From a virus (lineage: Duplodnaviria > Caudoviricetes): 38,301 nt of DNA. The notes under the pieces were generated by a model. It had not been told where the DNA came from, did no database searches, and worked only from the letters and a program-made list of their open reading frames with translations. The position numbers and the translations under genes were made by a program. Of the stretch, positions 1-38,301 are shown in pieces. How positions within the stretch are numbered: position 1 is the first letter of the stretch; each line of letters opens with the position of its first letter. The DNA lies in the IMG/VR virus record IMGVR_UViG_3300025653_000094, positions 1 to 38,301 of that record; one strand, written 5' to 3'.

Positions 1-112
1 AGATGCAAAAGAGAAAGCAAAACAAAACTTGTTTTTAAAGTTAGGTGGTTTAAACGCTATGTCTGCCGATGCAGCAGACTTTTTAAGTATTTCTGTTGAT
101 AGAGGTCAATAA
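1..112 (+). CDS. 3' end of an upstream gene (partial), probably a virion/internal protein
   Basis: Open frame from base 2 (DAKEKAKQNLFLKLGG...VDRGQ) to TAA at 110-112, 2 nt before the next ATG. Confidence 0.6.
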   Translation, partial: DAKEKAKQNLFLKLGGLNAMSADAADFLSISVDRGQ

Positions 113-114
113 GA

Positions 115-3100
115 ATGGCGACATATACCGCTAAGGTTAATACGCCTTATGGTGTTATTGAGGTTGAGCATGACGGAACTCCGTCTGATCAAGAGCTTAT
201 TCAAAAAGCTTTAACAAAAGTTAAGCAAAATGAACTCTTAAAAAACTTTGAAACATCAGAAACACCTCAAGAGCTTGCTGTAACAAAGGCTAAAATGCCT
301 AGAGATGTTGAGCCTATAGACGAAGAAGAAGAAAACCTCCGTGCTGATGTAGTGCAGAACTTATCTCGTCTTGGTTCTGGCCCTTTAGGTCTTGTAAAGG
401 ATGCAATAAATGGTGCGGCTAACCTTGTTGGCGCAGATAAAAATCTTATTTCAGACGAATATTTTAACGCAACTAAACGGGAGTTTGTTCGTGGTCTAGG
501 CGCTTTAGTTGGTGTAAAACCAGAAGATGTTCTTACAGAAGAAGGCGAATATAAGCCCATGACTACGACTGCTGGAGCGGCTCTGCAAGTTGTTCCTTAT
601 ATTGCAGGGGGTGCTGGTGCTGCAAAGGCTATTGGTACGGTAGCTCCGAAGCTTCCTGTTTTATTTAACGGTATTCTTTCTGGTCTTACTGTTGATCAAG
701 TTCTTTATGAAAAAGAAGATGGTGCAATCGCTAATGTCTTACAAGAGGCTGATATTCCCGCAGAAGGAATGCTAAAAGACCTTTTAGAGTTTATGGCTAT
801 TCAAGAGGACGATACTGTTTTAGAGCAACGACTAAAGATTGCTCTAGAGGGTATGGCTATTGGTGGCACTCTAGAGGGCTTTATACGCGGTGTAAAGGGC
901 GGCAAAGACTTTATATTCCCCAGCAATGGTACAGTAGAAGAGCAAGTAGACGCGGCTACAAAGTATTTAAAAGACTCTAGACAAGAAGTTCAAGTACGGA
1001 ACTCAGAAATTCACAGCGACTTAAAATTCTCTGAAACTCCAGAGGGAGTTGCACAAATTGAACAACAGGCTAGTGGCCCTATAAATCGTTTTATAAGTCA
1101 AATTCGTACCTCTAGAGGCTATTTTACTCCACAAGCCTATAACCTTTTTCGTGGTAAAGAATATGCTGAAAGGCAGCTTGTGCGTGAAGCAGAAAATATT
1201 TCAAACAGGCTGACTAAATCTTTAGATCGGCTTGACTATACCATTCCAGAAAAAACACTAAATGATTTTTTTACTGGTAGAAACCTTGAGCGCATGGAAT
1301 TAGAAATTGCGCCTACAGCCTCAAAAGAAGCAAGACTAGAGTGGATTGCTGCTGACATGGGCATACCAAGAGAAGTTGCAAGCGAGTTGATAAAGGCGAG
1401 AGAGCTTATTGATAGCCTTTCATCTAGGCTGGCTAATTCTAGTATTCCTAACGAAGAATTTCGTGAAGGCATTTTAGAAAATGTTGGTGAATATGTGCGA
1501 AGATCTTATCGTATGTTTGAAGATACAAACTTTAAACCCGATGAAAACTTAAAGCACCAAGTCGTAAAACAGTTACAAGACGCAAAGATTGCTGACGGTT
1601 TAGATGAGGCGCAAGCATACGAAGAGGCCTTGGGTGAAGTCAATGCTATTTTAGATAAGAGAACTGACTTTGCAGGGCTAGATTATTTTTCTAGGGCTGT
1701 AAGAGTTAATCGTGAAATTCTTACTGGTAGAAAAAATATTGACCCAATGATTCGGGAGTTGATGGGCGAGATTACAGACCCCGCAGATAATATTCTACTG
1801 ACTGTAAGTAAGATGGCAAAACTTGTCGAAACAAATAAGTTTGCTGATAACTTAAAAACTCTTGCAACCGGAAAGTATATATTTAATTCTCCTGTTAGTC
1901 GCAATGGCGTAGATTATAACGTAAAAATTTCTGGGACTAATTCAGGCTTAGATGGCACATACACAACTAAAGAAATGGCAACAGCACTACAAGGGCGACA
2001 GTCCCACTTTGCTTTGTTTGACAATGATCTCTTGCGGAGCTTTGCGGCCTTAAAGGGCGGCTCTCAAGCCATGAAAACTGTAGCGAGCCATGTAACACAC
2101 CTGCGTAACGTGCTTGGTGGAGCGCAGTTTGGCCTAGCAAACGGCATCAACCCTTTCTTTGATCGTCAAGAAACATTTAAGGTGCTGGTCAATGCAGCAA
2201 AAGCTGAAGGTGATGAAGGCCTAGATAAGCTATATGAAAAGTATTTAGGCTTGGGTGTCATCAATACTAATGTTAGGATTGGTGAGTTTAGGCGTCTATT
2301 GCAAGAAGGCTCAGATATAAACATTGAACCTCGACAATTGTTTGATCGCTTGCAGGGCTATGGCTTAGGCGGCATCGAAGAAAAAATTAAAGTTCCTGCA
2401 AAGGTTGGTCGAAGCGCCTATCGTGCTGCTGAAAAAATATATATGGCGGTAGATGATTTCTACAAAATAAACGCCTTTAATAAAGAACTCTCTGTTTTGA
2501 AAGAAGCTTTTCCTGATGAGGCTTTAGAAGTCTTAGAGCAGCGAGCAGCTACAATTGTTCAAGATACTTTTCCGAACTACGACAAAGTTCCAAATGGTGT
2601 AAAGGCTTTAAGATATTTACCTATAGGCAGTTTTGTATCGTTCCCAGCAGAAATTATTAGAACGTCTACAAAAATTGTTAAGCAGGCATCTGATGAAATT
2701 ACTTCTGGAAATGCTCAATTGAGAGCGCGAGGGCTTCAAAGATTGGCTGGCTTTACAACATCTATGAATGCTTGGGAAGGAATTGCTATAACCGCAGGAA
2801 CTCTTGTAGGGCTTACACCAGAAGAGCAAGAATCTGTTCAGAACATTTCTCATACGCCTTGGTCAAAGGCCACAAGGATTCCTTATCGTGGTGAAGACGG
2901 GCAGTTATATGTTGCAGACACACAGTTCCTAGATTCGTATAGCGTTTTAAAAGAACCTATAAAAGAAGTTATGCACCGTATACAGTCTGGTCAGCTAAAA
3001 GGAGAGGCTTTAGATAAGTATATGACTGAAGCTGTTCTAGACGGAAGTGAAAAGCTTTTAGCTCCTTATCTTGGACAGTCTATTATTACTGAATCTATTT

Positions 3101-4266
3101 CAGATCTGACATATGCCGCAATGAATGACGCAGGTAGATCACCAGCTGGCGAACAACTTTTTCCTGAAAATGAAACAAGGCTCAATAAATCTATAACTAT
3201 GTTTGAGCATCTTGGAAGCGCAATGATGCCCGGATCTTTAAACAGTGTTATCAATCTTATTGATGCAGGGCAAGGCGCTAAACGAGCAGCTACAGGTACA
3301 GAGAAAAAAGATTTAAGTGCTGAACTGCTTGCAAACTTCACAGGCGTTAAGTTTTCAAAGCTTGATCCAGCAGATAATTTATTTTATGCGGCTCAAGACT
3401 ATATGGCCTCTAAGCGTGGCCTTATGAAAGGTAAGCCTGACTATGAAGTAGAGCCAGAAGAACTTCAAAGGCGCGTAACACGCAATCTTGAAGCAAACTA
3501 TTCTGCACAACAAGACCTGTATCTAAAAGTAGAAGCCGCTAGAGATTTAATCGGTACTGAAAAAACCTATGAAATGCTAGTAAATGGTGGCCTAAGTCGC
3601 AAAGCTGCTTTGGCTTTGATGAACAACCACTACTATGATTCTAATTGGGCAGATCAAAACATGGCTGGTCTTCTGAAGATGCCCGGAACAAATCAAGAAA
3701 TGCAAGAGACTATTCAAAAGATTACAGAAGAACAGTTGAAGTATCGTTATAGCCCACTAATTCCTGTAGACGAAGAATCTGTACGCGCACGAAATGAGCG
3801 TGATAGGCTTGCTAGAGGCGGTGAAGTCAAAGATGTTCCTAATGTTCCGACTGAGCCTGATGAGCGCATCAATAAAGTTACAGGGCTTCCATACAACGAA
3901 ACTGCTGGGCCTGCCTTTATGGACGAAGAAGATCCTATGAGGCGTCTACAGCTTTCTGAAGGCGGCATTACAAGGCGCTTTGCTATTGCCAAAGGTGGCA
4001 AGATCGACAAGAAAAAGATGGCCTGTAATAAGCCTCGACGCACACCGAACCATCCAAAGAAGTCTCATGTTGTAAAAGCCTGCGAAGGCGGTAAAGAAAA
4101 GATAATTCGCTTTGGTGAGCAAGGCGCAAAGACTGCTGGTAAGCCCAAGGCAGGCGAGTCAGCGCGTATGAAGGCCAAGCGTAAGAGCTTCAAGGCTCGT
4201 CACAGAAAGAACATTAAGCGCGGCAAGATGTCTGCGGCTTATTGGGCTGACAAGGTTAAGTGGTAA
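115..4266 (+). CDS. Large internal virion (ejection-type) protein with appended C-terminal modules
   Basis: 1383 aa, largely helical-looking with Gly/Ala-rich hydrophobic stretches; size and late-arm position fit podovirus ejection proteins; last ~150 aa contain three R-x5-GG motifs and a Lys/Arg-rich module. Confidence 0.65.
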   Translation: MATYTAKVNTPYGVIEVEHDGTPSDQELIQKALTKVKQNELLKNFETSETPQELAVTKAKMPRDVEPIDEEEENLRADVVQNLSRLGSGPLGLVKDAINGAANLVGADKNLISDEYFNATKREFVRGLGALVGVKPEDVLTEEGEYKPMTTTAGAALQVVPYIAGGAGAAKAIGTVAPKLPVLFNGILSGLTVDQVLYEKEDGAIANVLQEADIPAEGMLKDLLEFMAIQEDDTVLEQRLKIALEGMAIGGTLEGFIRGVKGGKDFIFPSNGTVEEQVDAATKYLKDSRQEVQVRNSEIHSDLKFSETPEGVAQIEQQASGPINRFISQIRTSRGYFTPQAYNLFRGKEYAERQLVREAENISNRLTKSLDRLDYTIPEKTLNDFFTGRNLERMELEIAPTASKEARLEWIAADMGIPREVASELIKARELIDSLSSRLANSSIPNEEFREGILENVGEYVRRSYRMFEDTNFKPDENLKHQVVKQLQDAKIADGLDEAQAYEEALGEVNAILDKRTDFAGLDYFSRAVRVNREILTGRKNIDPMIRELMGEITDPADNILLTVSKMAKLVETNKFADNLKTLATGKYIFNSPVSRNGVDYNVKISGTNSGLDGTYTTKEMATALQGRQSHFALFDNDLLRSFAALKGGSQAMKTVASHVTHLRNVLGGAQFGLANGINPFFDRQETFKVLVNAAKAEGDEGLDKLYEKYLGLGVINTNVRIGEFRRLLQEGSDINIEPRQLFDRLQGYGLGGIEEKIKVPAKVGRSAYRAAEKIYMAVDDFYKINAFNKELSVLKEAFPDEALEVLEQRAATIVQDTFPNYDKVPNGVKALRYLPIGSFVSFPAEIIRTSTKIVKQASDEITSGNAQLRARGLQRLAGFTTSMNAWEGIAITAGTLVGLTPEEQESVQNISHTPWSKATRIPYRGEDGQLYVADTQFLDSYSVLKEPIKEVMHRIQSGQLKGEALDKYMTEAVLDGSEKLLAPYLGQSIITESISDLTYAAMNDAGRSPAGEQLFPENETRLNKSITMFEHLGSAMMPGSLNSVINLIDAGQGAKRAATGTEKKDLSAELLANFTGVKFSKLDPADNLFYAAQDYMASKRGLMKGKPDYEVEPEELQRRVTRNLEANYSAQQDLYLKVEAARDLIGTEKTYEMLVNGGLSRKAALALMNNHYYDSNWADQNMAGLLKMPGTNQEMQETIQKITEEQLKYRYSPLIPVDEESVRARNERDRLARGGEVKDVPNVPTEPDERINKVTGLPYNETAGPAFMDEEDPMRRLQLSEGGITRRFAIAKGGKIDKKKMACNKPRRTPNHPKKSHVVKACEGGKEKIIRFGEQGAKTAGKPKAGESARMKAKRKSFKARHRKNIKRGKMSAAYWADKVKW

Positions 4267-4526
4267 CGCTCAGTAAGATTGTATGGCGTGATGCCGTTGG
4301 AGGCTCAAACATGGGCTGGCGTCCTCTACTAGCTTTAAAAGAACAAGAGACCGCTACAGTAATTTCTTGTGGGGCTATCATCTATGAAGACGATGAAAAA
4401 ATAATTATATGTCCACATATGATTATTGAAAACAATGAAATATCAGAAGGCGATGCAGAGATTGCAATACCAAAGGCTTGGATAATTTCAAGAGAAAACT
4501 TATTAGGCTTACCACCGGGAGATTAA
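4260..4526 (+). CDS. Hypothetical protein (W-x-D...W...CG-x-I...IP-x-x-W pattern)
   Basis: 88 aa, GTG start overlapping the upstream stop; globular beta-rich pattern recalled from small phage proteins. Confidence 0.7.
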   Translation: MVTLSKIVWRDAVGGSNMGWRPLLALKEQETATVISCGAIIYEDDEKIIICPHMIIENNEISEGDAEIAIPKAWIISRENLLGLPPGD

Positions 4527-4529
4527 ATT

Positions 4530-4919
4530 ATGCCACTTTTTAATAGTGTAAAAGACGCTGAAAAAGCAATGAATGCCATAAACACTGCTAGCAAAGTTGT
4601 TGGAATAGGTAAATTAATTACTAATCCTACACCATTAGGTGTCGGTGCGGCATTGGCAAATGTGGCCTCTAAAGAAATGACAGGAAAATCTTTGGAGCGC
4701 CATGCAATGGACTATGCTCGTAAAAATATTAAAGCACCTACAGGTACAGGCAACGTAGGCCGTAATAAAAAGGGCGCGACTATTCAAGAAGGCCCAAGCA
4801 ATCCTACGCCCAAGCAAAAAGGTAAAAAAGAAATGCGGGTCGGGCAGTATGCTAGTGGCGGCAAAGTAGATTATAAAGACATTGGGCATATGCACACTAA
4901 AGTGTGTGGACACAAATAA
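4530..4919 (+). CDS. Small basic protein with a YASGGKV motif
   Basis: 129 aa; GGGAG upstream; operon-like spacing. Confidence 0.75.
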   Translation: MPLFNSVKDAEKAMNAINTASKVVGIGKLITNPTPLGVGAALANVASKEMTGKSLERHAMDYARKNIKAPTGTGNVGRNKKGATIQEGPSNPTPKQKGKKEMRVGQYASGGKVDYKDIGHMHTKVCGHK

Positions 4920-4920
4920 T

Positions 4921-5220
4921 ATGCCAATAAAAAAAGTAAAGGGTGGTTATAGGTGGGGAAGTCGCGGAAAAGTTTATAAGCGTCGAGAAGATGCAGAAAA
5001 GCAGGCGGCGGCTGCATACGCCTCTGGCTATAGAAAAACCTATAACGAAGGGAGTAGAGTTAATGAAGCAGGCAATTACACGCAGCCTACAATGCGTAAA
5101 AGATTATTTGAACAAATTAAATCAGGCTCTAAAGGTGGGGCAGCGGGTCAATGGTCTGCGAGAAAAGCTCAGATGCTGGCGAAACAATACAAAGAAGAGG
5201 GTGGCGGCTACAAAAGCTAA
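4921..5220 (+). CDS. Small basic two-module protein; C-terminal part resembles the N-half of DUF5872-like proteins
   Basis: ATG at 4921, 1 nt after the previous stop; GGAAGQWSARKAQMLAKQYK-x-x-GGGY signature (family recalled from memory). Confidence 0.7.
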   Translation: MPIKKVKGGYRWGSRGKVYKRREDAEKQAAAAYASGYRKTYNEGSRVNEAGNYTQPTMRKRLFEQIKSGSKGGAAGQWSARKAQMLAKQYKEEGGGYKS

Positions 5221-5252
5221 GTTTTATATAAAACTATACAAAAGGAATCTTC

Positions 5253-5555
5253 GTGACTCTTAAAAAATCTCAACAGTCTTTAAAGGATTGGATAAAAGAA
5301 GATTGGGGTACAAAGTCTGGTAAGCCTTCGACGCAAGGCCCAAGTGCTACAGGAGAAAGATACTTGCCTAAGAAGGCTAGAGAGTCTCTTAGCTCTGCTG
5401 AATACGCAGCAACCTCTGCAAAGAAAAGAGAAGACACAAAAAAAGGCAAGCAGTTCTCCAAGCAGCCCAAGAATATTGCTCAAAAAACTGCTCGCCATAG
5501 GGCCAGTAGAGGCGGCTTCCTTGCCAACGCTATGCCTACTGGCAAACCCTGTTGA
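5253..5555 (+). CDS. Small basic protein resembling the C-half of DUF5872-like proteins
   Basis: SQQSLKDW-x-KEDW-x-TK...ERYLPKKA...KKGKQF; AAGGA upstream of the GTG start. Confidence 0.7.
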   Translation: MTLKKSQQSLKDWIKEDWGTKSGKPSTQGPSATGERYLPKKARESLSSAEYAATSAKKREDTKKGKQFSKQPKNIAQKTARHRASRGGFLANAMPTGKPC

Positions 5556-5760
5556 TTGCATCAATCTCTGTCTCTAACTTTGCGTGTATATCCCCAGTAA
5601 TTTCTTTAAAGGATCTAATCGCCGCACGAATTAATACTTGAGACTCTTCTTCCTTGAAGACCTTGGCGATGTGATGATCTGGTAACTCAGTATGCTCAGT
5701 GACTAGAACACCATCTGAGTCTATCAAGATCTTAAAGCCAATAATAGTTCCTTCTTTCAT
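5536..5760 (-). CDS. Hypothetical protein, last gene of the replication arm
   Basis: 74 aa; AAGGA RBS; starts 15 nt after the nrdJ stop. Confidence 0.7.
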   Translation of the reverse strand: MKEGTIIGFKILIDSDGVLVTEHTELPDHHIAKVFKEEESQVLIRAAIRSFKEITGDIHAKLETEIDAINRVCQ

Positions 5761-5775
5761 ACCGCTTCCTTTTAA

Positions 5776-7641
5776 TTATAATTCACAAGCTCCACCAACG
5801 CAAGCTAATGTTTGCGACCCCTCTGTAAAGTCATCTGACTCATTCAAATCCCAATCAAAAGACTCTGGGAATCCTTTCATCATCTCATTATATTCTTTCT
5901 TTGTGATCTGCTCATAGGGGGCTTGAGCGTATGTATGATTGTCATACGGCAAGAAAGATATGCCAGAGATTGTATCAAAGTTATTGTATACCCAATTACC
6001 GATTTCAAGAAAGTCTGAGTCACGGTAATAGACTGTGATGCTAGGCTTGTGTTCACACCAATGTTCTTGGTATACGGCCCACAACTGTAGTTGCTCCATT
6101 CCTGTCTGCTCTGAGGCGAACACAGCAGCCTCTGGAGCCTTCTTAGGGAACGAGAATACCTTAGTACTGGGTGAAAGGTTATCTATTTCACAAGGCACTC
6201 CAGCGTCTTCTAAGACCTTACATAGTGGATCTCGTACATCAGCCCTAACCCGTCGAATATAATAAGGGGCATAACGTCCGTGTATGCCTGACGCAGAATC
6301 TACAAGTTGGGATACCGTACCGCTAGGCTTAACGCAAGTGATAGCTGTACTCTGAGGAATGCCAAGCCGCTCTGACCAAAGCTTATTAGTTTCGATGGCT
6401 TCATTGCGTAGCTTCTCTAATAAAGATCCCAAGTTAGGATTGTCTAAGGTTAGGAGTGGGTTGTCTAGAATACCAGTAAGACTAACGCCCAACAAAGACT
6501 CTTCCTCAGTATTAGTTTTCCAGATATTTCTTAAGTATCTAAAGTCCGTTAAGGTAGCTTGGAGAGTACCCAAGATAGTCGCAACTCGTACTTTTCTCCT
6601 AAGACTGTTAAGCGTATCTTCCGGTCTGACGACCACTTCTGAAAGGTTGCAGAATTGATTTGGTCTAAGGATGATTTCACTGCAAGGGTTCGTTCCGAAA
6701 TCTCGTTCACTATCCCGTCTACCGTTTCTTGCAGCTTGTTTTTGACTTGCAGCACGGCTGAAGATTCCGCGCTCTCCGCTTTGTGATTCATGTAGGCTAC
6801 TCCATTCGTTAGAAAATAAATTAAAGGAAGGCTTGCTAGTATAGCAGGCACTATTATTTGCAAGGCCGCGTTGGGGTTCTGTATTGTACCAAGCACCATG
6901 CTTTGCTTGACGAATATCATCGTCCTGTAAATCAGAGAGGCTGATTAAAGCACTGCGCCTTACCCCTCCAACAACAACTATTTGAGCGATTTTGCAGCAA
7001 AGATCGTGGCATTCAAGGGGCGTAAGCTTTCGTCCAGCCGCTCCGTTAAATAATCTAACTGTAAATTTGAAGAGGTCAACAAGAGGTTCTGGGCCACTTG
7101 CTCTACCTCCAAAAGTTTTAAGGCTGGAACCCGCAGGTCGAACTCTAGATGTATCCCATTCTGGTATTTGACCACTATACAACAACGAAACCAATTCCCT
7201 AAACGATTTCGCCCATCCAATTTTTGAATCCGGTACATGAATGACTGTATCTGTTGCATGGAAATCCTCTGCAATTTCTGGAAGTTTAGAAACGTACTTT
7301 TCTTCGACGCTAAATCCTACACCTGTGCCGCACATAAGGACATACATCATCTCATCAAAGGCACGAGGACTATCAATAGCGAGATAGCTACAGTTAAAGC
7401 CTGCTACATTGTCGCGGTCTAGTGCTTCTCCTGCGGTCATAAGCGCCCTCATAGAAGGCATAACCTCTAGATCGTAAATAGATTTAAAGATTTCTGAGAC
7501 ATCGAAATCATTTAAGTATCCTTTGTCTACCCAATAATTAACGTATCGGTTGACAGTTTCTTCCCATGTTTCTCTACGCTGTTCTTCTGGTAGGTAACGA
7601 GCGTATCTGCTTTTGTGTATGTATTGTTGATAAGCGTCCAA
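5776..7641 (-). CDS. nrdJ: Class II (adenosylcobalamin-dependent) ribonucleotide reductase
   Basis: FNCSY, GGVRRSA, catalytic TNPCSEI, TCVKPSGT and C-terminal CVGGAC redox pair; no beta-subunit gene nearby; TTG start with AGGAG upstream. Confidence 0.93.
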   Translation of the reverse strand: MDAYQQYIHKSRYARYLPEEQRRETWEETVNRYVNYWVDKGYLNDFDVSEIFKSIYDLEVMPSMRALMTAGEALDRDNVAGFNCSYLAIDSPRAFDEMMYVLMCGTGVGFSVEEKYVSKLPEIAEDFHATDTVIHVPDSKIGWAKSFRELVSLLYSGQIPEWDTSRVRPAGSSLKTFGGRASGPEPLVDLFKFTVRLFNGAAGRKLTPLECHDLCCKIAQIVVVGGVRRSALISLSDLQDDDIRQAKHGAWYNTEPQRGLANNSACYTSKPSFNLFSNEWSSLHESQSGERGIFSRAASQKQAARNGRRDSERDFGTNPCSEIILRPNQFCNLSEVVVRPEDTLNSLRRKVRVATILGTLQATLTDFRYLRNIWKTNTEEESLLGVSLTGILDNPLLTLDNPNLGSLLEKLRNEAIETNKLWSERLGIPQSTAITCVKPSGTVSQLVDSASGIHGRYAPYYIRRVRADVRDPLCKVLEDAGVPCEIDNLSPSTKVFSFPKKAPEAAVFASEQTGMEQLQLWAVYQEHWCEHKPSITVYYRDSDFLEIGNWVYNNFDTISGISFLPYDNHTYAQAPYEQITKKEYNEMMKGFPESFDWDLNESDDFTEGSQTLACVGGACEL

Positions 7642-7762
7642 TTATATTACTCCTTTCTTGGGTGGTATATTTTGACCAGTTTTTTATTTCAGTTAGATTC
7701 CTTCCGCATCCTATACAAACATCATCCTTTAGTTTGCATATCTTTGTACATGGTGATTTCAT
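7574..7762 (-). CDS. DUF1289-like Cys-rich protein
   Basis: SPC-x-x-x-C...C-x-GC-x-R-x-x-x-EI-x-x-W; ATGA coupling to the upstream ORF. Confidence 0.75.
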   Translation of the reverse strand: MKSPCTKICKLKDDVCIGCGRNLTEIKNWSKYTTQERSNIIGRLSTIHTQKQIRSLPTRRTA

Positions 7763-7917
7763 TCCATCTCATCTATAGTATTCAAATCATTTATATTTAA
7801 TTTATATTTGTTTCTTTTCTTCAGAGGCTTGAAGCGTTCTTCATCTTTATCTTCGTGTTTCTTTCTTTTGTGGCGGCTGAATTTTTCTAGGCGCTCGCGC
7901 TTTCGATCATTCATCAT
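7759..7917 (-). CDS. Small charged hypothetical protein (52 aa, not in the ORF track)
   Basis: Translated by hand: MMNDRKRERLEKFSRHKRKK...IDEME; overlaps both neighbours. Confidence 0.6.
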   Translation of the reverse strand: MMNDRKRERLEKFSRHKRKKHEDKDEERFKPLKKRNKYKLNINDLNTIDEME

Positions 7918-8386
7918 CTTCCAAGCTTCCTCGCTTTGTTACATCTATCCAATCTTCTGGAATGCTATCTTCAGAGAACCATCTAAATTCTTTTGAAGAT
8001 GCCCACTCAGCATGATTGCGTTTTGTGCCATCTTTTCTGCGCTTTGCTTGAGGCATTGGTGCGTTGGGATCAGCAAACAAAAAGACTAATTCAGTGTCTT
8101 CAGGCAGAGCCTTAGCAATCCAAACATATTTATTGTATTCGCTATGATCCCAGAAGCGGCCCTTAGCTTCTAAATAAATTTTCTTTCCATCAACCTCTTT
8201 GATAAAGTCAGGGTGATAAGTATGCTCAACAATATAATCAACCTTCTCTGAGTGAAAGCTCCATTGATTAAGTATGCCAGAGTGTAGTTCATATTCCCAG
8301 TTTGAATCGTAGCCAGAAACAACATTTTTTTCTTTTGGGCGTCTAACTCTTTGGGGCCGCGAACCCTTCCTTATTTTTGGTTTCAA
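7907..8386 (-). CDS. T7 endonuclease I-like Holliday junction resolvase
   Basis: YDS-x-WE...Y-x-PDF...YLEAKGRF (PD-(D/E)xK core); located in the replication module. Confidence 0.85.
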   Translation of the reverse strand: MKPKIRKGSRPQRVRRPKEKNVVSGYDSNWEYELHSGILNQWSFHSEKVDYIVEHTYHPDFIKEVDGKKIYLEAKGRFWDHSEYNKYVWIAKALPEDTELVFLFADPNAPMPQAKRRKDGTKRNHAEWASSKEFRWFSEDSIPEDWIDVTKRGSLEDDE

Positions 8387-8535
8387 TGTATTGTTTCCTT
8401 TTCTTGCGTATCACCATACATATGATGCAAATGATAATAGATCTGTATTAATGCCTGCTCATCTAAATATTTTTCTTGTATTATTTTTGTTGCACAATAA
8501 CAAATTAAAATTTCTAGCGGCAAATTCTCTATCAT
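8383..8535 (-). CDS. Small hypothetical protein (50 aa, not in the ORF track)
   Basis: MIENLPLEILICYCATK...KETIH; fills the gap exactly with 4-nt overlaps at both ends. Confidence 0.65.
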   Translation of the reverse strand: MIENLPLEILICYCATKIIQEKYLDEQALIQIYYHLHHMYGDTQEKETIH

Positions 8536-8801
8536 GATAAATCAAGATGACTATAAGAGTCAATAGGTCTAGATGGATTACGCCTATATAATTTCTTCAA
8601 CCTCTTACGAGTCCAATTTTCTGTAAAGGCAGACATAAAAAATTGACCTTCAACGAAATAATGGCTGTTCATTTTCATATAATCTTTATAATTATCTGGT
8701 CTAATTTTAGCTGCCTCTTCTTCTGACATAAGACTATGAAGCCATTGAAGAGAAATCTTCTCGACCTGACGATTAATCTGCTTCATTATTTTTCTATTCA
8801 T
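8532..8801 (-). CDS. Hypothetical protein
   Basis: 89 aa; ATGA-coupled on both sides. Confidence 0.7.
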   Translation of the reverse strand: MNRKIMKQINRQVEKISLQWLHSLMSEEEAAKIRPDNYKDYMKMNSHYFVEGQFFMSAFTENWTRKRLKKLYRRNPSRPIDSYSHLDLS

Positions 8802-9652
8802 ACAATCTCTTCTACCCTTGGAGCAACCTCAACATGCGTCAGATATGTGGGGCCATTAGCATACTTAAATGCTCTTAAGCCTCTACCATTGTTAGCGTCT
8901 TTATAACACTCAAACTTATAAGAACAGTAGTTACAATTTCTATTCAGCTTCATGTTACCTTTCTTGCCATCAGGCACAGACTCATAACATCTTGCTGGAG
9001 GCGTAGCCAGCTTCAAGGCTTTACGAACATCTTGAATCTGTTTGCTTATGTTGGGCTTGTCTAGCTCTTCTGGGCGATATAGACAAAGCTCACCGCTCTC
9101 TTTGTTAATAACTAAGAAGCCGCCTTCAGAAGACTTTTCAGCTTCTTCATAGCCAGCAAGCTGCGACATATATCCAAAGGGATCGTCTTCTCGCAGGCGT
9201 CCTTCACGAAACTTATTGAAGGCTATCTTAGATGCAGTCTTTACATCTACTACCTCACCATCAATCTTGCAGTCGATATGCCCTTTGATCCCACGAACAT
9301 CTATTTCTTTTTGTTCGTCACTGACTTTGTGGCCTGCGGCACGAACAAGCATAAGAACAATCTCTTCAAGGATATGTCCGTAAAGAAACTTAACTTGTGT
9401 GGCTGGAGAGGGTACTGAAGATTCAGATGGCAGATTGTATTCGTACCAAAGCTGCCTAGCTGGGCGACCAATGTTAGACATACGCAAGGTAAACTCAGAG
9501 TTTCTTTCTGAAGGCCTTGCCCATGCTAAAACGGAATCTTTAATACGAGCTAGTGTAAAGTCCAGATCTTCTTCTGATAAATTAAATTCACGGCCTTCGG
9601 ATAACTCTGAAAGCTGTCCATAAATATCGTCAATTAATGTGTCAAGTTTCAT
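8798..9652 (-). CDS. PD-(D/E)xK exonuclease, RecB/Cas4-like
   Basis: GHIDCKIDGEVVDVKTAS, Y-x-x-QL-x-x-Y, C-terminal CNYC-x5-C. Confidence 0.85.
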   Translation of the reverse strand: MKLDTLIDDIYGQLSELSEGREFNLSEEDLDFTLARIKDSVLAWARPSERNSEFTLRMSNIGRPARQLWYEYNLPSESSVPSPATQVKFLYGHILEEIVLMLVRAAGHKVSDEQKEIDVRGIKGHIDCKIDGEVVDVKTASKIAFNKFREGRLREDDPFGYMSQLAGYEEAEKSSEGGFLVINKESGELCLYRPEELDKPNISKQIQDVRKALKLATPPARCYESVPDGKKGNMKLNRNCNYCSYKFECYKDANNGRGLRAFKYANGPTYLTHVEVAPRVEEIV

Positions 9653-9933
9653 GCTCTATGCCTTACGAAGCGACACTTCCGTGTCTTTGAATTGTAGTGT
9701 AAATATTGTACACCAAGTTCTTTTTGAAGTGGAGTCTTAGATGATAGCCTGCCATCTTTGTAAGACTTTACATCTATTAAAGTGATCTCTCCCTCTGGAC
9801 TCATAGCCACAATATCTACTGGCCCTGTGCATCCACAGTTCTTGAACACATGATAGCCGTTATCCCACAGCCATGTAACGGCATAGTGTTCTGCTAGATC
9901 ACCGACCCTGTTAGGCTCTACTTGATTAGACAT
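9649..9933 (-). CDS. Small PD-(D/E)xK endonuclease (resolvase-like)
   Basis: GDLAE...GY-x-VF...PVDIV...LIDVKS. Confidence 0.75.
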   Translation of the reverse strand: MSNQVEPNRVGDLAEHYAVTWLWDNGYHVFKNCGCTGPVDIVAMSPEGEITLIDVKSYKDGRLSSKTPLQKELGVQYLHYNSKTRKCRFVRHRA

Positions 9934-10414
9934 TTTTTAAATCCTCTATATTTTTTAATTCTTTTATTGGTAGGTTGTAGCAATCTGCGCTTACTCTCCA
10001 TCCATTGCTTGGATCTGTTTGACCTTTCTTTAGAAAAACTGCCCTATCAAAATACTCTTCTTTTGTAAGATATCCCAATATCCAACCCTCTTCCATGTTG
10101 TTTAATATGCGCGTAAACACATAAAAATTACAGGCTTGTTTTGTATTAAACGCGGCGATAGAGCATTCGTAGTTTGGTCTTGGGGGCGTATTAACTCTTT
10201 TTGTTTTAACATCAATAGTAAAAGACTGTAGTTTTAAATCGTAATCATAGGTATTTTCTATTGTGGCCTCTAAAAAATTAGAAACTATTATCTCTCCAAG
10301 AAACCCGTGAGTGCTTCCTTTTCCAGATGTAATAGAATTATTTATTATTCCCATAGCGCCTGCTTTTTCTTTTGCAATGTCTATGATATCCTGAGATATG
10401 TTAGTGTGTTTCAC
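9926..10414 (-). CDS. Putative restriction-endonuclease-fold nuclease
   Basis: G-x-LGE...YDYDL...IDVKTK pattern; AT-rich; overlaps the polymerase stop. Confidence 0.6.
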   Translation of the reverse strand: MKHTNISQDIIDIAKEKAGAMGIINNSITSGKGSTHGFLGEIIVSNFLEATIENTYDYDLKLQSFTIDVKTKRVNTPPRPNYECSIAAFNTKQACNFYVFTRILNNMEEGWILGYLTKEEYFDRAVFLKKGQTDPSNGWRVSADCYNLPIKELKNIEDLKNV

Positions 10415-12155
10415 TCCAGTTATCTCCTATTTTATATTCGCCATCTAAAGAACAGAACAGCTCTAACTCTTTTCCAGCTTGCTTTATTGCATCAACCCCC
10501 AGTTGTCCTGTTGAATCTGCTTGAGACTCTTTTACTTCTAGCTGCCATTCGTCGTGTACATTACAAACAAAGTTTGCATCTAGAGTATTCAATCTAATTG
10601 CTTGGTTTAAGTTTACCATAGCCTGCTTCATAACAATAGCTCCTGCACTCTGAAGCAAAGTATTCAGTGCGGCGTGTTCAGAACGGACATACAGCTTACG
10701 TCCATCAAGACCCTTCAAGAAACCTTTTGAAGCCGCTCTGCTAACTGAGTCTTTAAGATGTTTAAATGCAGGGAGATTATCGAAGAAACGCTTTCTAAGT
10801 TCCGAACCATCACGTTTGTTTCCTCCAACCACACTTCCAAGTTTTTCATCTCCTGCTCCGTATAAGAGTGCATAGATAAATGTCTTCGCCTGATTTCTTG
10901 ATTCAAGTCCTGCAAGTCTTTGGTTAGCTGAGTGTATGTCTCCGTGGAGTATTTCATTTTTGAAGTCCTCGTCCTTCATGTAGTGTGCAAGCATTCGTAA
11001 CTCTAAGCCGCTGGCATCAATACCAACCAGCTTATATCCTTCAGGCACAATCCAACAGGCTCTACACTCTTTGCCGTAGGGCGAACCAAGACTAGGGACC
11101 TGTGCCATATTGGGGCTATTGTGCGTCATGCGCCCTGTAATAGTTCCATTAGGGTTTACAAATCCTCTGACACGATCATCGTCGTGAGTGGCCTCAAGCC
11201 ACGATGTAGCCTGTGCTATGCGTTTCTGTAGTAATAGATATTCAGCAATAAGTTTTGCTTCAGGTATGTCAGTGATCTTACTGAGAGTAGATTCATCAAC
11301 GATTGGTTGGCCCGTAGGAGTAAACTTCTTAGGCTCCCAACCAAAGTCAATTAGATATTCACCTATCTGTTTGCGTGATCCAAGGTTGAATGGTACTTCT
11401 TCAATGCGTACAGCCTTACGCTTAATTGCAATTTCTTCATACTCTTCTTGAGTCAGCCTGCTTTTCTTTGTTGATCCCTCAACGAGAGCCATCTTAGAAA
11501 GCGCACCTGTCTTTGTAAACTGAGCCAGTAGTGTGGTCTTAAGCTGCTTGGGCCTAAAGGTTTTTTGGACTTCGCGCTCAACTTCTTTTAGGCGGTCAGT
11601 CAGTTCAGCAACCAGAAGGCTTGCGGCTTTAACGTCCAGAAGAAATCCATGCTCGCGTTGATCAGCAATAATTTTTAGTGTCTCATGCTCAAGAGTAACT
11701 GACTGCCGACTAAAACCACGAGACTCAAGCTTAAGATTATTAAACATCTTTGCATTGAGTACGGCATCATTGCGACAGTAGTTAAGCATCTCAGGACTAT
11801 ACTCACCAAACTCTGTGTGGTCTATCTTCTGAAGGCCAATACGATAGCCCCAAGACTCAAGGCTATGGCCTCCCTCACGAGTAGGATTGAACAGTCGAGA
11901 AAGAACTAATGTATCTACAATGGCTCTACCATCTGCAAGATCTATGTTGTGTATTTTTTTTATGGCTGGGAGATCATAACCAATAATGTTATGGCCTATC
12001 AGCTTGTCGGCTGTAGATAGATGAGCCAGCCCCTGAACAATCTCAGTAGGCCCAAAGGTCTTTGTCTCGCCTGAGTCGGGATCGACAGCAGCAATACACC
12101 AGATCTTTGTAGGCTCAAGGCTATCAGCCTCAATGTCAAATACTATGCTCTTCAT
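10401..12155 (-). CDS. polA: Family A DNA polymerase with 3'-5' exonuclease (T7 gp5-like)
   Basis: Exo motifs FDIE, GHNIIGYD, YCRND; motif A DASGLELR, motif B RNQAKTFIYALLYG (Tyr at the E. coli 762 position), motif C VHDE. Confidence 0.96.
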   Translation of the reverse strand: MKSIVFDIEADSLEPTKIWCIAAVDPDSGETKTFGPTEIVQGLAHLSTADKLIGHNIIGYDLPAIKKIHNIDLADGRAIVDTLVLSRLFNPTREGGHSLESWGYRIGLQKIDHTEFGEYSPEMLNYCRNDAVLNAKMFNNLKLESRGFSRQSVTLEHETLKIIADQREHGFLLDVKAASLLVAELTDRLKEVEREVQKTFRPKQLKTTLLAQFTKTGALSKMALVEGSTKKSRLTQEEYEEIAIKRKAVRIEEVPFNLGSRKQIGEYLIDFGWEPKKFTPTGQPIVDESTLSKITDIPEAKLIAEYLLLQKRIAQATSWLEATHDDDRVRGFVNPNGTITGRMTHNSPNMAQVPSLGSPYGKECRACWIVPEGYKLVGIDASGLELRMLAHYMKDEDFKNEILHGDIHSANQRLAGLESRNQAKTFIYALLYGAGDEKLGSVVGGNKRDGSELRKRFFDNLPAFKHLKDSVSRAASKGFLKGLDGRKLYVRSEHAALNTLLQSAGAIVMKQAMVNLNQAIRLNTLDANFVCNVHDEWQLEVKESQADSTGQLGVDAIKQAGKELELFCSLDGEYKIGDNWSETH

Positions 12156-13816
12156 AATTCAAGCTCATCTTGTTCTTCTGCTTCCATTGATATTTCACTG
12201 AGCCTGCCAGTATCTTTATCATAGAAGAGATGCGTAGCAATTCCTGTGTCGCCAGTATAACGAGACTTAAGAACTCTAACTCTTGTTGTGCTGGCCTCAA
12301 TTGGATCCTCAGATTGTTGATTACGCTCAAGAGAAATTACACAATCAGATAACTGTGCGATGCTTTGAGAACCTCTCATGTGACTAAGGTTTACTTCAAT
12401 GCCATTCTCATGCCCACGATTACCATCAATCCTACGCAAGTGTGAAACAAGAATCAAGCCAACTCCAGTTTCTTCAACCAGCGTTCTAAAATTGTGCATA
12501 ATAGAATCTATGTTTCGGCGCTCATCACCATCTGTTGTCATCGACAATAGCATATGAAGGTGATCAAATACTATCCACTTGCATTCAAGGCCTATAGCCA
12601 TGAAACGTAATTTAGAAAAGATACTATCGACATCATTCATTCCAAGGTGTGCATGAATATAAACACGATTCTCGTTGTGTCCTCCATAAAGAACATTAAA
12701 AAAATTATCTATTTCTTCTTCGGTATACTTGGCTCTAACGCTATCAATGTGTAGACGATCATTGGCTTCAATAGAAAGTATACCATCTACTGTACGCCTC
12801 CAATCTTCTTCAAGAGCGATAACACCAACACGATCATTAGTATTAGTAATCAACCAGTGCTGAAGCTCTCGCGTCACACTAGACTTACCAAGGCCTGTGC
12901 CTCCCGTCAAAGTTATTAATTCTTTTTGTCTTAGGCCTTCAAGCTTATCATTGAGGCCGTGCCAAGGATAAGGTACTGATTCTTTCTTCTCGCGCTTCTT
13001 GTAGTTATCGCGCTCTTCACTGACGTTTAGAATCCCAGACGGCGTATAAAGTTTTGAACCCCACCACGCAGTAACATAAGCTTTGTGGTGGCCCAGCTTG
13101 AGCATCTCATTAGGATCTTTGAACTCAGGTGGGAGATTGAGGATCTTAGCTTTTCCGGGCTTGAGGATACGCGCCACTTTCTTTGCGGCTTCTTTTCCGG
13201 GCTTGTCGTTGTCGAATGAAATGACCACCGTATCAAACGATTCAAGGAACTCAAGATTTTCTTGGACATCTTTGAGTGCGCCTTGCGCTCCATTCTTAAC
13301 AGATACAACCGGCCATTTACTCCCCAGAAGTTCGTATGCCGCCATAGCATCACATTCACCTTCAGTGATCGTAATGTATTTGCCGCCCGTCTGCGCCACT
13401 TGCTGACCAAAAAGACCAGTTCCTTTGGACGAACCTGACCAAGTAAATACTTTATTTTCTCTGCGAATTTTAGTAGCGACTTCTTCATTGTTTATGTACG
13501 CTGGATAATGATGTTCAATAATTTTACCGGCTTCATCCTTGACTGACCGGACGCCATATTTCTTTGCAGTTTCAAGGGATATCCCTCTGTCTGTTAGTGC
13601 ATGATAAAACACACTTTGTGTATCCTTAAATGAATTGTTGTCGTTAGATCTTTTGAAGCTATTAAAGTCTGCCACGTTGCCTCCCATTGCAGATTCATAG
13701 TCTTTAAAAAAAGTCCCGCAACTAAAACATTTTGCAGAACCGTTTTGATTTACGGAGACAGGATCGCTGCCTCCGCAATTTGGACAAGGTTTTTGATAGG
13801 CCACAAAGTCGCCCAT
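12152..13816 (-). CDS. Primase-helicase (T7 gp4-like)
   Basis: Zn ribbon CPNC...CFSC; TOPRIM ITEGECDA and FDND; Walker A GGTGLGKS; FDHLH; RGSQSIAQLSD; KSRYTG. Confidence 0.95.
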   Translation of the reverse strand: MGDFVAYQKPCPNCGGSDPVSVNQNGSAKCFSCGTFFKDYESAMGGNVADFNSFKRSNDNNSFKDTQSVFYHALTDRGISLETAKKYGVRSVKDEAGKIIEHHYPAYINNEEVATKIRRENKVFTWSGSSKGTGLFGQQVAQTGGKYITITEGECDAMAAYELLGSKWPVVSVKNGAQGALKDVQENLEFLESFDTVVISFDNDKPGKEAAKKVARILKPGKAKILNLPPEFKDPNEMLKLGHHKAYVTAWWGSKLYTPSGILNVSEERDNYKKREKKESVPYPWHGLNDKLEGLRQKELITLTGGTGLGKSSVTRELQHWLITNTNDRVGVIALEEDWRRTVDGILSIEANDRLHIDSVRAKYTEEEIDNFFNVLYGGHNENRVYIHAHLGMNDVDSIFSKLRFMAIGLECKWIVFDHLHMLLSMTTDGDERRNIDSIMHNFRTLVEETGVGLILVSHLRRIDGNRGHENGIEVNLSHMRGSQSIAQLSDCVISLERNQQSEDPIEASTTRVRVLKSRYTGDTGIATHLFYDKDTGRLSEISMEAEEQDELEL

Positions 13817-13818
13817 GT

Positions 13819-14040
13819 TTATTCCTCCGTTTCATTGTCCTCAACCAAAGCTTCATCTTCAAGGAACTCTTGCATCTTGGAATGCAGAGCAACTGAAGAA
13901 GCCTGTAAGATTGTTAAGTCTGCTTGCAGTGCGTCCATTCTTTGTTGGACAGTAACAAGAAGATTGAATGTTGCCTGACCTTCGCCAGACAACTTCTCAA
14001 CATCATAGGTTTTATCTTCGTGCGTGTATCTATAATTCAT
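13819..14040 (-). CDS. Hypothetical coiled-coil protein
   Basis: 73 aa, TAATG-coupled to ssb. Confidence 0.7.
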   Translation of the reverse strand: MNYRYTHEDKTYDVEKLSGEGQATFNLLVTVQQRMDALQADLTILQASSVALHSKMQEFLEDEALVEDNETEE

Positions 14041-14471
14041 TATAATTCATCTCCATCGTTGTCATCAGAAACAATATCAAACTCTGCTCCATCTGGATTT
14101 GCATATTCAATAAGATCTAATACTTGCATGGCCTGAAAGTCTAGACCTTTATATGAAGTACCATTCCAAGTAGTTTCCCACTCTTTGTATTGAACACGAA
14201 CCTTTGAACCATTACCAACAGCAACATTTAATGGCTGTTTGTTGCGGTCTAAAAGTTTTGGGGCAGAACGAATCATACCATTGGGGCCATTAACTTTACG
14301 TTTAATTAAAAGGGCTGGGCCTTCTTCCATGTCTTTAACCGTAAAGCCGCGAGATCTAAAATCATTTGCAACCTCATCATCTACTACAAGATTAACTGTA
14401 TACACAGGGGTATAAGTTGTATTAGGTGTAGTAACAGAAGCCCAATAAGCAATGCCTTCAACAAGTGCCAT
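14040..14471 (-). CDS. ssb: Single-stranded DNA-binding protein (T7 gp2.5-like)
   Basis: G-x-A-x-WA, VGNGSKVRV, QV-x-DL-x-EY, acidic C-terminal tail; upstream of the primase-helicase. Confidence 0.85.
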   Translation of the reverse strand: MALVEGIAYWASVTTPNTTYTPVYTVNLVVDDEVANDFRSRGFTVKDMEEGPALLIKRKVNGPNGMIRSAPKLLDRNKQPLNVAVGNGSKVRVQYKEWETTWNGTSYKGLDFQAMQVLDLIEYANPDGAEFDIVSDDNDGDEL

Positions 14472-14483
14472 AATAAAATCTCC

Positions 14484-14687
14484 TTAAGATTTGTTAAACA
14501 AGAAAGTGATGTAACGCGGAATACAACTAATAACATAATCTTCAGTCAATGCTTTTGCCTCCTTTTCTGACATTAGATTAATCCAACTAATCATATTTCT
14601 CATGGCGTCTGAAGATGGTAAGCCAGTACCTAGCCCCATAACAAATGCACGACAAAGATGATCTTCAACATTAAAAACCTCATCCAT
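14484..14687 (-). CDS. Hypothetical protein
   Basis: 67 aa, coupled to the upstream stop. Confidence 0.65.
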   Translation of the reverse strand: MDEVFNVEDHLCRAFVMGLGTGLPSSDAMRNMISWINLMSEKEAKALTEDYVISCIPRYITFLFNKS

Positions 14688-14923
14688 TACTCATAGTCTC
14701 CTGTAAGTATAGTCATCTTTACAAGATCTAATAGAAGATTAAACTTTTCCATATCAATATCAGATACTACTCTTAAGTCTTCTCCAGTATCAACTATTAA
14801 GATAAAAGGATATCTTAACTCTTCTTCGTTTGAAGAGTCTTGTAATTTTTTAAGACCTTCAGTAACTTTATCGTTAAGAGATTTCTTTTTATCTTGTTTA
14901 AAATTACCTTGTATAACTTTCAA
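14687..14923 (-). CDS. Hypothetical protein
   Basis: 78 aa; GGAGG RBS; overlaps the mazG stop. Confidence 0.7.
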   Translation of the reverse strand: MKVIQGNFKQDKKKSLNDKVTEGLKKLQDSSNEEELRYPFILIVDTGEDLRVVSDIDMEKFNLLLDLVKMTILTGDYE

Positions 14924-15231
14924 CGATTACCTCCAGAACCTTTTATCACTCCACGTTCAGCACGGCTGCGGAGTTTAGAGAGATTATACTCCGCAACAGT
15001 AGACAAGTCAACTCCCTGATCTTTTAATAACATAGAAAGATTCCAAAGGACATCACCGGCTTCTGATATCACATCATCTCTATTGACATTTTTATCGTCG
15101 CCTCTTAACATAGGCTTAATAAATAAATCAGATAGTTCTGCTGACTCAACCATCAAAGATGCAATAGGATAAAACATATCTTTGTATTGTGCAGTCTCAG
15201 CGGCAGCTTTTTGATAGTCATCAAATTTCAT
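14920..15231 (-). CDS. mazG: MazG-like nucleotide pyrophosphohydrolase
   Basis: F-x-x-YQ-x-x-A, ESAE, SEAGDVLWN, N-x-x-KL-x-x-R-x-x-RG-x-I-x-GSG; start moved to ATG 15231 (ATGA overlap). Confidence 0.88.
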   Translation of the reverse strand: MKFDDYQKAAAETAQYKDMFYPIASLMVESAELSDLFIKPMLRGDDKNVNRDDVISEAGDVLWNLSMLLKDQGVDLSTVAEYNLSKLRSRAERGVIKGSGGNR

Positions 15232-15524
15232 TTTGAGCTTTCCTGTATTAACCAATCAAGATAAACACGAGCCTTCCTAAGATCTTCTACACCATTTTTG
15301 TATTTAAATCTATGTAAATATTTCATAACATTTCCAGCACAGTAGTCATTGAAGCCGGGGCCAAGCTGTTGCTTGATATAATCAATTGCTTCTATACCGC
15401 CTTTGTTGTAGTGCTGTGGTTTTGTAACAGCATTATGTTTATCTTGAGGATGATAAAGCTTTCCGGTTATAGTACTAGATCTAATCTTATTCCATTCTTC
15501 TGGTGTTACATCATCAATACTCAT
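15228..15524 (-). CDS. DUF3310 protein (T7 gp1.7-like)
   Basis: V-x-x-P-x-HY...IEAIDYI...GNVMKY-x-x-R-x-x-x-KNGVEDL-x-KA-x-x-YL. Confidence 0.88.
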   Translation of the reverse strand: MSIDDVTPEEWNKIRSSTITGKLYHPQDKHNAVTKPQHYNKGGIEAIDYIKQQLGPGFNDYCAGNVMKYLHRFKYKNGVEDLRKARVYLDWLIQESSK

Positions 15525-15630
15525 AACTTACCTCCATATTAAATGTAATCAGTTAATATAAAAACAACACTAAAGAAAACAATTATTCCAAAAGCATACC
15601 AATATTCTGGCATGGTGTAAATAAAATGTT

Positions 15631-16161
15631 TTATGCGATCTTTGTCCACCTCATTGGCCTCCCTTTCTGTAACCAATCAAAAAATTTAAATTCATAATAT
15701 TTGTTGTATGCTGTAACAGTGTCAGGATCTTTGAACTCGTCGGGCATACACTGGGGCGGGTCAACAAATCCTTTAATCTCAATGCTTTGCGGGGCTTTGC
15801 TAGTAAAGAACTTTAACTTATCCCAACTCTTATGGTTATGATTGAAGCGCTTTTCAAACTCTGTACTGAGGGCTTCAAAGTGTTCATACAACCATTCGTA
15901 ATGCTCTTTACTTTGTCTAGCCCAGACTGTACTAGGATGATTGACATGAGCCGCAAGATAAAACTTATCATCATGTTTATCCATGACCCAGCGTTTAGCC
16001 TTACGGCCTGATTCAGTGCGACCTTCAACAAGATTACCGTCAAGGAAACGATGAGCAGTAGAAAGAATCTGTGCGGTTTCTAGCGGCATCTTTACGATAT
16101 GCTGGTCACATAAACTTTCTGCGGCTTTCTTCGGACATTTACTTCGATAAAAGATATTCAT
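15631..16161 (-). CDS. Pyrimidine-dimer DNA glycosylase / endonuclease V-like family protein
   Basis: MNIF...D-x-H-x-VKM-x-LE-x-AQ-x-LSTAH...H-x-NHP-x-x-x-W...PPQCMPD; start at ATG 16161 with GAGGA RBS. Confidence 0.8.
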   Translation of the reverse strand: MNIFYRSKCPKKAAESLCDQHIVKMPLETAQILSTAHRFLDGNLVEGRTESGRKAKRWVMDKHDDKFYLAAHVNHPSTVWARQSKEHYEWLYEHFEALSTEFEKRFNHNHKSWDKLKFFTSKAPQSIEIKGFVDPPQCMPDEFKDPDTVTAYNKYYEFKFFDWLQKGRPMRWTKIA

Positions 16162-16325
16162 AGTAAGTCCTCTACGCGCTCGCCTGTTTTTATCTCTTGT
16201 TCTGCTTCTGCTACTCGTTCGTAACACCATCTGTGGTAGTGCATGGCGTCCTCTTTGGGTCTGCCGTGTAATATAACCTCGTCTTCCTCGCTGTGTATAC
16301 CACAGCCACAGTAATCACAATTCAT
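16158..16325 (-). CDS. Small putative zinc-finger protein (55 aa, not in the ORF track)
   Basis: MNCDYCG...HYHRWCY (CxxC...HxxC); GAGGA RBS; ATGA coupling downstream. Confidence 0.7.
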   Translation of the reverse strand: MNCDYCGCGIHSEEDEVILHGRPKEDAMHYHRWCYERVAEAEQEIKTGERVEDLL

Positions 16326-16337
16326 ATTTAATATCCT

Positions 16338-16580
16338 CTAACACATATTAACAAAGCTATTCATATGTACAGTTGCGATATGAATGTTACCATCCATACA
16401 ATACTGATAAGCATCTGCTAGAGCGTGTGCCGCCTTCGCAACCAAGACCGCTTGCTCATCTCTGTTTATTCCTTCGCACGAAAATTTAATTTCATGCAAA
16501 AGTTTCATTTCTTTTTCGCCGTCTTGTTGTTCGTAAATACGAATGATTGAATCATGCCAAAGCATTTCAGTCGATATCAT
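16338..16580 (-). CDS. Hypothetical protein
   Basis: ORF track 16338..16595; GGAG spacing favours the ATG at 16580. Confidence 0.6.
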   Translation of the reverse strand: MISTEMLWHDSIIRIYEQQDGEKEMKLLHEIKFSCEGINRDEQAVLVAKAAHALADAYQYCMDGNIHIATVHMNSFVNMC

Positions 16581-16767
16581 TAGGCCGTACTCCATTGTCT
16601 TTAATTTTCACTTCTTCATCACAGTCATCGCAATAAGCATCTGTATTACTATCAACCTGACTAACATCAAGTTTTTTTTCTAGGCTGTTCCAGTAAACAT
16701 CGCCGCGCCATATTAAGTTTGTGCCGTTGCAGACCGAGCAGTTGTATCGGTAATAAGAATTACTCAT
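16567..16767 (-). CDS. Zinc-ribbon protein
   Basis: CSVC...CDDC; GGAG RBS before ATG 16767. Confidence 0.7.
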   Translation of the reverse strand: MSNSYYRYNCSVCNGTNLIWRGDVYWNSLEKKLDVSQVDSNTDAYCDDCDEEVKIKDNGVRPNDID

Positions 16768-16769
16768 AT

Positions 16770-17012
16770 CTAGTCTCCATGATCCGACCAATGATAGTCG
16801 GCTTCATCTATATAATCTCGAACAAGATCAAACATATAATCCATGTTGACCCAGCTAGTGATGTCAACCCCATGAGATTTAACTGAAACAATTTCAACTA
16901 ATTTCTCCTCGTCACCATGATTTACAAATTCTATTTGAACATCCGTTGTCATCCAATCACAATCAAGCTCTGCTTCCATGACCTGATTGCCATACATACT
17001 AGCTGTTCCCAT
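16770..17012 (-). CDS. Acidic hypothetical protein
   Basis: 80 aa; GGAGG RBS. Confidence 0.7.
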   Translation of the reverse strand: MGTASMYGNQVMEAELDCDWMTTDVQIEFVNHGDEEKLVEIVSVKSHGVDITSWVNMDYMFDLVRDYIDEADYHWSDHGD

Positions 17013-17211
17013 TTCTTACCTCCTCATGTTTTATAAGAGTATCCATCACACTAATAGGGCTGGTATAACCTTCGGCAAAGCCCTGCATAAAACGAGTCAG
17101 GCTATCATCTTCACCTAACAAACGCTTATAGCGTCTATAGTATTTTAGATGGTCTGATTTTTGGTCACGAAAAAATTGTCTCCAGAATTGAAGTTCTTCT
17201 AACCTATTCAT
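16999..17211 (-). CDS. Hypothetical protein
   Basis: 70 aa; AGGAG RBS. Confidence 0.7.
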   Translation of the reverse strand: MNRLEELQFWRQFFRDQKSDHLKYYRRYKRLLGEDDSLTRFMQGFAEGYTSPISVMDTLIKHEEVRNGNS

Positions 17212-17220
17212 AATATTCTC

Positions 17221-17403
17221 CTAAGAATGTGTGTATCCATCACGCTCTATTGCTAACCACATACCATTCCATTGTACACAGACAGCACCATCGCCCCCAA
17301 TAATATTTTGGACTGAGCGTCGAAACCTCAAATAACTTTTACCATCATTCCAATAAATCCATTTATAATGAAGAGATTTTTGTTGAGGTTTAGTTAGTCT
17401 CAT
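17221..17403 (-). CDS. Hypothetical protein (W-x-GMWL-x-IE-x-DGYTHS)
   Basis: 60 aa; AGGAG RBS. Confidence 0.75.
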   Translation of the reverse strand: MRLTKPQQKSLHYKWIYWNDGKSYLRFRRSVQNIIGGDGAVCVQWNGMWLAIERDGYTHS

Positions 17404-17412
17404 AACAAACTC

Positions 17413-17631
17413 CTAAAATAAATACAACGCATATGTACTACACTTCTTTAGCTCACCGTTCAATCCAATATAGATTGGTAACGAGCTACCCATATTAATA
17501 TCCATTTCTTTTTTAGTCTTAGCGACAAGATACTCAATACCTTCATCGGCTTTGAAATCTTTTAATCTTTTAACGTGTCGCCAAATAACCATACCGCCAG
17601 CGTTGTTTTTGTAGGGGGTTACATAATACAT
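17413..17631 (-). CDS. Hypothetical protein
   Basis: Start moved to ATG 17631 (MYYVTP) with GAGGA RBS. Confidence 0.65.
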   Translation of the reverse strand: MYYVTPYKNNAGGMVIWRHVKRLKDFKADEGIEYLVAKTKKEMDINMGSSLPIYIGLNGELKKCSTYALYLF

Positions 17632-17632
17632 A

Positions 17633-17842
17633 TCACTTTCCTCTATGGTTGTTGATCCATTCTTCAACGGTGTCGCTAGACTTTGCGGCATCGTCCCAGA
17701 ATTTATGTATATCTTCCAAAGACCAATGGATCTGTTCTTGATGCAGACAATCCATAATAAAAGCACAATAATCCTCATCAGTCATTGCTGACCTGACTAG
17801 CCTTTTAGTATTTATCATTCTTTCTTTGTCTTGTTTTCGCAT
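17633..17842 (-). CDS. Hypothetical protein
   Basis: Start moved to ATG 17842 with AGGAG RBS. Confidence 0.65.
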   Translation of the reverse strand: MRKQDKERMINTKRLVRSAMTDEDYCAFIMDCLHQEQIHWSLEDIHKFWDDAAKSSDTVEEWINNHRGK

Positions 17843-18006
17843 CACCAATCTCCTTTGCGAATTCGCCACAAAATATTTTCTATATCTTTGTCTTTGAGTT
17901 TTGCATACCGCTCCAAGTCCCGACGAAGCTGGGCATAATCAGTGTGCGGCAGGGTATAAAGATGTAGGATAACTAAATCATTAATAATTTCTTCCGTATT
18001 CATCAT
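17842..18006 (-). CDS. Small hypothetical protein (54 aa, not in the ORF track)
   Basis: MMNTEEIINDLVILHLY...RKGDW; TGATG coupling to the next gene. Confidence 0.6.
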   Translation of the reverse strand: MMNTEEIINDLVILHLYTLPHTDYAQLRRDLERYAKLKDKDIENILWRIRKGDW

Positions 18007-18020
18007 AATCATTCACCCAT

Positions 18021-18053
18021 AAAAAAGCCCCTTGGAATCCTTTCCAAAGGGCT
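18021..18053 (-). terminator. Rho-independent terminator after the DUF932 gene
   Basis: Minus strand AGCCCTTTGGAA-AGGA-TTCCAAGGGGCT followed by a T run. Confidence 0.8.
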
Positions 18054-18072
18054 GGACAATACGACACAAGAT

Positions 18073-19020
18073 TTAAGCGGCGGCTTGGAATACTGAGGAG
18101 TGGACAGTTTTCCTGACAACCTCTTGTCTTTTATGTCGCACTGAGGCAATGTTTATCTCCGAAGCTTTTCTAGCGGCAGGAGCATGAGTTGACCAATCAG
18201 TGAGAGTATTATACAGCGCCCACTTATTGTTGCCAAGCCTTGATTTGTATGTAGCCCATTCTCGCCAAAGATAATTTAAGACACTATTAAATCGCGGTAG
18301 CCCGTCAAAAATCTCTGACCAATTACTAGCACCCCCAGCAATCAAAGCCTTTACTTGATCTAAACACCCAGCGGCTTCAGCAAAAACAAACATAGCTTGC
18401 TGTTCATCGACAGTAGTATTACTCCACTTATGCCACGTTTCTCGTTCAGTCTCAAATACTTCTAAAGCTTTTACAATAAGTCTAGAGCCGCGATCAACGT
18501 CGAGGTTCTGAGTGTGTCGGCCCTTGAATACTGTAATCTCACCCGAAGTAAATACTTGAAGATTAAGACAAGCAAACTGGTGGGCGGCGACACTCATCAT
18601 GAAGGGCCAAGAACTATCAAAAGATGTGATGCCCAATAAAACTAAAGAAGCATTGTCACCTTTTGGAGTCTCGTAAGTATGATTCGGTAAAGTATATTTT
18701 ACAAACGTGCGACTACCGTTGTGGCTGGTTTGTATATCTTCTTTGATACCGTCAGTGTTTAAACCGCTCCGCATAATAATATCGCGTTGGGCCTGAATAA
18801 GTTTCTTTGGGGCGACAGGCTTATACTTAGGGCCATGCACTCCAAGTTCTTGCATAGTATCTGTACGAACTATCGCAACTTTAGATGAATGATGCCAGCC
18901 ATCGTTGTCATCAAAATACATTAGAGGAACTGTTGATACTTCAAAGTTAGCATCATGATCGTCTGAAAAAGGCGAATCAGAAACAAGTGCTTTATTGAAA
19001 ATAGATACTACGTTTTCCAT
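18073..19020 (-). CDS. DUF932 family protein
   Basis: LGVHG-x-x-YKPV, TSFDSS, ACLN, RHT, WALYN-x-LTDWSTH; GGAG RBS before ATG 19020. Confidence 0.8.
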   Translation of the reverse strand: MENVVSIFNKALVSDSPFSDDHDANFEVSTVPLMYFDDNDGWHHSSKVAIVRTDTMQELGVHGPKYKPVAPKKLIQAQRDIIMRSGLNTDGIKEDIQTSHNGSRTFVKYTLPNHTYETPKGDNASLVLLGITSFDSSWPFMMSVAAHQFACLNLQVFTSGEITVFKGRHTQNLDVDRGSRLIVKALEVFETERETWHKWSNTTVDEQQAMFVFAEAAGCLDQVKALIAGGASNWSEIFDGLPRFNSVLNYLWREWATYKSRLGNNKWALYNTLTDWSTHAPAARKASEINIASVRHKRQEVVRKTVHSSVFQAAA

Positions 19021-19040
19021 GATAAACTCCAAGTTTAGTT

Positions 19041-19643
19041 TTACACCATCAAGTAATCGTAATGTACTTTTGAAACTTCAAAGCCATTAGACCACACTGA
19101 ATTTTTTGTTGCAAGAAAATTACACCAAGTATCCCAAAGATTTTCAGTACCTATATTGTGACATATAGAAATGTACTTGTTTATCTTTTCATCTCTTTTA
19201 TCTTGAGACTTCAAAGACTTTGGTAACTTTAAAATCTTTTCATCAATACCATACAGCCTAATATTATGAAGGTCAATACAACCTACTAAGCCTGCTGATA
19301 ATTGACAAACAAAACCAGCCTTCACCATACCAAGACCGTCAACACGAAGAAAGATTTTCATAAGTGAATATGCTTTTTCGGTATCGGATTTACTTGAGTT
19401 TATAACTGCAAGATATTGATTGTGGATGAAGTCCTTACGTTTAGTTATATATTCATAGGCTCTCCGCTTGTTACCCCAAAGGAATTTAGAATTAATCCCA
19501 TGTTGTTTTACATCTGCCATTTGATTTCCGACAGACACCCAAGGTTGCTGAATGCTCAAGACCACCATAGTAATTACATTAACTAGATTATCACTAGATT
19601 CTTTTGCGTAATCTTGGATCGCTTTTGCATGAATAGAATACAT
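19041..19643 (-). CDS. Putative HhH-GPD-like DNA glycosylase
   Basis: Helix-hairpin-helix-like VDGLGMVKA followed by CIDLHNIR (D-x-H). Confidence 0.55.
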   Translation of the reverse strand: MYSIHAKAIQDYAKESSDNLVNVITMVVLSIQQPWVSVGNQMADVKQHGINSKFLWGNKRRAYEYITKRKDFIHNQYLAVINSSKSDTEKAYSLMKIFLRVDGLGMVKAGFVCQLSAGLVGCIDLHNIRLYGIDEKILKLPKSLKSQDKRDEKINKYISICHNIGTENLWDTWCNFLATKNSVWSNGFEVSKVHYDYLMV

Positions 19644-19645
19644 AC

Positions 19646-19849
19646 TTACCTCTCAGCGTTGAAGTCAAGCGGCGAGAGCCGCCCCATAATTAAATCCAAT
19701 TCTTTGCTAGACATTCGCGGCATAGCCTCACCAGCACTAAGTCTACCCTTTTGCCAATCGTCCATTTCCTCCAATGTGGTTGGCAGTTTTATTACTATAG
19801 GATAATCGTCAGAAAGACAAGCACTAAATATAAAATCAGTATGCGACAT
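19646..19849 (-). CDS. Hypothetical protein
   Basis: 67 aa; GGAGG RBS. Confidence 0.7.
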   Translation of the reverse strand: MSHTDFIFSACLSDDYPIVIKLPTTLEEMDDWQKGRLSAGEAMPRMSSKELDLIMGRLSPLDFNAER

Positions 19850-19863
19850 TCTTCACAGCCTCC

Positions 19864-20121
19864 TCATCGAATTTTTAATAAACAAAAATCACGCTTATCA
19901 TTTATTTTATAAAAAGAATATCGGCCTTTGAGGTGGTCTGCGGCGGCGGCTTGAGTTTTCTGGGCGTCTTTTTTAGAAACAATAAACCATTGTCCGGGTT
20001 TCATACTTTCAAATTTATCTCTCCAAGTTGATCCTCTACCCCTAAAATTAAATGGCTGTGGCGCTTCTCCAGAATTTATAGTGTAATATTCGGGGGAAGG
20101 TGCTTTTGTATCTTCATACAT
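19864..20121 (-). CDS. Hypothetical protein, possibly DNA-binding
   Basis: 85 aa; GGAG RBS; RGRGS-x-W...F-x-x-M-x-x-G-x-x-F pattern. Confidence 0.7.
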   Translation of the reverse strand: MYEDTKAPSPEYYTINSGEAPQPFNFRGRGSTWRDKFESMKPGQWFIVSKKDAQKTQAAAADHLKGRYSFYKINDKRDFCLLKIR

Positions 20122-20172
20122 AATATATCTCCAAGTGATGATGCGACAGGACAGCCCCGCCGCTTTTACGAA

Positions 20173-20218
20173 AGGATCTTTAAAGCCCTTTCACCTTGTT
20201 CAAGGGCTTTAAAGTCCT
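20173..20218. repeat. 13-bp perfect inverted repeat, copy 1
   Basis: CTTTAAAGCCCTT (20178-20190), 11-nt loop, AAGGGCTTTAAAG (20202-20214); stem extends past a bulge. Confidence 0.9.
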
Positions 20219-20433
20219 GAAGTATTTTCAACATAAAGACTCTGATATACTTCGTCACGGTTGGTATTCCAAGGAAGCCCTCGACAACTCATACAAATAT
20301 TATCGTCGGCTTCGGCATCAAACAATAAATGTTTTTCAGATACTTTATTTTTACATTTGCCACACTCTTGAAACCAGCCAGTAGGATACTGACCCCAGAA
20401 ACCACGACAATTAGACTTTCTAAATTTAATCAT
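20209..20433 (-). CDS. Putative zinc-finger protein
   Basis: CGKC...CMSC; ATGA coupling. Confidence 0.65.
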   Translation of the reverse strand: MIKFRKSNCRGFWGQYPTGWFQECGKCKNKVSEKHLLFDAEADDNICMSCRGLPWNTNRDEVYQSLYVENTSGL

Positions 20434-20657
20434 TTAACTATCTCCACATCTGATTCAGTTTCGATTACAACTCTCGCACCACAAGATAATATAGGTTTAC
20501 CGTTGCCACTGTACCGTAAAACTGAAGGCCCATTGATGCTGACTTCGTGACAATAAGTATTTGATCTGCCTCGCTTTATAGTAATAACAGGCTCATCCGT
20601 ACCATATTTTTTATTAGCACGAATCTTGTGCTGATTAACGTGGATATAAGTTTTCAT
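20430..20657 (-). CDS. Hypothetical phage protein (IHVNQH...LSCGARV-x-IET)
   Basis: 75 aa; pattern recalled from other aquatic phages; coupled overlaps. Confidence 0.75.
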   Translation of the reverse strand: MKTYIHVNQHKIRANKKYGTDEPVITIKRGRSNTYCHEVSINGPSVLRYSGNGKPILSCGARVVIETESDVEIVK

Positions 20658-20941
20658 AATACTATTTCCTTGTGATCGTCTATAACGTGAACCAACTCAT
20701 AAACCCTATTGAAATTCAACCAGCCGATAACATCGTCATCAGCATCAGGAAAAACTTCTTTAGTTTTAAAGTTACCTTTGGAATCTAATACAGCAAGCTC
20801 CCACCGTCCTCGCTCACCCATGTGTTCCCTATTGCCGTAGCTGATAGGGTTTTGAACAGCCGATGCAAACAAGCCGTTAGAAAATTTATAAAGCCTTTGG
20901 ATTCCTCCAAGGCGAGTATTTATTTCCATATCCCAACTCAT
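20654..20941 (-). CDS. Hypothetical phage protein (F-x-NG-x-x-AS...SYG...WELAVL...DVIGWL)
   Basis: 95 aa; coupled overlaps. Confidence 0.75.
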   Translation of the reverse strand: MSWDMEINTRLGGIQRLYKFSNGLFASAVQNPISYGNREHMGERGRWELAVLDSKGNFKTKEVFPDADDDVIGWLNFNRVYELVHVIDDHKEIVL

Positions 20942-21144
20942 TCTTCATCTCCCCAACAAGTGTCACAAAGATAAAAATTATTTGAATGCCCCATAATAAC
21001 TTCACGTTGGCTAGGTGTTAAGTCAGGCCAAACATTCTGAACCAACTGATTATTATGGAAATAATTGCGGTAATCGTCAGAAAAAACCTCAATAGAATTA
21101 ATCGTAGGACAAGCGTGGCACTTAGCACTAATGGTTAATAACAT
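20938..21144 (-). CDS. Zinc-binding hypothetical protein
   Basis: CHAC...CDTCW; start moved to ATG 21144 with GAGGA RBS. Confidence 0.7.
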   Translation of the reverse strand: MLLTISAKCHACPTINSIEVFSDDYRNYFHNNQLVQNVWPDLTPSQREVIMGHSNNFYLCDTCWGDEE

Positions 21145-21148
21145 AATA

Positions 21149-21334
21149 TTATTCCTCATCATCATTACAACAATTTTTAAGTTCAATTAATTTATCCATT
21201 GCTACAAACAATAGATGCTGATCGCCATCATCCATTAAATTATCAACAACTTGGTCGATGTTTCTCAACGCTATGTCAAGACGTTCAACAATAAAATCTA
21301 TAACGTCTTGTCTGGACATTTCATCACCACTCAT
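21149..21334 (-). CDS. Hypothetical protein
   Basis: 61 aa; GAGGA RBS. Confidence 0.65.
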   Translation of the reverse strand: MSGDEMSRQDVIDFIVERLDIALRNIDQVVDNLMDDGDQHLLFVAMDKLIELKNCCNDDEE

Positions 21335-21349
21335 ACGCTTTCCTCAGTT

Positions 21350-21397
21350 CAGAGATCTTTAAAGCCCTTTCATTCTTCAAGGGCTTTAAAGACTCTG
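21350..21397. repeat. 13-bp perfect inverted repeat, copy 2 (arms identical to copy 1)
   Basis: CTTTAAAGCCCTT (21357-21369), 9-nt loop, AAGGGCTTTAAAG (21379-21391); stem extends past a bulge. Confidence 0.9.
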
Positions 21398-21408
21398 GAT
21401 TGTATAAA

Positions 21409-21507
21409 TTAAATAGCAATAAGCACAACAGCAACGACAGTAAAGATATAACAGCCTGCAAGGATCATCAGGCGAGATTCTTTATATTTGGCTTCAGCGT
21501 GTGTCAT
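21409..21507 (-). CDS. Small single-pass membrane protein (32 aa, not in the ORF track)
   Basis: MTHAEAKYKESRLMILAGCYIFTVVAVVLIAI; GGGAG RBS. Confidence 0.55.
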   Translation of the reverse strand: MTHAEAKYKESRLMILAGCYIFTVVAVVLIAI

Positions 21508-21509
21508 CT

Positions 21510-21695
21510 TTATAGCTCCCTTAGCTCGGTAGGTTGAACGATAACTTTAAAGCCCAGCGACTTAATTAAAATTATTACATAAGGCGTCAAAGTTTTAGTG
21601 CCTGCAATCTCTGCAAAGTCGTGAGCTTTGGGACAAACGGGATAGATATGCTCTACCCCGTAGTTATTTTTAATCTTGACAGTAATACTATTCAC
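21510..21695 (-). CDS. Hypothetical phage protein (YG...YPVC...AGTKTLT...LGF)
   Basis: 61 aa; GTG start with GGAGG RBS. Confidence 0.7.
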   Translation of the reverse strand: MNSITVKIKNNYGVEHIYPVCPKAHDFAEIAGTKTLTPYVIILIKSLGFKVIVQPTELREL

Positions 21696-21856
21696 TGATC
21701 TTCCTCCGCATATTTTCTATATCGCTCGACATGAGCTTTGAATTGCTCATCATCCATAAAGCCTGTGATAGTTAATATATCTACATTCTGATAACGTGGG
21801 CTATTTTGGATGCGCTCTAATTCTTTCCACTCGATTGTTTCGTAACGACTGCTCAT
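21692..21856 (-). CDS. Small hypothetical protein (54 aa, not in the ORF track)
   Basis: MSSRYETIEW...NVDILTITGFMD...; AGGA RBS; GTGA coupling. Confidence 0.65.
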   Translation of the reverse strand: MSSRYETIEWKELERIQNSPRYQNVDILTITGFMDDEQFKAHVERYRKYAEEDQ

Positions 21857-21884
21857 AATATTTATCCTGTGTGAGAGAGGGATT

Positions 21885-21906
21885 GAAAGCCCCGCCGAAA
21901 CGGGGC
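21885..21906 (-). terminator. GC-rich hairpin, probable weak terminator after the first early gene
   Basis: Minus strand GCCCCGT-TTCG-GCGGGGC-TTTC (UUCG loop, short U tail). Confidence 0.6.
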
Positions 21907-21916
21907 GATATAATAT

Positions 21917-22390
21917 TTACTCGCTGTCAGGCTCTTCTGTGATGTACGCCATGATTACATCGAGCTTGGCATCTAGCGTAGCTAGTCGCTTGCTGTGATC
22001 TTCTGAGGCTTTCTCAAGCCTAAACACTCGACCAGTAATCTTTTCAAAGTGATCTTTGAAGTCACCGGCTGACATCTCCGATGGCTTTGGAGAAGCCTTA
22101 GTTTTAGCGGGTGTCGCTTTAGCCTTCGGCTTTTTCACCTGAATCATCTTGGTGAACTTGGCGGGAACTTTAGTTCCTTTCTTCCAAGTGTCGATATCAC
22201 CCATGGTGATTGGAGTGTCTGAATGCTCTGCATTCCAACGTAACATTACAGCGGGGTAGACCTTTGAAAGTCCGTAGACTTCCTTTGGAGTCTCGCCCTT
22301 TAGTTCGGCAAAGTGACGCCCTACCATGTAGATTTGCTTGCCATTGGCATTTGCGGCAGGATCTGTGATTTCGATAGCTTGGTTGCTCAT
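21917..22390 (-). CDS. First early gene, hypothetical (Lys/Ala/Pro linker, C-terminal coiled coil)
   Basis: Start at ATG 22390 with GGAG RBS; 157 aa. Confidence 0.75.
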   Translation of the reverse strand: MSNQAIEITDPAANANGKQIYMVGRHFAELKGETPKEVYGLSKVYPAVMLRWNAEHSDTPITMGDIDTWKKGTKVPAKFTKMIQVKKPKAKATPAKTKASPKPSEMSAGDFKDHFEKITGRVFRLEKASEDHSKRLATLDAKLDVIMAYITEEPDSE

Positions 22391-22459
22391 ATGTATCTCC
22401 GTCAGGGCTTTGCCCCGTAAGTTGGTTTGAGCCAAGGCGGTCATCGCCAAGGCCATTCC

Positions 22460-22488
22460 AAGTTAAGCGAGGCGCTGAAAATTGTCAA
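22460..22488 (-). promoter_or_regulatory. Sigma70 early promoter
   Basis: TTGACA (22488-22483), 17 nt, TAACTT (22465-22460). Confidence 0.75.
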
Positions 22489-22500
22489 CGTCTTTCCCTG

Positions 22501-22930
22501 CGCATTATGCGGTTGTGAAAGAGTGTGTGACGCGATCACGGGTGCTTGCTTGAGATTCTTCGGAGAGTTAAATAATACCGTAGGTATTTTTTATTAAAGT
22601 TTTGAAATCTATAGAAATCTTTTTAGATTTCTAAAAATTTTTAAACTCTTTGGAGGTCTTCTAGTTTAGGAAACTAGAAAATCTCTGGCGGGGGGTTAAA
22701 AAATCTTTAGAGATTTTTTAAAATTCTTTGGAGGGTTCTGGAGATGGGGCAATAACTATTAAAAACTCTGGAGAGTTTTCAAGTGCGTAAGGCGTGGGCA
22801 GGTGTCCATGGGGGGGTGGGTGTATATATACTCAATGTCATACATTTCCAAAGACTTTGAGTGTCAACCAGTTTGTCGCCCAACTCCAAAGTCTTTAAAA
22901 CGGGTAGCTAAATCTATATGTACCCGGTGG
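22501..22930. repeat. Non-coding array of short inverted repeats; candidate genome terminus/origin region
   Basis: IRs at 22574-22588, 22612-22633, 22632-22643, 22659-22679, 22696-22721, 22762-22779, 22850-22896, 22901-22926; no ORF of 60 aa or more. Confidence 0.75.
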
Positions 22931-22942
22931 GCTACATAGTCT

Positions 22943-22971
22943 ATTATATACATGAAAATGAATTTTGTCAA
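22943..22971 (-). promoter_or_regulatory. Perfect-consensus sigma70 promoter, leftward
   Basis: TTGACA (22971-22966), 17 nt, TATAAT (22948-22943). Confidence 0.85.
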
Positions 22972-23012
22972 GACTTTTGCCAACTATTACCAAAAAACAA
23001 TGTATATACTAC

Positions 23013-23041
23013 TTGACAGTTTCTAATATCAGGTATATAAT
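23013..23041 (+). promoter_or_regulatory. Perfect-consensus sigma70 promoter for the packaging/structural arm
   Basis: TTGACA (23013-23018), 17 nt, TATAAT (23036-23041). Confidence 0.88.
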
Positions 23042-23049
23042 ATATAGTT

Positions 23050-23445
23050 ATGAATAAAGAATTAACTATAAAACAACAATCGTTTCTTGACAACCTTATG
23101 TCTTGTAACGGTGACGCAAAAAAAGCAGCAGAGCTTGCGGGGTATGCTGAAGGCTCATATACATCCGTAGTTAAAGCACTTAAAACAGAAATAATTGAAC
23201 TAGCCGAGAGTATATTAGCTCAAAGCGCCCCTAAAGCCGCTCTAAAGCTCGTTGAGGTCATGGACAGTGAACAGCCCATACCCCAAGCTAACGTCCGTCT
23301 ACAAGCCGCTCAGACGCTCCTAGACCGCGTAGGACTAGCTAAGACAGACAAACTAGATGTAAATGTACAAGGTTCAAATGGTCTTTTCATTTTACCAGCC
23401 AAACAAGAAGTAATTATTGAAGGCTCTTATGAAGAGGCGCAGTAG
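23050..23445 (+). CDS. terS: Terminase small subunit
   Basis: LT-x-KQ-x-x-F...AAELAGY HTH; AA-x-x-LLDR-x-G; upstream of terL. Confidence 0.8.
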   Translation: MNKELTIKQQSFLDNLMSCNGDAKKAAELAGYAEGSYTSVVKALKTEIIELAESILAQSAPKAALKLVEVMDSEQPIPQANVRLQAAQTLLDRVGLAKTDKLDVNVQGSNGLFILPAKQEVIIEGSYEEAQ

Positions 23446-23653
23446 CAGTACTATTCCATTTGGCTATAAGCTAATGGAAGATGGAGAACACTTAGAAGAA
23501 ATTGAGGTCGAATTAAAAGCCCTCAATAAAATTGTTCCGCTAGTAAAAAATAAAGTTTTATCTTTACGCGAAGGAGCAATGTGGATTGAATACGATACGG
23601 GTAGAAGTATTTCTCATACTGGCCTAAAAAAGATTGCAGATCGCTATGAATGA
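23429..23653 (+). CDS. Small putative DNA-binding protein (IPFGY; resembles the serine-recombinase DNA-binding domain)
   Basis: IPFGYK...SLRE-x-A-x-W...GR-x-ISH-x-GL-x-K; overlaps terS and terL. Confidence 0.65.
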   Translation: MKRRSSSTIPFGYKLMEDGEHLEEIEVELKALNKIVPLVKNKVLSLREGAMWIEYDTGRSISHTGLKKIADRYE

Positions 23654-25325
23654 TTGGGAGACTAACCCCGATGCGTATATGCGAAACGACAACGGGGATT
23701 TTATACTCAAAAAGGATGGAACACCTCGTAAAAAAACTGGCAGACCCAAAGGTTCGTCAGGTCGAGGCTACAACTACCACTCCCAAACCAAGGCCAAAAT
23801 TGAAGCAAGAAAAACTGTACGAAAGAAAGAAAAACGATTAGCGCAGGTACGCACCAAACTAGAAAACTACAAAAGGTCGCTTGACACTTCTAAGAGTACC
23901 TTAAAAAAATTAGAAGGAACTGAGGCAAAAGCCGAGGGTAAAATAACAACAGAAACGGCTAATTTGCCCAAGGCGTTAAGGACTGTCGCAGAAGAGAATG
24001 TCATCTTTAGGCCCAACGACGGCCCACAAACTGACTTTCTTGCCGCTTCTGAGACTGATGTTTTGTATGGTGGTGCGGCTGGTGGAGGCAAGAGCTATGC
24101 GATGTTGGTTGATCCTCTTCGCTTTGCTCATCGGGCCGCGCATAGGGCTTTAATCCTGCGGCGTTCTATGCCAGAGTTACGCGAACTCATAGACAAATCT
24201 CGTGAACTCTACCCGAAAGCCTTTCCCGGTTGTAAGTACAAAGAAGTAGAAAAGCTCTGGAACTTTCCGTCAGGAGCTAAAATAGAATTTGGATTCTTGG
24301 AAAGAGATGCAGATGTTTATCGCTACCAAGGACAAGCGTATAGTTGGATTGGGTTTGATGAGATTACGCACCAAGCTACAGAGTTTTCTTGGAATTACTT
24401 GGCTTCACGATTGCGTACAACAGATCCAGAGATTATACCTTATATGCGGTGTACCGCTAACCCCGGTGGTGTTGGAGCGCATTGGGTAAAGAAAAGATAT
24501 ATTGATCCTTCACCGCCCTACGAAAGTTTTAAGGGCGCAGACGGATTAACAAGAAAGTTTATACCGGCTAGGTTGGACGATAATCCATACTTAGCCAATG
24601 ATGGTCGATACGAACAAATGCTGAAGGCGTTGCCACCTACGCAACGCAGACAGCTACTAGAAGGTGATTGGGAGGTTGCAGAAGGTGCGGCCTTCACAGA
24701 GTTTGATAGAAACCTTCATGTTATTGCACCTTTTGAAATCCCAATGCACTGGGAAAGAATTAAGGGCATTGACTATGGATATGCTTCAGAATCAGCTTGT
24801 GTCTGGGGAGCCGTAGACAAAGACGATGGCACACTAATAATTTATAGAGAATTGTATCGTAAAGGTCTACTAGGCACTGACCTAGCTCACATAATATCTG
24901 AAATGGAGCTAAATGATCCAATGAGCGTTCCGGGCGTATTAGATACAGCGTGTTGGAACAGAACAGGGCAAACAGGCCCAACAGTCGGAGAAACACTAGT
25001 TAAGGCTGGTCATAAACTCCGAAGAGCAGATAAAAACAGGGTTGCAGGAAAAATTCAAATCCATGAATACTTGAAGACTCAGCAAAGCGGAAGGCCCAAA
25101 ATACAAATATTTAATACTTGTCCTAACCTGATACGCGAACTTCAAAGTATTCCTCTGGATAAAAGTAACCCTGAAGATGTTGATACTCATGCGCCTGATC
25201 ATGCGTATGATGCTTTAAGGTATTTGATCATGGCTAGACCAAGAGTAAATGATACTTATAGCCAAATTCGTCAGTTTCATAGAGAAACTGTATTTCAACC
25301 AGCAGACGGAACATTTGGATATTAA
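23646..25325 (+). CDS. terL: Terminase large subunit with a basic N-terminal extension
   Basis: Walker A YGGAAGGGKS, Walker B WIGFDE, CTANPGG, nuclease GIDYG and DHAYDALRY. Confidence 0.95.
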   Translation: MNDWETNPDAYMRNDNGDFILKKDGTPRKKTGRPKGSSGRGYNYHSQTKAKIEARKTVRKKEKRLAQVRTKLENYKRSLDTSKSTLKKLEGTEAKAEGKITTETANLPKALRTVAEENVIFRPNDGPQTDFLAASETDVLYGGAAGGGKSYAMLVDPLRFAHRAAHRALILRRSMPELRELIDKSRELYPKAFPGCKYKEVEKLWNFPSGAKIEFGFLERDADVYRYQGQAYSWIGFDEITHQATEFSWNYLASRLRTTDPEIIPYMRCTANPGGVGAHWVKKRYIDPSPPYESFKGADGLTRKFIPARLDDNPYLANDGRYEQMLKALPPTQRRQLLEGDWEVAEGAAFTEFDRNLHVIAPFEIPMHWERIKGIDYGYASESACVWGAVDKDDGTLIIYRELYRKGLLGTDLAHIISEMELNDPMSVPGVLDTACWNRTGQTGPTVGETLVKAGHKLRRADKNRVAGKIQIHEYLKTQQSGRPKIQIFNTCPNLIRELQSIPLDKSNPEDVDTHAPDHAYDALRYLIMARPRVNDTYSQIRQFHRETVFQPADGTFGY

Positions 25326-25435
25326 TGAACAAAAAAGTTTGGCGACCGTTAAATACATACGGTATTTATTTTTTAGGAATTACGGTTGGGTGGACAATGA
25401 TATATGCTCTCGTTAGCCTAACAACAATAGGATAA
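25325..25435 (+). CDS. Small membrane protein (36 aa, not in the ORF track)
   Basis: MNKKVWRPLNTYGIYFLGITVGWTMIYALVSLTTIG; TAATG-coupled to terL; ends 2 nt before the portal ATG. Confidence 0.55.
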   Translation: MNKKVWRPLNTYGIYFLGITVGWTMIYALVSLTTIG

Positions 25436-25437
25436 TC

Positions 25438-27606
25438 ATGTCAGAATTTGAAAACACTCTTGTAGAAAATGCCGATAACCTTTATTTTGAAAAAACTGAA
25501 GGCGAAGACGGCTTAGAGCTTAATGCTGATTCACAGATTAAATCTAATTTGGCTGGGCTTATTGAGGCCCGTTACATTGAAGCAGAGCTTGCAAGAGATG
25601 CTGATGAAAATCGTTGGATTACTGCCTATCATAACTTTCGTGGCCTATATCCTAAAAACGTAAGATTCCGCGAAAACGAAAAATCTCGTGTATTTATTAA
25701 GGTTACAAAGACTAAGGTGCTTGCAGCCTTTGGTCAGCTTGTAGACGTTATCTTTGGAACAGGAAAGTTTCCGATTGGTGTATTACCTACGGTGCTACCT
25801 GAAGGTGTTTCTGAATATATGCACCTTAGTTCTCAGCCGACTGCTGGAATTGAAACTGCTGAAGCGCCAACACCTCCAGAAAAACCTAAAGAAGAAAGCG
25901 GTATTGGTTATAAAGGGGATGGTCGTGTATTAAAGCCCGGAGCTACGCTTAACTCTGGTAAAGGTATTTTTGAAGATTTAGAAGCTGCCGAAGAACTAAC
26001 ATTTGAAGAAGGCCCGTCGCCCATTCCTGAAATGCTTGAAATTTCTCCTGCTAAAGAAGCAGCCAGAAATATGGAAAAGTTAATTCACGATCAGATTGAT
26101 GAATCTAATGGTTCTACTGAACTTCGCAATGCTATGTTTGAATCTACTCTTTTTGGCACAGGTATTGTAAAAGGGCCATTTAATTATAACAAGACTTTGC
26201 ATCGTTGGAGTGATGAAGACGGAGAACGGGTTTATGATCCAATTTTTGTTAGAGTTCCTCGTATTGAGTTTGTTAGCGTCTGGGACTTTTTTCCTGATCC
26301 TAATGCTACTTCCATTGATGAGTGTGAATACATTGTTCATCGACACAAGTTAAATAAATCTCAGCTTAGGGCATTGCGTAAAATGCCATACTTTAACGAA
26401 GATGCTATTCGTGATTGTATGATGCTTGGCCCAAATTATGTTGAAAAAGACTATGAGTTTGAGCTAAAAGACGATCAAAGAATGTCTGATATGGGTTCAA
26501 GTCGCTTTGAAGTCTTAGAGTATTGGGGCTTAATGGACGCAGAATACGCCAAAGAAATTGGCATGGAGCTTCCTGAAGGGGTAGATACACTTGATGAAAT
26601 ACAGATTAATGCTTGGATTTGTAATGGCCTTGTACTCAGGGCTGTTGTTAATCCCTTTACGCCATACCGTATTCCATACAATGCCTTTCCATACGAAAGA
26701 AACCCATATAGTTTCTTTGGTATAGGCGTTGCCGAAAACATGAACGACAGTCAGCAGATTATGAATGGTCATGCACGAATGGCTATTGATAATCTGGCGT
26801 TAAGTGGTTCATTGGTTTTTGACGTAGACGAGACTATGCTTGTGGGTGGTCAAAGCATGGAAGTTTATCCCGGCAAAGTCTTTAGGCGTCAGTCTGGTAT
26901 GCCCGGACAAGCAATACACGGGCTTAAGTTTCCGAACACATCTCAAGAAAATATGATGATGTTCGATAAATTCCGACAGCTTGCAGACGAGCAAACAGGT
27001 ATTCCTAGCTATTCTCATGGTCAAACAGGCGTACAGAGCATGACTCGTACTGCATCTGGTATGTCAATGCTGCTTGGTGCTGCATCGCTTAACATTAAAA
27101 CAGTTGTAAAGAACTTAGATGACTTTTTGTTAAAGCCTTTAGGCAAAGCATACTTCCAATGGAATATGCAATTCTTTGATGGTAAGTTAAAGACTGAAGG
27201 TGATCTAGAAATAAAAGCATTAGGTACAAACAGCTTGATGCAAAAAGAAGTGCGAAGTCAACGATTGACTATGTTTCTTCAAACTGCTCAAAATCCTGCT
27301 ATTGCTCCGTTTGTTAAAATGTCAAAGCTTATTAGTGAACTAGCATATAGCTTGGATCTTGATCCTGATGAAATACTAAATGATCCCGAAGAAGCAGCAC
27401 TAGCTGCACAGATTATAGGAATGCAAAACAATGCTGGACAAGGAAGTGGCGAACAGGCTGGCCCCGCTGGTGAACAACCCGGAGCTATGGGGGCCGTTGA
27501 AGGAACACCTGAACAACCTGCGGATGTTGGAGTTACAGGCACTGGCGGTGGCAACATCGGAACAGGAAATGTTCCGCAAGCAGGGGAAGGCGAGTTCTCT
27601 GGCTAA
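25438..27606 (+). CDS. Portal protein
   Basis: 722 aa after terL; LFGTGIVKG, WDFFPDP, FFGIGVAE, RTASGMSML patterns of podovirus portals. Confidence 0.9.
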   Translation: MSEFENTLVENADNLYFEKTEGEDGLELNADSQIKSNLAGLIEARYIEAELARDADENRWITAYHNFRGLYPKNVRFRENEKSRVFIKVTKTKVLAAFGQLVDVIFGTGKFPIGVLPTVLPEGVSEYMHLSSQPTAGIETAEAPTPPEKPKEESGIGYKGDGRVLKPGATLNSGKGIFEDLEAAEELTFEEGPSPIPEMLEISPAKEAARNMEKLIHDQIDESNGSTELRNAMFESTLFGTGIVKGPFNYNKTLHRWSDEDGERVYDPIFVRVPRIEFVSVWDFFPDPNATSIDECEYIVHRHKLNKSQLRALRKMPYFNEDAIRDCMMLGPNYVEKDYEFELKDDQRMSDMGSSRFEVLEYWGLMDAEYAKEIGMELPEGVDTLDEIQINAWICNGLVLRAVVNPFTPYRIPYNAFPYERNPYSFFGIGVAENMNDSQQIMNGHARMAIDNLALSGSLVFDVDETMLVGGQSMEVYPGKVFRRQSGMPGQAIHGLKFPNTSQENMMMFDKFRQLADEQTGIPSYSHGQTGVQSMTRTASGMSMLLGAASLNIKTVVKNLDDFLLKPLGKAYFQWNMQFFDGKLKTEGDLEIKALGTNSLMQKEVRSQRLTMFLQTAQNPAIAPFVKMSKLISELAYSLDLDPDEILNDPEEAALAAQIIGMQNNAGQGSGEQAGPAGEQPGAMGAVEGTPEQPADVGVTGTGGGNIGTGNVPQAGEGEFSG

Positions 27607-27664
27607 CTTGCTAACACTTCAAGAACAAGTAAATCAAAGACGAAAGGAAAAAGACGATGGCTAA
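27431..27664 (+). CDS. Small helical protein of the type found after portal genes (Bbp19-like)
   Basis: LVN...W...FR-x-QG-x-x-x-x-L-x-x-L; AGGA upstream; overlaps the portal 3' end and the next start. Confidence 0.65.
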   Translation: MLDKEVANRLAPLVNNPELWGPLKEHLNNLRMLELQALAVATSEQEMFRKQGKASSLANLLTLQEQVNQRRKEKDDG

Positions 27665-29261
27665 AAAATTTCCAGATCTAACAGGCGACGGTGAAGTAAC
27701 CTATGCAGATGTATTAGAAGGTCGTGGAGCTTTTGCTGAAGGGTCTTTGCTATCTTCTTTAGAAATGAGCCTTGAAGAAATAGACGATGAAGCAATTGTA
27801 AAATTAACAGGAAAAGACCCTAGCCCAGAAAGTAGAAAAGAAGCTTCAGAAATTTTAAAGTTTATGTCAGAAGCTGGAGAAGCTATTCTTGAATTAAACT
27901 CATCAAAAAAACCTACTACCCGAAAAGGAATTGCAGAATATAATAAAAAACAAAAAGAACTAACTAAAAAAGTTGATAAACTAAAAAAAGACTTAGGTTC
28001 GCAATTTAATTTTTTTAAATATCAAATTTTAAGAGATGCTGGAAGAGTAGAAAAAAATGAAGGCGGTGAAGTTGATAACTACATTGAACTTTTTGAACAA
28101 ATGCAAATGTCTTTAGAGAAGGCAAAATCTGAAGAAGAAGAAAATATAATTCGTCAAAGATTTGAACAATCTACTAAAGGTTTTGATCAAAACATTATTA
28201 TGCAAGCCTATAAAAAAATGGACGCTATGCGCGAACAAATGTTTGAAGGTGGATCTTTAATGGTTCCTCCAGAGCGTGAAGCATATGGTAAAGGTGGTGC
28301 AATCTTAGACCTTGTAGCGGCTCTTACAGGCAAACAAACCAAAGTCGCTAAGAAAAAGATGGTCGATGAAGAAAAGGCTCTTCAAGACCTATCTAAAATG
28401 ATTGAAGACAACCCAAGGGTATTAGACGAACTTTCAGACGAAGATTATGAAATGGTCGTTTCAAAACTTCCACAGCGCCAAGCCGCAAAGTTAGGCATGG
28501 GCGAAGAGCCTTTAACTGATATGGTTGAAATGGCTCGTGGTATGGAGCCAGCAGAAGTAGCTAAAAATCTTGAAATGTTTAATGACATTGACGAAATTTT
28601 TGAATATACCGATACCCTTGATGCTAAAGGCGCTCGACAGTTTATGCAAAATCTTTCGGACGAAGATCTTGAAATCTTTGGTGCAGATCTTCCAGATGTA
28701 GGCGCAACGCTAGGCCCAAGAGAATTAAAAGCTGAAGGTGGCGAAATTCCAGAAGATACATACAACAATCTTAGCCCAGAAGATAAAATGGAACAAGCCG
28801 AAGATATGCTTCCTGACGAAGAAATGGAAGAAGAGTATGTAGACTTTGTAGCCTCAGAAATTTTAGATCAAGAAGAACAAGATTATTTATTTAAGGCTTT
28901 GGATGACGATCCTCGGCTTGAAGAAATTTTAGATAAAGTAATTTTAAATGCAACAGAATTTGCTGGTTCTGGGGAAGTTGAAGGCCCCGGTACTGGTATA
29001 TCAGATTCGATACCCGCAAGGTTATCGGATGGTGAATTTGTTTTCACCAAAAAGGCGACCGACCAACTAGGCGCAGACAATCTCCAAGTTATGATGGATG
29101 ATGCAGAACGTGCTTACGATGGCGGTCTTATGGCTATGGCAGAAGGCGGTATGCCTGTTGATGATCGTTATAGTAATCAACAACAAGACGAAGATCAAGA
29201 GGAAAAAGTAGAAGATCAAATGCTCTACGCAAGCCGAATGCCTAGTCTTATGAACCGATAA
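27657..29261 (+). CDS. Acidic multi-module protein with repeated R-x5-GG motifs and a GPGT-SDSIPARLSDGEFV domain; candidate maturation protease
   Basis: ORF is solid (534 aa, AAGGA RBS); function inferred from position and motifs only. Confidence 0.55.
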   Translation: MAKKFPDLTGDGEVTYADVLEGRGAFAEGSLLSSLEMSLEEIDDEAIVKLTGKDPSPESRKEASEILKFMSEAGEAILELNSSKKPTTRKGIAEYNKKQKELTKKVDKLKKDLGSQFNFFKYQILRDAGRVEKNEGGEVDNYIELFEQMQMSLEKAKSEEEENIIRQRFEQSTKGFDQNIIMQAYKKMDAMREQMFEGGSLMVPPEREAYGKGGAILDLVAALTGKQTKVAKKKMVDEEKALQDLSKMIEDNPRVLDELSDEDYEMVVSKLPQRQAAKLGMGEEPLTDMVEMARGMEPAEVAKNLEMFNDIDEIFEYTDTLDAKGARQFMQNLSDEDLEIFGADLPDVGATLGPRELKAEGGEIPEDTYNNLSPEDKMEQAEDMLPDEEMEEEYVDFVASEILDQEEQDYLFKALDDDPRLEEILDKVILNATEFAGSGEVEGPGTGISDSIPARLSDGEFVFTKKATDQLGADNLQVMMDDAERAYDGGLMAMAEGGMPVDDRYSNQQQDEDQEEKVEDQMLYASRMPSLMNR

Positions 29262-29377
29262 GGCTACCTAGAAAATCTAGCCCCTTATCATTTTATAACC
29301 TTGAGGCCACCTTGTAGTATCAAGACCCTGTATTAAATAGCGCATTAATACAGCCACCTTGAAAGACAACAAGCCCC
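29257..29377 (+). promoter_or_regulatory. Structured leader: three GCYAC-CTWG-loop-CWAG-MCCC hairpin units before the scaffold gene
   Basis: Units at 29262-29284, 29305-29328, 29352-29377; 9-bp stem CTGTATTAA/TTAATACAG between units 2 and 3. Confidence 0.65.
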
Positions 29378-29393
29378 ATAAAGGAGAGTGACA

Positions 29394-30215
29394 ATGAGTG
29401 AAGAACCGCAAGCGAATCCGTACAATCAAAAAAAGGCTTGGCATGAGCCTGATGGCCCACCAAGACAAAGTGCAGATTCATTGTTTTTTGAAGAAGAACA
29501 AGAGGCTACTTCCGAAGAAGATGGAACCCCTCAAAAACAAACTTCTTCTCGTACCAATTATAAAAAGAGATATGACGATCTAAAAAAACATTATGATCAA
29601 AAGATTTCTGAATTTAAACAACGTGAACAAGAACTAGAGGCTGTGGCCCAAGCGAATCGTCCTCGCTATCAGCCACCTAAAAGCATCGAAGATCTTGAAC
29701 GTTTTAAATCAGATTATCCTGATCTATATGATACTGTCGAAACAGTAGCTCATATGCGAAGCGAAGAGCAAATGAATGCCCTTCAAAAAAAGCTTGCGGC
29801 TATTGAACAACGCGAAGCAGAAATGTCTAAGCGCGATGCCGAAGTTAAGTTGCGAGAGCGACACCCTGATTTTGAAGATATTAGGGGTGATGACAGGTTT
29901 CATGAATGGGCTAAAGAACAACCTGAAGAAATTCAACGTTGGATTTATAAAAACCCAGATAATGTTATGTTAGCAAGTCGTGCCATCGACCTTTATAAGA
30001 TGGAAAACAACATTGCAATTAAATCTTCTACTCGTAGATCACAGCCTTCAAAGTCCAATGCGGCTGATATGGTATCAACAAAGACTACCGGCGTTGAACC
30101 AAAGTCAGCCAAGATATGGACGCAACGGGAAATTGCTGCTTTGTCTTTGGATGACTATGATAAATACGAACAAGAAATTGATCTAGCCATCCGCGAGGGA
30201 CGAGTAGCAAGATAA
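29394..30215 (+). CDS. Capsid scaffolding protein
   Basis: YKKRYDDLK coiled coil, HPDF, C-terminal EIDLAIREGRV; directly before the capsid gene; AAGGAG 7 nt before the ATG. Confidence 0.85.
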   Translation: MSEEPQANPYNQKKAWHEPDGPPRQSADSLFFEEEQEATSEEDGTPQKQTSSRTNYKKRYDDLKKHYDQKISEFKQREQELEAVAQANRPRYQPPKSIEDLERFKSDYPDLYDTVETVAHMRSEEQMNALQKKLAAIEQREAEMSKRDAEVKLRERHPDFEDIRGDDRFHEWAKEQPEEIQRWIYKNPDNVMLASRAIDLYKMENNIAIKSSTRRSQPSKSNAADMVSTKTTGVEPKSAKIWTQREIAALSLDDYDKYEQEIDLAIREGRVAR

Positions 30216-30242
30216 TAACTTGTCTTTTAGGAGTAAATTAAA

Positions 30243-31229
30243 ATGGCTTATAACGTAAGTGATCAATATTTTGAGCCAGCAACTGATACCAATGCAAACT
30301 TTGCAAACTCAGTTTCTGGTCAAGCTAACTCATTCTTCCTTCCTGCTGTCTATTCAAAGAAGGTTCTTAACTTCTTCCGAAAGTCATCAGTATGTGAAGC
30401 CGTAACCAACACTGACTATGCTGGCGAAATTGCGGCATTTGGTGATAGCGTAAATATCATCAAAGAGCCGGTAATTACCGTCTATCAGTACGAGCGTGGT
30501 GCAGACGTAACGTCTACCAAACTGACCGACCAAGAGCTTACTCTTGTTGTTGATCGTGCAAACGCATTTAAGTTCATTGTCGATGACATTGAAACCAAAA
30601 TGTCGCACGTAAACTTCAAAGAAGTAGCATCTTCTTCAGCGGCTTATGCGTTGCGTGATGCTTTTGATGAGGGCGTGTTTGCTATTATGCAAGCTGGTCT
30701 TTCTTCATCTTCACCTGACCACACGCTTGGTGCTGACTCAGCTACCGATTTGGGTGCTGGTGTATATGATGGCGCTGGTGCTATCGACGTAGGCATTTCT
30801 GGCGAAACCGATCCTTTGGACGTTCTTGCTCGTATGGCTCGTTTGCTGGATGACCAAAACGTACCCGAAGAGGGTCGCTGGGTTGTAGCATCTCCTGACT
30901 TCTATGAGCAACTCTCTCAGAGCGGTTCTAAGCTGTTGTCAGTAGACTACAACGCAGGCCAAGGCTCTATTCGCAACGGTTTGGTAAGTTCTGGCAAGTT
31001 GCGTGGATTCTCCATGTACAAGTCAAACAATATGCCTGCTACGTCTAACGCAACTGGCTTTATGCTAGCTGGTCATATGAGTGCTGTTGCAACTGCACAA
31101 TCCATCACTAGCACAGAGGTCATTCGTGATCCTTCTAGCTTTGGTGACATTGTTCGCGGTCTGCACGTTTGGGGTGCTAAAGTTCTGCGCCCTGAAGCAC
31201 TGATCGGTGCTTACTACAACATCGACTAA
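30243..31229 (+). CDS. Major capsid protein
   Basis: F-x-P-x-x-YSK, TNTDY-x-GEI-x-x-x-GDSV-x-I, VPEEGRW, GDIVRGLHVWG-x-KVLRPEAL. Confidence 0.93.
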   Translation: MAYNVSDQYFEPATDTNANFANSVSGQANSFFLPAVYSKKVLNFFRKSSVCEAVTNTDYAGEIAAFGDSVNIIKEPVITVYQYERGADVTSTKLTDQELTLVVDRANAFKFIVDDIETKMSHVNFKEVASSSAAYALRDAFDEGVFAIMQAGLSSSSPDHTLGADSATDLGAGVYDGAGAIDVGISGETDPLDVLARMARLLDDQNVPEEGRWVVASPDFYEQLSQSGSKLLSVDYNAGQGSIRNGLVSSGKLRGFSMYKSNNMPATSNATGFMLAGHMSAVATAQSITSTEVIRDPSSFGDIVRGLHVWGAKVLRPEALIGAYYNID

Positions 31230-31237
31230 GATGCTGG

Positions 31238-31268
31238 GATGGGAGGGTGAAATACCCCTCCCGTTTTT
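31238..31268 (+). terminator. Rho-independent terminator after the capsid gene
   Basis: GGGAGGG...CCCTCCC stem followed by GTTTTT. Confidence 0.8.
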
Positions 31269-31281
31269 AAAGGACTAAAGT

Positions 31282-31434
31282 ATGCCATTAATTTCAACTC
31301 CTAACAAGCCAATTAGCATGAAGTTGACTGAAAACAAAAGAGGGCGTTACCGTAGTGTAGACCACAAAAAGTATTCAGATAACTACGACAAAATATTTGG
31401 CAAGAAAGATAAGGAAGAAAAAAATGAAAGATAA
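31282..31434 (+). CDS. Small basic protein (50 aa, not in the ORF track)
   Basis: MPLISTPNKP...YSDNYDKIFGKK; AAGGA RBS. Confidence 0.65.
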   Translation: MPLISTPNKPISMKLTENKRGRYRSVDHKKYSDNYDKIFGKKDKEEKNER

Positions 31435-31612
31435 AAAGCGAGTAGACTACATGATAGGCGGTAAAACACGTTCTATGTATATGGGCGGTGGATATGGTTC
31501 AAAGCGAAACATGATGTCTAAAGGCGGTATGGCCCATGACTATAATAATATTATGGAAATGGAAGCCAAGCAAATGTCTCCAGACCATAACGAGTCAATG
31601 AAGCAAAAATGA
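31424..31612 (+). CDS. Small Met/Gly-rich protein with three R-x5-GG motifs
   Basis: Start at ATG 31424 (AAGGA RBS); RVDYMIGG, RSMYMGGG, RNMMSKGG. Confidence 0.7.
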   Translation: MKDKKRVDYMIGGKTRSMYMGGGYGSKRNMMSKGGMAHDYNNIMEMEAKQMSPDHNESMKQK

Positions 31613-31755
31613 AAGTAAAGGCCCCCGAAGGCTATCATTGGATGAAAAGCGGTAAAAGCTTTAAGCTAATGAAAGATCCTAAAGACGGTTACAAAGCCCA
31701 CAAAGGAGCTTCTAAAGCCGTAGACTTTCCAATCCAAAAGGTTCATAAAAAATAA
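31609..31755 (+). CDS. Small basic protein (48 aa, not in the ORF track)
   Basis: MKVKAPEGYHWMK...YKAHKGAS...; ATGA and TAATG coupling. Confidence 0.7.
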   Translation: MKVKAPEGYHWMKSGKSFKLMKDPKDGYKAHKGASKAVDFPIQKVHKK

Positions 31756-32525
31756 TGGCAACAACATACTTACAGTTGACAAACGAACTTTTGCGTGAAA
31801 TGAATGAAGTCCCGCTGACTACTAGTAATTTTTCTAGTGCTATTGGTATTCAAGCACACGCCAAAGATTGTATAAACAGAGCATACCTTGACATTGTTCT
31901 AGAAGAACCCCAATGGCCTTTTTTGTCAGTAGCTGACAGTGGGACTACAGACCCTATGTACGGTAATGTCTATGTTGAAACTGTTGCTAATACTCGTTGG
32001 TATGAGCTAAAGCCTGCCAGCGACTCTATAAAAGACGATTATGGCGCAATAGATTGGGACAATTTTTATTTAACTACTGTTGGTGTTACAAGCGAAGTAG
32101 CCCCCTATGTTGCTAAAAATCTTAAATTTACAACCATTGAAGAATGGAAAGATTTTTATAGGGCCAGAGAAAACGCAGACGATGCTGAAAATGCAAACGG
32201 CGGTGAACCTAAGCGCGTTATTCGCAGTCCTGATGGGCGTATGTTTGGACTAAGCCCAATTCCAGACAAAGTATACCGTGTTTGGTTTTATGCGTATAAC
32301 CAGCCTACACAGCTTTCAGATTTTTCAGACGAAATTGTTTTTCCAGATGTCTATAAAACCGTACTCTTAGCAAGGGCTAGGTATTTTGTTCATCAATTTA
32401 AAGAAGCTGTTCAACCAGCCGCTTTAGCTCTTGAAGAATATCGCCGTGGCTTGAGACTTATGAAATCTAATTTAATGGTTCCAGAGCCTTTCTACATAAA
32501 AGATGATCGCAGGAGATTTGTTTAA
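31755..32525 (+). CDS. Head-tail adaptor / tail tubular protein A-like
   Basis: TYL-x-L-x-N-x-x-L-x-x-x-NEV, WPF, P-x-PDK-x-Y; follows the capsid gene. Confidence 0.75.
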   Translation: MATTYLQLTNELLREMNEVPLTTSNFSSAIGIQAHAKDCINRAYLDIVLEEPQWPFLSVADSGTTDPMYGNVYVETVANTRWYELKPASDSIKDDYGAIDWDNFYLTTVGVTSEVAPYVAKNLKFTTIEEWKDFYRARENADDAENANGGEPKRVIRSPDGRMFGLSPIPDKVYRVWFYAYNQPTQLSDFSDEIVFPDVYKTVLLARARYFVHQFKEAVQPAALALEEYRRGLRLMKSNLMVPEPFYIKDDRRRFV

Positions 32526-34132
32526 TGTCTCAGGCGTTTGGTTTTTCATGTAGAGGTGGTTTAAATACAAACCTTAACTCTTTGGAAATCTTAGGTCAAC
32601 CCGGATTTGCAACAATACTAGATAATTTTGAAGTAGATCCTGATGGTGGTTATCGACGTATTAATGGCTTTACGGCTTTTGGTGGTGATTCAGCTACCCG
32701 ACCGAATAGCGGAAATAGAATTTTAGGCACTTATCCCTATGCAGATGGACTTGTAGTTTGCTCAGGGACAGACATATTTTTCAGTAATGATGGCATTACA
32801 TGGTTAAAAATTAATCGCTCAGCCGTTTCTAATAGCGGTGATAATTATACAACTTTTTCTGGTCGATCAACTTTAACAAGAACAAATCAAGGCCAGTGCC
32901 AATTTGCAGTATTTGAAGGTGCTACATATAATTATGGGCAACTTATTATTGCTGATGGCTCTAATAAACTTTATATTTTTCGTATGGAGGGTACTGGTGC
33001 GTTAAATACTCGTACTTTTTATGCAGAAGAAGTTGCAGTTTCAGGGACTAATGGTGTAAAATATATTACAGTACACGACCATCATTTAGTTGCCGCAGGG
33101 GTAACAGGAAGTTTAAGTACTGTTTATTACAGTGTTAATAATGACCCAACAGATTTTTCTGGAACCGGTGCTGGTGCAGTAACTATATCAGATCAAATAC
33201 AGGGGATTAAGGGTTTTAGAACAGACTTAATTGTATTTGCAAGAAATAGTATACATAAACTTATAAATATAAATGATTCTCAAACTGTTCGTATTGATCC
33301 TATTGCAGAAAACGTAGGCTGTCTTAGTGGTTATAGTATCCAAGAAATTGGTGGTGATCTAGTATTCTTAGCCCCTGATGGTATTCGTACTGTTGCAGGT
33401 ACATCGCGAATTGGCGATACAGAATTAAGTTCTATTTCAAGGCAAATACAAAACATTATTTCTAACATTGCAGTTAATATAAATTCATTTGTTATAGACA
33501 GTTGCGTACTTAGATCAAAATCACAATATAGGTTATTTTATGCAGAAGCTAATCAAGCGGCTTCAAACTCAAAAGGTATTATAGGTACTTTTACTGGTCA
33601 AGGTTTTGAATGGTCTGAAACAGAAGGCATACAGGCTTTTGGTTTAAGTTCTGAAATTGATTATACTGGTTTAGAAAAAAAATATCACGGCGATAAAAAT
33701 GGCTATGTGTATAACCATGATACCGGTACAAGTTTTATTTATGATGGCGTAGAAAATAATATCCTTGCTACATATGAAACAGCCGATTTAGACTGCGGTG
33801 ATATTGGAACACGAAAAACTTTTAAATATCTTAGAACTTCTTTTTCGCCTGAAGGTGAAGTGTCACCAACCTTAAGACTAAGATATGATTATAAGTCTAC
33901 AGAAATTGTTCAGCCTAGTGATTATGAATTAACGACAATTCCTGTACCGGCTATTTTTGGAACATCTATATTTGGAAGCACGACATTTGGTGGCACAAAC
34001 GACCCAATGATTAGACAAACAGTAGAAGGAAGTGCAAACACAGTCAGTTTAAGAATAAGAACAAATGATAAACAAAGTTCTTTTGCTGTTAATGGTTTTT
34101 ATATAGATTATATGCCATCAGGTAGGAGATAA
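32525..34132 (+). CDS. Tail nozzle / tail tubular protein B-like
   Basis: N-terminal GGLN, GGYRRINGF, GC...SIQEIGGDLVFLAPDG-x-R; beta-rich. Confidence 0.78.
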   Translation: MSQAFGFSCRGGLNTNLNSLEILGQPGFATILDNFEVDPDGGYRRINGFTAFGGDSATRPNSGNRILGTYPYADGLVVCSGTDIFFSNDGITWLKINRSAVSNSGDNYTTFSGRSTLTRTNQGQCQFAVFEGATYNYGQLIIADGSNKLYIFRMEGTGALNTRTFYAEEVAVSGTNGVKYITVHDHHLVAAGVTGSLSTVYYSVNNDPTDFSGTGAGAVTISDQIQGIKGFRTDLIVFARNSIHKLININDSQTVRIDPIAENVGCLSGYSIQEIGGDLVFLAPDGIRTVAGTSRIGDTELSSISRQIQNIISNIAVNINSFVIDSCVLRSKSQYRLFYAEANQAASNSKGIIGTFTGQGFEWSETEGIQAFGLSSEIDYTGLEKKYHGDKNGYVYNHDTGTSFIYDGVENNILATYETADLDCGDIGTRKTFKYLRTSFSPEGEVSPTLRLRYDYKSTEIVQPSDYELTTIPVPAIFGTSIFGSTTFGGTNDPMIRQTVEGSANTVSLRIRTNDKQSSFAVNGFYIDYMPSGRR

Positions 34133-34134
34133 TA

Positions 34135-35886
34135 ATGGCCCAAGCTTATACACGACAAAGTACATTTTCAGATGGCGATACAATTACTGCTGCGTTATTT
34201 AATGATGAATATAATCAGTTAGTCAACGCATTTAATTATTCTAGTAGCAGTTCAACTTCTACTGGACACCGACACGATGGAACAGCCGGTCAAGGCGGTA
34301 ATATACCTCAGATTGGTGACTTAGACTTTTTAAATAAAATTGTAGTAGATAGTACCAACAATCGTTGGGGCTTTTTTGTAGAAGTTTCTAGTGCCGCTGT
34401 AGAACAAATTCGTATTCAAGATGGTGCTATTGTACCCGTAACTGATAACGACATTGATCTTGGTACTAGCTCATTAGAGTTTAAAGATCTTTATTTAGAC
34501 GGTACAGCAACTATTGACACATTGACGGTTGATGGGGCCGCTACAGTTGGAACAACTCTTGGCGTAACAGGCGCTACAACGCTCTCTAGCACTCTAGGAG
34601 TGACAGGAGCTACGACCCTATCCAGTACCCTTGGTGTCGCTGGAGCGACCACACTAAGCTCTACGTTGGCTGTAACAGGCACTTCTACACTGACAGGAAA
34701 TGTCACAGCAACTAATGACTTGAGTATTGGTGGTAATCTAACTGTTACGGGCAACGCTACAATCTCTGGTAATCTTACGTTTGGGGATGCAGATACAGAC
34801 ACCATTACAATTGGTGCAGATGTAGCTTCGCATATTGTTCCAGATGTTGATAATACTTATGATCTTGGAACTTCTACAAAAGAGTGGCGAAACCTTTATA
34901 TTGATGGTACAGCCAACATTGATAGCCTTGTAGCTGATACTGCTGATATTAATGCAGGCACAATTGATAATACAGCTATTGGAGCTACAACAGCCTCCAC
35001 AGGTAATTTCTCTACGCTGTCTATTGGTGGAACTGCAATTACCTCTACGGCTACTGAATTAAATATTGTAGACGGTAGCACAACAGCTACGGCTACAACG
35101 CTTGCAGACGCTGACCGTGTTGTAGTCAACGATGCAGGCGTAATGGTGCAAGTAGCTCTTACAGACTTTGAAACTTATTTTGAGTCTGCACTAGATACTC
35201 TTCCAAACGTAACGACTGTTGGAGCCTTAAATGCTGGTTCTATTACTTCAGGGTTTGGAGCTATTGATAATGGCTCATCAGCTATTACAACATTAGGCAC
35301 TATAACTTACGGAAGCCTATCAGACGGTACAATAACTATTACGGCCTTTGTAGATGAAGATGATATGGTATCTAATTCTGCAACGCTTGTGCCTACACAA
35401 CAATCAGTCAAAGCTTATGTAGACTCTCAAGTAACTGCACAAGACTTAGACTTTCAGGGTGACTCTGGTGGTGCATTAAGCATTGATCTAGACTCTGAAA
35501 CTTTTACGATTGCTGGTGGCACGGGTATTGATACAACTGGCGCGACTAATACGCTGACGGTTGCAATTGATTCAACTGTGACTACGCTTACGGGTACTCA
35601 AACCCTTACAAACAAAACACTTACTGCTCCTGTTATTTCTACTATAAGTAATACAGGTACTTTGACACTGCCAACGTCTACTGACACTTTGGTTGGTCGA
35701 GACACAACTGATACATTAACAAACAAGACCTTAACATCTGCGGTATTGAATACTAGTGTTTCTGGTACAGCAATACTTGACGAAGATGATATGGCTTCTA
35801 ATTCTGCAACTCAACTTATCACTCAACAGAGCGCAAAAGCTTATATAGATGCTACAGCCACTGCGCTTGCAATTGCACTGGGGTAA
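34135..35886 (+). CDS. Tail fibre / fibre-base protein
   Basis: YTRQS...FN-x-EYNQL N-terminus; Thr-rich; internal repeats; C-terminal ALAIALG. Confidence 0.75.
   Translation: MAQAYTRQSTFSDGDTITAALFNDEYNQLVNAFNYSSSSSTSTGHRHDGTAGQGGNIPQIGDLDFLNKIVVDSTNNRWGFFVEVSSAAVEQIRIQDGAIVPVTDNDIDLGTSSLEFKDLYLDGTATIDTLTVDGAATVGTTLGVTGATTLSSTLGVTGATTLSSTLGVAGATTLSSTLAVTGTSTLTGNVTATNDLSIGGNLTVTGNATISGNLTFGDADTDTITIGADVASHIVPDVDNTYDLGTSTKEWRNLYIDGTANIDSLVADTADINAGTIDNTAIGATTASTGNFSTLSIGGTAITSTATELNIVDGSTTATATTLADADRVVVNDAGVMVQVALTDFETYFESALDTLPNVTTVGALNAGSITSGFGAIDNGSSAITTLGTITYGSLSDGTITITAFVDEDDMVSNSATLVPTQQSVKAYVDSQVTAQDLDFQGDSGGALSIDLDSETFTIAGGTGIDTTGATNTLTVAIDSTVTTLTGTQTLTNKTLTAPVISTISNTGTLTLPTSTDTLVGRDTTDTLTNKTLTSAVLNTSVSGTAILDEDDMASNSATQLITQQSAKAYIDATATALAIALG
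34555..34700 (+). repeat. In-frame 36-nt tandem repeat encoding (TLGVTGATTLSS), ~4 copies
   Basis: Near-identical peptide units with divergent synonymous codons. Confidence 0.8.
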
Positions 35887-35889
35887 ATT

Positions 35890-36222
35890 ATGGCTAATAC
35901 TTTTAAAAATGCTTCACTCGCTGATGTAAGCAGTGGTTCATACGACACACTTTATACAACACCTGCAAGCACTACTACCGTTGTTCTTGGTGTAGCTTTG
36001 GCGAATAAGAATGCAAGTGCTATTACTGCTAAGGTGCAATTTACTGATTCTTCAGGCTCTGTAACGCGACAGCTACTAGAGGACGTAACAATCCCCGGTA
36101 ATACAACGCTAGAAGTTTTATCAGGTCAAAAATATATTTTAGAGGCCGCAGATATTTTAAAGGTTCAAGCGGGAACAGCCACTTCTTTGGATGTTGTTGC
36201 TGGAGTAATGGAGATTAGTTAA
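35890..36222 (+). CDS. Small tail-associated beta-rich protein (MANTFKN type)
   Basis: 110 aa between fibre genes. Confidence 0.7.
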   Translation: MANTFKNASLADVSSGSYDTLYTTPASTTTVVLGVALANKNASAITAKVQFTDSSGSVTRQLLEDVTIPGNTTLEVLSGQKYILEAADILKVQAGTATSLDVVAGVMEIS

Positions 36223-37514
36223 TGGCTATTACTACAATAAATAGTTTAGCAATTCCTGCTGGTACTGTTGTTTCGGCAGACTTGACGTATCCGCTGACTG
36301 GCTTTAGCTCTACGGGTATTGACGATAATGCTACGTCTACTGCGATTACGATTGATGCGTCAGAGAATGTTGGTATTGGTGGAAGCCCAGTTTCCTCGAC
36401 TAGACGCCTCATGGTTACAGACACAGGTGACGTTCGTGTGGATATACGCTCTGGCTCTGACACCAACTTAGGCGCTGTTGACTTTAGTGACACCAGCAAC
36501 ACGGCGCGTGGTCAGATTATTTATGATCATTCTGATGACTCTTTGCAGGTAAGAACGCTTTCAACAGAACGTATGCGTATCGACTCCAGCGGCAACGTTG
36601 GTATTGGCGAGACATCCCCTGCAAGAGGGCTTCATGTAAAAGATGCTGCTCAAACTATTGCAAGGTTTGAATCTACCAGCACAAGTAGAGGGGTTATTTC
36701 TATATTAGACGCAAATACTACGGATGATACATCTGTTGGTATTGGCGCGGTCGCTAATGATCTTGTTCTGTACTCTGGCAATCTAACTGAGGGTATTAGG
36801 CTAAATAGCTCTGGCAATGTTGGTATTGGTACTGCGAGTCCTCAGTTTCAGCTACATTTAAGTGGTTCTGCTCCCGGTGTTGTAATGAGCGAAACTGGGG
36901 CAGTTAAATACTACAGAAACCGCGCCGCTGCCTCTGCATTAACTTGGGACATTCTTAATACAGACTACTCATATAATTCTGAAGCCATGCGTATCGACTC
37001 TAGCGGCAACTTGCTGGTTGGTAAAACAAGTTTAAGCGACACGACTGTTGGTTTTCAAGTAGAACCAAGTGGAAGAACAACTTCAACAATGGCCTCCTCC
37101 ACTAGTGGAACATCTTCATTTAATCTTTATTCTACAGGAGCAGGAGCATATAGGTTTTATGTTAGTTTGGACGGACAGGTACGAGCAACTAACACTAGCA
37201 TACTTGCTATCTCTGACGCTTCTCTAAAAGAAAACGTAAGGGACTTGGACAAGGGACTTGACACAATCAATGCCTTACAGCCTCGCAGGTTTGATTGGAA
37301 GAACGGTGACGGTAACGACATCATGGGCTTTATTGCTCAAGAAGTTGAAGAAGTCATGCCTGAGTTGGTTCACGACTACAAGTACACCGATGAAGAAAAC
37401 AAGAAAGGTCTGAAGATGGGCGACATGGTTCCGTCTATGGTTAAGGCTATCCAAGAACTTTCAGCACAAGTAACCGAACTCAAAGCCGAAGTAGCGGCAC
37501 TTAAAGGAGCTTAA
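36222..37514 (+). CDS. Tail fibre with a C-terminal intramolecular chaperone (peptidase S74-like)
   Basis: RIDSSGNVGIG repeats; SDASLKENV...F-x-WK...GFIAQEVEEV-x-PE-x-V; terminal coiled coil. Confidence 0.88.
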   Translation: MAITTINSLAIPAGTVVSADLTYPLTGFSSTGIDDNATSTAITIDASENVGIGGSPVSSTRRLMVTDTGDVRVDIRSGSDTNLGAVDFSDTSNTARGQIIYDHSDDSLQVRTLSTERMRIDSSGNVGIGETSPARGLHVKDAAQTIARFESTSTSRGVISILDANTTDDTSVGIGAVANDLVLYSGNLTEGIRLNSSGNVGIGTASPQFQLHLSGSAPGVVMSETGAVKYYRNRAAASALTWDILNTDYSYNSEAMRIDSSGNLLVGKTSLSDTTVGFQVEPSGRTTSTMASSTSGTSSFNLYSTGAGAYRFYVSLDGQVRATNTSILAISDASLKENVRDLDKGLDTINALQPRRFDWKNGDGNDIMGFIAQEVEEVMPELVHDYKYTDEENKKGLKMGDMVPSMVKAIQELSAQVTELKAEVAALKGA

Positions 37515-37518
37515 AAGA

Positions 37519-38301
37519 ATGCCATATATAGGACAAGAACCTGTTGCTGGTAACTTCGTACTTTTAGATGCGATTACAACATCTGCAACAGCTACATATG
37601 CGCTAACTAAAAATAGTGTTGCGTATTCTCCAGAGTCTTCAAGAAACATGATAGTTTCTTTGAATGGTGTTACGCAGGCTCCTGAAGCGGCTTATACAGT
37701 TTCTGGAAGCAATATTACTTTTAGTTCGGCGTTAACGGCTTCAGATGTTATTGATTATATATTAGTTCTTGGAGATGTTTTAGATATTGGTAGGCCTTCT
37801 GATGGTGTAGTAGGTACTGACCAAATGAATTATCCGTTAGGTAATTTTAGTTCAACGGGTATTGATGATAATGCGACTTCAACGGCTATTACGATTGATT
37901 CGTCAGAGAATGTTGGTATTGGTACTGCGAGTCCTGATGCAGATTTAGAAATTCGCAAAGACAATGCTTCTGGTCTTGGGGCGGTTCTGTCTCTAACAAA
38001 CAGCAACACAAGTGGACTAACAGGGAATAGTGTTGCTATCGGGTTGTCTGCTTATGCCCATACCACTATAGACAGCGCAAGCTACAGAGGCGCAATCATT
38101 AGAGGTGAAACAACTGCGGCTGGCAATGGACACTCAATTCTTTTTGAAACTAGCGACACAAGCGCAACTCCTGTGGAGCGCGTAAGAATAGACCATGACG
38201 GAAATGTTGGTATTGGTACGACATCAACCAGCGGCGTCCAAGGGTTACTGCACATTCACTCATCATCAGACGATAACGGTGATGGGGATGGTCAAGTCAA
38301 C
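37519..38301 (+). CDS. Tail fibre protein (partial, runs off the window)
   Basis: ATG 37519 after AAGGAG; MPYIGQEP...LNGVTQAP...NVGIG repeats; no stop seen to the window end. Confidence 0.8.
   Translation, partial: MPYIGQEPVAGNFVLLDAITTSATATYALTKNSVAYSPESSRNMIVSLNGVTQAPEAAYTVSGSNITFSSALTASDVIDYILVLGDVLDIGRPSDGVVGTDQMNYPLGNFSSTGIDDNATSTAITIDSSENVGIGTASPDADLEIRKDNASGLGAVLSLTNSNTSGLTGNSVAIGLSAYAHTTIDSASYRGAIIRGETTAAGNGHSILFETSDTSATPVERVRIDHDGNVGIGTTSTSGVQGLLHIHSSSDDNGDGDGQVN

Follow-up and report, generated by a model that had tools for sequence, protein, structure and literature searches.

Which function does a short peptide shared by the late proteins of a marine phage serve, and which protein, if any, reads it? 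The window (the whole 38,301-nucleotide stretch analysed) comes from an HTVC103P-type marine podophage, that is, a short-tailed phage. From the sequence alone, an earlier note had listed 13 copies of R-x5-G-[GS] (Arg at position -6 relative to the di-glycine or Gly-Ser) on six late proteins, and had proposed that one phage protein recognises them, either for cutting or for cargo tagging. The motif-bearing genes and their neighbours are as follows.

115..4266 (+): 1383-aa large virion-module protein with three motif copies near its C-terminus, followed by fused module A (PHROG, motif scan)
3799..3822 (+): motif copy RDRLARGG of the 1383-aa protein
3943..3966 (+): motif copy RLQLSEGG of the same protein
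3976..3999 (+): motif copy RFAIAKGG of the same protein, the joint to module A
3994..4263 (+): module A, a small basic module (phrog_7595)
4530..4919 (+): 129-aa ORF with near copy RVGQYASGGKV (4836) 20 residues before its end (matrix score 8.3, second best in the window)
4921..5220 (+): 99-aa ORF made of phrog_31267 (residues 1-36), motif RKTYNEGS (5032) and phrog_17747 (41-98)
5253..5555 (+): 100-aa ORF made of phrog_14910 (1-83) and C-terminal motif RHRASRGG (5493)
25438..27606 (+): portal protein, without motif (Pfam PF23899, PHROG 1216)
27657..29261 (+): 534-aa cassette protein, between portal and scaffold (motif, homologue comparison)
28959..29150 (+): unnamed cassette domain of ~65 residues (residues 435-498 of the 534-aa protein)
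29394..30215 (+): scaffold-like protein, without motif (phrog_13678, of unknown function; putative role from gene position)
30243..31229 (+): major capsid protein, without motif (best cultured match HTVC115P, 59.7%)
31424..31612 (+): 62-aa ORF, the first half of which is three tandem motif copies (31439, 31469, 31505)

A peptide signal shared by late proteins

All 13 copies translated as claimed at their coordinates; in the 62-aa ORF, the middle one starts at 31469. Exact copies were present in five of the six proteins, whereas the sixth (the ORF at 4530) has its Arg at -7, and instead of two chance-like matches there were three extra ones (2290; 24447, in the terminase TANPGG motif; and 36435). 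When 60 hand-curated ORFs (12,111 aa, terminase frame corrected) were scored, we found 16 matches to R-x5-G-[GS] against 5.96 ± 2.40 in per-protein shuffles, a number reached in 0 of 1000 shuffles, so that the suggested enrichment over a shuffled proteome held. The late (+) strand carried all 16 matches (expected 3.8) and the early strand none (expected 2.3). Arg stood at -6 in 12 of 46 late-strand GG sites, the top residue/offset of all in a look-elsewhere control, and no residue/offset was equally extreme in any of 300 Gly-preserving shuffles. We thus confirmed that the motif is a genuine shared peptide signal on late proteins. It was absent from the capsid and portal proteins, as had been seen by eye, and the scaffold-like protein likewise had neither an R-x5-G-[GS] match nor a high matrix score.

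The wider consensus was (R)-x2-[FYKM]-A-x-G-[GS]-x-hydrophobic. Arg at -6 was found in 58% of 233 sites in homologues and is a feature of this lineage, while the part common to other phages was [FYKM]-A-x-G-G-x-hydrophobic. Since Arg at -6 was encoded by both CGN (14) and AGA (8) codons and the DNA beneath the copies was not repeated, which bore out the earlier reading, selection acts at the peptide level; a DNA repeat or fixed recombination signal was rejected on the same grounds. The first Gly codon was GGY in 67 of 71 motif sites, compared with 742 of 955 other GG. A held-out matrix trained on homologues of the 534-aa protein only, and over-fitted, gave 2 sites in the other window proteins versus 0.45 expected, which was not significant (22/300). 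Trained on 297 sites from tape measures and 197 from homologues, a second matrix gave 6 versus 1.1 expected (0/200) in the late proteins minus the 534-aa protein, and 1 versus 0.4 expected in the early proteins.

The cassette domain and the exchange of modules

The five R-x5-G-[GS] copies of the 534-aa protein (27723, 28044, 28230, 28275, 28719) border exchangeable modules and are accompanied by an acidic linker, the cassette and a C-terminal MAEGG copy. The cassette, whose key residues are D450 (29004), S457 (29025) and G459-E460 (29034), was present in 29,451 protein clusters and has no Pfam model. Its own upstream flank is the motif (F/Y 87%, A 87%, GG 98-99% in 454 copies from 115 large proteins), which supports the proposed tie between the shared signal and this domain, described previously as GPGT-SDSIP. 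Conservation over 454 copies reached 99% for D, 95% for S/T and 97% for E, with no conserved Cys. In a tandem-cassette family from one lineage (84 unique pairs), D persists in half 1 (100%), where S and E are lost, and S and E persist in half 2 (100%), where D is lost; this complementary loss is the pattern that a site assembled from two copies should show. The split family represents one evolutionary event. The residues are D/S/E in the 534-aa protein and H/E/E in a bridging family and in crAss phage, and lambda, whose cassette Glu is E755, has His at the Ser position, so that Glu alone is common to all variants.

AlphaFold2 predicted the single cassette with a pLDDT of 71 (88-94 in the helical half, 52-68 in the first half); the tandem prediction (pLDDT 57, pTM 0.20) was unusable. 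Foldseek and VIA-align found no fold match of the cassette in the PDB, and no protease fold, and a viral structure library returned likely homologues only. The predicted homodimer scored 0.36, short of the mark of 0.42 (controls at most 0.10), and is not counted as evidence. A GDT-x-L-A-H family that aligns in the D/S/E register was rejected as a relative (P = 0.078). No description of the motif or domain was found in the literature searched, which lay largely outside subscription papers, and in one search none of the matches listed was on phage proteins.

Across 119 homologues, the modules of the 534-aa protein occurred in 12 combinations with borders exactly at GG, and Arg at -6 and Ala at -2 were kept with differing codons while the neighbouring sequence diverged. 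Among 66 unique relatives of module A, 44 were free and untagged, 18 were free with an N-terminal leader of 7-8 residues (MRxYYKxGG), two were fused via the motif and two had a C-terminal motif; untagged orthologues start at the joint. The phrog_14910 module of the 100-aa ORF was fused through the motif to the cassette protein in three relatives (L017, L018 and L020). The 1383-aa protein matched PHROG 22602 ('virion structural protein') at residues 449-998 and phrog_7595 at 1298-1383, and no relative was found in the PDB. In the eight largest virion-module proteins whose ends were examined, the motif lay at most 17 residues from the end in three, and three had no terminal copy. Two small proteins, the 62-aa ORF (whose third copy is the best kept among relatives) and an 86-aa protein of a related genome (G018), consist mostly of tandem motif copies.

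The expected co-occurrence of motif and cassette was present but weak. Eleven related cassette-bearing genomes had 59 matches versus 25.7 expected, and five related near-complete genomes in which no cassette was detected had 17 versus 9.6, two of these five being individually enriched (G012, G016); the groups are therefore poorly separated.

Docking, cutting or joining

We tentatively favour, without giving it an even chance, a docking tag read by the D-S-E cassette to load late cargo. The tag would be a detached copy of the cassette flank. The cassette, a predicted oligomer near the portal, would bind it and gather tagged cargo into the assembling head, and the 534-aa protein would be a portal-side cargo protein like gp45 of crAss001. 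Cassettes may pair, with the Asp of one copy and the Ser/Glu of the other forming one site, and this two-copy site would bind the tag. The largest ejection protein and the small basic modules would be loaded in this way; cutting at the tag would be possible and is not required. Since modules end in the upstream half of the motif and start with the downstream half, recombination at GG would rebuild an intact tag, and the phage could thus add or drop cargo. Terminal tags, peptide-level selection, identity with the cassette flank, D/S/E conservation, GG borders and gp45 argue for docking; the weak co-occurrence, the untagged majority of module A relatives (44/66) and the large virion proteins without a terminal copy (3/8) argue against it. 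Loading at the portal cannot be the sole role of the cassette, since siphophage tape measures carry it in the tail.

Both activities in the original proposal of a single phage protein, cutting and tagging, persist as the leading readings. It is rather unlikely, in our judgement, that the cassette is a small dimeric protease (with two carboxylates, or carboxylates and His, perhaps with a metal) cutting cargo at the motif during maturation. A protease gene usually lies between portal and scaffold, where the 534-aa gene is found, and no known protease was detected in a complete relative. The near-invariant D, S/T and E with their complementary loss in tandem, and the untagged orthologues that start at the joint, also fit cutting, although Glu alone is common to all cassette variants, no protease fold was matched and capsid and scaffold have no site. 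P22/T7-type podoviruses are not known to need a head protease. Large tape measures contain up to 11 matching stretches, together with Pfam enzyme domains in 7 of 15 proteins scanned. Lambda gpH is cut in its C-terminal glycine-rich region into a ~14-kDa piece, with site and catalyst unknown (2025; available text of PMC12617516); FATGG (733-737) stands directly before its cassette, and a cut there would give 12.3 kDa + 80.0 kDa. A dimeric protease would thus also account for the cleavage of gpH, by the cassette cutting gpH itself, yet the neighbouring gpK, an annotated C40 peptidase, could do so instead, and two GG are intact in the resolved crAss piece (PMC10172136, part of the text). We also regard as doubtful the broader proposal that the cassette is an unrecognised miniature dimeric protease family within virion proteins, found in siphoviruses, in podoviruses and perhaps in crassviruses, which would read [FYK]-A-x-G-G, cut lambda gpH into gpH* and gpHC, and act as a stand-alone loader-cutter of modular, tag-addressed cargo in marine podophages.

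Quite improbable is a motif that is a mere flexible joint derived from the cassette, in which short GGY-GGN homology favours swaps and nothing reads it in trans. The exact GG borders of exchanged modules, the GGY bias, the many untagged module A relatives and the weak co-occurrence are consistent with such a joint; however, terminal copies and tandem-copy proteins join nothing, so a plain linker would be of no use there, and Arg and Ala persist with differing codons amid diverged neighbours. We give equally little credence to a functional tag with another reader (portal wing, scaffold, capsid interior or a host protease). The two enriched genomes without a detected cassette favour it, and the title of a 1973 T5 paper reportedly refers to a role of the host in cleaving tail proteins. 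In crAss001, the segment that contacts the portal wing includes the GG-bearing beginning of the gp45 piece (PMC10172136, part of the text). On the other hand, the cassettes of siphophage tape measures, which portal and scaffold cannot reach, also have the motif at their flanks, and phages of hosts as different as Pelagibacter, Mycobacterium and Bacteroides retain a single motif.

Two open questions are touched by these data: how short-tailed phages choose their cargo, and at which site and by which agent lambda gpH is cleaved. The cassette (~29,000 protein clusters, no Pfam model) and its short tag offer one candidate for both, with residues to mutate named in lambda and crAss001, both of which are culturable. 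Should the tag be enough for loading, it would also offer a simple way of addressing proteins into phage particles.

Comparison with known systems

Pfam and PHROGs revealed no prohead protease in the 20 late window proteins, nor did Pfam in the 51 ORFs of at least 70 aa of a complete relative (G022); the sole Pfam peptidase match in these sets was the S74 domain of a tail chaperone. The analogy drawn earlier with adenovirus/ASFV Gly-Gly or phage head proteases was consequently not supported, there being no such family in the window or the relative and no motif in capsid, scaffold or portal. T4 combines a capsid-targeting sequence with prohead protease gp21, and phiKZ and SPN3US have head proteases. 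The window resembles them in a short motif common to cargo proteins and in short, removable-looking leaders (18/66 module A relatives), but differs in that no protease was found, capsid and scaffold are without the motif, and the motif, built on Gly-Gly, also occurs internally and at C-termini. Adenovirus and ASFV have Gly-Gly maturation proteases and share with the window a di-glycine in the site and polyprotein-like substrates; in contrast, no His-Asp/Glu-Cys cysteine protease family was detected in the window or the relative, and the cassette has no conserved Cys. Ubiquitin-like Gly-Gly conjugation was rejected, since the late window proteins and the relative had no Ubl/E1/E2/JAB Pfam family and the copies are internal or have residues beyond GG.

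CrAss001 gp45 (cargo protein 1; Pfam PF25725, PDB 7QOG) has the same motif at its module borders, and binds the portal in 12 copies (PMC10172136, part of the text). It was the sole crAss protein of 28 with matrix scores of at least 4 (4 copies), and two of its pieces, the portal-bound one (425-552, 12 copies) and the tail one (214-245), begin at or just after a motif copy, the former being the one with two intact GG copies (same partial source). It shares with the window motif-delimited modules, small basic cassettes and a C-terminal motif with a basic tail, and its core G-x-[ST]-H...V-E-x-G-E-V is in register with the cassette's L-S-x-G-E-F; unlike the 534-aa protein, it has a predicted membrane helix and a gene in the ejection cluster. 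At E up to 5, PF25725 matched neither the window region nor any of four related cassette proteins. Profile comparison of the cassette with the crAss domain gave P = 0.012, above 30/30 column shuffles; the bridging family was firmly linked to the cassette (97%), while its link to crAss (P = 0.009) was not above shuffles and its HMM misses gp45. Homology between the two domains is thus only a lead. In the available text of the gp45 paper (PMC10172136), 'cleav' and 'protease' were absent and 'motif' occurred once. No peptide lists bearing on cleavage in virions turned up in the supplements searched.

A close likeness was with lambda-type tape measures, in which the same cassette lies C-terminally: lambda gpH 733-787 (profile E 9.7e-6), JBD30 gp46 1018-1070 (E 1.2e-8) and two copies in Douge gp16 (E 3.6e-37). 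TIGR01541 matched with E 8.6e-5 at model positions 252-314 (its tail), far below the whole-protein cut-off. The JBD30 authors predicted a 'hook' in the gp46 cassette region and found no peptidase motif (available text of PMC11445458), and the portions consulted of PMC1796659, PMC13033339, PMC12724387, PMC10504331, PMC6235969, 10.1101/2022.12.01.518664 and PMC12014285 gave no cleavage site. These tape measures share with the 534-aa protein the GE[FY]V core and [FY]AxGG flanks. In contrast, the window cassette belongs to a head-cluster protein of a phage with a podovirus gene set rather than to a long-tail tape measure, and at least five other proteins bear its flank without the cassette, often terminally, with an added Arg at -6.

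Distribution of the motif in the window

All 13 copies of R-x5-G-[GS] that the earlier note had listed were present as described, and the enrichment over shuffled controls that it proposed to look for was borne out, with 16 matches in the 60 window ORFs versus 5.96 in shuffles (0/1000 reached 16). All 16 belong to late-strand ORFs; the early strand has none. Chance-like matches exist, as had been noted, but they number three (2290, 24447 and 36435) rather than two, including one overlooked at first reading:

24447-24470, + strand: terminase RCTANPGG, which fits R-x5-GG but is a terminase ATPase-domain motif and is counted as chance-like

Arg at -6 before GG held up in a look-elsewhere control (0/300), and its codons at motif sites are a mixture of CGN and AGA. 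A first, held-out position-specific matrix was not significant on other window proteins (2 matches vs 0.45); a second, trained on tape-measure and 534-aa-homologue sites, gave 6 sites vs 1.1 expected in late proteins besides the 534-aa protein (0/200) and 1 vs 0.4 in early proteins. By the second matrix, two small late ORFs (the 5253 and the 62-aa ORF) have copies that score 1.8 or less and are therefore the weakest members; a GG copy is retained in relatives of both. We conclude that the motif is a genuine peptide tag of late proteins, sharpened in this lineage.

The late + strand carries the terminases, portal, 534-aa protein, scaffold-like protein, capsid and tail genes, with the 1383-aa virion protein and small ORFs at the left end. 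The capsid is nearest to those of Pelagibacter phages HTVC115P (59.7%), HTVC104P and HTVC103P, then HMO-2011; since these genomes measure 54-55 kb and the window, an entire virus record, 38,301 bases, a portion of the virion module is absent.

Modules joined at the motif

The 534-aa protein is a string of modules ahead of a constant core (80 related loci as listed, and 119 homologues). Five segments of the window protein occurred in 12 combinations among the 119 homologues, 90 of which have segment 1-28, and in the examples listed the borders fall at GG, R-x5 closing one module and G opening the next. Its first module (27666-27707) reads D-x-T-x-D-G-x-V-T-x-x-D and resembles a single EF-hand/dockerin-type calcium loop. 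Elsewhere, the 4921 ORF consists of two PHROG families linked by the motif, and the module of the 5253 ORF is joined through it to the cassette protein in three loci. The module that ends the 1383-aa protein has 66 unique relatives in a sample of 80 from about 4,900 stretches. Of these, 44 stand alone without a tag, 18 stand alone behind a leader such as MRRYYKSGG, two are fused via the motif and two have a C-terminal copy. Among the eight largest virion-module proteins whose ends were inspected by eye, three had a copy within 17 residues of the end, one had a copy 45 residues away, one ended in this fused module and three had no copy.

Two side observations concern related genomes. An 86-aa protein (L266:14314-14574, G018), mostly tandem K-K-K-G-Y-A-K-G-G-M units, is possibly a multivalent tag protein. 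Terminase-sized proteins at L262:13680-15239 (G004) and L263:8185-9735 (G017) have A-L-M-R-F-R-x-G-G-[FY] at their C-termini; by score this is a motif copy, and it may be a real tag or a coincidence.

The cassette and its variants

The core of the 534-aa protein contains a cassette of ~65 residues for which Pfam has no model. Its profile matched 29,451 clusters (E up to 0.001; 1.84 billion representatives), 673 records of the 'phages' collection (mostly tape measure proteins among the matches listed) and, among PDB sequences, tape measures from Douge, JBD30 and lambda. Across 454 unique copies taken from 115 large proteins, D (99%), S/T (95%), G (99%) and E (97%) are conserved, preceded by a flank of the form [FY]-A-x-G-G-x-[VI]; the motif is therefore the cassette's own flank, and the tag stems from the flank of this widespread unnamed domain. 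Two giant proteins, P0256 and P0268 (7794 and 7872 aa), have 10-11 matches apiece.

The co-occurrence with the cassette raised in the earlier note held in part. Eleven cassette-bearing genomes had 59 sites vs 25.7 expected (cassette protein left out) and five near-complete genomes without a detected cassette had 17 vs 9.6, two enriched and three at chance (G003, 81% complete, excluded); tag enrichment in this group stood, but a strict link to the cassette did not.

Some cassette-bearing proteins showed another conserved block, G-D-T-x-L-A-H-I-[ST]-P-x-E-A...G-G-S-G-T-I-N-P, which follows FAxGG and aligned with the cassette in D/S/E register at P=0.078.

Proteins with this block and the cassette
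L088:3486-5489
L090:3153-5327
L091:31-1845
L265:5936-7585

A family of podovirus-like proteins (552 relatives found) carries two cassettes in tandem. Across 84 unique pairs, D is retained in half 1, whose S and E positions are filled by P/E and T/S; half 2 retains S and E but not D. This complementary loss, confined to one lineage, fits a single site built of two copies, for binding or catalysis.

Tandem split cassettes, on contigs assigned to betaproteobacterial genomes
L095:5833-8160
L096:1502-3277
L097:5932-8058
L098:2146-3852

A bridging family of 107 unique sequences, retrieved with a pattern, shows homology with the cassette at 97% and E 8e-11, a result that pattern-based selection favours, and has H, E and E in place of D, S and E.

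Cleavage, docking and readings of the tag

That the cassette is a protease seems unlikely to us, though it ranks second among the readings. Glu alone is universal across its variants, which weakens the case for a fixed catalytic triad. The lambda gpH cassette is flanked by FATGG (733-737) and YATGG (778-782), and a cut within the former would yield 12.3 + 80.0 kDa (calculated). PMC12617516 reports that a ~14-kDa piece is cleaved from the glycine-rich region of gpH once the tail is assembled, and describes site and catalyst as unknown; the agreement is rough and no proof. The enzyme might instead be gpK: lambda gene K (L099:4777-5001) lies three genes downstream of H and carries a C40 peptidase annotation. 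For JBD30, a hook was predicted at the cassette region, with no peptidase motif found (PMC11445458), and in T5 the cut precedes a metallopeptidase motif (10.1101/2022.09.20.507954).

An Atlas search pointed to crAss001 cargo protein 1 (gp45) with a score of 0.83, which the tool itself rates as no better than chance. Its module borders carry x-A-x-G-G, and among 28 crAss proteins gp45 alone had matrix scores of 4 or more. Its domain may be homologous to the cassette: profile comparison gave P=0.012 directly and P=0.009, not above shuffles, through the bridging family, whose HMM misses gp45, and the Pfam model PF25725 has no hit on the cassette. An after-the-fact pattern matched a single protein, gp45, out of 1,259, along with 40 of the 45 crAss homologues and 72 of the 107 bridge sequences. 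In-frame stops (table 11) occurred in two of 45 unique homologue stretches (L373:1501-1800) and may reflect recoding or a frame offset. According to PMC10172136, the resolved pieces of gp45 lie 420 A apart, residues 214-245 being located in the tail and 425-552 at the portal wing; both begin at or just past a motif copy, and in the portal-wing piece G427-G428 and G447-G448 are intact. Cleavage ahead of Ala425 may have occurred. None of the four peptides quoted in that text spans a motif copy.

We infer that some protein reads the motif. That it is a joint only, as its place at module borders might suggest, we consider improbable, and we give equally little credence to a reader other than the cassette. 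The leading reading, with a probability somewhat short of even, is that the tag would be a docking and loading signal. The late-protein tag would work in like manner to the T4 capsid-targeting system, yet it fell outside that family when tested for membership.
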